64,000 nt of DNA, taken from Chloroflexota bacterium. GTDB lineage: Bacteria > Chloroflexota > UBA6077 > CF-72. The position numbers were made by a program, and so were the translations under genes. The notes below the pieces were generated by a model. It searched no databases. It was not told where the DNA came from and was given only the letters and a program-made list of their open reading frames with translations. The stretch lies in the NCBI GenBank assembly GCA_036506475.1, contig DASXRR010000450.1, forward strand, positions 913-64,912. Direction: 5' to 3'. Below, piece by piece: positions 1-64,000 of this stretch. Numbering within the stretch: position 1 is the stretch's first letter; the number at the start of each line of letters is the position of its first letter.

Positions 1-660
1 AGCCTGGCCCACCGCGGCGTGCTTTTTCTGGACGAAATTCCCGAGTTTTCGCACCACGTGCTCGAGGTGATGCGCCAACCCGTCGAGGACGGCATCGTCA
101 GCATCGCGCGCGCCCGCGGCGTGCTCAGCTTTCCTGCCAAGTTCATGCTCGTCGCGGCGCGCAATCCATGCCCGTGCGGCTTCTATGGCGACTCGGCGCG
201 GCCGTGCGTGTGTCCCGAGGCGGTCGTGACGCGCTACCAGAAGCGGCTGTCGGGGCCGATCCTGGACCGTATCGACCTGCACCTGACGGTGCCGCGCGTC
301 GACTTTGACAAGCTGACGGGTACAGAGCGGGGCGAAGACTCGGCTGCTATCGCGCAGCGCGTGCTGGCCGCGCGCGAGCGGCAATGGCAGCGCTTCGGCG
401 GGACGAGTGTGACCAGCAATGCTGAGATGCGCCTGGTCGAGACGCGCACCGCGTGTGTCCTCGACGGTCCCGGCTCAGACCTGGTGCGCGTGGCCGTCGA
501 TCGGCTGGGCCTGTCGGCGCGCGCCTATCACCGCGTGCTGCGCGTTTCGAGGACCATCGCCGACCTGGCCGGCTGCGAGCAGATCAAACCCGTCCACCTG
601 GCCGAAGCGATCAACTATCAACCCAGAGGTCCAGGCGCCGCCTACCTGGACGACCTGTGA
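1..660 (+). CDS. comM: Mg-chelatase-like AAA+ ATPase, ComM/YifB family, C-terminal part (5' end lies outside the window)
   Basis: The frame is open from nt 1. It contains 'GVLFLDEIPEF' (Walker B region), the Cys cluster 'NPCPCGFYGD..RPCVC', 'RLSGPILDRIDL' and the C-terminal 'ARAYHRVLRVSRTIADLAG', all typical of ComM/YifB. Confidence 0.85.
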   Translation, partial: SLAHRGVLFLDEIPEFSHHVLEVMRQPVEDGIVSIARARGVLSFPAKFMLVAARNPCPCGFYGDSARPCVCPEAVVTRYQKRLSGPILDRIDLHLTVPRVDFDKLTGTERGEDSAAIAQRVLAARERQWQRFGGTSVTSNAEMRLVETRTACVLDGPGSDLVRVAVDRLGLSARAYHRVLRVSRTIADLAGCEQIKPVHLAEAINYQPRGPGAAYLDDL

Positions 661-674
661 GTGCCTTATGGGCG

Positions 675-694
675 GGCCGGGCGTTACCCCGGCC
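675..694 (+). terminator. Perfect 7-bp GC hairpin (GGCCGGG-cgttac-CCCGGCC) 15 nt after the comM stop; candidate terminator without a U-tract
   Basis: Inverted repeat read directly from the sequence. No T-run follows, so its function is uncertain. Confidence 0.3.
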
Positions 695-951
695 GCTATC
701 GCACCGCCGCCGGCGTGGGGGCTTCACCCACGCGCTGCCATGGCCCAACGGCGATTCGCTTCACGCCCGCACTCGGGCGGGCCGCCCACCTATAGAGACT
801 AGTGCACGGGGCCGGCTGCAGCATCGCAGCAGTTGAGCACGTGACCGCGTAACCAGGCTGACCGGCTTACTCGAGTGGCCAACTGGCAGCTTGCCAGGCC
901 GCCGCGATACGGGCTCCTCAGGTGGGCGGAGCTAGGATTTGAGACGTCCGT

Positions 952-1845
952 TTGAGCACCGTCATCTCCGTTGTTACGCCGACGTTCAACCGAGCGCACC
1001 TGCTTGGTCGCCTGTACGCGAGCCTGTGCGAGCAGACCTTCAGCGACTTCGAATGGCTCGTCGTCGACGATGGCTCGACGGACGACACTGCCGCGCAGCT
1101 CGAGCGCTGGCAACGGGAAGGACGGATCGCGCTGCGCACGCTGAAGCAGGCCAACAGCGGCAAGCACGTCGCGCTGAATCGTGCCGCGGAGCACGCCGAT
1201 GCCACTTTTTGCGCGGTCATCGATTCTGATGATTGGTACAAGCCCGAGGCGCTGGAGCGCCTGGTCCACCACTGGAACGCCATCCCAACCGACCAGCAAG
1301 CGCACTTCGCCAACGTCGAGGGCCTGCGTGCTTACGCGGACGGCAGGCTCATCGGCTCACCATTCCCGAATGATGTGTTGGACTCCGACACATTCGAAGT
1401 GCGCTACTGCCTGGGCGTGACCGGCGACACAGTCGGCATGTACCGCACCGACGTGCTGCGCCTGTTTCCATTCCCTGAAAACCTGGGACGTTTCGTCCCC
1501 GAAGCTCTGGTCTGGTCGCGCATCGCCAGCGTGTACCGCTCACGGTTCATCAACGAGGTGCTCGGGTTCGTGGAATACCAGCCCGGTGGCTTGTCCGATC
1601 GAGGCCTCGCCCAGCAAGTGCACGCGGCGCCAGCGTGGTCGGCTTTTTATGGCGAGCTCGCAGCAACGCCGCGCCAACTGCCGTCGGGCACGCGCCTGCG
1701 GGCTAGCGCCCAGCACGTGCGCTACATGCTGCACGCCCGGTCGTGTCAGCCATTTCGACCGCTCTACCGACCACTCTGGCTCGCCGGTGTGCCAATCGGC
1801 GTCGGCCTGTATCTGCGCGATCGGCGCAGGCTCTCCCGTCGCTGA
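952..1845 (+). CDS. Family 2 glycosyltransferase
   Basis: TTG start. The N-terminus 'ISVVTPTFNRAHLL...FEWLVVDDGSTDDT' and a later 'DSDD' motif are the classic GT2 (GT-A, DxD) signature. Confidence 0.85.
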   Translation: MSTVISVVTPTFNRAHLLGRLYASLCEQTFSDFEWLVVDDGSTDDTAAQLERWQREGRIALRTLKQANSGKHVALNRAAEHADATFCAVIDSDDWYKPEALERLVHHWNAIPTDQQAHFANVEGLRAYADGRLIGSPFPNDVLDSDTFEVRYCLGVTGDTVGMYRTDVLRLFPFPENLGRFVPEALVWSRIASVYRSRFINEVLGFVEYQPGGLSDRGLAQQVHAAPAWSAFYGELAATPRQLPSGTRLRASAQHVRYMLHARSCQPFRPLYRPLWLAGVPIGVGLYLRDRRRLSRR

Positions 1846-1852
1846 ATCGCAC

Positions 1853-3301
1853 GTGGGTCTGGCACGCCCCGTTGTCCGCAACACGCTCGCGCTGAGCGCT
1901 GGCCAGCTGGGAACACGCGCGTTGACGATTGTCTACGTCGCGGCGCTCGCGCGGCACATTCATACCGACGGCATGGGCGCTCTGGCTACCTCGCAGTCGC
2001 TCGGGGTGATCGTGGCGCTGCTCATCGGACTTGGTCACGACACCCTCGCCATCCGCGAGATCGCGGCTCGCCCGCACGAAGCAACGGCCTGGTTATGGGA
2101 CCTGCTCGGCTTACGCGTCGTGCTGTCCGTGGCCGGGTTGATCGGACTGGCGCTGTTCAGTCGACTCGTCGACTATCCGCCCGAAACGAGCCAGGTCGTC
2201 CTCGTCTACGGCCTGGTCACCGTTGTCGGCGCACTCTTATCAGTGCCACGGAACCTGATTCAGGCGCGCGAGCTCCTCGCGCTCGAGGCGGCGGTCCAGT
2301 TCGGACGCGACGTCGCCAATATCGTGCTGAGCGTGATCGCCATCGCGCTAGGCGCCAGCCTGCTGACGATCGTGTGGATTTCGGTGCTCGCCAACCTCGG
2401 CCAGCTGGCAGTTGAGCTGGCTATCGTCGCGCGGCGCAAGATGGCGACGTGGGGCCGTCCGTCGCCGGCGCGCATCCGCGCCATATTTCGCGGCGGCATC
2501 GGAATTGGCCTGGTCGTGCTGTGCAGCATCATGTACGCGCAGGTCGGGACGATTCTGCTTTCGCTCCTGGCCGGGCCAACGGCAACGGGTACGTACGCCG
2601 CCGCGTACAACCTGCTGCTCGTTCTGTTGATCGTGCCCGACATGTTCCAGCGGGCAGTCTTTCCCGTCTTCGCGAGATTGCACGCTGACCCAAATCGAAA
2701 CCTGGGCGAGGCATACGAACAATCACTGCGGGCATTGACCGCGGTCGCGCTGCCGCTGGCCATTGGCACCTTCCTTGTGGCAGAGCCGGCCATCGGCCTG
2801 TTGTATGGGCCGGACTTTGCCGCTTCCGTGGCGCCGCTGCGCGTGCTGTGCGCCGCGGTCGCGGTGACGGCGAGCTACGCCAGCGGTGCGATCCTGATCG
2901 CCACCGGCCAACAGCGCCGATTCGCGTTGACCACGGGCGCCGAGCTGTTCGTCCAGGTCGCGCTGGCTGTGGCGCTGATCCCGATCTGGGGCCCCCTTGG
3001 CGCGACCATCGGCTACGCCGTGCCGCGGGTCATCGCGTTCTTCGGCTACCTCGTGTGGTGTCATCGTCTGCTGCGTCGGCGGCCTCGGCTGGCGCCGCTG
3101 CTGCGCATCGCATTGGCCAGTCTGATCATGGGCGCCGTCGTCGTCGCCGCGCTGCAAGCGGGCGTGCACTGGCTGTGGCTGGCCTGTCTGATCGGGCCGC
3201 TAGCGTATGGTCTCGCGCTGCTCGCACTGGGCGAGCTGAAGCTCGCGGATCTACGACTGCTAGGCCGCGGACGCCTCGGAGCCCAACAGCGCCTCCAGTG
3301 A
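1853..3301 (+). CDS. Polysaccharide flippase, MOP/Wzx superfamily multi-pass membrane protein
   Basis: Long hydrophobic protein with many predicted TM helices. The GTG at 1853 lies just after the GT2 stop (1843-1845). The longer ORF from 1586 overlaps GT2 and its extension has an Arg/Cys-rich off-frame composition. Confidence 0.75.
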   Translation: MGLARPVVRNTLALSAGQLGTRALTIVYVAALARHIHTDGMGALATSQSLGVIVALLIGLGHDTLAIREIAARPHEATAWLWDLLGLRVVLSVAGLIGLALFSRLVDYPPETSQVVLVYGLVTVVGALLSVPRNLIQARELLALEAAVQFGRDVANIVLSVIAIALGASLLTIVWISVLANLGQLAVELAIVARRKMATWGRPSPARIRAIFRGGIGIGLVVLCSIMYAQVGTILLSLLAGPTATGTYAAAYNLLLVLLIVPDMFQRAVFPVFARLHADPNRNLGEAYEQSLRALTAVALPLAIGTFLVAEPAIGLLYGPDFAASVAPLRVLCAAVAVTASYASGAILIATGQQRRFALTTGAELFVQVALAVALIPIWGPLGATIGYAVPRVIAFFGYLVWCHRLLRRRPRLAPLLRIALASLIMGAVVVAALQAGVHWLWLACLIGPLAYGLALLALGELKLADLRLLGRGRLGAQQRLQ

Positions 3302-4381
3302 CGCGGCGACGTACTCGATTTGCTCCTCGGTAAGCTCGGGGAACATCGGCAGCGACAGGACTTCGCGGGCGATGCCCTCCGTAGCTGGAAGGTCGCCCTG
3401 GGCATAGCCGAGGTCGTGCGCAGCTACCTGGAGGTGGACGGGCACCGGGTAGTGGATGCCGGTGCCGACGCCGCGCTGAGCGAGCTGCGCCTGCAGCCAG
3501 TCCCGCCGCGGAGTGCGAATGACGTACTGGTGGTAGACGTGCTCGCCGTTGGCCACCAGCTCGGGCCGCACGACCGGTAAGTCGGCCAACAGCTCGTCAT
3601 AACGGGCTGCATGCTGGATGCGCCGCCCGTTCCACTCGTCCAGGTGGCGCAGCTTTATGCGTAGTACCGTGCACTGGATCTCGTCGGGCCGACAATTGAA
3701 CCCGAGCAGCGCGTGCTGGTAGCGCACCTCTTCGCCGTGGCTGCGGTACAGACGCAGTTTTCGGTCGAGCTCTGGGTCGGACGTTGTGATCGCGCCCGCT
3801 TCGCCATAGGCGCCGAGATTCTTGGAGTAGTAGAAGCTGAACGTCGCCAGATCGCCCAGGCTGCCGGCGCGCCTGCCGCGTCCATCACACGCGCCGTGTG
3901 CTTGCGAAGCGTCCTCGATGACTAGCAGGCCGTGCCGCCGAGCAATCGCCAGCAGCTGATCCATCGGGCACAGCCGGCCATAGAGATGCACCGGAATGAT
4001 GGCCCGCGTGCGCGGCGTGATGTGTCGCTCGACCTGGTCGACGTCCATGGTAAATGTGCGCGGGTCGACGTCGACGAGGACGGCCCGTGCGCCAACCTGG
4101 TCGATCGCCTCGACCGTGGCGATGAAGGTGTGGCTGACGGTGATGACCTCAGCACCCGGTCCGACGCCCGCGGCTCGGAGCGCAAGATGCAGCGCATCCG
4201 TCCCGTTACCGACCGCGACCGCGAATCGGCTGCCGCAGTAATCAGCAAACTCGGCCTCGAATGCACGCGTATTCGGGCCTAAAAACAGCTGCCCGGATTC
4301 GAGTACGGCCTCGATGGCGGGCATGAGCTCGGCACGTAGCGATCGAAACTGGGTCGGAAGATCGACCTGGGGAACGTGCAT
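3260..4381 (-). CDS. DegT/DnrJ/EryC1/StrS-family PLP-dependent sugar aminotransferase
   Basis: Contains 'FAVAVGNGTDALHLAL', 'VIEDASQAHG' and the Lys motif 'SFYYSKNLGAYGEAG'. Its 3' end overlaps the flippase 3' end convergently by 42 nt. Confidence 0.9.
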   Translation of the reverse strand: MHVPQVDLPTQFRSLRAELMPAIEAVLESGQLFLGPNTRAFEAEFADYCGSRFAVAVGNGTDALHLALRAAGVGPGAEVITVSHTFIATVEAIDQVGARAVLVDVDPRTFTMDVDQVERHITPRTRAIIPVHLYGRLCPMDQLLAIARRHGLLVIEDASQAHGACDGRGRRAGSLGDLATFSFYYSKNLGAYGEAGAITTSDPELDRKLRLYRSHGEEVRYQHALLGFNCRPDEIQCTVLRIKLRHLDEWNGRRIQHAARYDELLADLPVVRPELVANGEHVYHQYVIRTPRRDWLQAQLAQRGVGTGIHYPVPVHLQVAAHDLGYAQGDLPATEGIAREVLSLPMFPELTEEQIEYVAASLEALLGSEASAA

Positions 4382-4439
4382 GGGTGATTCTTCAGCCTAG
4401 CGGCTATGATTCCAACGCGGGAGGCGGTCAAACATTCGC

Positions 4440-6053
4440 ATGACGGGGATGCGTCTGGGCTCGAGGTTATGTGCGGTCGCGCTCATTCTGGCAGTGAGCT
4501 CGGGCTTGGCGCCCGCGAGCGCGGCGGTGAATCTCGCGAGCAGCACGCGGATCAGGCCCGATCGAGTCATCGCCGGCGGAACGGTCGCCATCAATGCGGC
4601 GTTCAATAGCGCGGACCCGCTCGAGAACGTGAATGTGGCGGTCGAGGTGCGCAGCCCGGCTGGCGAGCGTGTGTTCCAGCAGGTCATACCGGCGCAAACG
4701 TTCGTGCCAGGTCGAGATTATGCGTATGCGGCGCGCTGGTCCGTGCCACGCGACCTCACGCCCGGACTCTATTCCGTCCAGATCGGTGCATTCTCGAGCG
4801 ACTGGAGCACGAGCTATAGCTGGAACGAGCGCGCTGGGCTGGTCACGGTCACCGACAGTTTCGTCGGCTTCGTGCCCACCGCGTACTACGTCGACTGCTT
4901 GCTTGGCAACGACTCCAATGCGGGAACCGTGGCCGGTGACGCGTGGGCAAGCCTGGCACGCGCGAACGAGGCGCTGCTCCAGCCCGGTGACTTCTTGCGT
5001 CTGCGGCGTGGCTGCACGTGGACCGGTCCGCTCCTGGCCTCGTGGAATGGCACGCAGCTGCATCCGATCACGATCGAAGCCTATGGCAGTGGCAGCCTGC
5101 CCGAGATCCAGAACGACGACTTCGCGCAAGTCAACATCAAAGGCAGTTTCCTGGTTTTTGACAGCTTGCATGTGCGGTCGGATCCGGCGTTCATCGACGA
5201 GTCATGCAAGAACAACCGCATTGGCTATCGACTGGGCTTTTTCTTCGCGCCCGGCTCGAGTAACAACGTGCTCAAGAACTCGTTGATCGAGGACACTGGC
5301 GCGGGCGTGGACATCGGACCCGGCTCGTATGGGAACACGATTACCCAAAACGAATTCCTCAACAACAACATGATGTGGGACGTGGATCCGTGGCTGAACG
5401 ATGGCGGCGCCAACGGCATCCTGATCGAAGGCGACAGCAACGACGTCAGCTACAACCACATCTCAGGATCGATTGTGTGTTCGATCCGCTACCCGGCCGA
5501 CGGCTCAGCTTTTGAGCTGACTGGTGCGACGAACAATCGCATTCACCACAATCGTGTCGGCGGGAACTGGACGTTCGCGGAAGTAAGCCAGTCGACCAAC
5601 AACGACTTTGCGTACAACATCAGTACTGATTCAGGGTTCACCAATCACGCCACGTCCATCGGGACGCGCCTGTTCAACAACGTGTTCTACGTGCCCGGCG
5701 GCGGCATCGTGAGCTGTTTCCCGTGCCAGGAGGGCGGTCTGGCGTTGGTGAACAACATCATCTTCGCCGACATCGCGCTGTATACCGATGGTCCGATCGT
5801 CGAGCACAACAACGTGTACTGGCGGCCGGGCGTGGGCTCGCCGTCGATGACCATCACCCGCGATCCCTCTTCGAAGGTCGCCGACCCGATGTTCGTCGAT
5901 CCCGCGACGGGTGACTTCCACCTGCGCGCGGGCAGTCCAGCCATCAATGCGGGCAGCGCCGAGAGCATCGACGCCGGGTTCAGCCAGGATATGGACGGCA
6001 CGTCGGTGCCCATCGGGCCAGCGGTGGACATCGGCAACTTCGAGCGCGAGTAG
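4440..6053 (+). CDS. Secreted right-handed parallel beta-helix protein, paralog 1 (signal peptide, one N-terminal beta-sandwich-like domain, beta-helix)
   Basis: N-terminal signal peptide ('LCAVALILAVSSGLAPASA'). It shares 'YYVDC..GNDSNAG', 'LRRGCTWTGPL', Asn-rich 'N.I..N' helix rungs, 'HHNRV' and a C-terminal 'VADPMFVDP..GDFHL..GSPAINAG' with the ORFs at 6300, 8379 and 10406. Confidence 0.75.
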   Translation: MTGMRLGSRLCAVALILAVSSGLAPASAAVNLASSTRIRPDRVIAGGTVAINAAFNSADPLENVNVAVEVRSPAGERVFQQVIPAQTFVPGRDYAYAARWSVPRDLTPGLYSVQIGAFSSDWSTSYSWNERAGLVTVTDSFVGFVPTAYYVDCLLGNDSNAGTVAGDAWASLARANEALLQPGDFLRLRRGCTWTGPLLASWNGTQLHPITIEAYGSGSLPEIQNDDFAQVNIKGSFLVFDSLHVRSDPAFIDESCKNNRIGYRLGFFFAPGSSNNVLKNSLIEDTGAGVDIGPGSYGNTITQNEFLNNNMMWDVDPWLNDGGANGILIEGDSNDVSYNHISGSIVCSIRYPADGSAFELTGATNNRIHHNRVGGNWTFAEVSQSTNNDFAYNISTDSGFTNHATSIGTRLFNNVFYVPGGGIVSCFPCQEGGLALVNNIIFADIALYTDGPIVEHNNVYWRPGVGSPSMTITRDPSSKVADPMFVDPATGDFHLRAGSPAINAGSAESIDAGFSQDMDGTSVPIGPAVDIGNFERE

Positions 6054-6065
6054 TCTCATCCGGAT

Positions 6066-6081
6066 GGGGCCGAATGGCCCC
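6066..6081 (+). terminator. Hairpin GGGGCC-gaat-GGCCCC immediately downstream of paralog 1
   Basis: Perfect 6-bp GC stem with a tetraloop, 13 nt after the stop. No U-tract. Confidence 0.3.
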
Positions 6082-6117
6082 TACGAGCACCGACTTTCGG
6101 CGACTCAGACTAGTTCT

Positions 6118-6139
6118 GGGCGCTCTCAGCAGAGCGCTC
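6118..6139 (+). terminator. 9-bp hairpin (GGGCGCTCT-cagc-AGAGCGCTC, one G-U pair) in the paralog 1 / paralog 2 intergenic region
   Basis: Inverted repeat read directly from the sequence. This is the second hairpin in the same spacer. Confidence 0.3.
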
Positions 6140-6299
6140 GGTACGCCACAGAATCGGCCCAACACTAGCGCTCAGCGCTCGGCAAGCGGGTAGATGAGCT
6201 CTCCTCCAACGGGAGGGCGAACTCTCCACCAATGGTTGGGTTCCGCGATCGGCGAGCGGCGTCGCGACTGCGAACGCAGCGCCATCAAGGAAGGCCGCC

Positions 6300-7580
6300 A
6301 TGCTCAGGAATGCTTGTCGCGCAGCTATTGCTTTGCTCACGACGCTCGCTCTGTCGTCGCCTGTCGCACATGCCGCCCCGCAGACGTATTTCGTCGATTG
6401 CGCGGACGGCAATGATGCCAACTCCGGCAGTGATCCGGACGCGGCGTGGGCGACGCTTGGTCGGGTCGGGCAAGCGAACCTGGCGCCGGGCGATGCTGTG
6501 CGCCTCAAGCGCGGTTGCACCTGGACGGGTGTCCTGAATGCACACTGGGACGGTACCGCCGATCAGCCGATCGTCATTGCCCCATATGGTGAGGGCAATG
6601 CTCCGACGATTGAGGCCGCCGCCGACAGCGTCGACCTGTCCGGCAGCTACGTGGTCGTCGACGGTCTGGCCTTGCATGGTACGCCCGAGCGAGTCGATCC
6701 TGGCTGCAATAACCAGCCCGTCGGCTATCGCGTCGGCGTTCAGGTCAAGGGTGGTGCGCACCACAACACGGTTCGCAACTCGAACTTCAGCAGCCTGAGC
6801 ATGGGTGTCTCTGTGGCCAAGGGCGCGGCCAACAATATGATCCAGAAGAACACCTTCGCCGACGTCGACATGATGTTCACGCTCACGCCCAAGAGTGCCA
6901 ACGCATCAGATGATGGCGGGGCCCAGGCGATCCTGCTCGCAGGTGATTACAACGACGTCAGCTACAACACCGTGCTCGGCTCGATCGCGTGTTCGTACGA
7001 TTTCAACACGGATGGCGCGGTCGTCGAGATCTGGGGTGGCGGACACAATACGATCCACCACAACTATTCGGAAAATACCGACATCTTCGGCGAGGTGAGT
7101 CTTCCGTCGGCCGTCGACAACGCCTTCAGCTACAACATTGCGAACGGCCATCGCGGGCTGACCGTGCACGGTGAGACGAGCGGCACCAAGGTCTACAACA
7201 GCGTCTTCTACAGCGTTGGCGGCAGCGGCGATAACGGTGTGGTGTGCGCGTCGTGCAGCAACGCCAAACTGACGTTCAAGAACAACATCGTGTGGGCCTA
7301 CGGCGGGCTTTCGACTGGTGGCGCCCCAGCGGACGAGGGCTTCAACGTGTACTGGGCCTCGAACGGCAGCCCCTTCCTCGACGTACAGATCAGCACCACG
7401 TCGATGGTCGCCGATCCGAAGTTCGAGCAGCCCGGCAGCGATTTCCGCCTGCAGGCCAATAGCCCCGCGATCGATGCGGGCACCACCGAATCGGTGATCG
7501 CCGGCTTCACGACCGACCTGGACGATAACGCCGTCCCAGGCACCACCGCGGGTATCGAGCTAGGCACCTACGCCTTCTAA
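6300..7580 (+). CDS. Secreted right-handed parallel beta-helix protein, paralog 2 (no N-terminal beta-sandwich domain)
   Basis: Signal peptide 'AIALLTTLALSSPVAHA' is followed directly by 'YFVDCADGNDANSG', 'LKRGCTWTG', 'GSGDNGVVCASC..LTFKNNIVWAYGGLSTGG' and 'VADPKFEQPGSDFRL'. Confidence 0.75.
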   Translation: MLRNACRAAIALLTTLALSSPVAHAAPQTYFVDCADGNDANSGSDPDAAWATLGRVGQANLAPGDAVRLKRGCTWTGVLNAHWDGTADQPIVIAPYGEGNAPTIEAAADSVDLSGSYVVVDGLALHGTPERVDPGCNNQPVGYRVGVQVKGGAHHNTVRNSNFSSLSMGVSVAKGAANNMIQKNTFADVDMMFTLTPKSANASDDGGAQAILLAGDYNDVSYNTVLGSIACSYDFNTDGAVVEIWGGGHNTIHHNYSENTDIFGEVSLPSAVDNAFSYNIANGHRGLTVHGETSGTKVYNSVFYSVGGSGDNGVVCASCSNAKLTFKNNIVWAYGGLSTGGAPADEGFNVYWASNGSPFLDVQISTTSMVADPKFEQPGSDFRLQANSPAIDAGTTESVIAGFTTDLDDNAVPGTTAGIELGTYAF

Positions 7581-7601
7581 ATCCTGGCACTCGCGCTCGC
7601 C

Positions 7602-7637
7602 CCGCACGTGCCGTAGGGTTAGGCCTGGCATGTGCGG
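7602..7637 (+). terminator. 11-bp hairpin (CCGCACGTGCC ... GGCATGTGCGG, one G-U pair, 14-nt loop) downstream of paralog 2
   Basis: Inverted repeat read directly from the sequence. It overlaps the first codons of the decayed ATP-grasp ORF. Confidence 0.3.
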
Positions 7638-8317
7638 AGCCGCGTGTTGAGGCTGCTGTTCGCGGGCGATCCGCTTGCGCCACGGGCAGTCGATTCAATG
7701 TACCAGCGTGAGGCCGACGCGGCCGTGGGGCTGGGCATCGCGACTGATCTGCTCGACTTCGAGTCGCTGGTCAACGACGGCGACGCCGAACGTGCCACAC
7801 GGCGGGTCGCCGAGCCAGGGCCCGACGACCTGTGCGTGTACCGTGGCTGGAGGATGCAGCCAGCCCAATACACAGCGCTGTTCGAGGCCCTCCAGCGGCG
7901 TGGCGTCGTGCTCGTGAATGATCCCGATGCATATCGGCGGTGTCACTACTTGCCCGAGTGGTACGCCAGTCTGGCCGACAGCACCCCGCGCTCGGTCTGG
8001 CTGACGGACACATCGCTGGACGCGGTCATGCACGCTGTCCAGCCGTTGGCGCTGCGCCACTGGTGTTGAAGGACTACGTGAAGTCGCGCAAACACGAGTG
8101 GAATGAGGCCTGCTTCATTCCGTCCGCGGCCGATCGCGCCGGCGCTGAACGCGTGGTCAAGCGCTTCGTAGAGCTGCAAGGTGATGACCTGGCCCAGGGT
8201 CTCGTGTTCCGCGAGCTCGGCGACGGCCAGGTCGCGGGCTTGCCTGACAGTGCCGATCCAGCGGAGTTCTACAGAGCGTTGGCCGGCGGGCTACTTTTGC
8301 GTTACGACACAATCTGA
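7632..8317 (+). pseudogene. Decayed ATP-grasp-domain gene (frameshift plus apparent internal deletion)
   Basis: Two overlapping ORFs in different frames (7632-8069 and 7940-8317) together read like one protein. The join runs '...VYRGWRMQPAQYTALFEAL..RGVVLVNDPDAYRRCHYLPEWY' then 'PLVLKDYVKSRKHEWNEACFIP' then 'LVFRELGDGQVAGLP'. The frame switches near nt 8041-8050. The segment expected between 'LVFR' and 'ELGDGQV' in intact relatives appears to be missing. Confidence 0.55.
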
Positions 8318-8378
8318 CTAATATGCGCGCGACCGCCCCTGGCGGAATCCACCAGGTACTCGCTCAAGGAGCGGCTTC

Positions 8379-10337
8379 GTGCTCGCATTTCGCTTCATTC
8401 GAATCTCGATTTTCTTGTCCGCCTTGCTCGCCGCGCAGATTGGCGTGCTGCCATCGCACGCGGCGACCTTCGTCAGCAGCTCAGTCGTCGTTACTCCAAC
8501 GCAACCCGCGGTGGATGCAAACGTCAGCATTGTCGCGACGTTTACCAGTCCTGACGCACTGCTGAACGTCATTCTCGACGTCGAAGTCCGTGACGCGACG
8601 AACACGAAAGTGTTCCAGCAAGCATTCTCAGGCCAGTCGCTCGCCGCGACCGTGGCCACCACGGTAACCAGCACCTGGCGACCCACCACCAACGGCACGT
8701 ATACGGTCAAGACGGGTGTCTTCTCGGCGAACTGGTCGACGGGCTACGGCTGGAACGACGCGGCCGGGACGATCACAGTTGGGCCGCCGCCGCCACCACC
8801 AGCCGCGCCACGCTTCACCAGCAGCGCCACGGTCAATCCGGCTACGGTTGCACCAGCGGCCCAGGCGACGATCACCGCGACATTTACTAGCACGACTGCC
8901 GTCAGTGGCATCAACATCGACGTCGAAGTCCGCAATGCGACAGGCACCAAGGTGTTCCAGCAGGTGTTCCCAGCCCAGGTCTTCACGGCTGGCCAGACAC
9001 GCACCTTTACCAGCACGTGGGCGGTGGCCTCGGGCGTCGCGCCCGGTAGCTACACGGTCAAGACTGGCGCCTTTTCGAGCGATTGGGCGACGGGCTATGG
9101 CTGGAACGATGCCGCCGCGACGATCACCGTGGCTGCGCCGAGCAGCCAGCCGGGCTACTACGTCGACTGCACCGGCGGCAACGACGCCAACCCAGGCACC
9201 GACGCCACTCGCGCGTGGTCGACGCTGAGCAAAGTCAACCAGGCAACACTCAAGGCCGGCGATGCCATCTGGCTGAAGCGCGGCTGCACCTGGACCGGGC
9301 CGCTGAACCTGCGCACCAGCGGGACCAGTGCCCAGCCGATCAAGGTCGGAGCCTATGGCTCGGGCAGTCTGCCGATCATCAGCAATGCTCAGAACCAGAT
9401 TGACGTGAACGCGAGCTACATCGTCATCGACAGCGTCTACCTGCGCTCCAACCCGGACACGGTCGACGCGAGCTGCAACAACAATCCCATCGGCTCACGC
9501 GCTGGCGTCACCTTCCATACGGGCAGCGCGTACAACGTGGTTCAGAACTCAACCATTGCCGACATGGCGACCGGGATCAACATCACTCCCGGCTCGCACC
9601 ACAACCAGATCAAGAACAACGAGCTCACCAATAACAAGATGATGTTCAACGTCGATCCGTACACCAACGACGGTGGCGGACATGCGATTCTGGTCGAGGG
9701 CGACTTCAACGATATCGCCTACAACCGTATTCACGACTCGCTGGCCTGCTCGAGGCGCTACGGATACGACGGCGACGCCGTTGAGATGTACGGCGGCCAC
9801 GACAACACGATCCACCACAACCTGACCTGGAACAACTGGCAGTTCACCGAGTTGAGCCTGTCGACGACCAGCAACAACGTCTACGCCTACAACATCGTCA
9901 ACGGCCACAACGGCGTGAGCAGCCACGTCGGACCAACCGGCACCAAGATCTACAACAACGTCTTCTACAGCACCGGTGGCTCAGGCGATAACGGTGTGGT
10001 GTGCAGCCAGTGCAGTACGACAGTCATGACCTTCAAGAACAACATCGTCTGGGCGTACGGGGCGCTGTCGACTAGCGGTCGACCGATTGACGAAGGCAAC
10101 AATCTGTTCTGGGCACCGAACGGCGGGCCGTATTTCGACTTTGCACGCAGCGTTACCGACAAGGTGGCCGACCCACGCTTCGTGAGCCCTGGTAGCGACT
10201 TTCATCTGCAGTCAGGCAGCCCCGCGGCGAATGCCGGCACGGTCGAGTCGGTCAACGCCGGCTGGCGCGTCGATCTCGACGGACGGGCCGTACCCACGAA
10301 TGGCGGCGTCGACATCGGTCCGTACGAGCTGCCCTGA
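8379..10337 (+). CDS. Secreted right-handed parallel beta-helix protein, paralog 3 (two tandem N-terminal beta-sandwich-like domains, poly-Pro linker, beta-helix)
   Basis: GTG start with AAGGAG upstream and a signal peptide. Two copies of the '..DVEVR.A.G.KVFQQ.F....TW......G.YTVKTG.FS..W.TGYGWNDAA.TITV' module are followed by 'YYVDCTGGNDANPG', 'LKRGCTWTGPL', 'GSGDNGVVCSQC..MTFKNNIVWAYGALSTSG' and 'VADPRFVSPGSDFHL'. Confidence 0.75.
   Translation: MLAFRFIRISIFLSALLAAQIGVLPSHAATFVSSSVVVTPTQPAVDANVSIVATFTSPDALLNVILDVEVRDATNTKVFQQAFSGQSLAATVATTVTSTWRPTTNGTYTVKTGVFSANWSTGYGWNDAAGTITVGPPPPPPAAPRFTSSATVNPATVAPAAQATITATFTSTTAVSGINIDVEVRNATGTKVFQQVFPAQVFTAGQTRTFTSTWAVASGVAPGSYTVKTGAFSSDWATGYGWNDAAATITVAAPSSQPGYYVDCTGGNDANPGTDATRAWSTLSKVNQATLKAGDAIWLKRGCTWTGPLNLRTSGTSAQPIKVGAYGSGSLPIISNAQNQIDVNASYIVIDSVYLRSNPDTVDASCNNNPIGSRAGVTFHTGSAYNVVQNSTIADMATGINITPGSHHNQIKNNELTNNKMMFNVDPYTNDGGGHAILVEGDFNDIAYNRIHDSLACSRRYGYDGDAVEMYGGHDNTIHHNLTWNNWQFTELSLSTTSNNVYAYNIVNGHNGVSSHVGPTGTKIYNNVFYSTGGSGDNGVVCSQCSTTVMTFKNNIVWAYGALSTSGRPIDEGNNLFWAPNGGPYFDFARSVTDKVADPRFVSPGSDFHLQSGSPAANAGTVESVNAGWRVDLDGRAVPTNGGVDIGPYELP
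8463..9131 (+). repeat. Intragenic tandem duplication of a ~105-aa module (8463-8780 and 8811-9131) separated by a Pro6-containing linker
   Basis: The two segments of the translated sequence align by eye. A single copy of the same module is present in paralog 1 (about nt 4527-4856). Confidence 0.7.
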
Positions 10338-10405
10338 AAAAGGGCACCTCGTGCAAGGCGTGATACGCTGGCGGCGCCCCATCCGCACTTCTGGAGGAGC
10401 ACTAC

Positions 10406-11758
10406 ATGGCACGTGTTCGCGACTGGCGAAGGCTCGCAGCCATCCTGCTGCTGGTCATCGGTCTCGTCCTACCAACAGGTGCGATCGCACAGGAAGAACC
10501 GCGCACTGCACAGCCGGTCAGCGAATCGTCCATTGGCCCCACAAGTGAGATCCTGCCGCCACCAACTGGCCAGGCCTACTATGTCGATTGCAATGGCGCG
10601 AACGACGGCGCCGACGGTCGAGACGCCGCGCGAGCGTGGGCAACACTCGCGCGCGCGAACAAGGCGACACTGCAGCCCGGCGATGCGCTACTGCTGAAGC
10701 GCGGCTGCGCATGGACTGGCCCACTGCTGGCGAGCTGGGTGGGCAGCGCCACACAGCCGATCCAGATCGGCGCCTACGGCGACGGTGATCGGCCGGTGAT
10801 TCAGAACTCGAACAGTGAAGTCGTGGTCACGGGTAGCTTTCTCATCTTCGATAACCTGAAGGTCCGGTCCGACCCCGATAGCGTCGACACCGCGTGCAAC
10901 AACAATCCGATCGGCAACCGCACTGGGTTCAGCTTCGAACGTGGCGCGACGTACAACGTGACCCAGAACTCGGTGATCTCCGACCTGGCGAGCGGTGTGT
11001 TCTTTACACCCGCGGCCCACCACAATCGCCTGGTCCACAACGAATTGTCGAACAATACGATGATGTTCGACGCCGATCCGTGGCGGAACGATGGCGGCGG
11101 ACAGGCAATCCTGCTCGAGGGCGACTTCAACGAAATCGCCTACAACCAGATCTTTGGCTCAATGGCGTGCTCGACGCGATTCACTACGGATGGCACCGCC
11201 ATCGAGTTGTATGGCGGTCAAAACAACGCGATCCATCACAACTCGACGTGGAACAACGCCAACTTCACCGAGGTCACGCTGCCCCGCACGACAAATAATG
11301 TCTATGCGTACAACTTGATCAACGGGCACTCCGCGGCGACGGTGCACGGCGGATCAAGTGGCACCAAGGTCTACAACAACGTCTTCTACAGCACCGGCGG
11401 CTCCGGCGACAACGGCGTAGTGTGCTATCCCTGTACGAACGACGTGCTGACGTTCAAGAACAACATCGTGTGGGGCTATGGCGCGCTATCGACGAGCGGG
11501 ACTCCGCTCGACGAGGGGCACAACCTGTATTGGGCGCCGAACGGGCACCCCTACCTGGACGCACCCATCAGCAGCTCGTCACGGGTGGCCGATCCGCTGT
11601 TCGTCGATCCGGGGGTGGATTTTCACCTGTCCATCGATAGTCCGGCACACGGCGCGGGCAGCCTGGAGATCCTGAGCCTCGGCTTCCTGCACGATCTGAA
11701 TCTGGTTCCAGTGCCGCAGCGCGACACGCCCAGCGTGGGGGTGTACGAGCTTCCCTGA
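10406..11758 (+). CDS. Secreted right-handed parallel beta-helix protein, paralog 4 (no N-terminal beta-sandwich domain)
   Basis: ATG with GGAGGA upstream and a signal/anchor sequence 'LAAILLLVIGLVLPTGAIA'. Contains 'YYVDCNGANDGADG', 'LKRGCAWTGPL', 'GSGDNGVVCYPC..LTFKNNIVWGYGALSTSG' and 'VADPLFVDPGVDFHL'. Confidence 0.75.
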   Translation: MARVRDWRRLAAILLLVIGLVLPTGAIAQEEPRTAQPVSESSIGPTSEILPPPTGQAYYVDCNGANDGADGRDAARAWATLARANKATLQPGDALLLKRGCAWTGPLLASWVGSATQPIQIGAYGDGDRPVIQNSNSEVVVTGSFLIFDNLKVRSDPDSVDTACNNNPIGNRTGFSFERGATYNVTQNSVISDLASGVFFTPAAHHNRLVHNELSNNTMMFDADPWRNDGGGQAILLEGDFNEIAYNQIFGSMACSTRFTTDGTAIELYGGQNNAIHHNSTWNNANFTEVTLPRTTNNVYAYNLINGHSAATVHGGSSGTKVYNNVFYSTGGSGDNGVVCYPCTNDVLTFKNNIVWGYGALSTSGTPLDEGHNLYWAPNGHPYLDAPISSSSRVADPLFVDPGVDFHLSIDSPAHGAGSLEILSLGFLHDLNLVPVPQRDTPSVGVYELP

Positions 11759-11799
11759 GCGCCGCTGAAGTCCAGGTTGGCTGGCAGCCGCGCAAAGGC

Positions 11800-13230
11800 G
11801 TGCGGCTGCTCGCGGTCGGCATACTCGCCGTGGCACTGATAGGCGTCTTGCCACTGTTGTGGCTGTCGCTGGCCGATGACCGTGGCGTCGTTTCGATCCT
11901 GATCGCAGCAGGCGCAGTGTTGTTCGGGCTGCTGTCCGTGCGCTCGCTGATGCCGCTCGCGCTGGTGCTGGTCGTCCTGACCGCGGATGCATTGGGCGTC
12001 TTCGGCGATCGGGGCGGCGACGTCCTGCCCTATGTACAGGTATTCGGCGGGGTCCGCGTGACGCTGCGCGACGGCCTGCTCATCCTCGGTCTGCCACTGG
12101 CCCTTATGCAGCTTGTGCGCCGACGCGAAGCGCCGGTCTACATCCAGCCCTACCTCGCGGTGCTGGGCACGATCGCAGTTGGTTTCGTGCTCGGAATCTT
12201 GTCGGACGCCGACGTGAAGGCACCGCTCAACACACTGCGGCCGTTGTTCGGCTACGCCCTGTACCTCATTCTCATCGCGGCCGTCGACACGCGGGGCAAG
12301 CTGCTCTGGCTCTTGGGCGCGAGCTTTGGCGTCGCCGTCGTGGCTGTCGGGATCCAGGTTGTCGAAGCCGGGCGCGGTGGTCTATTGCCGTTTCTCGCCC
12401 CGCCGATTGCGGCCGGGCAGGCGTTTGCCGGGGTATCGGTCGAAGGCCGCCAGGTGCCGTATATCTGGAATCGCGCGGTCTGGCAGTTGTTTCTCACGCT
12501 GCTGCTGGCGCTCGGTGGCCTGCTCGAATGGCGCGCCGTCCGCCTGCATCTGAGCCTGGCGCTGGTATGCGCGCTTGGTTTCGGCATCATGCTCACCCGC
12601 TCGTGGTACATCTTCATCGGCGTCGGGGTGCTGGCCATCTTGTTTGCCAGCCGCGCGTGGAGCCAGCGCCTGCGCTTCCTCGCGGCTATGGCGTTCGGGC
12701 TGGTGACCCTGGCGTTGCTGGCGACCGCAGCTTCGGAGCTGACGTCAGCGCACTACGGCGGCTCGTTGGCAGACGTCTGGCTGGCACGTGTGTCGACCTT
12801 GCTCAGCGTCTCGCAGGATCAAAGCTTCGTCACCCGCGTCAGCGAGCTTGGCCGACAGTGGCAGGCGGTGCTCGCCGCGCCTGTGTTGGGCTATGGCATG
12901 AGCGCCGATGCGCAGCGGCTCAGCCTGCAGGTCGGAAATCTCGACACCGGCGCCGTCAACACCCTGCTCATGTTCGGCTTCGTGGGCACCGCCGCGTTCG
13001 TGGCCCTGGTGTGCTGTGCGGCGTGGTCGAGTCTGCGCCTGGCGCGTCGCCTTGCGCCCTCGTGGCAACGCGGCTACGCCATCGGTTTATTCGGGTTGTG
13101 GGTCGGCGTGCTGGTCGGCTACGCCTTCAACTACGACTTCCTGACCTACCCGCATGGACCGTGGTTGGTCGTCCTCGGACTGACGATTGGCGATCGGCTG
13201 GAGCGCCTGGGTTACACTCCGGTTGACTAG
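11800..13230 (+). CDS. O-antigen polymerase/ligase (Wzy_C-like) family multi-pass membrane protein
   Basis: About 10-12 hydrophobic segments with a larger loop in the C-terminal half. The position next to a flippase in a glycan locus also fits. Assignment rests on topology and context, not on a strict motif. Confidence 0.6.
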   Translation: MRLLAVGILAVALIGVLPLLWLSLADDRGVVSILIAAGAVLFGLLSVRSLMPLALVLVVLTADALGVFGDRGGDVLPYVQVFGGVRVTLRDGLLILGLPLALMQLVRRREAPVYIQPYLAVLGTIAVGFVLGILSDADVKAPLNTLRPLFGYALYLILIAAVDTRGKLLWLLGASFGVAVVAVGIQVVEAGRGGLLPFLAPPIAAGQAFAGVSVEGRQVPYIWNRAVWQLFLTLLLALGGLLEWRAVRLHLSLALVCALGFGIMLTRSWYIFIGVGVLAILFASRAWSQRLRFLAAMAFGLVTLALLATAASELTSAHYGGSLADVWLARVSTLLSVSQDQSFVTRVSELGRQWQAVLAAPVLGYGMSADAQRLSLQVGNLDTGAVNTLLMFGFVGTAAFVALVCCAAWSSLRLARRLAPSWQRGYAIGLFGLWVGVLVGYAFNYDFLTYPHGPWLVVLGLTIGDRLERLGYTPVD

Positions 13231-13251
13231 CGAGCGCGGGGCCAGCGGCCA

Positions 13252-15546
13252 GTGCCGCTGCACCACGATATGCCCGTACAAGCGCAGTTGCGCGACATCG
13301 TGCGCCGCTCCCTGCCCGACCGCCAGCGGATGCTGCTGAGCAAGCTCAGTCTGGCCGTGGGTCTGCGCCCGCGCTTGAATCGCGCGTCGGCATCGCCACT
13401 TACTTTTCCTGAGGGTCGGCGGGCTGCTGTGGTCGTGTCGGCCGACCTCGAGTTGGCCTGGGCATGGCGGTTCGCCCGCTCGTCGAGTGATCCGGCCGAG
13501 TTAGCCCACCGCAAAGCCATCCAGGGCCGCCGCAACATGGGTCCACTGCTCGACCTGTGCGATCGCTTCGGCGTGCCCGTGACGTGGTGCGTCGTCGGCC
13601 ACCTTCTGCTCGACCATTGCGATCGCACCAACGGCACCATCCATCCAGAGACGCCGCGTGTGCCGCATTTCACCAATGCCTTGTGGCGCTACGAGCACGG
13701 AGACTGGTTCGACCATGACCCTGGCGCTGCTGACGCGAGTGACTCCCGCTGGCTCGATTGGCACGGCCCTGACCTGATCCGCGAGATCCTCGCCCGTCCG
13801 ATCGCGCATGAGATCGGTTGCCACAGCTTCTCGCACCCAACGTTCATGGATCGCATTTGTCCCGCGGAGGTCGCGCGCGCCGAGCTCCACCGCTGCCAGG
13901 AATTGGCCGCGCAGTGGGGTCTGCGGCTTCAGTCCTTCGCCTTCCCGGGCAACCTGCAGGGCAATCATCACGTCCTGCGCGAAACACGGTTCCGGTCCTA
14001 CCGCGTCGACGATTGGGCGGATATCGACACGCCCCGGCGCGACGAGCACGGACTGTGGCGGCTCAACGGCGGTGTGTGCCTCGATCGTCCCTACGCCGAT
14101 GGCCCGGCGGGCGATCACATCCGACTAGCTCAGCGCTGCATCGACGTCGCCATCGAGCGTGGGCAGGTGTGTGGCCTGTGGTTTCATCCAGAGACCAATC
14201 CGCGTGATGTGGACGAAATCTTTCCCAGCGTCTTTGAGCACGTTGCCCGCCGCCGTGATGACTTGTGGATCACGACCATGAGCGGCTTGACTGACTGGCT
14301 CGACCGCGCCGCGCGGCCCGTGACACGCGTTCGACATGTAGCGCACGCTCGCGCCGGGCAACCGACGGCCTTCGTGTGCAGCCTGTTCGACACGGGTCTG
14401 GCAGCCGTCAGAAGCCTCGGCCGGGCGGGTGTGCCGGTGATCGGGCTCGACTCGAATCCGCACGAACCTGGCTTCAAGTCCCGCTACGTGCGCGGTCTGC
14501 GCTGTCCCGATCCGGTGCTCGACGCCGAATGTCTGGTCGACTACCTGACTGAGCTTGGTCAACAACAGGACGAGCCGGGCGTGCTGATACCGGCCTCGGA
14601 CGCCTGGGTGCTGTTCATTTCGCGCAACCGCGACCGCCTGCAGCCGTACTTTCGCATGCGCATGCCGGCGTCGGACGTCGTGGAGGCGCTGGTCGACAAG
14701 CGTCGCCAGTATCAGCTTGCGGAGCAGGTCGGCACGCCGTACCCGCGCACCTTCTACCCGTCCACGCTGGACGAGGCGCGCGAGTGCGCGAAGCAAGTCG
14801 ACTACCCCGCGTTTTTGAAACCGTACTACGGCCACCTGTGGCGCGAGCAATTCGGCGGCGCACACAAGGGCTTCAAAGTGCGCGATGCCGACGAGCTACT
14901 CAGCTGCTTTGCTAAGGCACTCGCGAGTGGTCAACCAGTGATGGTCCAATCGATCATTCTCGGACCGAACACCAATCACTTCAAAGTGTGCGCGTACTTG
15001 GACGAACAAGGCGAGACATTGGCGGTTTTTACGCTGCGCAAGATCCGGCAGTACCCTGTCGAATTTGGCGTGGGTACGCTCGTCGAAAGTGTGTGGGACG
15101 ACGAGCTGCGCGAGCTCGGGCTGCAGTTCATGCGCGCGATTGGATACCGCGGCATCGGCTCGGTCGAGTTCAAGCGCGACGATCGTGATGGGCAGCTGAA
15201 GCTGATCGAGCTGAATCCTCGACTGTGGCAACAGAACGCACAGGCTGCCGCGTGCGGGGTCGATTTCGCGCTGATCGCATACCGCGACATGATTGGCGAG
15301 CATCCTGCGCCAGTGTGCACGTTTCCACGTGGCGTCAAATGGCTCGACGCGGCCGCGGATGTGCAGGCAGCGTGGGATTACTTTCGCCGTGGCGAGCTCT
15401 CGCCTGGCAAGTGGCTCGGATCAATGCGCGGCGTGCAGTCGTTTGCGACGTTCGCCGTCGACGATCCGCTGCCGTTTCTGAGAAATTACGAGTTCGGCCT
15501 CAAGGGTTTACGCCTGCCCTTGTATTTGCTGAGGCACCGTGGGTGA
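13252..15546 (+). CDS. Fusion protein: N-terminal polysaccharide deacetylase (CE4/NodB-like) and C-terminal ATP-grasp carboxylate-amine ligase
   Basis: The N-terminal half carries 'AAVVVSADLELAW', 'VPVTWCVVGHLL' and 'IGCHSFSHP' (H-x-x-x-H metal motif). The C-terminal half carries 'VCSLFDTGLAAVRSLGRAGVPVIGLD', 'YPAFLKPYYG', 'VMVQSII' and 'GSVEFKRDDRDGQLKLIELNPRLW' (ATP-grasp). A single uninterrupted frame covers both halves. Confidence 0.75.
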   Translation: MPLHHDMPVQAQLRDIVRRSLPDRQRMLLSKLSLAVGLRPRLNRASASPLTFPEGRRAAVVVSADLELAWAWRFARSSSDPAELAHRKAIQGRRNMGPLLDLCDRFGVPVTWCVVGHLLLDHCDRTNGTIHPETPRVPHFTNALWRYEHGDWFDHDPGAADASDSRWLDWHGPDLIREILARPIAHEIGCHSFSHPTFMDRICPAEVARAELHRCQELAAQWGLRLQSFAFPGNLQGNHHVLRETRFRSYRVDDWADIDTPRRDEHGLWRLNGGVCLDRPYADGPAGDHIRLAQRCIDVAIERGQVCGLWFHPETNPRDVDEIFPSVFEHVARRRDDLWITTMSGLTDWLDRAARPVTRVRHVAHARAGQPTAFVCSLFDTGLAAVRSLGRAGVPVIGLDSNPHEPGFKSRYVRGLRCPDPVLDAECLVDYLTELGQQQDEPGVLIPASDAWVLFISRNRDRLQPYFRMRMPASDVVEALVDKRRQYQLAEQVGTPYPRTFYPSTLDEARECAKQVDYPAFLKPYYGHLWREQFGGAHKGFKVRDADELLSCFAKALASGQPVMVQSIILGPNTNHFKVCAYLDEQGETLAVFTLRKIRQYPVEFGVGTLVESVWDDELRELGLQFMRAIGYRGIGSVEFKRDDRDGQLKLIELNPRLWQQNAQAAACGVDFALIAYRDMIGEHPAPVCTFPRGVKWLDAAADVQAAWDYFRRGELSPGKWLGSMRGVQSFATFAVDDPLPFLRNYEFGLKGLRLPLYLLRHRG

Positions 15547-16697
15547 AACCCAGGATTGCCATCTTGACGAACTTTCCCGCCGACCGGCGCAGTTTCACCG
15601 GTGGAGTCGAGACGGCGACCGCGGCGCTCGTCGAAGGTTTGCAGGCGTATACCGCCGAGTTCGATGTGCACGTCATTTCGGCCCCGACCACGGCTAGCAG
15701 CGATATTGAGGAGTGCGCCGACGGCATGTCATTCCACTTTCTGGGTGGCCTGCATCGTCCGTGGCTGCGGCCTCGCCTTCCGCTGCGCGTGGTCAAGACG
15801 CGGCGACTGCTGCGTCGGTTGCGGCCCGACCTGGTGCACTGTCAGGACAATCCCGATCTTGCTTTGGGCGCGATCCTGGCTGGCTATCGTCCGGTGCTGA
15901 CGGTGCACGGCATCGCCCGCGAAGAGGCCCCACTGCGGACCGGCCTCGAGTTCTGGAGCGCCCATACCGCGGTCTGGCTTGCGCGCCTGACGCGGCCGTG
16001 GCTGAGCGCGTACATCTGCAACTCGCGCTACGTCGCCAGTCGCGTGCCGCACACGCGCCCGCAGTACGCCATTCCAAATGCGGTTGGCCACGCCTTCCTC
16101 GACGCACAAGCCGCGCACGTCGGCGAGTGTGACTCGCCGCGGCTGGTGTTCATCGGCGTGATCGCGCCGCTGAAGCGACCGGGCGATCTGGTCCGGGCCC
16201 ATGAGCGTCTGCGAGCCCAGTTTCCTGACCTTGAAACCGACTTGTGCGGACCAACTGAAGATGAAGCGTATGAGCGCGAGCTGCGCCACAGGGTCGCCCA
16301 GAAGGCACTCACAGGTGTCCGATTCCTCGGTGTCGTCGATCAGGCGCGGCTTGTGGCACTGCTGCAAACCGCGACGGCGCTGGTGCTGCCGTCGGCCCAG
16401 GAGAATGCGCCGATGGCGGTTGCCGAGGCGATGGCCGTCGGCATACCCGTCATCGCAACGCACGTCGGGGCAATTCCAGAGATGGTCGAGGACGGCCAAA
16501 CGGGCCTGCTGTACACGGCGGGTGACATCGACGCGCTCGTGGCTTGCCTCGGCCGATTGTTGAGCGACACCAAACTCCGCGTGCAACTTGGCACCAACGG
16601 GCGAGCCGTGGCACGCGAGCGCTTCACCCCCGCTGCCGTGGCGCGCGAAACGGTCGCCGTCTATCGTCGACTGTTGGGCGAGCCCGCCCACACCTGA
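15543..16697 (+). CDS. Family 4 (GT-B) glycosyltransferase
   Basis: The GTG at 15543 forms a GTGA overlap with the upstream stop. Contains 'IAILTNFP....GGVETA' and the E-x7-E region 'LVLPSAQENAPMAVAEAMAVGIPVIATHVGAIPEMVEDGQTGLL'. Confidence 0.85.
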   Translation: MKPRIAILTNFPADRRSFTGGVETATAALVEGLQAYTAEFDVHVISAPTTASSDIEECADGMSFHFLGGLHRPWLRPRLPLRVVKTRRLLRRLRPDLVHCQDNPDLALGAILAGYRPVLTVHGIAREEAPLRTGLEFWSAHTAVWLARLTRPWLSAYICNSRYVASRVPHTRPQYAIPNAVGHAFLDAQAAHVGECDSPRLVFIGVIAPLKRPGDLVRAHERLRAQFPDLETDLCGPTEDEAYERELRHRVAQKALTGVRFLGVVDQARLVALLQTATALVLPSAQENAPMAVAEAMAVGIPVIATHVGAIPEMVEDGQTGLLYTAGDIDALVACLGRLLSDTKLRVQLGTNGRAVARERFTPAAVARETVAVYRRLLGEPAHT

Positions 16698-16704
16698 GCG
16701 ACGC

Positions 16705-18636
16705 GTGTGCGGCATCGCCGGCATCTGGCATCGCGATGGGCGCGCAGTCGACCAGGCGCTCGTGCGCCAGATGTGCGATAGCCTCGCCCATCGTGGACCT
16801 GATGGCGATGAGGGTCTGCTCGTCGACAGCCACGGCGACGTTCAGCCGCGGTTGCTGAGCTCGGCCAATGGGTCAGCTGACCACGATCTGGCTTTTGGCC
16901 ATCGGCGGCTGGCCATCATCGACCTGGCTACGGGCGATCAGCCCATGTCCGACGCCAGTGGCTCGCTGTGGCTGATCTACAACGGCGAGATTTACAACTA
17001 CCGCGAGCTACGCGCACAGCTGCAGGCGGCCGGGCATCAGTTTCGAACCCAATCTGACACCGAGGTGATTTTGCACGCCTATCAGGCGTATGGCGTCGAC
17101 TGCGCGGCACAGCTGAATGGCATTTTTGCGTTCGCGCTGTGGGACGCCGCGCGCGAACGCCTGTACCTGGCGCGCGACCACTTCGGCGTGAAGCCGCTGT
17201 ACTACAGCGAGCTCGGCGGCGCGCTCCGTTTCGCCTCGGAGCTCAAGGCCATTCTGGCCGATCCCGCCGTGCCACGCCGCCCCAGTCTTGATGCACTCAA
17301 TCTGTGCCTGACCCTCCGTCATACGCCAGCGCCGTGGACATTGTTCGACGGCATTGCCAAGCTGCCGCCCGGCGCGTACGCCATCGTCACTCGGGATCGC
17401 GTCGAGGTGACGCGCTACTTTGTCTCGGCCCAGCCGACTTTCGACGACCCCTCTGTTCCCGCCCTGGTGGACGAGCTTGCGGAACGCATCGACTGCGCCG
17501 TGAAGCGTCAGATGGTCAGCGACGTGCCCCTGTCGCTGTCGCTGAGCAGTGGTGTCGACTCGAGCGCGCTGCTCGCGATCATGGCCAAGCACAGCTCGGA
17601 GCCGGTGCGCACCTTCACCGTTGGCTTCGCTGGCCGTGAAGCGGACAGTGAGATTGGCCCCGCGACGACGACCGCGCACCATTTCGGCGCCTGCCCGACG
17701 GGCAAGTTGATCTCGCAGGACGACTACGCGGCGTTCATGTCGCGCTACATGTGGCACCTCGAGGAGCCTATCGGTAACGACTCAGCCCCGGCCTACTACT
17801 TCGTGGCGCAGCTGGCGCAGGCGAACGGGATCAAGGTCATGCTGAATGGGCAAGGTCCTGACGAGACCTTTGCTGGCTACGATCGCCACCGCGGTGTCGC
17901 AGTCCTGGATCGCATCGCTGGACTGAACAATCCGCTCATGCGGGCTGGCTTTGCGATCGCCGCCGGGCGGTTGCCGCAACAGCCCGCGCGCCTGGCACAT
18001 GCGCTGTCGGTGGCATCCGAGGTCGACCAACTGTTGTCCATCTACACGTTCGTGCCACCCGCGCTGCGCCGGCGGCTGTTGAATCCCGCGACCCAGTCCA
18101 AGCTCAACGCCGACCTGCCGCGGACGTATTTGGCAGGGATGCTTGGTCAAGCCCCGCCAGGCACGCGCCTCGAGCGCATGCTGTGGATCGACACGCGCAC
18201 ATCGCTGCCGGACAATTTGCTCCTCGCCGAAGACAAGATGGCGATGGCCGCGAGCGTCGAGGCCCGCGTGCCGTTCCTCGACGTCGAGCTGATGGCCTTC
18301 GCCGAGCGTGTGCCGGGCCGCTTGAAGCTGCGTTCAGGGCAGGGCAAGTGGCTGCATCGTCGCGCCTGCGAACGATTTCTGCCGCCGGACGTAATCCGGC
18401 GACGAAAAATCGGATTCGACAACGCGCTCGACCTCTGGCTGCGGGCACGGCTCGGTGTGGAGCTGCGCGACTTGATGGCCGAACCGTCGTCGCTCGCTAA
18501 CTCGTACCTGTCGCGTGGCACCGTCGACCGCCTGCTCGACGAACACGCCAGCGGTCAGCACGACCATCGCCGGGTGTTGTTTCTTCTGTTGTCACTCGAA
18601 ACCTGGCGCCGCACGTTCCAGGTGAGCGCAGCGTGA
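16705..18636 (+). CDS. asnB: Asparagine synthase (glutamine-hydrolysing) family amidotransferase
   Basis: The start gives an N-terminal '(M)CGIAGIW' with the Ntn Cys2 nucleophile. Contains 'HRGPDG', 'LAIIDL', 'YNGEIYNY', the PP-loop 'LSSGVDSS' and 'EDKMAMAASVEARVPFLD'. Confidence 0.9.
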   Translation: MCGIAGIWHRDGRAVDQALVRQMCDSLAHRGPDGDEGLLVDSHGDVQPRLLSSANGSADHDLAFGHRRLAIIDLATGDQPMSDASGSLWLIYNGEIYNYRELRAQLQAAGHQFRTQSDTEVILHAYQAYGVDCAAQLNGIFAFALWDAARERLYLARDHFGVKPLYYSELGGALRFASELKAILADPAVPRRPSLDALNLCLTLRHTPAPWTLFDGIAKLPPGAYAIVTRDRVEVTRYFVSAQPTFDDPSVPALVDELAERIDCAVKRQMVSDVPLSLSLSSGVDSSALLAIMAKHSSEPVRTFTVGFAGREADSEIGPATTTAHHFGACPTGKLISQDDYAAFMSRYMWHLEEPIGNDSAPAYYFVAQLAQANGIKVMLNGQGPDETFAGYDRHRGVAVLDRIAGLNNPLMRAGFAIAAGRLPQQPARLAHALSVASEVDQLLSIYTFVPPALRRRLLNPATQSKLNADLPRTYLAGMLGQAPPGTRLERMLWIDTRTSLPDNLLLAEDKMAMAASVEARVPFLDVELMAFAERVPGRLKLRSGQGKWLHRRACERFLPPDVIRRRKIGFDNALDLWLRARLGVELRDLMAEPSSLANSYLSRGTVDRLLDEHASGQHDHRRVLFLLLSLETWRRTFQVSAA

Positions 18637-19916
18637 CCTTCGGCCAGAGCCTGAGCTTCGCGCGGCGCTGGCGGTGGCTGGTGCTCCTGGGCATAGTCGT
18701 CGCGGCGGGCGCGACCTACGTCGTGTCCGAGCAAATGCCGCGCGTCTACGAGGCCCGAGCGACCGTCCTGGTGAGCAATACCGATTTGAGCAGCAACCTG
18801 ACCGCGGACCAGTTGACTGCCACGTACGCCGAGCTGATAACTGCCGGACCAATTGTCGCGAGCGTCGCGTCAGCCATGGGCTCGCCGGTCGAGGAGGTCG
18901 ACGCTGCCCTCGACACGACTCCAATCCGCGACACGCGCTTCATTCAGCTGCGCGCACGCTCGACTGATCCAGCGCGCGCGGCGGACATCGCGAACCGCGT
19001 AGCAGCGACGGCCGCGCAGCAATTGCAAGCTGCGCGCGCCGAGCGCGCAGCGGCGCGCATCGATCGAGTTCGCGCTGTCGTGGACCAGCTTGGCCAGGAC
19101 GTCGCCGATCGAGCCGCGCAGGTGCGTACGTTGCAGGGGACGAGCCCGAGCCCACAGCGTGATGTCCAGCTCAGCATCGCGTTGAATGATCTGGCGCGTA
19201 CCCAACAGCGGCTGACCACGGCAATGAATGCGCTCGAGGAGGCACGCGTGGCACAAGCCGGTGCGGGCGAGGTCCTGACGCTACCCGAGCCGGCGGCGGT
19301 ACCGACACAGGCCGTGCTGCCACGCGTGGCCATAAACGTATTCAGCGCGGCCGTGGTCGGCTTACTCGTCGCGGTTCTGATCGGGCTCGTACTCGACTTG
19401 CTGTTCGACCGCCGCGCGCCTCTCGCCGACCTTGCCGGTGCGGCCGGCGTGGCTACGGTCGTGGGCGAGACAGGCCGTGGCAGTGTCGTCGTCACCGGCG
19501 CCAACCCAAGCGCGAACAGCGCGTCCGCCGCGATCGACCTGGCCATGGCGCGTGCGCGTGCGGGCAATCGCGTAATCCTGGTCGACGCCAACCTGTATCA
19601 GCCACGGTTGAGCGAGCTACTTGCGCTCGATGCGCGGCGCGGCTTGACCAACCTGCTCAGCAATCCGGCCCGCCCCGCACGCGCTGAGCTCCAAGCGTCG
19701 AACGTCGAGCAGCTAGGCGTGCTGTGTGCAGGGCCGGTCACGAGCAACGCGATCGATCTTCTGGACTCCGAGCGAATGCGGACGATTGTTGACGAGCTGC
19801 GCGATGGGGTGGACGTCGTCATCGTGGCGGCACCGTCGCTCGACACCAGCGGGGCCATCGCGTTGCTCAGCACGGGCAGCGATGTCGTGCTCGCTGGCGT
19901 CGCGCCTCGAGCGTAG
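18633..19916 (+). CDS. Wzz-type chain-length-determinant domain fused to a degenerate BY-kinase-like P-loop domain (co-polymerase 1)
   Basis: GTGA overlap with asnB. N-terminal TM helix plus 'YEARATVLVS', a coiled region and a second TM. The C-terminal domain aligns to CpsD/CapB-type kinases ('VILVDANLYQP', 'GLTNLLS', 'LGVLCAGPV.SNAIDLLDSERM'), but Walker A reads 'GANPSANSAS' (no Lys) and Walker B reads 'VVIVAAPS' (no Asp). Confidence 0.7.
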   Translation: MTFGQSLSFARRWRWLVLLGIVVAAGATYVVSEQMPRVYEARATVLVSNTDLSSNLTADQLTATYAELITAGPIVASVASAMGSPVEEVDAALDTTPIRDTRFIQLRARSTDPARAADIANRVAATAAQQLQAARAERAAARIDRVRAVVDQLGQDVADRAAQVRTLQGTSPSPQRDVQLSIALNDLARTQQRLTTAMNALEEARVAQAGAGEVLTLPEPAAVPTQAVLPRVAINVFSAAVVGLLVAVLIGLVLDLLFDRRAPLADLAGAAGVATVVGETGRGSVVVTGANPSANSASAAIDLAMARARAGNRVILVDANLYQPRLSELLALDARRGLTNLLSNPARPARAELQASNVEQLGVLCAGPVTSNAIDLLDSERMRTIVDELRDGVDVVIVAAPSLDTSGAIALLSTGSDVVLAGVAPRA

Positions 19917-19920
19917 GCAC

Positions 19921-21039
19921 ATGCCGAACCTCTTCGCGGCCAACACGCTGGCGCGCTTTTGGGGCACTGGCCAACAGGTCGCACAGGAAGCATGGCTCGC
20001 GGCGGCGCGCTCGGCAGCCGAGTGCCTGCCCGGCGGCGCTGAGGTCATGGATCGGGCCGGCTGGAACGGCCTGGCCGAGCACATTCTTGGCGAGGGCCAA
20101 TTCGGGCCAGAGCGCTACCGTCTGAGTCGAGCGCGCCGGCTGTACTACCAGCTGCGGCCGTTTCTTCCACGCCGAGCAACGGCGCTCGTACGGCGCGCTG
20201 GCCAGCGCACGTCGGCGGAGTCTTTCCCATTGGGGTGGCCAATCGAAGATCGCTTTGTGCGATTCATGTACGCCGTGCGAGAGCGATCGGGGGCGTCAGC
20301 GACGCGCCCATTCTGGCCCGACAATGCCCCGTTCGCGTTCGTGCTGACGCACGACGTCGAGCGCGCCGATGGCCAGGCTTTCGTCGAAACCGTGGCACGC
20401 CTGGACGAGCAATTCGGCTTTCGCTCGTCGTTCAACTTCGTGCCCGACGACTACACCGTCGACCAGGGTGTTACTGGTGACCTGCAGGTGCGCGGGTTCG
20501 AAGTCGGCATCCACGGGCTCAAACACGATGGCAAGCTCTTCTCCAGCCGGAGCGGCTTCGAACGCGCGGCCAAACGTATCGCGCTGCACGCCCACACACT
20601 CGGGGCAGTCGGGTTCCGCTCGCCGGCGACGCACCGCAACCCTGAATGGATGCAGGACCTCGACGTCGAGTACGACTCGTCGTTCTTCGATACCGACCCG
20701 TACGAGGTGATGCCCGGTGGCACGATGAGCATCTGGCCGTTCTTCTGTGGCCGCTTCGTGGAGCTGCCGTACACGCTTGCTCAGGATCACACGTTGGTGA
20801 CGGTGCTCGGGGAGCAGACGCCGCGCTTATGGCTCGAGAAGCTGGAGTTCATCGCCCAGTGGGGCGGAATGGCACTGGTCAATGTGCACCCGGACTATCT
20901 GCGCGTGGGTGTCAATTGGCGCGTGTACGAGCAGTTCCTGCAGCACATGCAGTCGCTGCGCGAGCGGTGTGCCTACTGGCACGCCCTACCGCGCGAGGTC
21001 GCGCGCTGGTGGCGGACACGCGCCGATGCGATCGGCTAG
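19921..21039 (+). CDS. Putative polysaccharide deacetylase-like (CE4-superfamily) protein
   Basis: Contains 'FAFVLTHDVE', 'FEVGIHGLKHD', 'VGFRSPATHRN' and 'ALVNVHPDY'. The Asp/His-rich motifs are arranged as in the divergent deacetylases found in EPS loci. The ATG at 19921 is 5 nt after the upstream stop. Confidence 0.55.
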   Translation: MPNLFAANTLARFWGTGQQVAQEAWLAAARSAAECLPGGAEVMDRAGWNGLAEHILGEGQFGPERYRLSRARRLYYQLRPFLPRRATALVRRAGQRTSAESFPLGWPIEDRFVRFMYAVRERSGASATRPFWPDNAPFAFVLTHDVERADGQAFVETVARLDEQFGFRSSFNFVPDDYTVDQGVTGDLQVRGFEVGIHGLKHDGKLFSSRSGFERAAKRIALHAHTLGAVGFRSPATHRNPEWMQDLDVEYDSSFFDTDPYEVMPGGTMSIWPFFCGRFVELPYTLAQDHTLVTVLGEQTPRLWLEKLEFIAQWGGMALVNVHPDYLRVGVNWRVYEQFLQHMQSLRERCAYWHALPREVARWWRTRADAIG

Positions 21040-22212
21040 ATGCCGCGCGTCGTCTATTACACGCGGCCCGCCTTTCTCGACCACAGTCTGCCGTTGCTAC
21101 GCGCGCTGGCGCCTCATGCGTCCGTGCACCTATTGCTCGAGCTGTCGCCCGAGGAACGTCGGGCCGGCTTGTTCGGCGAAGAGCGCATCGTGGCCGGCGC
21201 GGGCGTGCAGCCTGCCGACGGCGCGGTGCGCGCTGGCTATCTTGCCGACGCCCATCAGTTCTTATCCAATCTGGCCAGCTTTGACTTCGTTGTTCACAAC
21301 GCGCCGCGCGCATTTGCCCCGTCCGCGCTGGCCACTACGGGAGCAGCGGCGCTGCGCGTACGGTCGCTCCAGCCAGACATAGTGCACTTCGAAGACTTGA
21401 CGGCCCGCTCGACGCCGCTGCTGTTCCTACTGGCCGGTATGCCAAAACTCGTGGCCATCCATGACGCACGGACTCATCTCGGCGAGCGCGTTGGACGCGC
21501 CGAGCGCATTCGCCGGATCGGCGTGCGGCGTGCGCAGCGCCTGCTGTTCTACAGTCGCTTCTCCCAGCAGCAGTTTGCAAGGCCTGGCAGCACGCCGCCT
21601 TCGACCGTGATTCCACTGGGCCCGAAGCTGGTGTGGTCCGAGCTCGGCGGCCCGGCGCATGCCGAATGCGAGCGCAGTGTCCTCTTCTTTGGACGCGTAT
21701 CGGCCTATAAAGGTCTGGACGTGCTGTACTCCGCGCTGCCGTCCATTGCCGAGCAGGTGCCCGGGCTACGCGTGGTGGTCGCCGGTTCGCCCGGCCCAGG
21801 TTTCATCCCACCGCCGAAGCCAACCCTGCCCGAGGGAGGCAGTCTGGAAACCTACTTCGAGCGCATCGACGCGCCGACGTTGCGCCGACTGTTCCAGCAA
21901 GCCAGCATCGTCGTGCTGCCCTATGTCGAGGCATCACAGAGCGGCGTCGTGCAGACCGCCTTCGCGTTCCACACACCGGTCGTTGCCTCGGCCGTGGGCG
22001 GCCTGCCAGAAGACGTCGACGACAACGTGACCGGGCTGCTCGTGCCACCACGCGACCCGCCCGCCCTCGCGCATGCCATCTCCCGACTCTTGCTCGATCG
22101 CCAGCTGCACGAGCGCATGGTCGACCGCATTCGGGACCAGGTCAGAAGCGCCTGGCCATCGGCGGCGGAGCAGGTCGCCGAGCAGTACCGATGCCTGCTG
22201 GCAGCGCGGTGA
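21040..22212 (+). CDS. Family 4 (GT-B) glycosyltransferase
   Basis: ATG immediately after the upstream TAG. Contains 'FFGRVSAYKGLDVL' and 'VVLPYVEASQSGVVQTAFAFHTPVVASAVGGLPEDVDDNVTGLLVPP'. Confidence 0.8.
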   Translation: MPRVVYYTRPAFLDHSLPLLRALAPHASVHLLLELSPEERRAGLFGEERIVAGAGVQPADGAVRAGYLADAHQFLSNLASFDFVVHNAPRAFAPSALATTGAAALRVRSLQPDIVHFEDLTARSTPLLFLLAGMPKLVAIHDARTHLGERVGRAERIRRIGVRRAQRLLFYSRFSQQQFARPGSTPPSTVIPLGPKLVWSELGGPAHAECERSVLFFGRVSAYKGLDVLYSALPSIAEQVPGLRVVVAGSPGPGFIPPPKPTLPEGGSLETYFERIDAPTLRRLFQQASIVVLPYVEASQSGVVQTAFAFHTPVVASAVGGLPEDVDDNVTGLLVPPRDPPALAHAISRLLLDRQLHERMVDRIRDQVRSAWPSAAEQVAEQYRCLLAAR

Positions 22213-23429
22213 CTTCTCGGAAGCTGGTCATCCTGGGCGGGAGCAGCCCCAATACGCCAGCGTTTTTCGAGGCCGGCGGCTCAGGCTGGGACGAGGTGTG
22301 TCTGGTTGGTCGATCGGCCGAGAAGGTCGAGCGCGTCGGCCTGGCATGCCAGGCAATCGTCGAGCAGCGCCAGGTGAACGTGCGTGTGACCTGGGATACC
22401 GACATCAGGCGTGCGGCACGTGGGGCGGCCTACGTGCTGAACATGCTCCGCGTTGGCGGCGCGGCCGCCGTCGCCAACGACCGCCAGCTGTTGGCCGCCA
22501 GTGGCATCGTCGGGCACGCGGCAAGCTATCCCGAGGCGATCCGCCACCTGGCACCAACGCTGCTTGCCGCGCACACCGTGCAGTCCGTTGCGCCTGAGGC
22601 GGTGTTCGTCAACTTCGCCAATCCGGTCAGCATCCTGTGCGAGGCGATTGCCGACGAGACCACGTTGTCCTGTTTCGGAATCTGCCACCACGCGTTCTCG
22701 ATGCGGACCGACTTCGCCCGCATCCTGGACGTGTCGGTGTCTGATGTGCGCGTCGAATACCGCGGCCTGAACCACCTTGGCTGGGTGACCGACGTCCTCG
22801 TCAACGGGGCGAGCGCACTGGACGAGCTCATTCGCCGACTCGTTCAGCGGCGGATCAAAGCCTATGACTATGACCTGGCGCCCGAGTACCGAGCGATCCC
22901 GATCAAACATGCCGCCGCGCTGTATCACAAGGGCGAGGTGCTGTACGTGCGCCAGGCCGGCCCACGCAGCAGCGCCATCGACGTCGTCCTCCGATCGGGC
23001 GTGGGCGGCGCGCCATTCCGAGGCTGGCTCGAGCGTCGCGCGGCACGCCTCGAAGCAGGCCAGCGCGGGGGCTGGTACTCACGGTGCATCGTCCCTTTTC
23101 TCGATGCCCTTGCCGGTGCAACCGAGTACGAGTTCATCGTGACCTGGCGTCACAACGATGCCGTCCCGCAAGTACCCGGACTGACCGCCGAGGCCCCAGC
23201 GCTCGTGCGGGGCGGGCAGGTACGGCCCACGATGGCGGGGTCAGCGCTCCCTGAGGCTGCCCAGGAGTGGCTGCGTCAGGTGCGGACCAGCGAGCGCTTG
23301 CTGCTGCGCGCGGTGAAGGAGCGCTCAGACGACACCCTGCGCGAGTCGCTGGCCATTCACCCGAGCGTTGCCTCGGTCGCACATGCGCGCGACTTCGTTC
23401 GACAGCTGCGGCCCTTCGCACATGATTGA
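22209..23429 (+). CDS. Glycoside hydrolase family 4-like NAD(+)-dependent enzyme (divergent)
   Basis: Contains 'KLVILGGSSPNTPAFF' (Rossmann N-terminus), 'FVNFANPVSILCEA', 'FGICHH' (Cys-His metal site) and 'YRGLNHLGWVTDV', the order seen in GH4 enzymes. The GTG at 22209 forms a GTGA overlap. An ATG at 22191 is an alternative start. Confidence 0.6.
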   Translation: MTSRKLVILGGSSPNTPAFFEAGGSGWDEVCLVGRSAEKVERVGLACQAIVEQRQVNVRVTWDTDIRRAARGAAYVLNMLRVGGAAAVANDRQLLAASGIVGHAASYPEAIRHLAPTLLAAHTVQSVAPEAVFVNFANPVSILCEAIADETTLSCFGICHHAFSMRTDFARILDVSVSDVRVEYRGLNHLGWVTDVLVNGASALDELIRRLVQRRIKAYDYDLAPEYRAIPIKHAAALYHKGEVLYVRQAGPRSSAIDVVLRSGVGGAPFRGWLERRAARLEAGQRGGWYSRCIVPFLDALAGATEYEFIVTWRHNDAVPQVPGLTAEAPALVRGGQVRPTMAGSALPEAAQEWLRQVRTSERLLLRAVKERSDDTLRESLAIHPSVASVAHARDFVRQLRPFAHD

Positions 23430-25179
23430 CCTGCTCGGCATCGTCGGCCCGACCGGTCCGTCGTTGCCGTGCCTGCCCAGCGAACGTTGGCTGCCCGATC
23501 AGGCGTGCTACGTCGACGGTCCCGCTGTGCGCGCGCGCTACCTGCCACTGCCGTTCGGACCCGTCCCGCACGCCGCCGACACTGGCTATCACGTCTTCGT
23601 GATCGGCGAGCTGTTTGGCCGCGGCGACTACTCGTCGGGGCCACTGTCGGCGCAAAGGGCGCTGGACTACCGGCGCGATCCAGCGGCGCTCCTACGGCAG
23701 ACCAAGGGTAACTTCGTCCTGGTCATCGTCGACGAGCGCAACGCAACGTGCGAGCTGATCGGCAGTCGGCTCCTCATCTCCCCCTTCTACTATGCGCTGG
23801 ACGGCCCGCGGCTGATCTTCTCGACTTCGCTCGCTTCTGTAGCAGCATGTCTACAGCACGCGGAGGTCGATCACGCGGCGGTCGCCGAGCACGCCCTGTT
23901 CAACTACCCACTCGGCCGGCGGACCTTCATTCGGGGCGTCTACAACATCCGGCCCGCGGAGCGCGTGCGACTGGCGCACGGCCGACTCGACATCGATCGT
24001 TGGTGGGACGTTCGCTCACTGTACGACCTGCCCCTCATGAACCAGCGCGAAGCGCTCGACGTTGGCAGCGGGCTGCTGCACGCGACGGTCAACCATCTAG
24101 CTGCCGACCAGCCCCGCCTGCGCGTGTCGTTTACGTCGGGCTTCGATAGCCGCGTCAACCTGGCGGTACTGGATCGCCCACCCGAGGACATTCTGGCTTA
24201 CTCCTTCGGCACGCCGGGCAGCATCAACGTCGCCGTGCCGCACGACATCTGCGCTCGGTTGGGCGTGCGTTTCGAGCCGATCTATCTTGACGACGACTAC
24301 GCGGCACAGTTCGACGATTTCGCGCTGCGCGCGCTCATGCTCAGCGACTGCCTATCGACGGTCGAGCGAGCCAACTACCCGTACGCCTTCGAGCGCACAG
24401 CGGGCTTCGGCCAGGTCGTCCTCACCGGCCTGTTCGGCAGTGAGCTGTTGCGCACGTTTCAAAACATCGGCTACATCGTCAGTGCCGACCTCGTGCAGCT
24501 GCACCTCAGCACGACGGCAATGGCGGACGTCGCGCAGCTCGTCGAGCGCAGTCGCTACATTCGTAGTGAGCTTGTACGCGACAGCCTCGCAGACATTCAG
24601 GCCGACGTGGCGGACCTCTTTGACGAAGGCGTCCGCGGCTTGCCTACCGATCGCCGATTCTATGTGTTCCTGCTGAGTGAGGGCTTGCGCAAGTACTTCG
24701 GTGCGGAGACCCACATCGAACGCCCGTGGGGCCTCAATCGCTTTCCGTTTCTGGACGAGGAATTCGTCGAGTTCGCCTTCCGCGCACCCTTCGCGGGCGT
24801 GCATTCACGCACCCTGCAACCCACCATCGGCAATCGTTTTCGTTCGCAATACTTCTATGCCCATGTCATTCGCCGCTATCGGCCCGAGCTGTTGCAGGCA
24901 ACCACGGACCACGGCTACGCGCCAGCCGACCTGCTCGGGCCGCTGCCGCTGCTGCGCATCGCGCCCAAGGTGCTGGCGCGGCGTCGGCGCCAGGCGCCCG
25001 AATTCAGGACCGAGGAGTGGACGGCCGGGCTGTACCAGCACCAGCTACTGCGCACCCTGCCGCCGGACGACATCTTTACCGGCAAGCTGGGGTCTGATTT
25101 CGAAGATGGCTCGTGGCTCGCCAATCGCCTCGCATTCGCCCGCGCCGCCTCGCTGAAACTATGGCTGGAGCGGATGTGA
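23422..25179 (+). CDS. Asparagine-synthase-like amidotransferase paralog lacking the N-terminal Cys nucleophile
   Basis: Starts 'MIDLLGIVG' where AsnB has 'MCGI'. It retains the AsnB-like architecture, with 'GNFVLVIVD', 'SPFYYA', a degenerate PP-loop 'SFTSGFDSRV' and a C-terminal synthetase-like region. The ATG overlaps the upstream stop by 8 nt. Confidence 0.7.
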   Translation: MIDLLGIVGPTGPSLPCLPSERWLPDQACYVDGPAVRARYLPLPFGPVPHAADTGYHVFVIGELFGRGDYSSGPLSAQRALDYRRDPAALLRQTKGNFVLVIVDERNATCELIGSRLLISPFYYALDGPRLIFSTSLASVAACLQHAEVDHAAVAEHALFNYPLGRRTFIRGVYNIRPAERVRLAHGRLDIDRWWDVRSLYDLPLMNQREALDVGSGLLHATVNHLAADQPRLRVSFTSGFDSRVNLAVLDRPPEDILAYSFGTPGSINVAVPHDICARLGVRFEPIYLDDDYAAQFDDFALRALMLSDCLSTVERANYPYAFERTAGFGQVVLTGLFGSELLRTFQNIGYIVSADLVQLHLSTTAMADVAQLVERSRYIRSELVRDSLADIQADVADLFDEGVRGLPTDRRFYVFLLSEGLRKYFGAETHIERPWGLNRFPFLDEEFVEFAFRAPFAGVHSRTLQPTIGNRFRSQYFYAHVIRRYRPELLQATTDHGYAPADLLGPLPLLRIAPKVLARRRRQAPEFRTEEWTAGLYQHQLLRTLPPDDIFTGKLGSDFEDGSWLANRLAFARAASLKLWLERM

Positions 25180-26285
25180 TTCGGCTGCTGCACGCGGGGC
25201 CACTGCCCCCACCGTGGAGCGGCATTGGCGTCTCGCTGCAGCAGCTGATCGCGTCGCAGCCGATGCGCGCCCAGGACATACACGTCCTGGACACCTCCTC
25301 GCGGGGCCTGCCCGGCGATCCGCGGCGCGCCAAACGACCTACGCCACGGCGTCTCGGGCGCCACGCGCGCCTGGCGCTGGAGACGACGCGGCTCATTCGA
25401 CGCCACGGCGTCCAGGTGCTGCACTGGCACGGCTCGAGTCACGACCTGTCCTTGTTCGGCAACGCGCTGAGCATCCTCGCCGCGCGAGCCGCTGGCGCGC
25501 GAACGGTGTGGCACCTGCACGAGGACCTGGGCGTCGTCGCATTTCCTGGCCAGCGGCGCACCACCCAGACCGCGTTTGCCGTTGCCATGCGCGCCGCCCA
25601 CGCTGTCGCCGTGTTGTCCGAAGCCTCGCACGCCATCGCGCGCAGCTACGTCGATCCGCACCGGCTGGCCGTTCTGCCGCCTACCTGCAGCCCCGATCTG
25701 CTCGACGTTCCAGTCGTGCGGCCCGCGGGCGAGGCGATCGTCGTCATGTTCATCGGCTGGCTTACCAGGGATAAGGGCATTTACGACCTGCTCGAGGTCG
25801 CCGACCTGCTGCGCACTGGGCAGCCGCGAGTGACGTTTCGACTCGCCGGGTCAGGTATGACCGCCGAGGAAACGGCTGCCGTTCGAGCCGAAGTCGAGCA
25901 GCGTGGGCTACAGCACCAGGTGAACCTGTGCGGTGTCGTGAGCGGCGCGCACAAGCGGCGCCTGTTCGCCGACGCGGACATCCTGTATCTGCCTACCCAC
26001 TGGGATGCCTTTCCCGTCGTGGTGCTCGAGGCTATGGCGGCCGGCCTGCCCGTCGTTTCGACCTGCGTTGGTGGCGTGCCCAGCATGGTCGAGCACACCC
26101 GCGGCGGCTTGCTCGCCGCGGTGGGCGACACGCGCCAGCAGGCAGACGACCTGCGCACACTCGCCAGCAGTCCAGAGCGGCGGCAGGCGATGGGCGGCTT
26201 CAATCGCCAGCGCTTCTGCGCCGTGTCCCATCCGGACGTCGTCGGCCAATCCGCGGTCGACCTGTACCACCGCCTGCTGGCCTGA
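25161..26285 (+). CDS. Family 4 (GT-B) glycosyltransferase
   Basis: Contains 'FIGWLTRDKGIYDLL' and 'LYLPTHWDAFPVVVLEAMAAGLPVVSTCVGGVPSMVEH..GGLL'. Start is ATG 25161 (or GTG 25176), overlapping the upstream gene end. Confidence 0.8.
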   Translation: MAGADVIRLLHAGPLPPPWSGIGVSLQQLIASQPMRAQDIHVLDTSSRGLPGDPRRAKRPTPRRLGRHARLALETTRLIRRHGVQVLHWHGSSHDLSLFGNALSILAARAAGARTVWHLHEDLGVVAFPGQRRTTQTAFAVAMRAAHAVAVLSEASHAIARSYVDPHRLAVLPPTCSPDLLDVPVVRPAGEAIVVMFIGWLTRDKGIYDLLEVADLLRTGQPRVTFRLAGSGMTAEETAAVRAEVEQRGLQHQVNLCGVVSGAHKRRLFADADILYLPTHWDAFPVVVLEAMAAGLPVVSTCVGGVPSMVEHTRGGLLAAVGDTRQQADDLRTLASSPERRQAMGGFNRQRFCAVSHPDVVGQSAVDLYHRLLA

Positions 26286-26290
26286 CGGCG

Positions 26291-27457
26291 ATGGCCAAGG
26301 GTCACGCGTGCATGCTTGCCTATGCCAACTACTTCAACGACGCGCGCATCAAAAACTACGTCGATGCACTGCTCAAATCGGGCTATGAAGTGGACGTCTT
26401 CGCGCTCGGCGAAGGCGCACCGGCGCAGCGGGGCTTGCGCGTTTTCTCACTCATGGACAAAGTCGCCAGCAGGCGTGCCTTGCCGTATCTGATTTCCCAG
26501 CTGGCCTTCTTCCTACGTGCCCTTGTGGCGGTCACCCGGTCACGACCTTACGACCTGGTGCACGTGCACAACATGCCCGACTTCATCGTGTACTGCGCAG
26601 TCTTTGCCAAGCTGCGCGGCGCGCACATCATGCTCGACATCCATGACACAATGCCCGAAGCATACGCGACGAAATTCGACCTCGACCTGAGTCATCCGCT
26701 CATCAAAGTGTTGCGGTTTGAAGAGCGGCTCAGTGCGATGTTCGCCGACGTGGTCATCACGACCAACGAGCTCCACCGCACCGCACTCATCGGGCACGGA
26801 ATTCCGGCCCACAAGATCGAGCTGATCATGAATGTCGGCAATCCGGCCATCTTCCAGCCGCGAACGCAGCGCCCCCACGCGCGCACGAGCCTGGTGCTCG
26901 GCTACCACGGCACGGTCGCCGAGCGTCTGGGTCTCGACCTTATCGTCGAAGCGGTCCGGCGAGCGCTACCAGCTTGTCCCGGCCTGCGCTTCGTCGTGCT
27001 TGGCGATGGCGAGTTCATGCCCGAGCTGCGTGCCCAGGTCAGCGCCGCCGGACTCGAGGACGTCGTTGCCTTGCGTGGTTGGCTGCCGGTCGAAGATCTG
27101 CCGCGCGCGCTCGACGAAGTTGACGTCGGTGTCGTCGGCAATCGTCGACGAACAGAGCTGCGTCAGAACTGGATGCTGCCTGTCAAGATGCTCGAGTACG
27201 CCGCCATGGAGATTCCGACCATCGCGCCGCGCTTGCGGGTCATCAATTACTACTTCGACGAACAATCGGCCCTGCTGTACGAGCCAGACGACGTGGCTGA
27301 TCTCGCGCGCGTGATTCAGGCGGTGTACGACGATCGCGGACTGCTCGATCGACTGCGCGCGGGCTTGCGCGAGTTCAACGCTCGGTACAATTGGCCGGGG
27401 ATGGAGGCGCGCTATCTCGGGCTGGCGGCAGGTTCGCGGCGGCTGCTGCGCGGGTGA
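26291..27457 (+). CDS. Family 4 (GT-B) glycosyltransferase
   Basis: Contains 'MLAYANYFNDARIKNYVDALLKSGYEVDVF', 'LGYHGTVAERLGLDL' and 'LPVKMLEYAAMEIPTIAPRL'. The ATG at 26291 is 6 nt after the upstream stop. Confidence 0.8.
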   Translation: MAKGHACMLAYANYFNDARIKNYVDALLKSGYEVDVFALGEGAPAQRGLRVFSLMDKVASRRALPYLISQLAFFLRALVAVTRSRPYDLVHVHNMPDFIVYCAVFAKLRGAHIMLDIHDTMPEAYATKFDLDLSHPLIKVLRFEERLSAMFADVVITTNELHRTALIGHGIPAHKIELIMNVGNPAIFQPRTQRPHARTSLVLGYHGTVAERLGLDLIVEAVRRALPACPGLRFVVLGDGEFMPELRAQVSAAGLEDVVALRGWLPVEDLPRALDEVDVGVVGNRRRTELRQNWMLPVKMLEYAAMEIPTIAPRLRVINYYFDEQSALLYEPDDVADLARVIQAVYDDRGLLDRLRAGLREFNARYNWPGMEARYLGLAAGSRRLLRG

Positions 27458-28491
27458 ACCTGACCCTGCGCGAGGTCGACGTTGACGATCCGAGCTGGAC
27501 ACGGTTGGTCGACAGTCACCCCGCGGCTACGCCATTCCATTGCCCAGCCTGGACCAGGCTTGTCGCCGACTGCTACGGCTTCGCGGCATCGGCGCTGGTC
27601 TTGACTGACGCCTCGGGCCAGACCGTAGCCGGACTGCCCATGGTCAGGGTGCGCGCGCCCTTGCGCGGTGAACGCGCCATCTGCCTGCCCTTCACCGACA
27701 ATTGTGGTCCGCTGTGCACCTCGGCCGAGTTGATGGCGCCGCTCGCCAGAGCGGCAGCTTCCTGGCACGACGGCTTGCCTATGGCGGTCCGCGCGCCGCT
27801 GCCGGAAGTCTCGGGCTGGCACCAGCGCGAGGTGGCGGTCCTGCACACGCTGGCGCTGGCCGCCGATCCACAGACGGTCTTTCGGACGTTCAAGCGGACG
27901 CAAGTCCAGCAGCCGATCGGGCGCGCCGAACGCCAGGGTGTCATCGTTCGACGCGCCGAGAGCTTTGCGGATGTGCGCCTGTACTACGAGCTGCACACGC
28001 AGACCCGCCGACGCTTGGGCACGCCCGTGCAGCCGCTGCGCTTCTTTCGGCTGCTCTGGGAGCGCGTCCTGTCGACTGGGCTCGGCTTTGCGCAGCTCGC
28101 ATTCCACGACGGGCGAGCGGTCGCGGGCGCGGTGTTCCTGGCCTGGAACGGGACGGTCGTTTACAAGTACAGCGCATCCGACTCGGCGTTCTGGCGCCTA
28201 CGGCCCAACAATCTCGTGCTGTGGTCGGCGATTCGGTGGGGATGCACGAACGGGTTCCGCGTGTTCGATTTCGGTCGGACGGACCTCGACAATCCTGGCT
28301 TGCGTGACTTCAAAGATGGCTGGGGCACGCGCGAGGAGCCGCTGGTGTACTCGACGCTCGGCGTGCAGGCCGGCGCAGCGCGACCCGCGCTACCGAGCCA
28401 GGCGTCGCACATTGTGAGCGCGTTCATTCGTCGATCTCCACCGTGGGTGTGCCGCACGTTGGGCGAGCTGCTGTATCGCTACGCCGCTTGA
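27454..28491 (+). CDS. FemAB-like / GNAT-fold (BioF2-like) acyl- or aminoacyl-transferase
   Basis: GTGA overlap with the upstream gene. Contains 'FHCPAWTRLVADCYGF', 'RLYYELHTQTRRRLGTPVQP', 'AVFLAWNGTVVYKYSASD', 'RPNNLVLWSAIRWGC.NGFRVFDFGRTD' and 'GLRDFKDGWG', typical of the FemAB-related proteins of EPS loci. Confidence 0.7.
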   Translation: MNLTLREVDVDDPSWTRLVDSHPAATPFHCPAWTRLVADCYGFAASALVLTDASGQTVAGLPMVRVRAPLRGERAICLPFTDNCGPLCTSAELMAPLARAAASWHDGLPMAVRAPLPEVSGWHQREVAVLHTLALAADPQTVFRTFKRTQVQQPIGRAERQGVIVRRAESFADVRLYYELHTQTRRRLGTPVQPLRFFRLLWERVLSTGLGFAQLAFHDGRAVAGAVFLAWNGTVVYKYSASDSAFWRLRPNNLVLWSAIRWGCTNGFRVFDFGRTDLDNPGLRDFKDGWGTREEPLVYSTLGVQAGAARPALPSQASHIVSAFIRRSPPWVCRTLGELLYRYAA

Positions 28492-28495
28492 GTCA

Positions 28496-29953
28496 GTGTC
28501 GATGAGCAGCGCCGAAGTCTGGTCGATTGTCCGCCGGTGGCTGTGGCTGGACGTCCTGGCTGTGCTGCTCGGCGTGGCCGGGGCGGTCGTGATCACCACG
28601 CAGCTGGCACCGGTGTACACGGCCTCGACCAAGCTGCTGGTCACGTCCACCGACACTGTGCTGACCCCGAGTCAGGTGCTGACGACCTATGCTGCAGTCC
28701 TCCAGTCGCGGCCGGTGGTTGAGGCGGCCCTCACCGATCTCGGGCTGTCGCTGGCGTACGAGAGCGTCTCGCAGGACATCGACGCTGCCCCGCTGCGCGG
28801 CGCGCAGATGATTGTCCTGACCGTCCGGGCGCGTGATCCGGAGACCGCGGCCAGGCTCGCGAACCAGCTCGCCGTCACTGCTGTGCGACAGGCGCGCGCG
28901 GCCCAGGCTGCGCAGTCCGCCGCGCGTCGGGCGCAGCTCAACGAGGCGGCCAATCAGCTTGGCACTGAAGTCGCCAATCGTGCTCGGCAGTTGGACCAGC
29001 TACGCAGTCAGCCGTCCGGCGCGGTCAGCGATGCGGATCAGGCCGCGAGCCAGGCCGCGCTCGCGGACGCCGAGCAGCGCTACGCAGCTGCCGTGCGCAG
29101 TGTGAGCGAGCAGGATCTTGCTGCTACCCGCAACGGCGATCCACTGAGCACAGTTGAGCCGGCCGTGACGCCGCTCACGGCCAGCTCCCCCCGTTTGGCG
29201 CTGAATGTCGCACTGGGTGCGCTGCTTGGACTGGCGCTGGGTGCGGCAATTGCGATGGTTGCCGAGCTGCGGCGCGATCGGATCGCGCTGCCGGACACGG
29301 TTCGACGCCGGCTGGGCCTGCCCGTGTGGGGCCACGTGCCCCGCGTGCGTCGTCTGGCGGCGGGCGCATTCGCCGAAAATTCGCCAGCCGTCGAGGCGTT
29401 TCGCCGCCTACGCACGGCGGTCCGCATGGCAATTGACCGACGCCCGTCAACCGTGCTCGTCGTCGGGACGCATGCCGGCGCTGGCGCCTCGACCATCGCG
29501 CTAGGGCTGGCGACTGCCTGGGCTCGGGCGGGCGAGCAGGTCGTGCTCGTTACAGCCGCCCCCAACTCTGTCGCAGGTGAGCCGACGCTCGAGGATGTTC
29601 CCAGCGCCCTGCAGCCCACACCTGTGGACGGCCTGCGCGTGCTCGCAGCGGATGTGACCGTAGCGCACCGCTTTTTGCGCGTGTTGAGCGTGTTGCATGG
29701 GCTCGCCGACCGCGTCGTCGTCGACGCCGCGTCGCAAAGCCTGGTGCCTCACGCTGACGCCGTCGTCCTCGTTATCGACGCCCAGGCAACCCGTGGCCGC
29801 GACGCCCTACATGCTGCGCGCACGCTGCTTTCCGCTGGCGCGCGCGTACTGGGCACCGTCCTCAACCAGATCCCTGGCACAGGGTCACCCCAGAGAGGGG
29901 CGCTTAGCCCAGCGCAGCCTGGCGCCGTCCTGGCCCCTGACCCCCGCCCCTGA
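28496..29953 (+). CDS. Wzz-type chain-length-determinant domain fused to a degenerate BY-kinase-like P-loop domain (co-polymerase 2)
   Basis: N-terminal TM plus 'VYTASTKLLVTS', a coiled region and a second TM. The C-terminal P-loop fold has Walker A 'GTHAGAGAST' (Lys replaced by Ala) and 'VVLVTAAP' in place of the DxD Walker A' motif. There is no C-terminal Tyr cluster. Confidence 0.7.
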   Translation: MSMSSAEVWSIVRRWLWLDVLAVLLGVAGAVVITTQLAPVYTASTKLLVTSTDTVLTPSQVLTTYAAVLQSRPVVEAALTDLGLSLAYESVSQDIDAAPLRGAQMIVLTVRARDPETAARLANQLAVTAVRQARAAQAAQSAARRAQLNEAANQLGTEVANRARQLDQLRSQPSGAVSDADQAASQAALADAEQRYAAAVRSVSEQDLAATRNGDPLSTVEPAVTPLTASSPRLALNVALGALLGLALGAAIAMVAELRRDRIALPDTVRRRLGLPVWGHVPRVRRLAAGAFAENSPAVEAFRRLRTAVRMAIDRRPSTVLVVGTHAGAGASTIALGLATAWARAGEQVVLVTAAPNSVAGEPTLEDVPSALQPTPVDGLRVLAADVTVAHRFLRVLSVLHGLADRVVVDAASQSLVPHADAVVLVIDAQATRGRDALHAARTLLSAGARVLGTVLNQIPGTGSPQRGALSPAQPGAVLAPDPRP

Positions 29954-29993
29954 TCCCCGATCGCTGACGGCCTAACGGTCGTTCCTCGTCCAC

Positions 29994-30010
29994 CCCTCTG
30001 GAAGAGAAAA
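29994..30010. repeat. 17-mer CCCTCTGGAAGAGAAAA, copy 1 (the second copy at 34369-34385 differs at one base)
   Basis: Read directly from the sequence. It lies in the short convergent spacer between co-polymerase 2 and the sugar transferase and is conspicuously purine/A-rich for this genome. Confidence 0.6.
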
Positions 30011-30011
30011 G

Positions 30012-30743
30012 CTAACGGGCGCCGTCGCCAGCGAGCATGGCCAGCGGCGTGCGGATGATGATCAGCACATCCAGCCACAACGACCAGCGATCGATGTACT
30101 CCAGGTCGAGCTCGATCATCTCTTCAAATGTGAGCCGCGAGCGACCGCTGACTTGCCACAACCCGGTCAGCCCGGGCGTAACAGCCAGGCGCTGCCACTC
30201 CAGTGGCCCGTACAGCTCGGCTTCATAGGGCAGCGGCGGCCGCGGCCCAACGATGCTCATGTGCCCCAGCAAGACGTTGATCAGCTGTGGGAACTCGTCG
30301 ATGCTGTAGCGACGCAGAAAGGCGCCCAGCGGCGTCACCCGTGGATCGTCGGCCAGTTTGAACGCGCCGCGGACGGGCTGCGCCTGGCCGCGGATCAGCG
30401 CGTGTGTGTACGCGCGGTGATCGGCCGGATCGTTCCCGTCGACCATGGTGCGGAACTTGTAGAACCAGAACTCCTGGCCACCACGGCCCAGCCGCCGCTG
30501 TTTGAACAGGATCGGACCGGACGACGACAACCCGACGAGCATCGCGACGACGCCCAGCACGGGCAGTAGCGCGGCAAGCAGCAACAGCGCCATCACCACG
30601 TCGAGCAGCCGCTTGACGGCGGACTGGTACAGGTGCCAGTGATCGGTCGCGACGAGGGCACCGAATCGCGTGATGTCGTCTTCTGGCCCAGAGAGCCGTC
30701 CCGACGCGCTAAGCTCCTCCACCGCTGTGCCTCCGTACAACAA
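30012..30743 (-). CDS. Polyprenyl-phosphate sugar-1-phosphate transferase (bacterial sugar transferase family, WbaP/EpsL-like priming enzyme)
   Basis: One N-terminal TM helix, then 'GPILFKQRRLGRGGQEFWFYKFRTM', 'DEFPQLINVLLGHMSIVGPRP' and 'PGLTGLWQVSGRS'. Confidence 0.9.
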   Translation of the reverse strand: MLYGGTAVEELSASGRLSGPEDDITRFGALVATDHWHLYQSAVKRLLDVVMALLLLAALLPVLGVVAMLVGLSSSGPILFKQRRLGRGGQEFWFYKFRTMVDGNDPADHRAYTHALIRGQAQPVRGAFKLADDPRVTPLGAFLRRYSIDEFPQLINVLLGHMSIVGPRPPLPYEAELYGPLEWQRLAVTPGLTGLWQVSGRSRLTFEEMIELDLEYIDRWSLWLDVLIIIRTPLAMLAGDGAR

Positions 30744-30995
30744 GTGTGGTCGGCACGCCAGAGAGGCTGCGGGCTCGACTGCGGGAAGGGTAGCGCCGGC
30801 CGATCAGGAGATCGCCTGAGCGGTCATTGCGGCGCGGTTGCAGAGTGGTTGACCCGTCTGCCGGACTAATTTCGTGTACGCCCATCCCTAGCTGCGTCCA
30901 CGGTTCGCCTCCACATCACACAATCGGATCCACTGTGCGGGCTGGTTCCGATAATTCCAGGGTATCGAGTCGAAGTCCGGTGCGCGAGGTCCAGC

Positions 30996-32534
30996 TTACG
31001 GCAGGTCAACCAAAGTTGGCTGGAAGCGAGGCGCTCGACGCACGGGGTCGGTCTGTTCGAACGCGTAGGCCAGGCGAATCAGCGCCGGTTCGCTCCACGG
31101 CGCGCCCATGAACGTCAGACCGATGGGCAGGCACTCGAATGCATAGCCGGCCGGAACTGTGATAACCGGGAAGCCGGCGATGGCGGCAACCATCGCGCTG
31201 CCGCCCAGGGAACGATCGCCATCGATCACGTCGATGACCCACGGTGGCGGATTGGTCGGTGCCACGAGTGCGTCAAAGCGTTGCTCGTCGAGAAAGGCCG
31301 CGAATGCGCGTGCGAATGTCTGGTTGTGTTCGAGGGCGCGCTGATACAGGTCATCCGTAAGCGCACCGCGCTCGGCACACGCGAGCAGGCGCTCCTGGCG
31401 GAAATACGGCATTTCCTCGACGGCGTGGTCATCGTTGAAGCGGATCAGATCGTGAATGTTCTTGATGCACGAGTCGGGCCGCGTCGCCAGGTAGGCCTCG
31501 AGATCCGCCTTGAATTCGTATTGCAGAACGAGCCCTTCGGACGTGATGTCGTCGCCGTCTTGGAATGGCTTGCGCAGCCGCGCCTGGCCAGGAATCTCGA
31601 TATCGTCGATCAGCTCGGCGCCGGCAGCACGCAAACGCGCCAGCGCCGCTTCGAATACGCCATCGGCATGCTCGCTGTAGCCGGTGTGAAACTTGCGCGC
31701 GACGCCGATCCGCGCCCCGTGGAGGCCATTCTTGTCCAGGCTGCGCGTGTAGTCCTGCACACCAGGGGCGCTGGCGGTCGCCGTATCACGCGCGTCAGCG
31801 CCGCCGGCGATCGCGCTCAGGACAGCGGCCACGTCCGCCACGGTGCGGCCGTGCGGACCAGCGCTGTCCTGAGTATGCGAGATTGGGATGATGCCTGCGC
31901 GCGAGGTCAGGCCGACCGTTGGCTTGAGGCCGACGACGCTATTGTTCGACGACGGGCTCATGATCGAGCCGTCGGTCTCGGTGCCGATCGCGGCGGCGGC
32001 CAGATTGGCCGATACGGCGACGCCCGAGCCCGAGCTTGATCCGCCCGGGTTGCGATCGAGCACATACGGATTGCGCGTCTGCCGCCCGCGGCCACTCCAG
32101 CCACTCGACGAGCGCGTCGAGCGGAAGTTGGCCCACTCGCTCAGGTTCGCCTTACCCAGGATTACCGCGCCTGCTTCGCGCAACCTGCGGGCGATCGTCG
32201 CGTCCTGGGTGACCTGGCTGCCATGCAGCGCGAGTGATCCGGCCGTCGTCGCCATACGATCTGCGGTGTCGATGTTGTCTTTGAGCAGCATCGGGATGCC
32301 ATGCAGCGGCCCGCGCGGCCCGCGCTCGGTGCGCTCGCGATCCAGCGCATCGGCGATGGCCAGCGCCTCGGGATTGGTTTCCAGGACGCTGCGCAGCAGG
32401 GGACCGCTGCGATCGATCGCCTCGATGCGCTCGAGATAGGCCTCGACGAGCGCGCGCGACGTGATCTGGCCGCTGGCCTGCTGTTCCTGGAGCTCCGCGA
32501 TCGTGCGTTCTTCGAGCTCTTCGTGCGGGCTCAC
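30996..32534 (-). CDS. Amidase-signature (AS) family amidase
   Basis: Contains 'LHGIPMLLKDNIDT', 'GGSSSGSGVAV' and 'GTETDGSIMSPS'. The GTG at 32534 forms a GTGA overlap with the upstream gene's stop. The long 5' ORF extension to 33284 overlaps that gene and looks off-frame (Arg-rich). Confidence 0.85.
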   Translation of the reverse strand: MSPHEELEERTIAELQEQQASGQITSRALVEAYLERIEAIDRSGPLLRSVLETNPEALAIADALDRERTERGPRGPLHGIPMLLKDNIDTADRMATTAGSLALHGSQVTQDATIARRLREAGAVILGKANLSEWANFRSTRSSSGWSGRGRQTRNPYVLDRNPGGSSSGSGVAVSANLAAAAIGTETDGSIMSPSSNNSVVGLKPTVGLTSRAGIIPISHTQDSAGPHGRTVADVAAVLSAIAGGADARDTATASAPGVQDYTRSLDKNGLHGARIGVARKFHTGYSEHADGVFEAALARLRAAGAELIDDIEIPGQARLRKPFQDGDDITSEGLVLQYEFKADLEAYLATRPDSCIKNIHDLIRFNDDHAVEEMPYFRQERLLACAERGALTDDLYQRALEHNQTFARAFAAFLDEQRFDALVAPTNPPPWVIDVIDGDRSLGGSAMVAAIAGFPVITVPAGYAFECLPIGLTFMGAPWSEPALIRLAYAFEQTDPVRRAPRFQPTLVDLP

Positions 32535-33028
32535 CGGGCCGGACTGCCGACGGCGTTCAGCTTGGCCAGGTCGCCGGGCGTCCAGAACACGTCCAGGTCG
32601 CCAACTGTGGTCGACAGCCAGTCGAAGCTCGCGGCCCGCTCGGGTGACAGCACGGCGCGTAGCAACGCGATCTCCTTGCCGCGCTCGTACTTGCCTACAA
32701 CACGGTACGTACCGAGCACCGTCGCCGATCGAATCGTCGGCGCGTCTTCCGAGGCGTAGATCGCCTGCAAGATGGCCAGCACGTCGGTCTGGGCGACCTG
32801 CTCGACATGTGCTGGATTGTCGTCGCCTGGCCGCTGCATGGCGAAGATGACCGTCAGGTCGCCGTTGTCGAGGGTGACGCGCGGCAGGCGCGCAATATCG
32901 CGACCGGCGTCCATGTCGATCGCCGCCTCGATCGCCTGGCGCACCCCTGGTGCGTCGACATCTTGCGCGTGGGCGAGCGACGGCAGACCGACAAGGGCAA
33001 GCGCCACGAGCACAACGAGCCGCACCAT
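32531..33028 (-). CDS. Small secreted protein of unknown function (signal peptide)
   Basis: ATG at 33028 gives 'MVRLVVLVALALVGLPSLAHA|QD...'. The rest has a normal composition and is translationally coupled to the amidase. No family was recognised. Confidence 0.5.
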   Translation of the reverse strand: MVRLVVLVALALVGLPSLAHAQDVDAPGVRQAIEAAIDMDAGRDIARLPRVTLDNGDLTVIFAMQRPGDDNPAHVEQVAQTDVLAILQAIYASEDAPTIRSATVLGTYRVVGKYERGKEIALLRAVLSPERAASFDWLSTTVGDLDVFWTPGDLAKLNAVGSPAR

Positions 33029-33107
33029 GAGCCGGAGCCCTCCGTGAGTGCGGCCCAGCATACCAGTAAGATCGAGCCGAAACGACTCTCCCGAGGAGCA
33101 CACAGCA

Positions 33108-33554
33108 ATGGCAGCGGTTCGACGCGCGCAGGCGACGTGGACGGGCGATCTGGCCTCCGGTAAGGGCGTAGTGAGCGCCGCGAGCAGCGGCGTCTTCAAG
33201 GATTTCGCCGTGAGTTGGGCGCGGCGGTCGGAAGCCGACGCCAATGGCGTGACCAGCCCTGAAGAGCTGTTGGCCGCGGCGCACGCCGCGTGTTTTGCCA
33301 TGGCGCTCTCAGCCGGGCTGGCCCGGGCGGGTGCACCGCCCGAGGAGCTCAACGTGACCGCCAACGTCACCTTCGATCGCGTGGGCGACGGATTCAAGGT
33401 GGTGTCGAGTGCGCTCGAAGTGCATGGTCACGTGCATGGCATGAACGCTGAAGACTTCGTCAAGGCGGCTGAAGCGGCTAAGGACGGCTGTCCGATTTCG
33501 AGCGCGCTGAAGGGCAACGTCGAGCTCAGCGTCAAGGCTACGCACGAAAGTTGA
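33108..33554 (+). CDS. osmC: OsmC-family peroxiredoxin
   Basis: GAGGAG lies upstream of ATG 33108. Contains 'ATWTGDL.SGKG', 'TSPEELLAAAHAACFAMAL' and 'GCPIS.AL', with both conserved Cys present. Confidence 0.85.
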   Translation: MAAVRRAQATWTGDLASGKGVVSAASSGVFKDFAVSWARRSEADANGVTSPEELLAAAHAACFAMALSAGLARAGAPPEELNVTANVTFDRVGDGFKVVSSALEVHGHVHGMNAEDFVKAAEAAKDGCPISSALKGNVELSVKATHES

Positions 33555-34315
33555 GTGCGCGCGAGCTCGAGGGCAAGCTCGCGCTGGTCACCGGCGGCGG
33601 GCGCGGCATCGGTCGCGCCATCGCCCTCCAACTGGCCCAACAAGGCGCTGACCTCCTCGTCAATTATGTCCGTCATCCCGACAACGCCGAGGAAACAGCG
33701 GCCGCCGCTCGATTGCTCGGCGTGCAAGCCGAAACCATCCGAGCCAATGTTGCCGACGAGGCCAACATTGCAGATCTGTTTGCCGTCATTGCGGAACGCT
33801 TCGGCTACCTTGACGTGCTGGTCAATAACTCAGCATCAGGCGTGAACCGCGCCGCCATAGACCTGACCGCCAAGCACTGGGATTGGACCATCAACGTCAA
33901 CGCTCGCGGTGCCTGGCTGTGCGCCAAGGCCGCCCTGCCGCTCATGCAGCAGCGCGGCGGCGGCGCTATCGTCAGCGTCTCGTCGCTCGGTGCACGGCGC
34001 GTCATGCAGGACTATTTCCTGGTCGGCGTCTCCAAAGCGGCGCTCGAGGCCGTCACGCGCTATCTGGCGGTCGAATTCGCGCCCCATAACATCGTCGTCA
34101 ACGCAGTCTCTGGAGGGCTAGTTCAAACCGACGCCCTGAAGAGTTTCGCCTGGGGCGCGGAGGTCATCGCCAGCAACGTAGCGCGCACCCCCGCTGGCCG
34201 CATGGTCGAACCAGACGACATTGCTCGCGTTGTCGCCTTCCTGTGCACGCCCGAGGCCGCCATGATCCGCGGCCAAACCGTCATCGTCGACGGAGGCTTT
34301 TCGCTGCTGGCCTAG
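33551..34315 (+). CDS. Short-chain dehydrogenase/reductase (FabG/FabL-like)
   Basis: Contains 'LVTGGGRGIGRAIA', 'NNSASG', a 'Y..SKAAL' catalytic motif and 'GQTVIVDGGFS'. The TTG start overlaps the osmC stop. Confidence 0.85.
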   Translation: MSARELEGKLALVTGGGRGIGRAIALQLAQQGADLLVNYVRHPDNAEETAAAARLLGVQAETIRANVADEANIADLFAVIAERFGYLDVLVNNSASGVNRAAIDLTAKHWDWTINVNARGAWLCAKAALPLMQQRGGGAIVSVSSLGARRVMQDYFLVGVSKAALEAVTRYLAVEFAPHNIVVNAVSGGLVQTDALKSFAWGAEVIASNVARTPAGRMVEPDDIARVVAFLCTPEAAMIRGQTVIVDGGFSLLA

Positions 34316-34368
34316 AGGGCGGTCGTCTGCCATCGACCATCGGCCAGTCAGCCCGTTTCCTGCCCATT

Positions 34369-34385
34369 CCCTCTGAAAGAGAAAA
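34369..34385. repeat. 17-mer CCCTCTGAAAGAGAAAA, copy 2 (16 of 17 bases identical to 29994-30010)
   Basis: Read directly from the sequence. It lies in the SDR-glyA intergenic region. Its A-rich part is complementary to TTTCTCTTCC at 34486-34495. Confidence 0.6.
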
Positions 34386-34588
34386 ATCCATTTCCGCGCG
34401 CGGCGCGCGTGCAGTGACGGCGGCGTACCCACCTACCACCGAAGGCGAGACACTAGCTCCGACGGGCGACTGCCCCCGTGCGGGCTTTCTCTTCCGCCTT
34501 CTTGGCTTTCACGCGATGTTTTCGCCAGGCAACCTTTTTCCTTTTGTTCATAGGCAGGACATTCTAAAGAAGTACACTTGTAGCCCAC

Positions 34589-35860
34589 ATGATCACGGTG
34601 ACTCGCACCAACGGCGCCGTCCAAACTGGCGCCTCGCTGCGCAGTGTCGATCCCGAGGTCTGGGGCCTCATCCAGCGCGACCGGCGCCGCCATACCCGCA
34701 CGCTGAACTTCATCGCCAGCGAAAATTATGCCTCGCGCGCCGTCTTGGACTGCCTGTCGTCACACCTCAACGTGAAGTACGCCGAGGGCTATCCGAGAGC
34801 CCGCTACTACCAGGGCGTGGCCATCGTCGACGACATCGAGCAGCTGGCCATCGACCGCGCCAAGCAGCTCTTCAAGGCCGACCACGCCAACGTTCAGCCA
34901 TATTCGGGCAGCCCGGCCAATATGGCCGTGTACTTTGCCCTGCTCGAGCCCGGCGACACCGTCCTGGGCATGGAGCTCACCCAGGGCGGCCACCTGACCC
35001 ACGGTAGTCCGGTCAGCTTCTCGGGCAAGTACTACAAGTTCGTTCACTATGGCGTGGATCCGAAAACAGAAACGATCGACTACGATCGCGTCCAGGCCTT
35101 GGCCAGAGAGCACAAACCGAAGCTGATCGTGGCCGGCGCGTCGGCCTATCCGCGCATCATCGACTGGCAGCGCTTTCGCCAGATCGCCGACTCTGTCGGC
35201 GCAAAGTTCATGGCCGACATCGCGCACATTGCCGGCCTGATCGCCGCGGGTGTCCACCCCAGTCCAGTGCCCTACGCCGACGTGGTCACCACGACCACCC
35301 ACAAGAGCCTGCGCGGTCCACGCGGCGCGCTCATCCTGTCCACGGGTGCGCTCGCCAAAGACATCGATCGCACCGTCTTCCCGGGCATTCAAGGTGGCCC
35401 ACACCTGTCCGCCGTCGCCGCCAAAGCGGTGTGCTTCTACGAGGCCATGCAGCCCAGCTTCCGCACCTATCAGGAGCAGGTCGTGGCTAACGCGAAGTCG
35501 CTGGCCGACGGGCTCAAGCGCGGTGGCGTCCAACTGGTCTCGGACGGCACGGACAACCATCTGCTGGTCGTGAAGCTGTTGGAACGAGACTATTCGGGCA
35601 AAGCGCTGGCGAGAGCGCTCGAGCGCGCCGGGATCATCACCAGCATGTCCACCGTACCTGGTGAGACGCGTAAGCCAGCCGTGACCAGCGGTGTGCGCTT
35701 CGGAACGCCATCGGTCACCTCGCGTGGCGCGACCGAGCAGCACATGCAACGCGTTGCCCAGATCGTCAGCGCCATCGCCGAGAACCCCGCTGACGAGGCC
35801 GCCAACGAGCGGCTGCGCGGCGACGTCGAAGCCATCGCCCGCGAGCTCACCCCGGTCTAA
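34589..35860 (+). CDS. glyA: Serine hydroxymethyltransferase
   Basis: Contains 'LNFIASENYAS', 'KYAEGYP..RYY.G', 'NVQPYSGSPAN' and 'VVTTTTHKSLRGPRG' (PLP Lys). Confidence 0.95.
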   Translation: MITVTRTNGAVQTGASLRSVDPEVWGLIQRDRRRHTRTLNFIASENYASRAVLDCLSSHLNVKYAEGYPRARYYQGVAIVDDIEQLAIDRAKQLFKADHANVQPYSGSPANMAVYFALLEPGDTVLGMELTQGGHLTHGSPVSFSGKYYKFVHYGVDPKTETIDYDRVQALAREHKPKLIVAGASAYPRIIDWQRFRQIADSVGAKFMADIAHIAGLIAAGVHPSPVPYADVVTTTTHKSLRGPRGALILSTGALAKDIDRTVFPGIQGGPHLSAVAAKAVCFYEAMQPSFRTYQEQVVANAKSLADGLKRGGVQLVSDGTDNHLLVVKLLERDYSGKALARALERAGIITSMSTVPGETRKPAVTSGVRFGTPSVTSRGATEQHMQRVAQIVSAIAENPADEAANERLRGDVEAIARELTPV

Positions 35861-35864
35861 GACC

Positions 35865-37244
35865 ATGCGTCGGCTGCTTCCGCTTCTGCTCCTGGCGACG
35901 TGGGCAGTCGCGCTTGTCAGCAGCGCCTCCGCGCAATCGAGCACCGACGTCGCGGTCGGCGAAATCAAGGGCATCATCAACCCGGTGATGGCCGGCTATG
36001 TGGACCGGGTGATCTCCGATGCCGAGCGCTCGAATGCGCCTGCGGTGGTCTTTTACATGGACACACCTGGCGGGCTGTCCGACGCGATGCGCGACATCAA
36101 TCTGCGCATCCTGGCCTCGCACGTACCGGTCGTTATCTACGTGGCCCCGGACGGCGCACGAGCAGGCTCGGCGGGCGTGTACATCTCGTACGCCGCCCAT
36201 CTCGTCGGCATGGCCCCGGCAACGAACATCGGCTCCGCAACGCCGGTCGCGATGGACCAGAACGGCGGCGAGGCGCAGATGTCGCCGGAGATGAAGAACA
36301 AGGTTACCAACGATGCCGTGGCTGGGATCCGGGCGCTGGCCGAGCAGCGCGGGCGTGACCCTGACTTCGCCGAACGAGCGGTGCGCGAAGGCGCCAACCT
36401 GCAAGCCAGCGAGGCGCTCAAGGCACGCGTGATCAACTACGTCGCCTCGGATCTGAACGACCTGCTGCGCCAGATGGACGGCGCCCAGGTCCACCTGGCC
36501 AGTGGCGAGGTCACGCTGCACACCGCCGGCCTACCGACGCGTCGCGTTGACATGTCCGCACTCGAGTCGTTCCTGCTCACGATCACCAATCCCACGATTG
36601 CCTACATCTTGTTGAGCATGGGCAGCCTGGGGCTGCTGCTCGAGCTGTACAACCCCGGGTCGATCTTTCCGGGCGTGATCGGCGGGATCTGTCTGCTGCT
36701 CGCGTTTTATGCCCTGGGCACGCTCCCGCTGAACTTCGCTGGGCTAGCGTTGATCGCCTTTGGCTTGCTTTTGTTTGGCTTGGAACCGTTCCTGACCTCG
36801 CACGGTGTGCTCGCCGCGGGCGGAGCCGCGTCCTTCGTGATCGGCTCGCTGCTGCTGATCAATGCGCCCGATGCGCCATTCCTGCAGGTCTCGGTCGTTG
36901 CCATCGCCGCGGTTACCGGTGTGTTGGTGATCTTCTTCCTGATCATCGTGACCGCGGTGATTCGCTCGCGGCGCCGCCGCGTGGTGACCGGCCGCGAGGG
37001 CCTGGTTGGCGCCCCGGGCGTCGTTCGACGCGATCTCGAGCCTGGCCAGCTGGGCATCGTCTTGACCCAAGGCGAGCTCTGGCAGGCCGTCGCCGTCGAG
37101 GGCCGCATCGGCGCGGGCGAAAAAGTGATCGTCCAGACCCTCGACGGCCTGACCCTCACCGTCCGCCGCGCCAGCGACTTGATCCCCGCCCCACCGCGGC
37201 CACCCAGCCCAGCCGTCGCCAAGTCCGAAACCGCGAGGGTCTAG
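35865..37244 (+). CDS. nfeD: NfeD-family membrane-bound ClpP-class serine protease (long form with C-terminal OB domain)
   Basis: A signal peptide is followed by 'INPVMAGYVDRVI', 'DTPGGL' and 'APDGARAGSAGVYI', then four or five TM helices, then 'GELWQAVA....GEKVIV'. Confidence 0.8.
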   Translation: MRRLLPLLLLATWAVALVSSASAQSSTDVAVGEIKGIINPVMAGYVDRVISDAERSNAPAVVFYMDTPGGLSDAMRDINLRILASHVPVVIYVAPDGARAGSAGVYISYAAHLVGMAPATNIGSATPVAMDQNGGEAQMSPEMKNKVTNDAVAGIRALAEQRGRDPDFAERAVREGANLQASEALKARVINYVASDLNDLLRQMDGAQVHLASGEVTLHTAGLPTRRVDMSALESFLLTITNPTIAYILLSMGSLGLLLELYNPGSIFPGVIGGICLLLAFYALGTLPLNFAGLALIAFGLLLFGLEPFLTSHGVLAAGGAASFVIGSLLLINAPDAPFLQVSVVAIAAVTGVLVIFFLIIVTAVIRSRRRRVVTGREGLVGAPGVVRRDLEPGQLGIVLTQGELWQAVAVEGRIGAGEKVIVQTLDGLTLTVRRASDLIPAPPRPPSPAVAKSETARV

Positions 37245-38594
<1,350 letters not shown>

Positions 38595-38597
38595 CGT

Positions 38598-38625
38598 GCT
38601 GATAGCTGATTGCTGAGAGCTGAAG
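38598..38625 (+). repeat. Heptanucleotide tandem array GCTGAnn x4 (GCTGATA GCTGATT GCTGAGA GCTGAAG) in the eno-gap spacer
   Basis: Read directly from the sequence. The GCTGA core is the reverse complement of the TCAGC core of the array at 38550-38577, so the two arrays form an interrupted inverted repeat. Confidence 0.9.
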
Positions 38626-38642
38626 GCCGAAAGGAGCCGTCA

Positions 38643-39752
38643 ATGGCAGTCCGCGTAGGGATCAATGGCTTCGGCCGCATCGGTCGGCAGGTGCTCAAGG
38701 CGTTGCTGGAGCGACATCCCGACGATGTCGAGGTGGTCGGCATCAACGATCTGTTCGACACCGCGACCAACGCCCATCTCTTCAAATACGACAGCAACTA
38801 TGGCGTCTATCCGGGTGACGTCGAGGCCAAACAGACCTCGTTTGTCGTCAACGGCCGCGAGATTCAGGTCAGCGCGGAGCGCGATCCCGCGGCAATCCCG
38901 TGGAAGAAGCTCGGTGCTCAGATCGTCATCGAGTCGACCGGTCTGTTCACTGACGCCGTGAAAGCTAAAGCCCATATCGACGCTGGCGCGCAGAAAGTAA
39001 TCATCTCTGCGCCCGCCAAGAACGAGGACATCACGATCGTCCTGGGCGTCAATCAAGACCGCTACGACACGAACAAGCACCACATCATTTCCAACGCCTC
39101 GTGCACGACGAATGGCCTGGCGCCCGTGGCCAAAGTGTTGTTCGACCGTTTCGGACTGCAAAAGGGTCTACTGACCACGATTCACGCCTACACGAACTCG
39201 CAGCGCCTGCTGGACGTCGCGGCCAAGGATCTGCGCGATGCCCGCGCCGCCGCCCTGAATATCGTGCCCGCGGAGACTGGCGCCGCACGCGCGACCGGCC
39301 TGGTCATCCCGGAGCTGCAGGGACGCTTTGGCGGCATGTCGTTCCGCGTGCCGGTCAGCACCGTGTCCGTGGTCGACTTCACCGCGTTGCTGGACCGCGA
39401 CGTCACCAAGGACGAGATCAACGCGGCCATGAAGGAGCACAGCAAGGACGCCATGCTGGGCATCCTGGGCTATACCGAGGAGCCGCTAGTGTCGTCCGAC
39501 CTCAAGGGCGATACCCGCTCGTCGATCTATAGCGGCCTGGACACACTCGTCGTGGGCAACCTGGCCAAGTGCATCAGCTGGTATGACAACGAGTTCGGCT
39601 ACGCCTGTCGACTGTCCGACATCACCGCGTTCGTCGCGCGGCAGCTCGGCGGCCGCGCCTCGGCCAATGGCTCGATCCTGCGCGAAATCATTGGCGACCC
39701 AGGCATGTGGGGCAAAAACCCACGCCTGCAGACCGCGACCCCCAACAGGTAA
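38643..39752 (+). CDS. gap: Type I glyceraldehyde-3-phosphate dehydrogenase (with an unusual ~35-aa C-terminal extension)
   Basis: AAGGAG lies upstream of ATG 38643. Contains 'VGINGFGRIGR', 'SNASCTTNGLAP' and 'WYDNEFGY'. The frame continues past the usual end ('...FVARQL') for about 35 more codons. Confidence 0.95.
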   Translation: MAVRVGINGFGRIGRQVLKALLERHPDDVEVVGINDLFDTATNAHLFKYDSNYGVYPGDVEAKQTSFVVNGREIQVSAERDPAAIPWKKLGAQIVIESTGLFTDAVKAKAHIDAGAQKVIISAPAKNEDITIVLGVNQDRYDTNKHHIISNASCTTNGLAPVAKVLFDRFGLQKGLLTTIHAYTNSQRLLDVAAKDLRDARAAALNIVPAETGAARATGLVIPELQGRFGGMSFRVPVSTVSVVDFTALLDRDVTKDEINAAMKEHSKDAMLGILGYTEEPLVSSDLKGDTRSSIYSGLDTLVVGNLAKCISWYDNEFGYACRLSDITAFVARQLGGRASANGSILREIIGDPGMWGKNPRLQTATPNR

Positions 39753-39754
39753 GA

Positions 39755-40915
39755 GTGGGCAGACTCTGCACCATTCGCGACGTGGACGTGGACCACAAAA
39801 CGGTCCGCGTCCGCGTCGACTTCAATGTCCCGATGCACGACGGGGCGGTGGCCGACGATACGCGTATGCGCGCCGCCCTGCCCACCATCACGTACCTGCG
39901 CGAACACCAGGCGCGCGTTGTGCTTCTGTCGCACCTGGGCCGGCCGGACGGCAAGCCCAACCCGAAGTACTCGCTGCGGCCCGTCGCACATCGCCTGTCC
40001 GAACTTCTTGGTGAACCCGTCGGCTTTGCGGAGGACTGCATCGGCCCCGCTGCGCACTCCGCCAGCGGCGACGTGGTCCTCCTGGAAAATGTGCGCTTCC
40101 ATGCCGAGGAAGAAGAGAACGACCCCGCTTTTGCCCAACAATTGGCCGAGCCAGGCGAGCTTTTCGTCAACGACGCGTTCGGCACTGCTCATCGGGCACA
40201 TGCCTCGACCGAAGGTATCGCCCATCTGCTGCCGGCCGTGGCCGGGCTGCTCATGGAGAAGGAGATCACCTTCCTCGGCACGGCGCTAGAAGACCCCAAG
40301 CGACCGTTTGTCGCTATCGTTGGCGGAGCCAAGGTGTCATCCAAGCTCGGTGTGCTGAACAACCTGATCGAGCGCGTCGACCGACTGCTGATCGGCGGTG
40401 GTATGGCCAATACGTTCCTGCGCGCCCAGGGCCGCGAGGTCGGCAAGAGTCTGCTCGAAGCTGACCTCGTGCCGACCGCCGCCGACCTCCTGCAACGCGG
40501 CACCAAAATCATGCTGCCTGCAGACGTCGTGGTCACGACCGATCTCAATGGCTCAGCGCCGCCGCGCACGACAACTGTCGACATCGTCCAGCCCGATGAA
40601 ATGATCGTCGACATCGGCCCCCAGGCCATCGAGGCCTTCAGAGCTGACATCAAAGGCGCCGCAACGGTGCTGTGGAACGGCCCCATGGGCGTCTTCGAAG
40701 ATCCCCGCTTCGCCGCCGGCACGCTGGCCATTGCCCACGCCATGGCCGAATCCAAGGCGACGACGATCGTTGGCGGCGGCGAATCAGTGCAGGCCGTGGA
40801 ACAAGCGGGCGTGCCCGACCAGCTCAGCCACGTCTCCACCGGTGGTGGCGCGTCACTCGAGTTCATCGAAGGCAAGGTGCTGCCCGGCGTCGCCGCGCTG
40901 CGCCACGACTGCTAA
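39755..40915 (+). CDS. pgk: Phosphoglycerate kinase
   Basis: The GTG lies directly after the gap stop. Contains 'RVDFNVP', 'LLSHLGRP', 'LLENVRFH.EE', 'FVNDAFGTAHRAH' and 'STGGGASLEF'. Confidence 0.95.
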   Translation: MGRLCTIRDVDVDHKTVRVRVDFNVPMHDGAVADDTRMRAALPTITYLREHQARVVLLSHLGRPDGKPNPKYSLRPVAHRLSELLGEPVGFAEDCIGPAAHSASGDVVLLENVRFHAEEEENDPAFAQQLAEPGELFVNDAFGTAHRAHASTEGIAHLLPAVAGLLMEKEITFLGTALEDPKRPFVAIVGGAKVSSKLGVLNNLIERVDRLLIGGGMANTFLRAQGREVGKSLLEADLVPTAADLLQRGTKIMLPADVVVTTDLNGSAPPRTTTVDIVQPDEMIVDIGPQAIEAFRADIKGAATVLWNGPMGVFEDPRFAAGTLAIAHAMAESKATTIVGGGESVQAVEQAGVPDQLSHVSTGGGASLEFIEGKVLPGVAALRHDC

Positions 40916-41676
40916 TGCCGACGCGACGACCGATCGTGGCTGGCAATTGGAAAATGAACACCACCATCGCCGAAGGCCTGGCGCTGGTCGACGAGATGCT
41001 GCCGCGCCTGTCGAGCCTGAGCAGCGTCGAACGCGTGGTGTGCCCACCGTTCGTCTCGCTCGCGGCCATTGCCGACCGTCTGCACGGCACGGAGGTCGGC
41101 GTCGGTGCCCAGAACGTCCATCCCGAGGCCAAGGGTGCCTTTACCGGCGAGATCGCGCCGGGCATGCTCGAAGGCCTGGTGAGCTATGTCATCGTCGGCC
41201 ATTCCGAACGGCGCCAGTACTTCGGCGAGGACGACGCGTTCGTCAACAAGAAGATCCTCGCTGCGCTAAGCGTCGGCCTGGCGCCTATCGTGTGCATCGG
41301 CGAAACGCTGGCCCAGAACGAGGCGGGCGAAACGGAAGCCGTCGTGACTCGCCAGCTGCGCGGTGCTCTGGACGGCGTGGAGCATGTTTCGGGCATCGTC
41401 GTCGCCTACGAACCGATCTGGGCCATCGGCACCGGCCGCGCCGCGACGCCCGAGGGCGCGAGCGCTACGATCGCCGTCATTCGACGCACGATCGCCGACG
41501 TGGCTGGCCAGGCGACGGGTGACGGGGTGCGCATCCAGTACGGCGGTAGCGTGACGCCAGACAACTTCGGCGCCTTCATTGCCCAACCCGAGATCGACGG
41601 CGCGCTGGTCGGCGGCGCGTGTCTCAAGGCGGACTCGTTCGTCGAAATCGTGCGCCTCGCCGCCCAGCAAGCCTGA
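40915..41676 (+). CDS. tpiA: Triose-phosphate isomerase
   Basis: TAATG overlap with pgk. Contains 'VAGNWKMN', 'VIVGHSERR', 'CIGE' and 'AYEPIWAIGTG'. Confidence 0.95.
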   Translation: MPTRRPIVAGNWKMNTTIAEGLALVDEMLPRLSSLSSVERVVCPPFVSLAAIADRLHGTEVGVGAQNVHPEAKGAFTGEIAPGMLEGLVSYVIVGHSERRQYFGEDDAFVNKKILAALSVGLAPIVCIGETLAQNEAGETEAVVTRQLRGALDGVEHVSGIVVAYEPIWAIGTGRAATPEGASATIAVIRRTIADVAGQATGDGVRIQYGGSVTPDNFGAFIAQPEIDGALVGGACLKADSFVEIVRLAAQQA

Positions 41677-42588
41677 GTGTCGGTCGAGGAAGGCTGGCAG
41701 CGCGGCTTCGCGATCGTCCCGCTTTCCCCGCCTGAGGCGTCCGCCCTCATCGGCCGACGCGTGTCCAAGATCAGCCTGCTGTCTGGCGGCTTGCGCAATA
41801 CGAACTACCGCATCGAGCTGGCCGCTGGCCCGGCCGTGCTGCGCATCTATGCCGCCGACCGCGCAGCCTGCCAGCGCGAGTGCGACGTCCTGGACCTCGT
41901 CGGCGAGCACGTGCCCGTCCCGCGCGTGCTGGACGCCCAGCCCGCGGCCGACCCACCCTGGGCCGTGCACGAATTCATCGACGGCCAACGCTTCGACCGC
42001 ATCAACCCAGCCGATATCGGCCCAGCTGCCTTCGACGCCGGCCAGGTCCTGGCCAGAATGCACGCCATACCCATCTCCAGTGCGGCGCAGCCCGACCTCT
42101 ATCGCTACAGCGGCGGTGGCTACGGCTTCGTCGAGTTCGTCGGCAACGCCCTGCGCGGCCGCGCGGGACAGCGCCTCGGCCAGCCCCTGTCCGAGCGCCT
42201 CATGGCCATCGCGCACAAGCATGCGCCTCGTCTGCAGACGCTGGACACTACGCTCCAGCACTCGGACTACAAACCCTGGAATCTGCTGGTCCACGTTCAG
42301 CAGATCGTCGCCGTGCTCGATTGGGAATTTGCCTTCGCCGGGTGGCGTTTGAATGATCTGGCGAACTTCCTGCGCTACTGCGAGCGCCAGCCGCCCGAGT
42401 ACAAGACCCGATTCGTCGATGGCTACCTCACAGGCGGCGGACAGCTGCCCGAGGATTGGTTTCGGCTGGCCCGCCTGATCGACCTGATGGGCTTCTGCGA
42501 CTTCCTGAGTCGGCCGGCGGACGACCCGGCCATCAGGCGCGACATCACCCCACTCGTCGAGCGCACCATCGATTTATTCAGCACTTGA
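41677..42588 (+). CDS. Aminoglycoside/choline-kinase-like phosphotransferase (APH family)
   Basis: Contains 'HSDYKPWNLLV' (catalytic loop) and 'VLDWEFAFAG....DLANF'. The start abuts the tpiA stop. Confidence 0.7.
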   Translation: MSVEEGWQRGFAIVPLSPPEASALIGRRVSKISLLSGGLRNTNYRIELAAGPAVLRIYAADRAACQRECDVLDLVGEHVPVPRVLDAQPAADPPWAVHEFIDGQRFDRINPADIGPAAFDAGQVLARMHAIPISSAAQPDLYRYSGGGYGFVEFVGNALRGRAGQRLGQPLSERLMAIAHKHAPRLQTLDTTLQHSDYKPWNLLVHVQQIVAVLDWEFAFAGWRLNDLANFLRYCERQPPEYKTRFVDGYLTGGGQLPEDWFRLARLIDLMGFCDFLSRPADDPAIRRDITPLVERTIDLFST

Positions 42589-42616
42589 TCCGCGTCGATC
42601 CCGGATACTGCGCCAC

Positions 42617-43693
42617 GTGATGACCGACCGCGACTACTGGATCGCGCTGAATATGGCTGCCGGCATTGGGCCGGTTCGCTTTCAACGCCTCCTGCAGGTG
42701 TGCGGCGGTGCGCGCGAGGCCTGGCACGCCGCCGACTTCGACCTCGCTCGAGCCGGCCTCGAGCGCCGCACGGCCGACTCGTTGAACGCGCTGCGGCGGA
42801 CCACCACGCCCGAAGTCATTTGCGCCCAACTCCAATCGCAAAACATCCAGGCCCTGACCCTGCTTGACGCGGCGTATCCAGCCAACCTTCGGCAGATAGC
42901 CGACCCACCACCGGTCCTGTTCGTCCGTGGCACGCTCTGCCCAACGGACGATCGGGCGGTCGCCGTCGTCGGGACACGTCGCGCCACGTCATACGGGCAC
43001 ACCGTGACCCACAGGCTGGCTACGGATCTCGCCGCGGCCGGCGTGACGGTCGTCAGTGGACTGGCCAAGGGCATCGACACTGTCGCCCACCGGGCCACGA
43101 TCGACGCCGGCGGGCGCACGCTAGCCGTTCTTGGCAATGGTTTGGATCAGGTCTACCCGCCCGAAAACGCGCTGCTCGCCGAACGCGTCAGCAGCGCCGG
43201 CGCGCTGGTCTCCGAATTTCCACCTGGGACGCCACCCGACGCAGTCAACTTCCCGCGCCGCAACCGCATCATCTCTGGCCTGTCGCGGGCGACGGTCATT
43301 GTCGAAGCGCCGGCGCACAGTGGCGCACTGATCACTGCCGACTTTGCGCTCGAGCAGGGCCGCGACGTGCTGGTCGTGCCAGGCTCCATTCTGACGCCGA
43401 TGAGCGTTGGCCCGAACGACCTGCTCAAGCAAGGCGCGATCCCGGTGACCGGCGTGGCCGACATACTCAACACGCTCGGCGAGGCCGGCAGGGACAGCGT
43501 GGCACGCGGCGTGCCGCAACTGGCCGACCAGGAGAGCTCGGTTTGGGAGGCACTCGGACGTGATCCCCGCCACGTCGACGAGCTGGCGCGCTCACTGGGT
43601 GAGCGCGCAGGCGAAATCTCCGCGATTTTGGCCATGTTGGAGTTGAAGGGATTGGCCCGCCACGTTGGTTCCATGCTGTATACCCGAGCCTAG
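42617..43693 (+). CDS. dprA: DNA-processing protein DprA (Smf)
   Basis: Contains 'GIGPVRFQRLL', 'AVVGTRRATSYG', 'VVSGLAKGIDTVAH', 'AVLGNGLD.VYP.EN' and 'FP.RNRIISGLS'. Confidence 0.9.
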   Translation: MMTDRDYWIALNMAAGIGPVRFQRLLQVCGGAREAWHAADFDLARAGLERRTADSLNALRRTTTPEVICAQLQSQNIQALTLLDAAYPANLRQIADPPPVLFVRGTLCPTDDRAVAVVGTRRATSYGHTVTHRLATDLAAAGVTVVSGLAKGIDTVAHRATIDAGGRTLAVLGNGLDQVYPPENALLAERVSSAGALVSEFPPGTPPDAVNFPRRNRIISGLSRATVIVEAPAHSGALITADFALEQGRDVLVVPGSILTPMSVGPNDLLKQGAIPVTGVADILNTLGEAGRDSVARGVPQLADQESSVWEALGRDPRHVDELARSLGERAGEISAILAMLELKGLARHVGSMLYTRA

Positions 43694-43786
43694 AGGGGCG
43701 GCCGAAAAGCCTTCCATCAAACCTAATCCCCGTCGCGCAATCCGTTAGACTTGCGCCGCCCAACGCGAGGAGCACCAACAGTCACT

Positions 43787-46071
<2,285 letters not shown>

Positions 46072-46075
<4 letters not shown>

Positions 46076-47166
46076 CCCGCCTCGACCGCCTGCGCGCGTC
46101 CTTTGATGCCGCTGGCCTTGACGCTCTGCTGGTCTCCCAACCCGAATCGCGCTACTACCTCAGCGGCTACACCGGCCACGACCTCCCTCCGCGCGACTCG
46201 GCCGGCTTTCTTCTCATTACGCCAGACAAAGCATTCCTTCTGACGGACCCACGTACGACCGAGCAGGCCCAGCACGAAGCCAGGGCCTTCGAGATAGTCA
46301 CCTACCCTGCCGGATCACGGGCGCCGCAAGCCATCGCCGAGACCGCCAATACGCTCGGCCTCGAGAAACTGGGTTTCGAATCCATCCATCTGCCTTATGG
46401 TCTGTGGTCCGATATCCGCGCTGGCCTCAGCTCGACCGACCTGCTGCCCGTCGACGGCATGGTCGATCAGCTGCGCATCGTCAAAGACGCCGATGAGCTA
46501 ACCCACCTCCAGGCCGCGGTGGATGTCCTCGATCGCTGCCTGGCCCACATCTTGAGTGGCCTGGAGCCAGGCGTGACGGAGCGCCAGGTCGCCCGCCGGG
46601 TCGAGCTGTACCTACTCGAACACGCCGATGGCACGTCATTCCCGTCGATCGTCGCCAGCGGCCCCAACGCGAGCATCCCCCACGCCGTGCCGTCCGATCG
46701 GAAAATCCAGGCCGGCGAAGTCATCAAGATCGATATTGGCGCCCGCGTCGGCTTCTACTGCTCGGACATGACGCGCACGGTCTGCCTCGGCCAGCCAAAG
46801 GATCAGAAGCTCGTCGAGCTGCACGCGCTCGTCCTGGAAGCGCAGGAGCATGCGGAGCGGTGTCTGCGCCCGGGCATGACCGGCCGCGAAGGCGATGCTC
46901 TCTCGCGCGACGTGATCAGCCGCGCGGGCTACGGTGAGGCTTTCACGCACAGCCTGGGCCATGGCATCGGCCTCGAGGTCCACGAGCCGCCCTGGCTGTC
47001 GCAGCTGCGTGGCGATGAGCCCCTTCAACCTGGCATGGTGTTCTCGGTGGAACCTGGCGTGTATCTGCCCGGCTGGGGCGGCGTGCGCATCGAGGACCTG
47101 GTGGTCCTCGAGGACAGCGGAGCACACGTGCTGTGCCATTCCCCGAAGACGTTGATTCTGAACTGA
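46072..47166 (+). CDS. M24-family Xaa-Pro aminopeptidase
   Basis: GTGA overlap with topA. Contains '[15 protein letters not shown]', 'DIGA...GYCSDMTRT', '[14 protein letters not shown]' and 'SVEPG.Y..G.GGVRIED'. Confidence 0.85.
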
Positions 47167-47181
47167 GGAGACAAGTAGCGC

Positions 47182-47739
47182 GTGATTTCGACCAGCGATC
47201 TCAAGCGCGGGGCGATGATGGAGCTCGACGGCCAGATCGTGCAGATCCTGTCATACGAGCATCAGAAGATTGGGCGGGGGAGTGCCCAGGTGCGCTTGAA
47301 GGTGAAAAACATCCGCAGTGGAGCCATCTTCGACACCACCGCGCAGGCCGGCTCGAAGTGGCCGCGGATCCGACTCGACCAGCGTGACGTCCAGTACCTG
47401 TACTCGGACGGCGACCTCCATTTCTTCATGGACAAGGACACTTACGAGCAGTTCCCACTTTCGCCAGCTCAACTGGGCGAGGCCGTCAACTATTTGAAGG
47501 ACGGCATGGAGATGGAAGTGCTGATGTACGAAAGCGAGCCGGTCGGCGTGGACATGCCGCTGAATGTCGTGCTCGAGGTCACGCAGACGGACCCTGGGTT
47601 CAAAGGTGACACCGCAACGGGTGGCACCAAGCCAGCCCAGCTCGAGACCGGTTTGACGATCAACGTGCCGCTGTTCGTCAACACCGGCGACAAGATTCGC
47701 GTCGACACGCGCGACGGGTCATACATCGAGCGGGTGTGA
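47182..47739 (+). CDS. efp: Elongation factor P
   Basis: Contains 'ISTSDLKRG', '[18 protein letters not shown]', 'PVGV..P' and 'TDPG.KGDTA.GG.KPA.LETG'. Confidence 0.95.
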
Positions 47740-48146
47740 GCGACGCGCTCGCCCAGTGCTCGGGCGTGAGCGAGGTGGAGCTCGCCGAGGTGCTGGCGCT
47801 CGTCGCCGGCACGGATATCGTCGAGCTCGAGCTCACGTTTGGCGCAAGCCGGGTCACCGTGCGCCGTTCAGCCGCCGTCACGGCCCCAGCGCCCCTTCCC
47901 CCAGGTGCACCGCCTGACGCGCTGTCGCTCGCCATCGTCTCGCCCCTGGTCGGCGTCTTTCACCCATCGGTGCACGCGGGCGATGAGGTGACCGCCGGGC
48001 AGGCCATCGGCGCGATCGACTCGCTGGGCATCCCGACGAACGTGGATGCTCCGCAAGCCGGCACCGTCGAAGATGTTCTGGTCGGCGACGGCAGCCCCGT
48101 CGAGTACGGCCAGCCCCTGCTCGTTCTGCGCCGCCCACGCGCGTGA
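47736..48146 (+). CDS. Biotin carboxyl carrier protein (AccB)-like protein lacking the biotinyl-lysine
   Basis: Aligns along its whole length to BCCP. The N-terminal 'VELAEVLALVAGTDIVELEL..G.SRVTVRR', an Ala/Pro linker and 'IVSPLVGVF' are followed by the hairpin region 'GQAIGAIDSLGIPTNVDAPQAGTV', where BCCP has '..EAMKM.N.IEA...G.V'. The protein contains no Lys at all. Confidence 0.7.
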   Translation: MSDALAQCSGVSEVELAEVLALVAGTDIVELELTFGASRVTVRRSAAVTAPAPLPPGAPPDALSLAIVSPLVGVFHPSVHAGDEVTAGQAIGAIDSLGIPTNVDAPQAGTVEDVLVGDGSPVEYGQPLLVLRRPRA

Positions 48147-49321
48147 GTATCTCGCGCTTCGCCCCGTACCAGCACACGGCGCATGTGTACGAGGTGGCCG
48201 AGCTGTCCGAGTACATCGGCAGCGTGCTCGAGGCCGACCCCGTGCTGGAAGACGTCTGGCTGCGTGGCGAGGTCACCAATGTCTCGCGATCGCCCGCCGG
48301 CCACCACTACTTCAACCTGCGCGACGACACGGCCTCGCTGCGCTGTGTCCTGTTCCGAGGGAGCGCCTTCAATTCACCCGTCATGCCCGCCAATGGCCTG
48401 GCGCTCGTCGCCCATGGCAGCGTCCGCTTCTACCCGCGTTATGGCTCGTGCGAGCTGCTGGCGGACCTTCTCTTCCCCGAGGGCGTTAGCGTTAGCCAGC
48501 TCCAATCCGAGATGCTCTATCGCCGCCTCGAGAGCGAGGGCCTATTCGAGCTCAGCCGTAAGCGAGCATTGCCCAGCCTGCCGCAACGCATCGGCGTCGT
48601 CTCGTCGGAGCGCGGCGCCGTTATCCACGACCTGCTGACGGTGCTCGCGCGTCGCTTCCCCTTGACGGAAGTGGTCTTCTTGCCCAGCCCAGTGCAGGGC
48701 CTCGGCGCCGCGGCGGCGATGGTCCGCGCGCTGCACCGGCTCAGCACCTGGCGGCGTGACGGTCGGGGCGTCGACGTGATCGTCCTGGCGCGCGGAGGCG
48801 GCTCGGACGAGGACCTGGCCGCATTCAACGACGAGCGCCTGGCGCGGGCCATCTTCGCCGCGCCGGTTCCGCTGGTGTCGGCAGTTGGGCATGAGACGAA
48901 CCTGACCCTGGCCGATCTAGTCGCCGATCTGCGCGCGCCCACTCCATCGGCCGCGGCCGAGCTGCTCACTCCAGACATTGTCGGCCTGCGCCGCGAGCTG
49001 AGCGCTGTGCGCGGCCGAATGTCGAGCGCCGTCGCGCGTCGCCTCGAGCGCTCCCGTCAGGCCGCGACGTTCGCTAGCGAGCGCCTGTCCCGCCGCGTCC
49101 ATGCACACTTGGTCGGCGCCGCCGATCGCGTGGATGCCAGTGCCGCCCGCCTGCGTGCCCTCAGCCCGGCCAACACGCTTGCCCGTGGCTACGCCATCGT
49201 CCGCGACGGCGACCGCATCGTTCGCGACGCCGCAACGGTGAGCCCGGGTGACTCCCTGCGCGTCCAGTTGCAGCACGGCCACCTGACCAGTACGGTTCAA
49301 GCCGTTGAGCCCCAAACCTGA
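48143..49321 (+). CDS. xseA: Exodeoxyribonuclease VII large subunit
   Basis: Contains 'VSELSEYIGSVLE.D..L.DVWLRGEV.N......GH.YF.L.D', 'IGVV.S..GA.I.D', 'RGGGS.EDL..FN' and 'P.VSA.GHE.'. GTGA overlap with the upstream gene. Confidence 0.9.
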   Translation: MSISRFAPYQHTAHVYEVAELSEYIGSVLEADPVLEDVWLRGEVTNVSRSPAGHHYFNLRDDTASLRCVLFRGSAFNSPVMPANGLALVAHGSVRFYPRYGSCELLADLLFPEGVSVSQLQSEMLYRRLESEGLFELSRKRALPSLPQRIGVVSSERGAVIHDLLTVLARRFPLTEVVFLPSPVQGLGAAAAMVRALHRLSTWRRDGRGVDVIVLARGGGSDEDLAAFNDERLARAIFAAPVPLVSAVGHETNLTLADLVADLRAPTPSAAAELLTPDIVGLRRELSAVRGRMSSAVARRLERSRQAATFASERLSRRVHAHLVGAADRVDASAARLRALSPANTLARGYAIVRDGDRIVRDAATVSPGDSLRVQLQHGHLTSTVQAVEPQT

Positions 49322-49556
49322 ACGCCCGCCGGCCTCCGTCGCGCAGTTCGAGGACGCCTTCGGCGAGCTCCAGCGCGTCATCGAGCAGCTCGAGGATGGT
49401 GGCCTCGGCCTCGAGGAGGCAGTCCGCCTCTTCGAACGCGGCAATGAGCTCGTCCAGGTCTGTCAGCGCATCGTCGATGACGCCGAGCTGCGCGTGACTC
49501 GTCTGGCGGCTGAGTCGGCCGCGCCGCTGACCGACGCCCGCGCTGCCGACGCATAG
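49305..49556 (+). CDS. xseB: Exodeoxyribonuclease VII small subunit
   Basis: TTG start overlapping the end of xseA. Contains 'FEDAFGELQRVIEQLEDGGLGLEEAVRLFERGNEL...C'. Confidence 0.85.
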   Translation: MSPKPERPPASVAQFEDAFGELQRVIEQLEDGGLGLEEAVRLFERGNELVQVCQRIVDDAELRVTRLAAESAAPLTDARAADA

Positions 49557-49563
49557 GCGGCCC

Positions 49564-49998
49564 GTGGATACGCTCGTGGCGAACGATGTCCTCGCCGCGT
49601 GCATCCTCGCCTGGGCTGTCGCCCAGTTCTCCAAACCGCTCATCCACTTCGTCCATACCCGACGCTTCAACTTGCGCTTCTTCGTCTCGGCGGGCGGCAT
49701 GCCGAGCTCACACTCGGCCGTCGTGGTCGCCCTTGCCACGCGGATCGGCGTCGACACCGGGCTGAGCTCCGTGCCCTTCGCACTGGCGGCAGTGTTCGCC
49801 GCCGTGGTGATGTACGACGCGGCCGGCGTGCGGCGTGCCGTCAGCCTGCAGGCGCGCGTGCTGAACCGCATGCTGACCGAGATGATCGAGATGCAGCACT
49901 TCAGCGAGAGCCGCCTGCGCGAGCTGATCGGCCACACTCCGTTTGAAGTGTTTGTCGGCGCTCTGCTGGGCGTCTTGTCCGCGATCAGTCTGCGCTAA
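49564..49998 (+). CDS. Divergent PAP2 / DUF212-family membrane protein (acid phosphatase/vanadium-haloperoxidase-related)
   Basis: Contains 'GGMPSSHSAVV.AL', 'YDAAGVRR..G' and 'L.E..GHTP.EV..GA.LG'. Confidence 0.75.
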   Translation: MDTLVANDVLAACILAWAVAQFSKPLIHFVHTRRFNLRFFVSAGGMPSSHSAVVVALATRIGVDTGLSSVPFALAAVFAAVVMYDAAGVRRAVSLQARVLNRMLTEMIEMQHFSESRLRELIGHTPFEVFVGALLGVLSAISLR

Positions 49999-50542
49999 CG
50001 GGTTCTGCCCGAACCACCCAACGACTCAAGTACATCCTTGTTGATTGATCAAACTCACCACCACAGCTAATCAGCGTCAGCTGCTCCTCAGGTGTCGTCG
50101 GAAAAATCTCATCCAGCGGCGCGGTATCAGCCTCATACAGCCGCGTCCACACCACTGCGTAAGTCCTGCGTGCGCCCTCGTGGTCCGTGACGGAGATCTC
50201 ATCTCCAGGCGTCAACTGCTTCAACCGCCCGAAGACCCGCAGCCGCCCGCCCCAGTCGACATGCCCGTCGAGCAGCATGTTGCCCAATCCGCCCAAGCCC
50301 GGCCCGTCCTGCCACCAGCCGACCGTATCCGGGTCACCCGGCGCTGCCATCGCGCCGTCGTCCTCCAACCCCAGCGGCACAATCGCCGCATGCGTCCCGA
50401 TGCGCGGAATGTCAACCCAAGCCGGCACCGTCCCCAGAACTGGCGGCTCCTCCTGCCCGGCCCAAGCCGTCCCACCCGACAGGACAACCAGCAGCAGCAC
50501 CGCCACCCCCGCCACCGTCGTCGCGCGCGCCACTAGCCGCAC
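49985..50542 (-). CDS. Sortase-family transpeptidase (class F/E-like)
   Basis: N-terminal membrane anchor, 'LLDGHVDW' (catalytic His region), 'LTLISCGG' (TLxTC-type Cys) and a C-terminal 'R' region. The GTG start is at 50542. The 3' end overlaps the DUF212 gene by 14 nt. Confidence 0.8.
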   Translation of the reverse strand: MRLVARATTVAGVAVLLLVVLSGGTAWAGQEEPPVLGTVPAWVDIPRIGTHAAIVPLGLEDDGAMAAPGDPDTVGWWQDGPGLGGLGNMLLDGHVDWGGRLRVFGRLKQLTPGDEISVTDHEGARRTYAVVWTRLYEADTAPLDEIFPTTPEEQLTLISCGGEFDQSTRMYLSRWVVRAEPVSAD

Positions 50543-50657
50543 CCATCTGCCAGCGGGGTCCGGGGCGAAGCCCCGAAATTCTCCCGGAGCTCCTCTCTCG
50601 CAAGAGGGATCACTTCCCCGTAAGCGCGTGGTGTGACGGCGGCGTATGCGGCCTGTG

Positions 50658-51341
50658 TCAGACCCCTACCGCGGCGGTGACCGCGACCACGTTGTCGAGA
50701 TCGAACACCATCATCCGATTGCGCTGCCGACAGGTACCAATGACATGCCATGACTTGAGATAAGGAAACAGTACTTCGGGTTGCACGATCGGCTCCTGAA
50801 TCGACGACACCGGATCCCCCGCCGGGTAGTGCAGCTTCACGTAACTCTTGCGCAGCAAAGCGTCGGCCAAAGCCGCGAAGATCTCGTGCTGCCGCCCCCC
50901 GCGATCCGACGCGTTGGCCGCCTCCAGAGTCTTGGCCACCAGGGGCCGCAGATGCAGCGGAAAGAGGTACGGCAGCTTGACCATCAACGACCGCAAGCGG
51001 TCAATGGGCAGCGAAGGGTCGTTCGCGGCCCGCCGCAGTAGCATCAGCAGCAGCTGCGCTTCCGCCAGCGAGAACGCCGGTCCGGTATCAGCGCCGTCGG
51101 TCACAAACCGGTAGCCCTGCCGCCGCACCAACGGCAGGCCCATTTCTCGCCGGATGACGTTGAGGTCAGCCTGCACCTGACGCTCGCTTAGCGCGAACTG
51201 GGCTGCGAGCTCCTTGCGACTCTTGCCAGGGGCACGCGCGATGTCTTCGACGAGCTGCCAGATGCGTCGGAAACGCTCGGCAGCCAGGCGCTTGTGGTCT
51301 CCAAAACCATTACTGAGTACGTCGTAGTCATCGTCAGACAT
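50658..51341 (-). CDS. HTH + WYL-domain transcriptional regulator (YafY-like)
   Basis: ATG 51341 gives 'MSDDDYD...'. The HTH is 'SRKELAAQFALSERQVQADLNVIR'. The C-terminal 'VKLHY.......EPIVQPEVLFPYLKSWHVIGTC' has a WYL-domain pattern. The upstream extension to 51611 is compositionally off. Confidence 0.75.
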   Translation of the reverse strand: MSDDDYDVLSNGFGDHKRLAAERFRRIWQLVEDIARAPGKSRKELAAQFALSERQVQADLNVIRREMGLPLVRRQGYRFVTDGADTGPAFSLAEAQLLLMLLRRAANDPSLPIDRLRSLMVKLPYLFPLHLRPLVAKTLEAANASDRGGRQHEIFAALADALLRKSYVKLHYPAGDPVSSIQEPIVQPEVLFPYLKSWHVIGTCRQRNRMMVFDLDNVVAVTAAVGV

Positions 51342-51457
51342 CAGGGTTCGGGACGGAGAAATGGACAGCCGCGCCACAGTACCACGGCATGTCAAGACAA
51401 CTGAGCCAGGCGTTATCGCGGGAAATGAGCCTGCGCGGAGGGGCCGCCCGGTGCCAC

Positions 51458-51483
51458 GCGGTAGGGGCTCGCGCGGGTAGGGG
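51458..51483. promoter_or_regulatory. Direct repeat GCGGTAGGGG / GCGGGTAGGGG in the divergent intergenic region between the WYL regulator and the GT-C-like gene (candidate operator)
   Basis: GGTAGGGG occurs at 51460-51467 and 51476-51483, 16 bp apart. The operator role is inference only. Confidence 0.2.
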
Positions 51484-51619
51484 TCCAGTCTAGCAACCGC
51501 CGCGCTCGACTCCGCAAGGGCCAGGTGACCAGGTTTCGCGCGCTCTCCGGTGCCGGCAACAGTTTCGCCGGCGTTTGACCATCCGATAGTTCGGCACACC
51601 GCCTGCGGCACGTCGAGCC

Positions 51620-52858
51620 GTGGCGACCGCGCCCTTGGCCGTCTTCGCCCTGGCCGTAGCGCTGCGCCTCGCTGTCGGTCTCGTCTTGATCACCAACGGC
51701 TCCGAGTCGTATGTGCTGTCGAGCGACGACGGCGACGCCTATGTCGCCAGCGCCCGCTGGGCCGCATTCGGCGAACCCATCGAGATGACCGAGCGGCTGG
51801 CTGGCAAGTGGTCCCCCGACGTCAGCCCCGCCGACCGCTGGCCGAGCGGCTACTGGCTGTTCCTGGCCGCCCACTACGCGGTATTCGGCTTCCAGCACCT
51901 GACGCCGCTGGTTGTGCAGGCGCTGCTGGGCGGCGCCGGCGCATGGGCCGCCTACTCCATCGCCAGCCGTCTTCTTGCGCCACTCTGGCCCGCGGTCGCT
52001 GGCGCGCTCGTCGCAGCATCGTCCACCCTCGTCTACCTGAGCGCCACGCTCAGCGCCGAAGCCCTGTACGTCCCACTCCTCCTCGTCGCCCTGGAGCTCC
52101 TGCTGCGTCGCGGCCCGCGCGCCGCCGTCCTCTCAGGCGCCCTGTTCGCCCTCGCCCAAGTGACCCGCCCACTCGCCCTGCCTGTGTTTGTCCTTGCGCT
52201 AGCTTGGCGCGCCCGAACCCCAAGCCACGCCGCCGCCCTGCTCGCCGGCTTCGCTCTCACCCTCGCTCCCTTTCTCGCCGCCTTCGGCTCCCAGGCAGTG
52301 TTCACCGCCGGCGGTGAAGCCGCCTTCCACGACACCGGCGTCGGCCACCTGGCCCAGGACCTCGTCGTCCAGGGGGTCGACCCCTACCACCGCGGCTTCG
52401 GCCCATCCATCGTCGCCGCCATCAGCAACCCCCTCCCAGTCGCCGCCGCCGTCCTCAGCGCCGTCCCCGAACGCTTGAACATCCAATTCCTGACCGGCGG
52501 CTGGGCTCCCATAGCCGAGCCCGCTCTGTCCGCAACCCCTGCCGCCATCGCCATCCCCGTGCGCGCGTTGATCTGGCTCCTGGCCGCCCTCGGCCTGGCC
52601 CGCCTGCTCCGTGACCCAGCAACCCGCGCCGCGGCCACCCTCCTCGCCCTGACCGTGCTCGCGATCGTCCTACCGCCGCTCGTCGCCGGCCTACCCCTGG
52701 TCCGCTACCGAGCCCCCGCCGACCCCATCTTTCTGCTCTTTCTGACCGCCTCGCTGCACCAGCTCAGCCAACAATGGCCCACGACGAGCCGCGCGCCCGC
52801 CCCCAGATCAAAACTCCCCAGGCCATCGCGCGAAGCCGCCGTCATACATCGCGAGTGA
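51620..52858 (+). CDS. Multi-pass membrane protein, GT-C-fold (GT39/GT83-like) glycosyltransferase candidate
   Basis: At least 9 hydrophobic helices. An acidic 'SSDDGDAY' motif sits in the first extracytoplasmic loop, as in ArnT/PMT-type enzymes. No stricter motif was checked. Confidence 0.5.
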   Translation: MATAPLAVFALAVALRLAVGLVLITNGSESYVLSSDDGDAYVASARWAAFGEPIEMTERLAGKWSPDVSPADRWPSGYWLFLAAHYAVFGFQHLTPLVVQALLGGAGAWAAYSIASRLLAPLWPAVAGALVAASSTLVYLSATLSAEALYVPLLLVALELLLRRGPRAAVLSGALFALAQVTRPLALPVFVLALAWRARTPSHAAALLAGFALTLAPFLAAFGSQAVFTAGGEAAFHDTGVGHLAQDLVVQGVDPYHRGFGPSIVAAISNPLPVAAAVLSAVPERLNIQFLTGGWAPIAEPALSATPAAIAIPVRALIWLLAALGLARLLRDPATRAAATLLALTVLAIVLPPLVAGLPLVRYRAPADPIFLLFLTASLHQLSQQWPTTSRAPAPRSKLPRPSREAAVIHRE

Positions 52859-52901
52859 CGCTGCGTCGGCGGACCTCGCAGCTGTTCTCGAACTGCCATA
52901 C

Positions 52902-53225
52902 GTGACCGCCCGGCGCCGCCGCCAGACGCGCGACGGGCAGACACTCGGCACCGAGGGAGCCTCAACCGTGGTCGGTTTGGGCTGGGCCGCGCTCGGCCTG
53001 TCCGTGCTTGGCATCATCGGCGGCGCGCTCGCGTTGGCAAAACCGCGACTCGCCGGGCTGCTGTTGCTGATCGCTGGCATCGGCGGCACGATTTCGATTT
53101 CGCTCGCCTATGTGGTGGCCGGTCCACTACTTGTGATCGGCGGCATCCTTGCCCTGGTCGGCGGGCGAAGGAAGAGCGCCACGCGCCAAGCGACGCCAGC
53201 CGCCACGCAACCTTCGACCGCCTGA
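52902..53225 (+). CDS. Small Gly/Leu/Ile-rich membrane protein (2-3 TM helices), unknown function
   Basis: Contains 'VVGLGWAALGLSVLGIIGGALALA...LLLLIAGIGGTISISLAYVVAGPLLVIGGILALVGG'. The start is uncertain: GTG 52902, or GTG 52968 preceded by GAGGGAG. Confidence 0.4.
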   Translation: MTARRRRQTRDGQTLGTEGASTVVGLGWAALGLSVLGIIGGALALAKPRLAGLLLLIAGIGGTISISLAYVVAGPLLVIGGILALVGGRRKSATRQATPAATQPSTA

Positions 53226-53304
53226 GGTCCCGCCAGCCTGGGGAGGATGGCGTGCGAGCCGCCGCCGCTGCGACGCGCGCGATCCGCGCTACGATGCCTG
53301 CTCG

Positions 53305-53811
53305 ATGCCCCAGGTCGACGTGCTGGTCGAGTTGTTTCGCCACAATTCGATGATGAATCGGCGGCTCCTCGATGCGTGCCGCCCACTGACGGTTGAACAG
53401 CTCGCCGCAACGGCCACGGGAACGTACGGCAGCATCGGCGCCACCCTGGTGCACATCGCCAACGCGCAGCTCGGCTACGCCGCGCGCCTGCTGGACGTCG
53501 ACCGCCCCGAGCGGCTAGCGGAAGATCCATTCCCGGGTTTTGAGGTGCTGGTCGAGCGACTCGCAGTGGGCGATGCACAACTCGAGAAGGCGGCAGCCCA
53601 GGCGGCCACCGATCGGCAGGTCCAGGTCACCGGCGACGACCCACCCGGCACATGGTCCATGCCCGTGTCGCTCTTCCTGCTCCAGGCGATCAACCACGGA
53701 ACCGAGCACCGCTCACAGGTGGCCACCATCTTGAGCCAGCTCGGTGTCGAGCCGCCCGAGATGGACGGCTGGTCCTACTTTCTCGCAGCCGGCCACATGC
53801 AGCCGGCCTAG
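53305..53811 (+). CDS. DinB-family (four-helix-bundle, metal-binding) protein
   Basis: Contains 'LFRHNSMMNRRLLDAC..L...QL', 'GSIGATLVHI' and 'INHGTEHRSQV', the His triad pattern of the DinB/YfiT superfamily. Confidence 0.75.
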   Translation: MPQVDVLVELFRHNSMMNRRLLDACRPLTVEQLAATATGTYGSIGATLVHIANAQLGYAARLLDVDRPERLAEDPFPGFEVLVERLAVGDAQLEKAAAQAATDRQVQVTGDDPPGTWSMPVSLFLLQAINHGTEHRSQVATILSQLGVEPPEMDGWSYFLAAGHMQPA

Positions 53812-53846
53812 CACCGATCGGCGCACCACACGCGCCAGCACGAAAG

Positions 53847-53919
53847 CGACCCCGGACAGACTCGAACTGTCGGCCTCTACCTCCGCAGGGTAGCGCTCTA
53901 TCCACTGAGCTACGGGGTC
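53847..53919 (-). tRNA. tRNA-Arg, anticodon GCG
   Basis: Manual cloverleaf: acceptor GACCCCG/CGGGGTC, D-arm GCTC-AGTGGATA-GAGC, anticodon arm CTACC-CTGCGGA-GGTAG, variable AGGCC, T-arm GACAG-TTCGAGT-CTGTC, discriminator G. CCA is not encoded. Confidence 0.85.
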
Positions 53920-54033
53920 GGGGGAAGCAGCACCGAATCTTACCACGGCCGGGCCATCAAACGGGCCATGCGTACGGGCAGGAGCCCCGGAACGCTCCAT
54001 GCTACAGTGAAGCCTACTTGCAGGAGGATGCCG

Positions 54034-55803
54034 ATGACGTCGTCCGTGGACGAGTGGGTTGACGAGGTCGCGCGCACCACGCATCCAGACAAGGTGGTCT
54101 GGTGCGATGGCAGCGAGGCCGAGAATGAGCGCTTGATCGAGCAGATGCTCGATGACCAAACGCTCATCAGGCTGAACGAGCAAGCGCTGCCCAACTGCTA
54201 CCTGCATCGCTCCAACCCACAGGACGTCGCGCGCACCGAGCACCTCACCTACATTTGCACCGACGACCCACACGACGTCGGGCCAACCAATAACTGGATG
54301 TCGCCCGGCGAGGCACACGACAAGGTCTGGCCGCTGTTCAAGGACAGCATGAAAAACAGGACGATGTACGTCGTCCCGTACCTGATGGGCCCGGCGGCCT
54401 CGCCGTACGCCAAGGTGGGCGTCGAAATCACCGACAGTCCGTACGTCGTCGCGAACATGCGCATCATGACCCGCATGGGCCAGGTCGCTACTGACCGACT
54501 GGCGGCGGGCACCACGGATTGGGTGCCCGGCCTGCATTCGCTGGGCGACCTCAGCCCCGAACGTCGGTTCATCATGCACTTCCCCGATCGACGCACCATC
54601 TGGAGCGTCGGCTCGGGCTACGGCGGCAACGCCCTGCTGGGCAAGAAATGCCTCGCGCTGCGCATCGCCTCGACGATGGGCAAACAGCAAGGCTGGCTCG
54701 CCGAACACATGCTCATCCTCGGCCTCGAGTCGCCCGACGGCGACCTGACCTATATCGCCGGTGCCTTCCCGAGCGCCTGCGGTAAGACCAATCTAGCCAT
54801 GCTCAAGAGTCCGTTCGAGCATGAAGGCTGGAAGGTCTGGACCATCGGCGAGGACATCGCCTGGATCAATATCGGGCCCGATGGTCGCTTCTGGGCGATC
54901 AACCCGGAGAGTGGCTACTTCGGCGTCGCGCCCGGCACCAATCGCAAGACCAATCCGAACGCGATGGACGCCGTCAGCCGCAATTCGATCTTCACTAACG
55001 TCGCGGTCACCGACGACGGCAACGCCTGGTGGGAGGGCATGGACGGCCCCGTGCCCGAGCACCTGATTGATTGGCAAGGCCGCCCCTGGACACCAAAGTC
55101 GGGCACCAAGGCGGCCCATCCGAACTCCCGCTTCACCACCCCGGCGACCCAGAATCCGGTCATCTCGAAGCACTGGGAGGATCCGCAAGGCGTCCCGCTC
55201 AGCGCGATCCTGTTCGGCGGCCGCCGTGCACGCACCGTACCGCTGGTCTACCGTTCGTTCGACTGGGAGCACGGTGTCTTTCTCGGCGCCACCATGGCCT
55301 CGGAAACTACCGCGGCGGCCACGGGCGCCGTCGGGGTGGTCAGGCGCGATCCAATGGCGATGCTGCCATTCTGCGGCTACAACATGGCTGACTACTGGGG
55401 CCACTGGCTGGAGATGGGCCGCCGCGCGTCGAATCCGCCCGCCATCTTCCAGGTCAACTGGTTCCGCACCGACGATCAGGGGCGCTACATCTGGCCGGGC
55501 TTCGGCGAGAACATGCGTGTGCTGCGCTGGGTGCGCGAGCAGGTCCGCGGCTCACGCAACGGCACGCCGACGGGACACGAAACCCCCGTGGGCGTCGTGC
55601 CCACGCCTGAAGCGATCGGCGCCAAAGACCTCGGTCTTTCCAAGAGCGACGCCGAGACACTGTTCGCGGTCGACCGTGAAGATTGGCTGCGCGAGGTTGA
55701 GGACCAGGGCGAATTCCTGCGCAAGTTCGGCGACCGCCTGCCGGACGCTATACGCAGACAGCACCAGGCGCTGCACACCAGGCTCACACCAGTCGCTGTG
55801 TAA
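54034..55803 (+). CDS. pckG: Phosphoenolpyruvate carboxykinase (GTP)
   Basis: Contains 'VVWCDGS', 'RSNP.DVARTE', 'MYVVPY.MGP', 'FPSACGKTNLAML', 'GEDIAW' and 'NWF..D..G.Y.WPGFGEN.RVL.W'. AGGAGG lies 6 nt before ATG 54034 (alternative ATG at 54028). Confidence 0.95.
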   Translation: MTSSVDEWVDEVARTTHPDKVVWCDGSEAENERLIEQMLDDQTLIRLNEQALPNCYLHRSNPQDVARTEHLTYICTDDPHDVGPTNNWMSPGEAHDKVWPLFKDSMKNRTMYVVPYLMGPAASPYAKVGVEITDSPYVVANMRIMTRMGQVATDRLAAGTTDWVPGLHSLGDLSPERRFIMHFPDRRTIWSVGSGYGGNALLGKKCLALRIASTMGKQQGWLAEHMLILGLESPDGDLTYIAGAFPSACGKTNLAMLKSPFEHEGWKVWTIGEDIAWINIGPDGRFWAINPESGYFGVAPGTNRKTNPNAMDAVSRNSIFTNVAVTDDGNAWWEGMDGPVPEHLIDWQGRPWTPKSGTKAAHPNSRFTTPATQNPVISKHWEDPQGVPLSAILFGGRRARTVPLVYRSFDWEHGVFLGATMASETTAAATGAVGVVRRDPMAMLPFCGYNMADYWGHWLEMGRRASNPPAIFQVNWFRTDDQGRYIWPGFGENMRVLRWVREQVRGSRNGTPTGHETPVGVVPTPEAIGAKDLGLSKSDAETLFAVDREDWLREVEDQGEFLRKFGDRLPDAIRRQHQALHTRLTPVAV

Positions 55804-55812
55804 GGAGTTGCG

Positions 55813-56739
55813 ATGAAGATCGCAGTGGTCGGCGGGGCGGGCCGCGTTGGCGCGACGACGCTGTTCCAGCTTGTGCTCGACGGCGTTGCCCAGGAGCTCG
55901 CCGTCGTCGACGTGGTCACCGAGCGCGCCGAAGGCGAAATGCTCGACATGCTGCACGGCACCCACCTATCGCATCGCATCACGTTCAGTGGACCCGACTA
56001 CGATGCGTGCGCCGGGGCCGACTTCGTCATCATCACCGCGGGCATCCCGCGCAAGCCCGACGAAACGCGGCTGGACCTGCTCAAGAAGAACGTCGACAAC
56101 CTGCGCGACAACGTGCTGCCCACGCTGTCCAAGTACGCCGGAAACGCGTTCATCATCATGGTCGCCAACCCCGCCGACGTGTTGACCTATCAAGCCGCCG
56201 TCCACGGCGCCTTCCCGTCGGAGCGCGTGATCGGCACCGGGACGCTGCTCGACTCGACGCGGCTGCGCTCGCTGCTCGCCGATCGGCTCGACGTCAATCC
56301 GAGCCAGGTCTACGCGTACATGCTCGGCGAGCACGGCGACAGTCAGTACCCCTACCTCAGCGGTGCGACCGTCGCGGGCATTCCGCTCGAGCAGTTCCCG
56401 GGCTACTCGAAGGCGATGGTCGACGAGGTTATCCACGCCACGCGTTTCGGCGGCGCCGAGGTGATCAAGAAGAAGGGCGGCACGTTTTACGCGGTCGCGC
56501 CGATGATCGTCGAGCTGGTCAAGGCGATCGCGTACGACACCCATCAGGTGCTGCCTGTTTCGACCCGGCTGAATGGCGAGTTTCTGGACATGCGCGACGT
56601 CGCGCTGTCGCTGCCGTGCATCATCGGCAAGCAAGGACGGGTCGCGGTGGTCCCGCCACCGCTCTCGGCGGACGAGAAAACCGGCTTGTTGAACTCGTAC
56701 AACGTGCTGCGCGAAGCGCTGCAGTCCGTCGGTCTCTAA
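55813..56739 (+). CDS. mdh: LDH-like malate dehydrogenase (L-lactate/malate dehydrogenase family)
   Basis: Contains 'KIAVVGGAGRVG' and 'ITAGIPRKPDETRLDLL'; the Arg, rather than Gln, at the substrate-specificity position favours malate. Also contains 'GEHGDS'. AAGGAG lies upstream. Confidence 0.8.
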   Translation: MKIAVVGGAGRVGATTLFQLVLDGVAQELAVVDVVTERAEGEMLDMLHGTHLSHRITFSGPDYDACAGADFVIITAGIPRKPDETRLDLLKKNVDNLRDNVLPTLSKYAGNAFIIMVANPADVLTYQAAVHGAFPSERVIGTGTLLDSTRLRSLLADRLDVNPSQVYAYMLGEHGDSQYPYLSGATVAGIPLEQFPGYSKAMVDEVIHATRFGGAEVIKKKGGTFYAVAPMIVELVKAIAYDTHQVLPVSTRLNGEFLDMRDVALSLPCIIGKQGRVAVVPPPLSADEKTGLLNSYNVLREALQSVGL

Positions 56740-56755
56740 CCCGAGCGCCACGACA

Positions 56756-56771
56756 GGCCCGCGCGAGGGCC
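56756..56771 (+). terminator. Hairpin GGCCC-gcgcga-GGGCC followed by a T-containing stretch (GGTATTCTT), downstream of mdh
   Basis: Inverted repeat read directly from the sequence, 17 nt after the stop. Confidence 0.35.
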
Positions 56772-56816
56772 GGTATTCTTGAGCGCCGCGTCCGTCGCGT
56801 CGTGTGAGAGGTTGCC

Positions 56817-58508
56817 ATGGCCCGTGCCCGCGTTTCGAGCCGTCGTGAATTCCTGCGTCTAGCTGGTCTGGTCAGCCTCGGTGCCGGGGCCGGGTTACTG
56901 GTGGCGTGCGGACCGGCCGCCGTGCCCGCGACGCCAACGTCCGCGCCAGCTGCTGCCCCAACCGCACCGCCTGCCGCCGCTAAGCCGACTACGGCGCCAG
57001 CGGCCGCAGCACCGACCACCGCGCCGGCTGCCGCACCGCCAGCCACGGCCGCTCCAACGGCAGCGCCAGCCGCCAAGCCGGCCGCCGCGGCGACTGGCCA
57101 GGCGACGCTGGTGCTGGGCGTCGATGCTGAGTCACTCGATCCGTTGGTCACGACCAACGCGTTTTCACGGAGCATGATGAAGGCGATGTTCGACACGCTG
57201 GTCGTGTTGGACCCGCAGCTCGCGCCACAGCCGGCGCTGGCAACCTCGTGGGAAACACCCAACGACACCACGTGGCGCTTCAAGCTGCGCCAGGGCGTCA
57301 AGTTCCACGATGGCTCGCCGTTCAATGCGTCGGTAGCCAAGTACAGCCTGGAACGCTTCGTCGACCCGAACACGAAGAACCCCGAAGCCGCGGTCTTGAA
57401 GCCCATCACGGCCGTCAAAGTGGTTGACGATGCCACGCTCGAGCTGACCACCGATGGGCCATTCGCGGCGACCCTGACGGCAATCCAGAACGCATTCATG
57501 ATGTCGCCAACGGCGGTTCAGGCCGCGGGCGATCAGGTGGCCAAGAAGCCCATCGGCACGGGCCAGTATCGTTTCGTCGAGTGGGTCCCGGGCGAGCGCC
57601 TGGTCATGGAGGCCAATCCGGACTTTTGGGGGACGAAGGCGAAGATCCAGAAACTGATCTGGAAGCCGGTCACCGAGGCGTCAACGCGGATCGTCGCACT
57701 GCGCACGGGCGAGGCCGACCTGATCGCCAACATTCCGCCGCAGCTGATGGACCAGGTCTCTGGCCCGGACATGAAGCTGGAGAAGGTGCCCGGCATCCTG
57801 ATCACGATCATGTTCAACATGGCCATGAAGCCCTTCGACAACCCGAAGGTGCGCCAGGCGCTGAATCATGCGGTCAACGTCGACGAGATCATCCAGTTCG
57901 TCCTGGGTGGTGCTGGGACGCGGCTTGCTTCGGCCACCAAACCAGGCATGCTGGGCCACGATCCAGACCTCAAGCCATACCCATACGATCCGGCCAAAGC
58001 CAAGCAGTTATTGACCGAGGCTGGTTTTCCGAACGGCTTCGAAGCCACACTTGACGCGCCGAATGGCCGCTACCTCAACGATAAAGCCGTCGCCGAAGCA
58101 ATCGTCGGCCAGCTGAACAAAGTTGGGCTGAATATCACGCTCAATCTGCCCGAATATCCGGCGCTTGTGCAGAAGATCGTCGGACATACATCACAGTTCT
58201 ATCTGATTGGGTCGGTCGAACCAGCCACGGAAATCGCGTTTCCGCGCGCGTTCAAGACCGGTGGCGCGTTCTATCAGGCGTACGAAAACGCCCAGGTGGC
58301 CGATCTCATTGACAAGGCCAACAAAACGCTCGACCGCGGCGTACGCGAGATGCTCTTCAGGCAGGTCAACCAGCAGATCCAGCAGGACGCGCCGTGGCTG
58401 TTCCTGTACGCCCAGCAGGACACGTATGGCTTGCGTTCGCGCCTGCAGGGCTTCGAGGCGCGGCCCGATCCTTACATCATCGTGACCAACTGGTCGCTGA
58501 CGTCGTAG
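56817..58508 (+). CDS. ABC transporter substrate-binding lipoprotein, peptide/nickel (family 5, DppA/OppA-like), Tat-type signal and Ala/Pro-rich tether
   Basis: Contains 'SRREFLRLAGLV..GAGAGLLVAC' (twin-Arg plus lipobox Cys), then about 60 aa of A/P/T low complexity (nt ~56910-57095), then the family-5 SBP core ('WRFKLRQGVKFHDGSPFNA', 'RFVEWVPGERLV.EANPDFWG'). Confidence 0.85.
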   Translation: MARARVSSRREFLRLAGLVSLGAGAGLLVACGPAAVPATPTSAPAAAPTAPPAAAKPTTAPAAAAPTTAPAAAPPATAAPTAAPAAKPAAAATGQATLVLGVDAESLDPLVTTNAFSRSMMKAMFDTLVVLDPQLAPQPALATSWETPNDTTWRFKLRQGVKFHDGSPFNASVAKYSLERFVDPNTKNPEAAVLKPITAVKVVDDATLELTTDGPFAATLTAIQNAFMMSPTAVQAAGDQVAKKPIGTGQYRFVEWVPGERLVMEANPDFWGTKAKIQKLIWKPVTEASTRIVALRTGEADLIANIPPQLMDQVSGPDMKLEKVPGILITIMFNMAMKPFDNPKVRQALNHAVNVDEIIQFVLGGAGTRLASATKPGMLGHDPDLKPYPYDPAKAKQLLTEAGFPNGFEATLDAPNGRYLNDKAVAEAIVGQLNKVGLNITLNLPEYPALVQKIVGHTSQFYLIGSVEPATEIAFPRAFKTGGAFYQAYENAQVADLIDKANKTLDRGVREMLFRQVNQQIQQDAPWLFLYAQQDTYGLRSRLQGFEARPDPYIIVTNWSLTS

Positions 58509-59717
58509 ATGGCGACGCTGCTGACGAATTGCGCCGTGATCGACGGCGTGACGGATAGTGCGCGCCTCGACACGAGCGTGCTGGTCGACGGCAACACGAT
58601 TCGGGCCGTCGGCGTACGCGACGAGCTCAAGCAGCAGGCAGCGCACGAAGTCGATCTGAACGGCGCCTATGTCATGGCTGGTCTGGCCAACATGCACGTC
58701 CACTTCGGACTGATCCTGCCCGGCATCGCTGGCGACCGCCTGGTCAACGAGACGGAAGCCGCGCACGCCCTGCGCATGGCCCAGAACGCCCGTGAGACGC
58801 TGCGCGCGGGCATCACGACGGTCCGCCTGGTCGGCGAGCGCAAGCATGCCGACTTTGCCCTCAAAGCATCGATTGCCAGTGGCGAAACCCAGGGTCCGCG
58901 CATCTTCACGGCCGGTATGGCGGTCATCGCCACCGGCGGACACGGTCACACCCGGGCGGGCACGATCGAGGCCGACGGTGCCGATGACTTTCGCAAGAAG
59001 GTGCGCTTGCAGCTCAAGGCCGGCGCCGATCTGATCAAGATCTGCATCTCGGGTGGCATCGCCGGCGAGCACGAGGCGATCCGTGATGCCCAGCTGTCGC
59101 GGGACGAGATGCGCGCGGTGATGGACACCGCCCATGGCTCGGGCAAGAAAGTTACCGCCCACGCTGGTCCATCGGGTGCGATCCGCGATGCGATCGAGTG
59201 TGGCCTGGATTGCGTCGAGCACGGCTACTTCCTCGATCCCGAGACGATCGCGCTGATGGTCCAGCGCGGCGTGTGGTATGTGCCGACCATCGTCGTCTCG
59301 CGCTGCGAGGAGTTCTTCCACAAGATCGGCGCGCCCGAGTGGATGATCCGCAAGGCGCTCGAGGCAGGCAAGCTGCACTTCGCGGCCCTGCAGGGTGCGA
59401 TCCAGGCGGGGGTGCAGATCGCGCTGGGCACGGACATGATGCCGGCCGAGCCGTACGAAGGCACCACGGCGACGGTGCGTGAGCTCGAGTTCTACGTCGA
59501 GGCCGGTATGACGCCGCTCCAGGCGGTGCGGGTGGCGACGATCAAACCGGCCGAGTGGCTCGGCGTTGCGAATCGACAGGGGACGGTCGAAGCGGGCAAG
59601 CTGGCCGATCTGATCGCCGTCGATGGCGACCCGACCGTGAGCATCTCGAACCTGCGCAACCTGCGCTTCGTCATGCACGACGGGCAGATCGTGCGGCATG
59701 ATCCGCATTCGGCCTGA
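58509..59717 (+). CDS. Metal-dependent amidohydrolase (amidohydrolase_1 family, imidazolonepropionase/prolidase-like)
   Basis: Contains 'GLANMHVHF' (HxH), 'DLIKICISGG', 'VTAHA', 'VEHG' and 'LGTDM'. The ATG lies immediately after the SBP stop. Confidence 0.8.
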   Translation: MATLLTNCAVIDGVTDSARLDTSVLVDGNTIRAVGVRDELKQQAAHEVDLNGAYVMAGLANMHVHFGLILPGIAGDRLVNETEAAHALRMAQNARETLRAGITTVRLVGERKHADFALKASIASGETQGPRIFTAGMAVIATGGHGHTRAGTIEADGADDFRKKVRLQLKAGADLIKICISGGIAGEHEAIRDAQLSRDEMRAVMDTAHGSGKKVTAHAGPSGAIRDAIECGLDCVEHGYFLDPETIALMVQRGVWYVPTIVVSRCEEFFHKIGAPEWMIRKALEAGKLHFAALQGAIQAGVQIALGTDMMPAEPYEGTTATVRELEFYVEAGMTPLQAVRVATIKPAEWLGVANRQGTVEAGKLADLIAVDGDPTVSISNLRNLRFVMHDGQIVRHDPHSA

Positions 59718-61323
59718 ACTCGTCTTCGACAACGCGAACGTCCTGACCATGGCCGCGGCCCAACCGCGTGCCAAGGCGCTCGCTATCGGCGACGGTCGGA
59801 TCGTGGCGGTCGGCTCGTCAAGCGAGGTCCGCGCCGCCGCACCACGTGCACAGCACGTGGATCTCGCAGGCCGCACGGTCTTGCCCGGGTTCATCGACGC
59901 CCATGCGCACGTCTCGCAGGTCGGCCACGAGCTGCAGAAAGTGAATCTCGCGCCATGCCGCTCGATCGCCGACGTGCTGCGTGCTGTTGGCGAGCGCGCG
60001 AGGTCGACGCCCAAAGGCGAGTGGGTCGAGGGCTCGGCCATGTGGCACGAAACCGCGCTGGCTGAGAAGCGCTTTCCAACCCGCCGCGAGCTCGACGCCG
60101 CAGCGCCCGATCATCCCGTCTATTTGCCGCGCGGCACGCGCTTCTTCGCCGTGTGCAACTCACTTGCTTTACAGCTGGCGGGTATCGACGAGCACACCCC
60201 AGAGCCCGACGGCGGCCAGTTCAACCGCGACCCTGTCAGCGGTGAGCTGACCGGCCTCTTACTGCAGCGACCTGCGTTCGCCCTGGTCCAGCGCCTGTTG
60301 CCGAAGCCCGATGCCAGCGCCAAACGGCGCGCCATCCAGCACGGTCAAAAGCTCTTCAGCCGCGCTGGCGTGACCAGTGTCGTCGACCCGGCGCTGTTGC
60401 CGGATGCCCAACGCGCGTACGTGGAGCTGTGGGCTGAAGGCGCATTCACGCTGCGCACCAACATGACGACGATTCTGGACATGAGCGTGCCGCTGTCGCT
60501 GTCGCGCGAGGAGCTGCTGGCGAAAGTAGATGCGCTCGGCCCGAGCTCGGGTTTTGGCGATGAAACGTTGCGGCTGGGCCAGCTCAAGCTGTTCGTCGAC
60601 GGCTTCGTCGAGACCGCCTGGCTACACGACGGTTACGCCAATGATCCGACCTTTCACGGTGTCCAGGCTGTGCCGCGGGACACCCTGATCGAGGCGGTGT
60701 GCCTGGCCAACCGTAACGGCTGGCAAGTCGGCGTCCACTGTGTCGGCGATGCCGCGGTCGACCTGGCGCTGGATGCGTTGGAAGCGGCCGACCGGGAACG
60801 TCCTATCAGCGGCCGCCGCTGGTCCTTGATGCACGCCGTGTTTGCCAGTCCATCGGCCATGGAGCGCGCCAGAAAGCTGGGCGTGGTCATCTCGGCCCAA
60901 CAGCTGCTGGTCTACGCGTTCGCGCCGACGATGCGCGCGTGCTGGGGCGAGGCTCGTATGCAGCATGCGTCGCCCCATCGAACATGGTTGGATCGTGGCC
61001 TGGTGGTCGCCGCGGGCAGCGACGTGGTGCCGTTCGAGCCGCTGCTGGGCATCCAATCGCTGGTCACCCGCGAAACACTCGCCGCGGGCATCGTCGGCCC
61101 TGGCGAGCGCGTTTCGCGCACCGAAGCGCTGCACATGTACACCGTTGCTGGTGCGTACCTGACGCACGAAGAGCAGTTGAAGGGCTCGCTCGAAGTCGGC
61201 AAGCTAGCCGATCTGGTCATCCTCGATGGCGATCCGCTGACCTGTCCCCAGACCGAGATCAAAAACATCCCGATCGTAGCCACTCTGCTGGGCAGCCAGG
61301 TGACATACGGCGCGCTGCCGTGA
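59698..61323 (+). CDS. Amidohydrolase_3 (YtcJ-like) family metal-dependent hydrolase
   Basis: Contains 'LPGFIDAHAHV', 'KLFVDG', 'VGVHCVGD', 'SLMHA', 'AGSD' and 'GSLEVGKLADLVILD.DPL'. Overlaps the upstream gene by 20 nt. Confidence 0.8.
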   Translation: MIRIRPELVFDNANVLTMAAAQPRAKALAIGDGRIVAVGSSSEVRAAAPRAQHVDLAGRTVLPGFIDAHAHVSQVGHELQKVNLAPCRSIADVLRAVGERARSTPKGEWVEGSAMWHETALAEKRFPTRRELDAAAPDHPVYLPRGTRFFAVCNSLALQLAGIDEHTPEPDGGQFNRDPVSGELTGLLLQRPAFALVQRLLPKPDASAKRRAIQHGQKLFSRAGVTSVVDPALLPDAQRAYVELWAEGAFTLRTNMTTILDMSVPLSLSREELLAKVDALGPSSGFGDETLRLGQLKLFVDGFVETAWLHDGYANDPTFHGVQAVPRDTLIEAVCLANRNGWQVGVHCVGDAAVDLALDALEAADRERPISGRRWSLMHAVFASPSAMERARKLGVVISAQQLLVYAFAPTMRACWGEARMQHASPHRTWLDRGLVVAAGSDVVPFEPLLGIQSLVTRETLAAGIVGPGERVSRTEALHMYTVAGAYLTHEEQLKGSLEVGKLADLVILDGDPLTCPQTEIKNIPIVATLLGSQVTYGALP

Positions 61324-62237
61324 CGACCTACCTCGTCCGCCGACTGCTGCAGGCCGTGCTGGTGCTGGTCGCGGTCAGCATCCTGGCATTTGCGCTGATC
61401 TATCTGGCCGGCGATCCCGTGCGCGCTCTGGTGCCGCCTGACACCCGCGCCGAAGACGTCGAGAACATCCGCCGCGGCTTCGGCCTCGACCAGCCACTCT
61501 ATGTGCAGTACGCGCGCTTCGTCGAGCGGGCGGTGCAGGGCGATCTGGGCCAATCGTTCAAGTACCGCACCAGCGCCATGGAGCTCGTGCTGCAGCGCCT
61601 GCCACATACCTTGCTCCTGGCGACCGCGAGCATCTTGATCGCTATCGTGGTCGCCATTCCGCTGGGCGTCCTGGCCGCCACGCGCCGCGGGCGCCTGACC
61701 GACGTCATCGCCACTGGCGTTGCCCTGCTGAGCATTTCGACGCCCGCCTTCTGGCTCGGCCTGATCGGCATTCTTGTCTTTGCCGACGCACTGCGCGTGC
61801 TGCCCGCCTCGGGCGCGGGCACCTGGCAGCACCTCGTGCTGCCGGCGATCACGCTCTCGGCGTACAGCGTTGGACTGGTGAGTCGCCTGGTGCGCGCGAC
61901 GATGATCGACATCCTGCGCCAGAACTACATCGTCGCCGCGCGCGCCAAAGGCTTGAGCTGGGTCGCCGTGAACTACCGGCACGCGCTGCGCAATGGCCTG
62001 ATCCCAACGGTCACCGTGCTCGGGCTGCAGTTCGGGGCACTGTTGGGCGGCTCGGTGGTCGTCGAGTCGGTCTTTGCCTACCCCGGCCTGGGCTTCCTGC
62101 TGGTCCAGTCGATCAACAGCCGCGACCTGCCGCTGGTGCGCGCCATCGTGCTGGTCATTTCGCTGTTTTTCGTGCTGATCAATCTCGCCGTGGACCTGCT
62201 TTATAGCTCGCTCGATCCACGCATTCGGTATGCGTAA
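61320..62237 (+). CDS. ABC transporter permease (DppB/OppB-like)
   Basis: GTGA overlap with the upstream gene. Contains 'YLVRRLLQAVLVL', 'GLDQPLYVQY..F' and the EAA-type loop 'YIVAARAKGLS......RHALRN'. Confidence 0.9.
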   Translation: MTTYLVRRLLQAVLVLVAVSILAFALIYLAGDPVRALVPPDTRAEDVENIRRGFGLDQPLYVQYARFVERAVQGDLGQSFKYRTSAMELVLQRLPHTLLLATASILIAIVVAIPLGVLAATRRGRLTDVIATGVALLSISTPAFWLGLIGILVFADALRVLPASGAGTWQHLVLPAITLSAYSVGLVSRLVRATMIDILRQNYIVAARAKGLSWVAVNYRHALRNGLIPTVTVLGLQFGALLGGSVVVESVFAYPGLGFLLVQSINSRDLPLVRAIVLVISLFFVLINLAVDLLYSSLDPRIRYA

Positions 62238-63036
62238 TCCGGCCCTGGTCGTGGGCCTGGGCATCGTTGGCCTGGTGGTGCTGCTGGCCGTCTTCGCGCC
62301 CATCCTTGCTCCCCACGACTACCGCGATCAGCAGCTGCCCAAAGTGCTGTTGCCGCCCTTCTGGCAGGCGCGCGCCGACCCGTCGTACCTGCTGGGTACC
62401 GACCATCTGGGGCGCGACCTGCTCAGCCGCATTCTGTTTGGTGCCCGTACCAGCTTGCTCGTAGGCGGCGGCGGCGTGCTCATCGCCGGCTCGCTGGGCG
62501 TCTCACTTGGCCTTGTTGCTGGCTACTTCGGCCGCTTCGTCGACGATGCGATCATGCGCCTGGTCGACGTCCAGTTGTCGTTTCCGCCGATCTTCCTGGT
62601 CATCGCGATCATGGCTGTGATCGGCCAGTCACTCTTGAACGTGGTGCTGGTGCTGGGGCTGGTGACGTGGGTCCAGTATGCGCGCGTCGTCCGCGGAACC
62701 ACTCTGTCGGTCAAGGAGAAGGACTATGTCGAGGGTGCGCGCGCTTGCGGTGCCGGACACGTGCGCATTCTCGTTCGCCACATCCTGCCCAATATCTTGC
62801 CGTCGGTCGTCGTCATCGCCACGGTCAACGTCAGCACGCTCATCCTGGCCGAAGCTGCGCTGAGCTTCTTGGGCCTGGGTGTCCAGCCACCGACGCCCGC
62901 CTGGGGCACGATGCTCGCTGAAGGCCGCGAGGTGTTCCGCATCGCCTGGTGGACCGCTGTCTTCCCGGGCCTGGCCATCCTGGTCACCGTTCTCGGCATC
63001 AACCTGCTCGGCGACGGCCTCGACACAACCCGCTGA
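62230..63036 (+). CDS. ABC transporter permease (DppC/OppC-like)
   Basis: Contains 'LGTDHLGRDLLSRIL.GARTSL' and 'YVEGARACGAGH.RIL.RHILPN'. Overlaps the upstream permease by 8 nt. Confidence 0.9.
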   Translation: MRNPALVVGLGIVGLVVLLAVFAPILAPHDYRDQQLPKVLLPPFWQARADPSYLLGTDHLGRDLLSRILFGARTSLLVGGGGVLIAGSLGVSLGLVAGYFGRFVDDAIMRLVDVQLSFPPIFLVIAIMAVIGQSLLNVVLVLGLVTWVQYARVVRGTTLSVKEKDYVEGARACGAGHVRILVRHILPNILPSVVVIATVNVSTLILAEAALSFLGLGVQPPTPAWGTMLAEGREVFRIAWWTAVFPGLAILVTVLGINLLGDGLDTTR

Positions 63037-63091
63037 CGGCCCCAAAAAAGAAATCAGAACGCATGTTCGGAAATGGCCTTACACTTCCGCC

Positions 63092-63592
63092 ATGGTTCGC
63101 GCGCGGTCGATTTCAGTCAGGACCTGCATCCGATGCGTACAGCCCATCGGGCGCACCAGCAGCAAGTACTGCAGCAACGCGTGTCAGCATGCGACCCAGT
63201 ACGACCGTTACATTGCGCTTTGGCTTAGCGGCGCCGTCAGTGGCGGGTCGATCGGCAAAGTCTCGGGCCATGTCCGGCGCTACCTTCTGCTGGTCTACGG
63301 CGAACAGTGCTCACGCTGTGGCTGGGCCGAACGCCATCCTACGACCGGGCGAGTGCCACTCGAGGTCGATCACCTCAATGGCAACTACGCCGACAACTCG
63401 CCTGACAACTTGCGCCTGCTGTGCGCGAGCTGCCACTCGTTGACGCCGACTTTCAGGGCCCTCAATCGAGGTAGTGGACGGCCATTTCAGACCGTCAGGC
63501 GCGAGCGGGAGCCGGCAGGGGGATTCGAACCCTCGACACCCGCTTTACAAGAGCGGTGCTCTACCCCTGAGCTATGCCGGCCAGCGCCGTGA
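63092..63592 (+). CDS. HNH endonuclease-domain protein (3' end runs antisense across tRNA-Thr)
   Basis: Contains 'CIRC......SKYCSNAC' (zinc-ribbon-like) and 'CSRCGW......LEVDHLNGN..DN.P.NLRLLCASCH' (HNH). The first in-frame stop is at 63590-63592, after the ORF has crossed the whole tRNA gene on the other strand. The start ATG 63092 was chosen from composition. Confidence 0.65.
   Translation: MVRARSISVRTCIRCVQPIGRTSSKYCSNACQHATQYDRYIALWLSGAVSGGSIGKVSGHVRRYLLLVYGEQCSRCGWAERHPTTGRVPLEVDHLNGNYADNSPDNLRLLCASCHSLTPTFRALNRGSGRPFQTVRREREPAGGFEPSTPALQERCSTPELCRPAP
63510..63581 (-). tRNA. tRNA-Thr, anticodon TGT
   Basis: Manual cloverleaf: acceptor GCCGGCA/TGCCGGC, D-arm GCTC-AGGGGTA-GAGC, anticodon arm CCGCT-CTTGTAA-AGCGG, variable GTGTC, T-arm GAGGG-TTCGAAT-CCCCC (one A-C mismatch), discriminator T. 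CCA is not encoded. Confidence 0.85.
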
Positions 63593-63614
63593 AGTATACG
63601 GCCGCGCAATCAGG

Positions 63615-64000
63615 TCAGCGGAGCGAGAGTGCAGGTGCCGACGAACCCTGAAGGGCCCGTTCGGCCACCTCGGGCAGGTCCAGGTGCGTTCGGTGCAGCG
63701 CCAGGCCGACGGCTTCGGCCGCCAGCTCGGCGCAGCGCGCGATCTCCTCGTCACGGGCTCGGCCGACCATCCACGCCGTGCGCGCCGCATGCAGCGCGGC
63801 GCGTGCTGCATTGGCGGCCATGAGCTCCTCGTGCTGGGCCACCCCGCTGCCTCGATCCGAGGCCGACTCCATGGCATCGGCCATCGCCCGCGCCGCCACG
63901 CCTGAGTTGTCCAGGCCCGCCAGCCAGCTTTCGGCCCACTGCGAGAACTCGACCGCGTCGGTGCCGACAGCAAATGCAGCCTGAGCGCACAGCACCGAAA
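63615..64000 (-). CDS. Ala-rich helical hypothetical protein, C-terminal part (5' end probably outside the window)
   Basis: Of the two overlapping minus-strand ORFs here, this frame has a protein-like composition; the other is Arg/Trp/Pro-rich. The frame is still open at nt 64000. No family was recognised with confidence. Confidence 0.4.
   Translation of the reverse strand, partial: SVLCAQAAFAVGTDAVEFSQWAESWLAGLDNSGVAARAMADAMESASDRGSGVAQHEELMAANAARAALHAARTAWMVGRARDEEIARCAELAAEAVGLALHRTHLDLPEVAERALQGSSAPALSLR

What the first reader, a model, noticed from the sequence alone, without database searches (positions are those of the whole stretch)
952..30743. 30-kb Wzx/Wzy glycan locus with the gene repertoire of exosortase (PEP-CTERM)-type EPS loci but no exosortase, no outer-membrane exporter and no intact kinase
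One locus contains a GT2, a MOP flippase, a DegT aminotransferase, a Wzy/O-antigen-ligase-like protein and four GT4 enzymes. It also contains two AsnB-type amidotransferases, two CE4-like deacetylases, an ATP-grasp ligase domain, a FemAB-like transferase, two Wzz-P-loop fusions and a convergent priming sugar transferase. From established genome-property definitions, the combination of a FemAB-related protein, an AsnB amidotransferase, a deacetylase, a chain-length determinant/kinase and an O-antigen-ligase-like protein is characteristic of PEP-CTERM/exosortase EPS loci of diderm bacteria. Here none of an exosortase, a Wza-type exporter or a PEP-CTERM protein is visible, and the neighbourhood (sortase, lipoprotein SBP) looks monoderm. 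The inference is that this may be a monoderm counterpart producing an amidated and/or amino-acid-decorated heteropolysaccharide.
Basis: partly seen in the sequence, partly recalled or inferred. Interest (0 to 1): 0.6.

Follow-up and report, generated by a model that had tools for sequence, protein, structure and literature searches.

The report
Accessory surface-sugar gene island, exosortase-independent
This is a real 30-kb gene island that lets an uncultured single-membrane soil bacterium (probably Chloroflexota) build and decorate a surface sugar polymer. It only distantly resembles exosortase-type loci, does not depend on an exosortase, and is an ordinary if richly decorated member of a known pathway type.

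Summary
The gene inventory is essentially correct. The locus holds a GT2, a MOP flippase, DegT, a Wzy-like protein, four GT4s and a CE4–ATP-grasp fusion. It also holds a second CE4-fold protein (shown here by structure prediction), one intact and one degenerate AsnB, a FemAB-like transferase, two Wzz–pseudokinase fusions and a convergent priming transferase.

- The genome does encode an exosortase. It lies on another contig, in a second EPS locus, with three proteins that carry a variant 'TPE(L/A)' C-terminal signal.
- Congeners keep that exosortase but lack this island.
- 45 of 50 other genomes with the FemAB-like protein have no exosortase.

The island fills a variable ComM–amidase interval. 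The lineage lacks Omp85 and Wza, so no outer-membrane exporter is needed.

A conserved CE4-like plus FemAB-like gene pair is widespread in Actinomycetota and Chloroflexota. It is a remote relative of TIGR03006/TIGR03019. Its closest studied analogue is the Wbp/Vim aminoacyl-sugar pathway.

Verdict: a new member of a known kind, of modest interest.

The parts
1..660 (+). Upstream boundary: 3' part of a ComM/YifB-type Mg-chelatase gene (housekeeping)
   Evidence: It is a 523-aa ORF on contig C450. Orthologues at 69-73% identity flank a different interval in congeners.
952..1845 (+). GT2 glycosyltransferase
   Evidence: PF00535 scores 103 bits. Only generic sub-threshold NCBIfam hits were found.
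1853..3301 (+). MOP-family flippase (Wzx); the start codon is approximate
   Evidence: PF01943 scores 95.5 bits and PF13440 72 bits. There are many hydrophobic segments.
3260..4381 (-). DegT/DnrJ/EryC1 PLP sugar aminotransferase
   Evidence: PF01041 scores 409 bits. No NCBIfam equivalog cut-off is reached; PseC scores 251 against 423. Homologues lie within ±10 kb of the FemAB-like gene in 24 of 48 related loci.
4440..11758 (+). Four paralogous secreted right-handed β-helix proteins (4440-6053, 6300-7580, 8379-10337, 10406-11758) with a C-terminal choice-of-anchor-Q domain
   Evidence: There are weak PF13229, NosD and chondroitinase B hits, and NF041518 scores 22-32 bits. The paralogues are 42-57% identical to each other and unique to this locus in the genome. 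They have N-terminal hydrophobic leaders and no C-terminal membrane anchor.
11800..13230 (+). Wzy-like polymerase (or O-antigen-ligase-like) membrane protein
   Evidence: PF04932 scores 24 bits, below the gathering score of 31.7. It has about 10 hydrophobic segments and a large loop at residues 311-389. No TIGR03097 hit was found.
13252..15546 (+). CE4 deacetylase–ATP-grasp ligase fusion, cytoplasmic
   Evidence: PF01522 scores 26.5 bits and PF02786 43 bits. PDB sequence hits are to ATP-grasp carboxylases. It has no TM segment or signal peptide.
15543..16697 (+). GT4 glycosyltransferase a
   Evidence: PF00534 scores 108 bits. TIGR03088 scores 106 against a cut-off of 409.
16705..18636 (+). AsnB1: intact glutamine-dependent amidotransferase
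   Evidence: TIGR01536 scores 458 bits against a cut-off of 267. TIGR03108 scores 447 against 817. GATase_7 and Asn_synthase domains are present. The N-terminus reads (M)CGIAG.
18633..19916 (+). Wzz–P-loop fusion 1 (co-polymerase with a degenerate BY-kinase domain)
   Evidence: TIGR01007 scores 68 against 108 and TIGR03018 scores 69 against 231. It has two TM segments. The Walker A region reads GANPSANSAS, without Lys.
19921..21039 (+). Divergent CE4/NodB-fold deacetylase-like protein (Pfam-less), cytoplasmic
   Evidence: The model has pLDDT 91.4. Foldseek top hits are all polysaccharide deacetylases. Invariant residues are H144, D145, E147, H198, H202, R233, D289 and H323. It co-occurs with the FemAB-like gene in 39 of 48 loci and is adjacent to it in 24 of 41.
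21040..22212 (+). GT4 glycosyltransferase b
   Evidence: PF13692 scores 88 bits.
22191..23429 (+). GH4-like NAD-binding protein
   Evidence: PF02056 scores 57 bits and PF11975 64 bits.
23422..25179 (+). AsnB2: divergent AsnB-like protein without the glutaminase nucleophile
   Evidence: TIGR01536 scores 53.6 against 267, with no Pfam hit. It starts MIDLLG (no Cys2) and keeps SGFDS. BLASTP against AsnB1 gives E=0.005.
25161..26285 (+). GT4 glycosyltransferase c
   Evidence: PF00534 scores 99 bits.
26312..27457 (+). GT4 glycosyltransferase d, start/stop-coupled to the FemAB-like gene
   Evidence: PF13692 scores 63 bits and PF13579 62 bits. Homologues lie near the FemAB-like gene in 31 of 48 loci.
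27454..28491 (+). FemAB/VimA-like (Acetyltransf_6) transferase, cytoplasmic
   Evidence: PF13480 scores 75 bits and PF02388 31 bits. TIGR03019 scores 147 against 260. The only PDB sequence hit is FemX (6snr), at E=0.003. More than 850 homologues were found.
28496..29953 (+). Wzz–P-loop fusion 2 (co-polymerase with a degenerate kinase domain)
   Evidence: PF02706 scores 25.9 bits. TIGR01006 scores 79 against 296. The Walker A region reads GTHAGAGAST, without Lys. It is 31% identical to fusion 1.
30012..30743 (-). Small monotopic polyprenyl-phosphate sugar-phosphate transferase (priming enzyme), convergent
   Evidence: PF02397 scores 212 bits. TIGR03025 scores 276 against 296 and TIGR03013 scores 145 against 393. 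It has one hydrophobic segment.
30996..32540 (-). Downstream boundary: amidase (housekeeping)
   Evidence: PF01425 is recorded for the orthologue in L004. Orthologues at 65-68% identity occur in congeners.

Best explanation
The region is an accessory, species-specific Wzx/Wzy-dependent island. It makes a decorated cell-surface heteropolysaccharide in a monoderm bacterium, probably Chloroflexota.

**Proposed pathway**
1. The small monotopic phosphoglycosyl transferase (30012-30743) primes polyprenyl phosphate.
2. One GT2 and four GT4 enzymes build the repeat unit on the cytoplasmic face.
3. Soluble cytoplasmic tailoring enzymes act on nucleotide- or lipid-linked sugars.
   - DegT makes an amino sugar.
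   - The two CE4-fold proteins remove N-acetyl groups.
   - The ATP-grasp domain and the FemAB/VimA-like transferase re-acylate the freed amines with a carboxylate or an amino acid.
   - AsnB1 (and perhaps the glutaminase-dead AsnB2) converts a carboxylate to an amide.
4. The MOP flippase exports the unit.
5. The Wzy-like protein polymerises it.
6. Two Wzz-type co-polymerases set chain length. Their kinase domains have lost the Walker A lysine.
7. The four secreted β-helix proteins most likely trim, modify or bind the polymer outside the cell.

No outer-membrane exporter is needed, because there is no outer membrane. The island works independently of the genome's exosortase, which belongs to a different EPS locus.

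**Status of the claims**
- Shown: gene content, folds and motifs, genomic variability, and lack of coupling to the exosortase.
- Inferred: the sugar chemistry, the order of steps, and the role of the β-helix proteins.
For: **Pathway parts present.** All parts of a Wzx/Wzy pathway are there.

**Tailoring enzymes are cytoplasmic.** They have no signal peptide or TM segment.

**CE4 fold.** The Pfam-less protein is shown to have a CE4 fold, with conserved metal and catalytic residues.

**Conserved gene pair.** The CE4-like plus FemAB-like pair is conserved across Actinomycetota, Chloroflexota and Dormibacterota. It occurs in 39 of 48 loci and is adjacent in 24 of 41. A GT4d homologue is present in 31 of 48, DegT in 24 of 48 and AsnB in 14 of 48.

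**Analogy to Wbp/Vim.** This is the composition of the experimentally studied Wbp/Vim pathway (PMC7468200):
- VimE (CE4) removes the 2-N-acetyl group.
- VimA (which matches TIGR03019) adds Ser or Gly.
- WbpS (AsnB family) makes the uronamide.

**Independence from the exosortase**.

**Accessory nature.**
- The ComM–amidase interval is 30 kb here.
- In G056 it is about 6 kb and carries a sugar ABC transporter.
- In G054 it is about 8 kb.
- In G052 the contig region beside the amidase orthologue carries different glycan genes; ComM was not found within the about 20 kb fetched.

**The locus is maintained.**
- Gene order from AsnB1 to Bac_transf is the same in GCA_009772835.1. In GCA_009772905.1 the locus is covered only from GT4b onward.
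- A pooled tblastn gave 69-89% amino-acid identity for these genes.

**Monoderm host.** No Omp85 is found in this genome or in 40 of 41 relatives, and no Wza is present.
Against: - No sugar structure, expression data or genetics exist. The organism is an uncultured MAG (90% complete, 6% contamination).
- The Wzy assignment rests on a sub-threshold Pfam hit.
- The locus lacks the WbpA, WbpB and WbpD-type genes (UDP-sugar dehydrogenase, 3-oxidase, N-acetyltransferase). The substrate of DegT, AsnB and CE4 is therefore unknown and must rely on genes elsewhere or on other sugars.
- I could not compare the proteins directly with VimA and VimE sequences.
- Both co-polymerases have dead kinase domains and AsnB2 is degenerate. 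Regulation, and part of the chemistry, may differ from textbook systems.
Confidence: 0.72

Rival explanations
1. The island is one half of a split exosortase system. It would make an aminoacylated sugar with a free amine. The C54 exosortase would use that amine in trans as the acceptor for proteins with TPE(L/A)-type C-terminal tails. This is analogous to the Wbp/Vim linking sugar of type IX secretion.
For: - The genome has an exosortase and three candidate substrates.
- The C54 locus lacks FemAB-, CE4- and AsnB-type genes, which occur only in the window island.
- Veith et al. speculated that VimA-related proteins of exosortase loci make the unknown acceptor (PMC7468200).
Against: - Five congeners keep the exosortase but have no FemAB-like gene at all.
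- 45 of 50 genomes with the FemAB-like subfamily lack any exosortase.
- No exosortase homologue lies within ±10 kb of the FemAB-like gene in the 80 related loci.
- All XrtA-subfamily models score below their cut-offs.
Confidence: 0.08
2. The locus glycosylates proteins, or makes a wall-linked glycan, rather than a free EPS. The Wzy_C-type membrane protein would act as a ligase or oligosaccharyltransferase. The four co-encoded secreted β-helix proteins, or sortase substrates, would be the carriers.
For: - The Wzy_C domain is shared by O-antigen ligases and O-oligosaccharyltransferases, and the hit here is weak.
- Four secreted paralogues are embedded in the locus.
- In congener G052 the contig region beside the amidase orthologue holds a glycan set with a DUF4012–sortase fusion.
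- A sortase and LPxTG-type proteins exist in this genome.
Against: - Two Wzz-type co-polymerases argue for polymerisation of repeat units.
- The β-helix proteins carry no recognisable anchoring signal.
- The only sortase in the window lies 19 kb away among housekeeping genes.
Confidence: 0.13
3. The island is a decaying, non-functional remnant, with dead kinases, a degenerate AsnB and a weak Wzy.
For: - The Walker A lysine is lost in both P-loop domains.
- AsnB2 lacks its nucleophile.
- Pfam scores for Wzy and Wzz are sub-threshold.
Against: - All 21 frames are open, and many are start/stop-coupled.
- The genes are 69-89% identical at the amino-acid level, in the same order, in two other assemblies.
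- The degenerate features are shared by paralogues and so look old and tolerated.
Confidence: 0.05

Closest known systems
Wbp/Vim linking-sugar pathway of Porphyromonas gingivalis and Tannerella forsythia (VimE, VimA, VimF, WbpE, WbpS; PMC7468200)
   Same: - The enzyme set is the same: a CE4 deacetylase, a FemAB/TIGR03019-like transferase, a GT4, a DegT aminotransferase and an AsnB-family amidotransferase.
- The vimA/vimE-type genes are typically adjacent. Here the pair is adjacent in 24 of 41 related loci.
- The enzymes are cytoplasmic and act on sugar precursors.
   Different: - In the Wbp/Vim case the host is a diderm with type IX secretion, and the sugar links proteins to A-LPS.
- The full WbpA/B/D set is missing from this island.
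- In this window the CE4-like and FemAB-like genes lie 6.4 kb apart.
- An additional CE4–ATP-grasp fusion and a second AsnB-like gene are present.
- No direct sequence comparison with VimA or VimE could be run here.
XrtA/PEP-CTERM exosortase EPS loci (Haft et al. 2006, PMC1569441; NCBIfam TIGR03006, 03007, 03013, 03018, 03019, 03108)
   Same: The repertoire is homologous: deacetylase, FemAB-like, AsnB, Wzz, P-loop, sugar transferase, GT4 and Wzy-like. TIGR03019 is the only curated model hit by the window's FemAB-like protein.
   Different: - All subfamily scores are far below their cut-offs.
- The locus has no exosortase, no PEP-CTERM protein and no Wza.
- The island does not co-occur with exosortases across genomes.
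- The host has no outer membrane.
[quoted passage not shown]
   Same: - Small priming transferase, DegT-type amino-sugar step, GTs, flippase and Wzy polymerase.
- A Wzz-like co-polymerase with a P-loop partner.
- No outer-membrane exporter.
- A locus that varies between strains.
   Different: - The P-loop domains are fused to Wzz and are catalytically dead.
- No phosphatase or LytR-CpsA-Psr-type attachment enzyme was found in the locus.
- The load of amide- and acyl-decorating enzymes is heavy.
- Four secreted β-helix paralogues are embedded in the locus.

Membership tests
XrtA/PEP-CTERM exosortase EPS locus | An exosortase (EpsH family) encoded in or beside the locus | tested here: not met
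   None lies between the ComM and amidase boundaries, nor anywhere else on contig C450. The single genomic copy is on C54 (PF09721 161.7 bits; TIGR02602 127.5 against 105.55; XrtA model 143.9 against 208).
XrtA/PEP-CTERM exosortase EPS locus | PEP-CTERM substrates in the genome or locus | tested here: not met
   PF07589 finds nothing in the genome. Three proteins with a variant TPE(L/A) tail exist on C54, C404 and C516, and none is in the window. No locus protein has a C-terminal anchor.
XrtA/PEP-CTERM exosortase EPS locus | FemAB family protein reaching the TIGR03019 cut-off (260.35 bits) | tested here: not met
   The window protein scores 147.6 bits. All 27 subfamily members match the model, with best E=1.9e-45. 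Member bit scores other than the window's are not shown in the output.
XrtA/PEP-CTERM exosortase EPS locus | Amidotransferase 1 reaching the TIGR03108 cut-off (816.9 bits) | tested here: not met
   AsnB1 scores 447.4 bits, while the generic TIGR01536 model scores 458 against 267. AsnB2 scores 36 bits.
XrtA/PEP-CTERM exosortase EPS locus | Polysaccharide deacetylase of family TIGR03006 | tested here: not met
   Neither window CE4 protein hits it at E<=0.001. Only 14 of 42 homologues of the CE4-like protein hit it weakly (best E=2e-5).
XrtA/PEP-CTERM exosortase EPS locus | Chain-length determinant (TIGR03007) and tyrosine autokinase (TIGR03018) at cut-off | tested here: not met
   TIGR03007 scores 20.9 against 278.85. 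TIGR03018 scores 69.1 against 230.65. The Walker A lysine is absent in both proteins.
XrtA/PEP-CTERM exosortase EPS locus | Priming transferase of family TIGR03013 and O-antigen-ligase-like protein of family TIGR03097 | tested here: not met
   TIGR03013 scores 145.3 against 393.35. The Wzy-like protein has no NCBIfam hit.
XrtA/PEP-CTERM exosortase EPS locus | Wza-type outer-membrane polysaccharide exporter and an outer membrane | tested here: not met
   PF02563 is absent from the genome. Omp85 is absent here and in 40 of 41 relatives.
XrtA/PEP-CTERM exosortase EPS locus | Co-distribution of the locus families with exosortase across genomes | tested here: not met
   Only 5 of 50 genomes with the FemAB-like subfamily have an exosortase. 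Within the genus the exosortase is in 6 of 9 genomes, and the FemAB-like gene is in 1 of 9 plus one 39-residue fragment.
Wzx/Wzy-dependent polysaccharide pathway | Polyprenyl-phosphate priming transferase | tested here: met
   PF02397 scores 212 bits against a cut-off of 27.
Wzx/Wzy-dependent polysaccharide pathway | MOP-family flippase | tested here: met
   PF01943 scores 95.5 against 28.2.
Wzx/Wzy-dependent polysaccharide pathway | Wzy polymerase | tested here: inconclusive
   PF04932 scores 24 bits, below 31.7. The protein has about 10 hydrophobic segments and one large loop.
Wzx/Wzy-dependent polysaccharide pathway | Wzz/PCP co-polymerase | tested here: met
   PF02706 scores 25.9 against 25.5 for the second fusion and 21.9 for the first. 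Both have two TM segments, a coiled middle region and a P-loop domain.
Wbp/Vim-type aminoacyl-sugar module | Paired CE4 deacetylase and FemAB/VimA-like transferase | tested here: met
   The CE4 fold was shown by model and Foldseek. The FemAB-like protein has PF13480 and PF02388 hits. The pair is conserved in 39 of 48 loci and adjacent in 24 of 41. Orthology to VimA and VimE themselves was not tested, because their sequences were not on hand.
Wbp/Vim-type aminoacyl-sugar module | Wbp precursor enzymes (WbpA dehydrogenase, WbpB oxidase, WbpE aminotransferase, WbpD acetyltransferase) | tested here: not met
   Only the DegT (WbpE-like) protein is present in the island. No UDPG_MGDP_dh, GFO_IDH_MocA or Hexapep domain was found. 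Some related loci do carry them.
Wbp/Vim-type aminoacyl-sugar module | Aminoacyl transfer to a de-N-acetylated sugar amine | not testable with these tools
   This needs an enzyme assay or the glycan structure.

The most novel reading that the evidence does not exclude
The Pfam-less CE4-like deacetylase and the FemAB-like transferase form an old, widespread gene pair found mainly in Terrabacteria. It would be a sister to the XrtA-associated TIGR03006/TIGR03019 pair and to VimE/VimA. The pair would install an amino acid on a surface amino sugar. In monoderms the free amine of that aminoacyl-sugar could serve as the acceptor for covalent protein-to-glycan attachment by a sortase-type or exosortase-type transpeptidase. 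In this genome, the candidate proteins would be the TPE(L/A)-tailed proteins or the LPxTG proteins.
Probability: 0.1. Interest if true: 0.7.

Novelty: new member of a known kind. Interest (0 to 1): 0.33.

Why it matters
The result gives a useful caution. The 'exosortase-type' repertoire (FemAB-like, AsnB, deacetylase, Wzz/P-loop, Wzy-like) does not by itself indicate an exosortase system. In Actinomycetota and Chloroflexota the same enzyme module is common in genomes that have no exosortase.

The conserved CE4-like plus FemAB-like pair is a concrete, testable candidate for amino-acid decoration of surface glycans in poorly studied monoderm soil phyla. The chemistry of that decoration is still unproven outside Porphyromonas and Tannerella.

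The island itself is an ordinary strain-variable surface-glycan locus.

Tried and rejected
- **Is the locus cut by the contig end, with the exosortase contig adjacent?** Rejected. A housekeeping ComM gene bounds the locus upstream.
- **Is C54 a contaminant contig?** Its GC content and tetranucleotide profile are typical of the bin. The same exosortase is conserved in 5 congeners.
- **Pfam PEP-CTERM model on the genome.** No hit. A regex mining of ORF C-termini was needed to find the three variant tails. The first regex filters missed the C54 protein.
- **Sequence-only tests of the second 'CE4-like' protein.** Pfam, NCBIfam, PDB phmmer and BLASTP against the CE4 domain of the fusion all failed. 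Only the fold search settled it.
- **Physical linkage of exosortase and FemAB-like genes in 80 related loci.** None was found by tblastn with this genome's exosortase. In L032 no large minus-strand ORF like that genome's 898-aa exosortase frame lies within about 7 kb of the FemAB-like gene.
- **Literature searches.** Searches for exosortase in Chloroflexi, and for FemAB plus exosortase plus EPS, gave nothing directly relevant.
- **Taxon names.** Names of the closest relatives are not shown by the tools. The taxon (Chloroflexota) rests on two organism-named hits only: enolase at 81% and exosortase at 64% identity.
- **A failed first pass.** A first tblastn run mixed several loci stored in one file and was redone per record.

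Full report
**Setting**

The window is G000:C450:913-64912, from a 7.15-Mb MAG. The assembly has 524 contigs, 90% completeness, 6% contamination and 66% GC. The organism-named relatives point to Chloroflexota: a housekeeping enolase hit at 81% identity and an exosortase hit at 64% identity. Omp85/BamA is absent from this genome and from 40 of 41 relatives up to class level. In the same search it rang in all seven diderm control genomes. No Wza-type exporter is present. A small sortase lies in the window at 49985-50542 (−), and several LPxTG-type tails occur in the genome.

**Observation**

ORF listing and Pfam/NCBIfam scans confirm a contiguous glycan locus from 952 to 30743. A ComM-type gene bounds it upstream. 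An amidase, OsmC, SDR, SHMT and glycolysis genes follow it downstream.

Contents, in order:
- GT2
- MOP flippase
- DegT (− strand)
- four paralogous secreted β-helix proteins
- a 10-TM Wzy-like protein
- CE4–ATP-grasp fusion
- GT4a
- AsnB1 (intact)
- Wzz–P-loop fusion 1
- a Pfam-less protein
- GT4b
- a GH4-like protein
- AsnB2 (divergent; no Cys nucleophile; SGFDS retained)
- GT4c
- GT4d
- FemAB-like transferase
- Wzz–P-loop fusion 2
- a convergent small priming transferase

The Pfam-less protein had no sequence-level match anywhere. An alignment of 42 homologues shows invariant His, Asp and Arg residues in a NodB-like pattern. The AlphaFold model is confident (pLDDT 91.4). Foldseek returns only polysaccharide deacetylases and relatives at the top.

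Both P-loop domains lack the Walker A lysine, and neither has a tyrosine tail.

*(a) Subfamily HMMs.* Every XrtA/PEP-CTERM model is far below its curated cut-off:

| Model | Score (bits) | Cut-off (bits) |
|---|---|---|
| TIGR03019 | 147 | 260 |
| TIGR03108 | 447 | 817 |
| TIGR03018 | 69 | 231 |
| TIGR03007 | 21 | 279 |
| TIGR03013 | 145 | 393 |
| TIGR03088 | ≤106 | 409 |
| TIGR03006 | no hit | – |
| TIGR03097 | no hit | – |

For AsnB1 the generic TIGR01536 model scores 458 bits against a cut-off of 267.

*(b) Whole-genome search.* One exosortase exists, at C54:9205-10068 (−). C54 is compositionally typical of the bin. The exosortase sits in a second EPS locus. That locus contains:
- a full-length priming transferase (TIGR03025, 409 bits against 296);
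- WecG, GT2 and GT4 enzymes;
- a Wzy-like protein and a chain-length determinant;
- a P-loop protein with an intact GEGKT Walker A;
- a HlyD-like protein.

The gene immediately upstream of the exosortase encodes a secreted protein. Its C-terminus reads …TPELDSLALFGTGAMGMIGYGLTRLRAARRRES. Two more proteins, on C404 and C516, carry the same kind of tail. In five of six relatives' exosortase loci the neighbouring gene ends in (T/I)PE(L/A)DS plus a hydrophobic stretch and an Arg-rich tail. None of these proteins is in the window, and no window protein has such a tail.

*(c) Phylogenetic profiles.*
- Within the genus, 6 of 9 genomes have the exosortase.
- Only this genome has the FemAB-like gene, apart from one 39-residue fragment at a contig end.
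- Among 50 named genomes that carry the FemAB-like subfamily, only 5 have any exosortase.
- tblastn with this genome's exosortase found no homologue within ±10 kb of the FemAB-like gene in the 80 related loci.

*(d) Synteny.*
- GCA_009772835.1 shares the gene order from AsnB1 to the priming transferase. In GCA_009772905.1 the locus is covered only from GT4b onward.
- A pooled tblastn gave 69-89% amino-acid identity for these genes.
- In congener G056 the ComM–amidase interval is about 6 kb and holds a sugar ABC transporter.
- In G054 the interval is about 8 kb.
- In G052 the contig region beside the amidase orthologue holds a different glycan gene set, including a DUF4012–sortase fusion. ComM was not found within the about 20 kb fetched.

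The island is therefore an accessory, variable surface-glycan locus at a conserved chromosomal site. The FemAB-like, CE4-like, AsnB2, Wzy, Wzx and β-helix genes have no paralogues elsewhere in the genome.

**What remains of the resemblance**

The FemAB-like protein has more than 850 homologues. The 80 best loci come mostly from Actinomycetota (Gaiellales, Solirubrobacterales, Streptosporangiales), Chloroflexota and Dormibacterota. A few come from diderm phyla.

Within ±10 kb of the FemAB-like gene, in the 48 loci of at least 18 kb:
- the CE4-like protein recurs in 39 of 48;
- a GT4d homologue in 31 of 48;
- DegT in 24 of 48;
- a small priming transferase in 19 of 48;
- AsnB in 14 of 48.

Among the 41 related loci with a long CE4-like match, the CE4-like gene is directly adjacent to the FemAB-like gene in 24. 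All 27 sampled members of the FemAB-like subfamily hit TIGR03019. 14 of 42 CE4-like members hit TIGR03006 weakly. The module is thus a remote relative of the XrtA-locus pair, but it is a separate subfamily that lives mostly in exosortase-free monoderms.

**Closest characterised system**

- VimE, a CE4 enzyme, is proposed to remove the 2-N-acetyl group.
- VimA matches TIGR03019. Interspecies complementation showed that it determines whether Ser or Gly is added.
- WbpS, an AsnB-family enzyme, makes the uronamide.

The paper already notes vimA/vimE pairs in species without exosortases. It also notes vimA-like genes in exosortase loci.

Haft et al. 2006 state that only EpsH lacks homologues in PEP-CTERM-negative genomes (PMC1569441).

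**Mechanism**

The tailoring enzymes (both CE4 proteins, ATP-grasp, FemAB-like, AsnB) have no signal peptide or membrane segment. They should therefore act on nucleotide- or lipid-linked precursors inside the cell. The repeat unit is then flipped, polymerised and length-controlled outside.

The locus lacks WbpA, WbpB and WbpD-type genes, so the exact sugars are unknown. The GH4-like NAD-binding protein might supply an oxidation step. This is pure inference.

**Verdict**

The locus is real. It is an exosortase-independent Wzx/Wzy glycan island with a Vim-like amide/aminoacyl decoration module. It is a new member of a known kind.

The most interesting by-product lies outside the window. It is an exosortase with an undescribed TPE(L/A)-type sorting signal, in an Omp85-less lineage that also uses a sortase.

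Noticed in passing
G000:C54:1-17300 (loci L001/L002); also C404:1869-3272 and C516:23575-23979: The genome's only exosortase lies in a second EPS locus. It meets no Xrt subtype cut-off. Three signal-peptide proteins end in 'TPE(L/A)…LFGTG…Y.L.R(L/V)RA.R(R/K)'. The same tail type sits next to the exosortase in 5 of 6 relatives (L089-L093). No NCBIfam or Pfam sorting-signal model recognises it. The lineage has no Omp85 (40 of 41 relatives), so this is an exosortase system in a monoderm that also has a sortase and LPxTG proteins.
   Followed up: partly
window 4440-11758: Four tandem paralogous secreted β-helix proteins (42-57% identical) lie inside the glycan locus. Each has a C-terminal choice-of-anchor-Q domain and no anchor signal after it. 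Two carry extra N-terminal β-sandwich-like repeats with weak Wzt_C/BsuPI hits. The N-terminal about 80 residues resemble the start of lacto-N-biosidase LnbX (6kqs) and 7v6m. GC content is slightly lower here (62-64%).
   Followed up: partly
window 22191-23429: A GH4-family (NAD/Mn-dependent glycosidase-like) protein is embedded in the biosynthetic operon and conserved in the two near relatives. This is an unusual place for a GH4 enzyme. It may act as an NAD-dependent sugar oxidase.
   Followed up: no
L102 (G052:C428) 13204-15765: In a congener, the contig region beside the amidase orthologue carries a different glycan gene set. It includes an 853-aa DUF4012–sortase fusion next to a Bac_transf gene and a Wzz/GNVR–P-loop gene.
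   Followed up: no
window 7581-8378: An 800-bp gap lies between the second and third β-helix genes. It holds only short ORFs (7632-8069 and 7940-8317). It was not examined.
   Followed up: no
window 49985-50542 (−): A small sortase (HVDW…LTLISCGG) lies among housekeeping genes, 19 kb from the island. LPxTG-type tails (LPRTGD, LPATGD, LPSTGG) occur on at least six ORFs elsewhere in the genome.
   Followed up: partly

Follow-up and report, generated by a model that had tools for sequence, protein, structure and literature searches.

Four tandem paralogues encoding secreted beta-helix proteins, putative glycanases, in a Wzx/Wzy-type exopolysaccharide locus of a Chloroflexota bacterium

Several bacteria encode secreted proteins that act on the polysaccharide they themselves produce. 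In Pantoea stewartii, WceF cleaves the organism's own exopolysaccharide (EPS), stewartan, and wceF knockouts give rise to longer chains (PMC7949094), while the Bep cluster of Burkholderia cenocepacia includes Bcam1339, a parallel beta-helix repeat protein (PMC3584217). In Vibrio cholerae, RbmB is encoded alongside the VPS matrix genes and breaks down the matrix polysaccharide of its own producer (PDB 9ozd title). Rhizobium leguminosarum possesses several paralogous secreted glycanases, PlyA, PlyB and PlyC, which trim its own acidic EPS; PlyA and PlyB bear an appended beta-sandwich lectin (Ra/CHDL) domain, and plyB (RL3024) lies next to plyC (RL3023) (PMC9298526). Among beta-helix glycosidases, the GH136 enzyme ErLnb136 employs a catalytic Asp pair located seven residues apart, D568 as the acid/base and D575 as the nucleophile (PMC7335108), and GH136 activity requires a helical GH136-I/LnbY helper (PMC7335108, PMC8106489).

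The window analyzed here is a stretch of 64,000 nucleotides from a Chloroflexota bacterium, a host known only as a metagenome-assembled genome (MAG). It comprises the following features:

952..30743, no strand assigned: Wzx/Wzy-type exopolysaccharide locus (Pfam scans)
3260..4381, minus strand: DegT/DnrJ/EryC1-type sugar aminotransferase (PF01041, E=3e-122), divergent from paralogue 1
4440..6053, plus strand: paralogue 1, 537 aa, with a signal peptide at residues 1-28, a Wzt-CBD-like beta-sandwich and the beta-helix core
4524..4877, plus strand: Wzt-CBD-like beta-sandwich of paralogue 1 (residues 29-146)
6066..6081, plus strand: GC-rich hairpin GGGGCC-GAAU-GGCCCC after paralogue 1
6300..7580, plus strand: paralogue 2, 426 aa; beta-helix core immediately after the signal peptide, N-terminal module lacking
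7599..7640, plus strand: long imperfect hairpin after paralogue 2
7695..8317, plus strand: remnant of an R2K-clade ATP-grasp pseudogene, frameshifted near 8069 and truncated
8379..10337, plus strand: paralogue 3, 652 aa, starting with GTG; two Wzt-CBD-like beta-sandwiches between the signal peptide and the beta-helix core; lost in sister genomes
8463..8786 and 8805..9152, plus strand: Wzt-CBD-like beta-sandwiches of paralogue 3, joined by a poly-Pro linker
10296..10337, plus strand: 3' end of paralogue 3, 42 nt (TNGGVDIGPYELP and the stop codon), surviving as a scar in the sister locus L001
10406..11758, plus strand: paralogue 4, 450 aa; RR pair in the signal peptide, beta-helix core
11800..13230, plus strand: Wzy-like membrane protein (O-antigen ligase/polymerase family), immediately following the array

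The Pfam scans agreed with the first-pass annotation, which had placed the array between precursor genes and the polymerase of a glycan locus: a minus-strand DegT aminotransferase lies upstream and a Wzy-like gene downstream. The locus harbors GT2, Wzx, DegT, the array, Wzy, a deacetylase-ATP-grasp fusion and five GT4s, together with AsnB-like, Wzz-like, GH4-like, FemAB-like, BY-kinase-like Wzz and priming Bac_transf genes, and housekeeping genes were found from ~33.5 kb on. The array supplies the first genes of a long same-strand series, syntenic in L001-L003, whose promoter presumably lies in the short intergenic region between DegT and paralogue 1. In L001, the DegT orthologue was called at 354 aa and the Wzy-like gene (PF04932, E=3.6e-5, under the gathering score) is syntenic.

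All four open reading frames proposed earlier (starting at 4440, 6300, 8379 and 10406) were present on the plus strand, and each of the collinear motifs attributed to them was recovered in the four-way alignment, which contains more than 120 invariant columns. Their paralogy was equally borne out by pairwise BLASTP, with 42-57% amino-acid identity over ~390-520 aa (E 1e-93 to 1e-176), a similarity that we judge to be far above chance. Inspection combined with a hydropathy script supported the predicted Sec-type signal peptides, as the N-termini of all copies show one to four K/R, a 12-residue hydrophobic core (KD 2.1-3.3) and an A-x-A site near residue 25-28; the script revealed no TM-like segment after the signal peptide in any copy. 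The anticipated conservation of Cys was likewise found, with six residues in each mature protein. Neither SLH, sortase, TM, repeat-adhesin nor other anchoring features were detected in the four copies by Pfam scan and hydropathy. The initial observation of four paralogous secreted genes is thus confirmed.

The spacers required more revision. Each gene had been credited with its own ribosome-binding site, which held for paralogues 2, 3 and 4 (AGGA/GGAG-type, ~7 nt upstream), whereas paralogue 1 has only a GGGAGG ending ~15 nt upstream. The hairpins reported after paralogues 1 and 2 were both present, in segments of 61 nt (-22.3 kcal/mol, z = -1.67) and 73 nt (-35.6 kcal/mol, z = -2.31), neither of them with a T-tract; a terminator scan found sites no more numerous than in shuffled sequence and did not call the hairpin of paralogue 1. 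The 800-bp stretch between paralogues 2 and 3, previously taken for a spacer, is not empty: it contains the frameshifted and truncated R2K-type ATP-grasp pseudogene, detected by PF14243 on two different frames (E=4e-16 and 9e-15), which retains only positions 3-62 of the 169 in the profile and is missing from L001. The 21-nt run said to be identical between paralogues 2 and 3 is an exact match (7227-7247 and 9984-10004); it is not special, since paralogues 2 and 4, and also 3 and 4, share 28-nt runs within that same conserved motif. Where residues are identical, third-position identity reaches only 0.56-0.60 and hence gives no sign of recent gene conversion, and the 21-nt run carries no information on recent exchange between copies.

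The phylogeny that had been called for grouped the four copies into one clade with 100% bootstrap, each copy having its own environmental orthologues. With these separate orthologues and saturated synonymous sites, the duplications are old, and the array arose by tandem duplication. The copies with close orthologues, paralogues 1, 2 and 4, are under purifying selection (omega 0.072, 0.091 and 0.076, respectively, that is, 0.07-0.09); the L001 orthologue of paralogue 1 and the P0008/L001 orthologue of paralogue 2 both exhibit 91% amino-acid identity. The sister genome carries three copies plus the 42-nt scar of paralogue 3, which a local alignment of the L001 spacer placed a few nt past the stop codon of paralogue 2. 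This scar indicates that paralogue 3 was lost in the L001 lineage and, together with the three remaining copies, that four copies represent the ancestral state. Selection maintains the copies, which are nevertheless partly redundant, a sister lineage having deleted one of them.

Regarding the fold, the claim of secreted parallel beta-helix proteins was substantiated by the AlphaFold model of paralogue 4 (P0001; pLDDT 90.4, pTM 0.88), which is predicted as a right-handed beta-helix, all-beta from residue 57 with short strands running to ~410, after a disordered linker of ~28 aa between signal peptide and core. All top Foldseek matches were beta-helix enzymes, and an Asn ladder (N279, N303, N325, N353 and N373), a trait of this three-faced fold with its stacked coils of ~22 residues, is conserved in 89-100% of family members; Pfam Beta_helix and NosD matches lay near threshold. 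GH136 lacto-N-biosidases occupied PDB ranks 1-6 (E 6e-12 to 2e-9), followed by Pel9A (PL9, E=2e-8), PL6 lyases, a rhamnogalacturonan lyase and RbmB. Profile searches also made the homology of the beta-helix domain to GH136-II detectable, the family profile matching TnX (7v6m) with E=1.9e-32 and 6kqs, 7v6i and 5gqc with 8e-22, 2e-21 and 2e-19; the significant parts of these matches were the 85-aa N-terminal cap and, for TnX, also the C-terminal half. The four paralogues are not LnbX equivalogs, scoring 26-40 bits against a cut-off of 2500 with the NCBIfam model. Membership in GH136 itself was rejected, as the nucleophile position aligns to Tyr and the helical helper domain is absent: no GH136-I (LnbY)-type domain occurs in the four proteins, the sole long helix of the paralogue 4 model being its signal peptide, and no extra gene for such a partner lies between or beside the copies, where only the ATP-grasp remnant was found. 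With 3,154 clusters at E<=1e-30, the family is large; it is uncharacterised and distantly related to GH136 glycosidases. The choice-of-anchor Q model (NCBIfam NF041518, cut-off 25), which describes a C-terminal cap motif of ~58 aa (DFHL..SPA..AG...D..G..R....DIGAYE) and is uninformative on function, matched paralogue 1 (32.4 bits) and paralogue 3 (25.4), fell just under its cut-off in paralogue 2 (22.7) and gave no match in paralogue 4.

The modular N-termini described at the outset were also recovered, with one Wzt-CBD-like module in paralogue 1, two in paralogue 3 and none in paralogues 2 and 4. The modeled module (pLDDT 95) found its best matches in Wzt carbohydrate-binding domains (8dky, 6o14, 2r5o and 5hno; TM-scores 0.70-0.76, E=2e-5) at a sequence identity of only 9-15%. 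Pfam Wzt_C (PF14524) scored 22-27 bits, under its cut-off of 30.4, and BsuPI (PF12690) reached 37.4 bits in paralogue 3 against a cut-off of 22.9.

Residue conservation was counted over 53 family members, with paralogue 4 numbering. Family members are only ~35% identical, yet a set of acidic and His residues is conserved: E289 in 100%, E267 in 87% (91% acidic), an acidic residue at position 243 in 91% (E243 in paralogue 4), H277 in 96%, H278 in 89% and E370 in 92%, the whole set being kept in all four copies. E243, E267 and E289 would form a carboxylate ladder on three successive rungs, with H277, H278 and E370 nearby, which may constitute the catalytic centre. The first Asp of the GH136 motif DGQxWDAD, the acid/base, aligns to D262, a position that is acidic (D or E) in all four copies and in 77% of members. 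D411 of LnbX likewise aligns to D262, D411/D418 being taken as the equivalents of the ErLnb136 pair by matching the aligned DGQAWDAD motif. The nucleophile, which is the last Asp of the motif, falls opposite Y269, in a weakly aligned part where a register shift is possible. Given this Tyr, and given that GH136 has no equivalent of H277, H278 or E289, the GH136 mechanism is not transferable. The ladder points to acid/base hydrolysis over metal- and Lys/Arg-assisted beta-elimination, and these residues are put forward as catalytic candidates only.

Of the two readings offered initially, enzymes or structural surface proteins, the former is favored by the conserved acidic/His set and by carbohydrate-binding modules (CBMs) fused to relatives, and the latter gained no positive support. 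We lean, with somewhat better than even confidence, toward the four genes encoding secreted glycanases that trim the Wzx/Wzy polymer of their own locus, the glycanase activity being suggested by fold, residue conservation and fusions. The four enzymes would cleave the exported EPS and thereby fix its chain length, detach polymer from the cell or reshape the matrix, a role as in WceF, RbmB, PslG and the Rhizobium Ply glycanases. Encoding within a biosynthetic locus and export, both features of this class of self-polymer glycanases, are shared by the array. The Wzt-CBD-like modules may tether paralogues 1 and 3 to the polymer, with paralogues 2 and 4 acting as free catalytic cores; the locus's own polymer is the proposed substrate, and the copies may divide the labour among themselves, possibly with the different specificities first suggested.

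It is unlikely that the proteins are instead polysaccharide lyases or C5-epimerases acting on uronic-acid residues, like PL6/PL9, RbmB or AlgG, with the conserved His abstracting the C5 proton. Pel9A, RbmB, many PL6 alginate lyases and chondroitinase B do figure among the Foldseek matches, and the HHN motif recurs in 89-100% of members, His being the catalytic base in AlgG/AlgE-type epimerases; glycoside hydrolases are nevertheless the best matches in both sequence and fold. PL1, PL6 and PL9 enzymes rely on a Lys/Arg base and a Ca2+ site, whereas no Lys/Arg is conserved at >=80% beyond the N-terminal cap in the family, R99, the sole conserved basic residue, lying within it. The Pfam Chondroitinas_B (PF14592) match of paralogue 3 (26.9 bits, cut-off 24) covers only positions 13-140 of 426, namely the N-terminal cap; paralogue 2 stays under threshold (17.8) and paralogues 1 and 4 show no match. 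With this partial match and no conserved basic residue after the cap, membership in PL6 was rejected. AsnB-like and ATP-grasp enzymes often amidate sugar carboxylates, so that their presence in the locus would imply acidic sugars, but Pfam found no UDP-sugar 6-dehydrogenase in those ORFs of the locus that were scanned. A non-catalytic role at the surface or in the matrix, with the proteins binding and organising the polymer as lectins, adhesins or scaffolds, seems improbable, the least probable of the readings weighed here. Beta-helices are common in adhesins, the Wzt-CBD-like modules suggest glycan binding, NCBI names paralogue 3 (P0006) only a 'choice-of-anchor Q domain-containing protein', and we know of no activity for this beta-helix family. 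Conservation of Glu and His across so divergent a family is, however, seen more typically in active sites than in binding faces, the copies lack the anchoring and repeat-adhesin features mentioned above, and many different CBMs are fused to family members, as is the case with catalytic modules.

The same fusions bear on a further alternative, that of foraging or competitive glycanases against foreign polymers (plant, fungal or competitor EPS), whose position in the EPS locus would be a genomic accident or reflect co-regulation with a biofilm lifestyle. In a set of 50 long family members, CBM96 was found in 14, CBM6/35 in 3 (P0036 has two such modules), CBM4_9 in 1, F5/8-C in 1 and dockerin in 2, and 13 carry a fused phytase or phosphoesterase domain, which hints that some members act on phosphorylated substrates; CBM96, CBM6/35, dockerin and phytase modules are typical of nutrient-scavenging enzymes. 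Related loci mostly carry one copy, in line with the earlier statement that single copies are usual, and such relatives lie in or beside glycan loci in L005, L006, L007, L008, L010, L017 and L021, while a crude tblastn test found no glycan genes near those of L004, L009, L011-L013, L016 and L018. Linkage to EPS loci is therefore frequent among distant relatives (about half), not universal, and P0010, 63% identical to paralogue 2, also resides in a non-glycan context. Against this alternative, genomes ~15% apart in nucleotide sequence keep the array between DegT and Wzy, the array is on the same strand as the biosynthetic genes and closely spaced with them, and the L021 relative sits inside the orthologous EPS locus, so we regard foraging as quite unlikely.

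Returning to trimming of the locus's own polymer, a bolder version, to which we give a low probability, is an extracellular tailoring battery devoted to one complex heteropolysaccharide. Four anciently diverged enzymes of a new glycoside-hydrolase-like family, whose candidate Glu-ladder/His-His centre differs from that of GH136, would each address a different linkage or chain end, and the Wzt-like modules on two of them would read a chain-terminal cap. If true, terminal-cap recognition, known in Wzt from the ABC-transporter pathway, would have been put to use extracellularly by a Wzy-dependent system, and the large family (>3,000 clusters) would be a new CAZy family.

By sequence profile and fold, the closest solved relatives are the GH136 enzymes (LnbX, BsaX, TnX and ErLnb136), with which the array proteins share the right-handed beta-helix, the acid/base Asp position and both caps, the N-terminal one (YYV-x-GxDxNxG...LxxGD...G) being very similar and the C-terminal one (SPAI-x-AG...DxxG...DIGA-E) the same. 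The array core is ~150 residues shorter, and the context is an EPS biosynthesis locus of a soil Chloroflexota rather than gut HMO or mucin catabolism. RbmB and the PL6/PL9 lyases have the beta-helix fold in common (Foldseek E 1e-4 to 2e-8) at TM-scores of only 0.3-0.55, and differ in their lyase mechanism, the array family having no basic residue conserved at >=80% beyond the cap. The Wzt C-terminal carbohydrate-binding domain has the same beta-sandwich fold as the modules of paralogues 1 and 3; it is cytoplasmic, on the ABC-transporter ATPase of the O-antigen pathway, whereas these modules are predicted to be extracellular and are fused to a beta-helix protein in a Wzy-dependent locus.

The first-pass annotation recognised no characterised system with this layout, which stands less well, since EPS-locus beta-helix glycanases (WceF, Bcam1339 and RbmB) and the PlyA/B/C paralogues are known; the layout is not entirely without precedent. 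WceF (with AmsF/WcaM-type proteins) and Bcam1339 are, like the array products, secreted beta-helix proteins inside Wzx/Wzy-dependent EPS clusters, but each is single-copy as against four, and their hosts are Proteobacteria with a periplasm, the array host being a Chloroflexota MAG. At 736 aa and with a Tat signal, WceF is trimeric and tailspike-like; it is devoid of Wzt-CBD-like modules and was not among the top 50 Foldseek matches of the paralogue 4 model. For a set of paralogous EPS glycanases that bear binding modules, PlyA/B/C are the best precedent, a likeness drawn from their description. They differ in several respects: their export runs through the PrsDE type I system instead of signal peptides, their lectin domain is C-terminal and cadherin-like instead of N-terminal and Wzt-like, and the ply genes lie outside the biosynthetic operon, whereas the array lies inside the EPS locus. 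The kind of enzyme and its place in EPS clusters are thus already known, and what is unusual here is the four-copy array and the particular family.

Alignment of the four predicted secreted beta-helix proteins revealed more than 120 invariant columns, pairwise identities of 42-57% (E values from 1e-93 to 1e-176) and every one of the shared motifs listed in the first-pass annotation, whose description of a four-gene array proved accurate and the finding real. The window belongs to a contig from a Chloroflexota metagenome-assembled genome. Paralogue 4 is identical to the NCBI protein VGL99_29750, and paralogue 3 to an NCBI "choice-of-anchor Q domain-containing protein" from the same 66.5-kb contig as paralogue 4. 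The array and the other delimited features of the window are as follows:

4440-6053, + strand: paralogue 1, 537 aa
6300-7580, + strand: paralogue 2, 426 aa
7695-8317, + strand: R2K-clade ATP-grasp pseudogene (PF14243), in two frames
8379-10337, + strand: paralogue 3, 652 aa
10406-11758, + strand: paralogue 4, 450 aa
13252-15546, + strand: 764-aa ORF, polysaccharide-deacetylase domain fused to an ATP-grasp (CPSase_L_D2) domain
16588-18636: AsnB-like gene
19726-21039, + strand: 437-aa ORF, no Pfam match
23368-25179, + strand: 603-aa ORF, no Pfam match
27391-28491: FemAB-like gene
37272-41676, + strand: eno, gap, pgk and tpi in a row

At its N-terminus, assigned by inspection as a signal peptide, each paralogue has one to four Lys/Arg residues ahead of a 12-residue hydrophobic core, which is followed by an A-x-A site at residue 25-28; no later transmembrane-like segment or C-terminal anchor was found in any of the four. 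Each mature part contains exactly six Cys, with conservation of these Cys at 91% or more across the wider family. The signal peptide of paralogue 4 (10406-10489) also harbors a twin arginine (DWRRLAAIL), which is conserved in the orthologue of the sister genome and absent from the signal peptides of paralogues 1, 2 and 3; export of this copy may proceed via Tat instead of Sec.

At the nucleotide level, the 21-nt identical run reported earlier between paralogues 2 and 3 is real but uninformative, since 28-nt runs join paralogues 2/4 and 3/4 and fall in the same GGSGDNGVVC/TFKNNIVW motif. Recent gene conversion was rejected as the origin of these runs because third-codon-position identity at identical residues between the paralogues is 0.56-0.60, a level that amounts to saturation in this GC-rich genome, and because even the best 90-nt window, within the most conserved motif, reaches only 0.83. 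The proposal that each gene has its own ribosome-binding site held for three of the four, which carry a canonical Shine-Dalgarno motif near position -7, but not for paralogue 1, where only GGGAGG was found, ending about 15 nt before the start. Both hairpins described downstream of paralogues 1 and 2 are present. They are weak (z = -1.7 and -2.3) and have no T-tract, and the terminator scan called neither of them; the sites returned by the terminator/promoter scan were no more numerous than in shuffled sequence.

Pfam scans placed the array in a Wzx/Wzy-type exopolysaccharide (EPS) locus of about 30 kb. The locus starts with a GT2, Wzx and a DegT aminotransferase gene (- strand, divergent from paralogue 1), continues with the four paralogues, a Wzy-like gene, the polysaccharide-deacetylase/ATP-grasp fusion, a GT4, the AsnB-like amidotransferase, a Wzz-like gene, an unknown gene, a GT4, a GH4-like gene, another unknown gene and two GT4s, and ends with the FemAB-like acyltransferase, a Wzz/BY-kinase-like gene and a priming Bac_transf, with housekeeping genes beyond. 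The deacetylase/ATP-grasp fusion, together with the AsnB-like and FemAB-like genes, suggests a polymer carrying amide- or amino-acid-linked groups. The 800-bp interval separating paralogues 2 and 3 contains the frameshifted and truncated ATP-grasp remnant, which retains positions 3-62 of 169 of PF14243, with the match divided between two frames, and is missing from the sister locus. The 603-aa ORF has an orthologue with 56% identity in the related locus L021. Between its Mg-chelatase-like gene and its GT2, the sister locus (L001 2337-4632, - strand) encodes a 675-aa methyl-accepting chemotaxis protein, whose counterpart region in the window (790-928) spans only about 140 bp. The longest-ORF boundaries of eno, gap, pgk and tpi overlap, so that their true start codons probably lie further downstream.

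The history of the array was examined with a bootstrapped neighbour-joining tree of 53 family members, in which paralogues 1-4 and their closest environmental relatives formed a single clade with 100% bootstrap. Within this clade every paralogue is accompanied by orthologues of its own, 50-70% identical to it: P0014 pairs with paralogue 1, P0009 and P0010 pair with paralogue 2, and P0002-P0005 pair with paralogue 4; paralogue 3 and P0007 split off next to the group of paralogue 4. These separate orthologues indicate that the duplications predate the divergence of several lineages. The same locus was recovered at 82-86% nucleotide identity in the sister genome GCA_009772905.1 (L001) and in two soil metagenome contigs (L002 and L003), each with only three copies, orthologous to paralogues 1, 2 and 4 at 91% amino-acid identity; copy number thus varies between close relatives. 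The gap left in a blastn comparison with L001 could be read as a recent insertion of paralogue 3, a reading that was rejected: the second and third genes of L001 are separated by a 114-bp spacer (11282-11395, against 10296-10405 in the window) that keeps, a few nucleotides past the paralogue 2 stop, the last 42 nt of the paralogue 3 coding sequence. This scar marks a deletion of about 2.7 kb in the L001 lineage, removing paralogue 3 and whatever stood upstream, and makes four copies the ancestral state. Also against an insertion, on contig L022 the C-terminus of another family member (…VPLGGLVDSGAYETR, then stop) precedes the paralogue 3-like P0007, so that tandem arrays with a paralogue 3-type gene exist elsewhere. 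The dN/dS values of 0.07-0.09 in three orthologue pairs, with a higher value of 0.12 for the neighbouring GT2, argue that these three genes of the array are maintained by selection.

Relatives at 35-46% identity occur one per locus. Seven such single relatives lie in or beside glycan-biosynthesis genes (L005, L006, L007, L008, L010, L017 and L021); such genes were not detected near the relatives in L004, L009, L011-L013, L016 and L018. L021 is an orthologous EPS locus, whose GT4s, ATP-grasp, GH4-like and one unknown gene are 56-67% identical to those of the window; its available 16 kb include just one copy, of the paralogue 1 type. P0010 (L004 3125-4318), 63% identical to paralogue 2 and without an N-terminal module, lies on a 49-kb contig amid non-glycan genes (DUF4331, ABC_sub_bind, DUF3551 and a histidine kinase), and may have reached this setting by horizontal transfer away from an EPS locus.

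Pfam matches on the four paralogues (Beta_helix, NosD and Chondroitinas_B) were all marginal, while NCBIfam models picked out the "choice-of-anchor Q" cap at the C-terminus and gave a weak match to the N-terminal end of LnbX. The AlphaFold model of paralogue 4, built from a 50-sequence alignment, reached pLDDT 90.4 and pTM 0.88, with short strands from residue 57 on and low confidence in residues 1-56 (signal peptide and linker). Its top Foldseek PDB matches were the GH136 lacto-N-biosidases 7v6i, 7v6m, 5gqc and 6kqt (E values from 6e-12 to 2e-9, TM about 0.5), followed by the PL9 Pel9A, PsAly, PL6 alginate lyases together with chondroitinase B, and a rhamnogalacturonan lyase, and after these by RbmB and a phage tailspike. 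Nothing favoured a prophage origin: a PHROGs search gave no meaningful match, and the viral Foldseek matches were generic beta-helix tail proteins.

The family profile aligned strongly with TnX (7v6m, E=1.9e-32) through the C-terminal half and a strikingly similar 85-residue N-terminal cap. The four paralogues are nevertheless not GH136 members. The catalytic roles in GH136 are known from ErLnb136 D568/D575 (PMC7335108), and in our HMM alignments the acid/base Asp of DGQxWDAD falls on D262 (paralogue 4 numbering) whereas the nucleophile Asp falls on a Tyr; the most conserved residues of the family have no GH136 counterpart; and the helical helper domain needed for GH136 activity (PMC7335108, PMC8106489) is not present in the models of the paralogue 4 core and the N-terminal module. 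The most conserved residues are E289 (100% of the family), H277 (96%), H278 (89%), E267 (87%), E370 (92%) and, at position 243, an acidic residue (91%), and the full set, with E243, is present in all four paralogues. The spacing of 24 residues between E243 and E267 and of 22 between E267 and E289, about one helix turn, suggests that the three Glu are stacked on successive rungs. A search for specificity sites among the four orthologue groups returned only one site.

A module of about 115 residues is present once in paralogue 1 and twice in paralogue 3 and, among the other matches, only in P0007 (two), P0014 (two) and P0009 (one). Its AlphaFold model (pLDDT 95) is a seven-strand beta-sandwich, for which the carbohydrate-binding domains of Wzt O-antigen ABC transporters ranked highest in the PDB (TM-scores 0.70-0.76); from this fold a glycan-binding role is predicted. 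The module is rare: a profile search gave only ten short fragments elsewhere and no further architectures. The beta-helix family, in contrast, is large: clustered at 50% identity, an exhaustive profile search gave 3,154 clusters at E<=1e-30 and 27,679 at E<=1e-10, and all but one of the best 150 matches cover nearly the whole core (about >=340 of 564 profile positions). The family has no characterised member and is often fused to carbohydrate-binding modules. In 50 long members we found CBM96 (14), CBM6/35 (3), CBM4_9 (1), F5/8-type-C (1), dockerin (2), SLH (1) and assorted Ig-like domains. Unexpectedly, 13 of the 50, drawn from P0110-P0251, are fused to phosphoesterases (beta-propeller phytase in eight, metallophosphoesterase in four, phosphoesterase in one), and hence some members may act on phosphorylated substrates.

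The best-supported reading is that the paralogues would be secreted glycan-cleaving enzymes acting on the locus's own polymer after export, with a catalytic centre formed by the Glu ladder and the His pair, and with Wzt-CBD-like modules that would tether two of the four to the polymer; we infer the activity, the substrate and any division of labour among the copies. A rival reading, a lyase or epimerase acting on uronic acids, would fit the PL6 and PL9 enzymes among the structural matches; yet beyond the N-terminal cap the family alignment holds no Lys/Arg conserved at >=80%, and this lack weighs against a PL1/PL6/PL9-type lyase centre. Another takes the paralogues as non-catalytic matrix proteins, a role that the predicted glycan-binding modules would fit; against it stand the conserved acidic and His residues and the CBM fusions, which are typical of catalytic carbohydrate-active modules. 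The paralogues could also be foraging glycanases for foreign polymers, as relatives away from glycan-biosynthesis genes would allow; the array itself lies inside an EPS locus. A bolder idea, that the four copies make up a specialised multi-enzyme tailoring battery recognising a cap outside the cell, is unsupported; we consider it possible but improbable.

If an activity were assigned, thousands of environmental proteins would gain an annotation, and a new CAZy family next to GH136 might be defined. The array also offers a natural experiment, four co-located paralogues with and without binding modules, one of them lost in a sister genome, useful for studying bacterial control over the size and the release of self-made exopolysaccharide.

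The own-polymer glycanase reading is supported by analogy with several known systems. WceF, whose gene belongs to the stewartan cluster, cleaves stewartan, and chains become longer when WceF is lost (PMC7949094); Bcam1339 is a beta-helix gene within another Wzx/Wzy cluster (PMC3584217); and RbmB degrades the Vibrio matrix polysaccharide. Rhizobium PlyA, PlyB and PlyC are paralogous glycanases that trim their own EPS at the cell surface, with a lectin domain on PlyA and PlyB and two of the three genes adjacent (PMC9298526). Enzymes of this general type, secreted beta-helix proteins that act on carbohydrates and are encoded in an EPS locus, are therefore already known, and only unusual chemistry or unusual Wzt-like modules would bring more than a modest conceptual gain. 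What is new is a conserved tandem array of three to four genes at the operon head, its membership of a large uncharacterised family beside GH136 with a different set of conserved residues, and the fusion to modules that, judging from the models, are Wzt-CBD-like.
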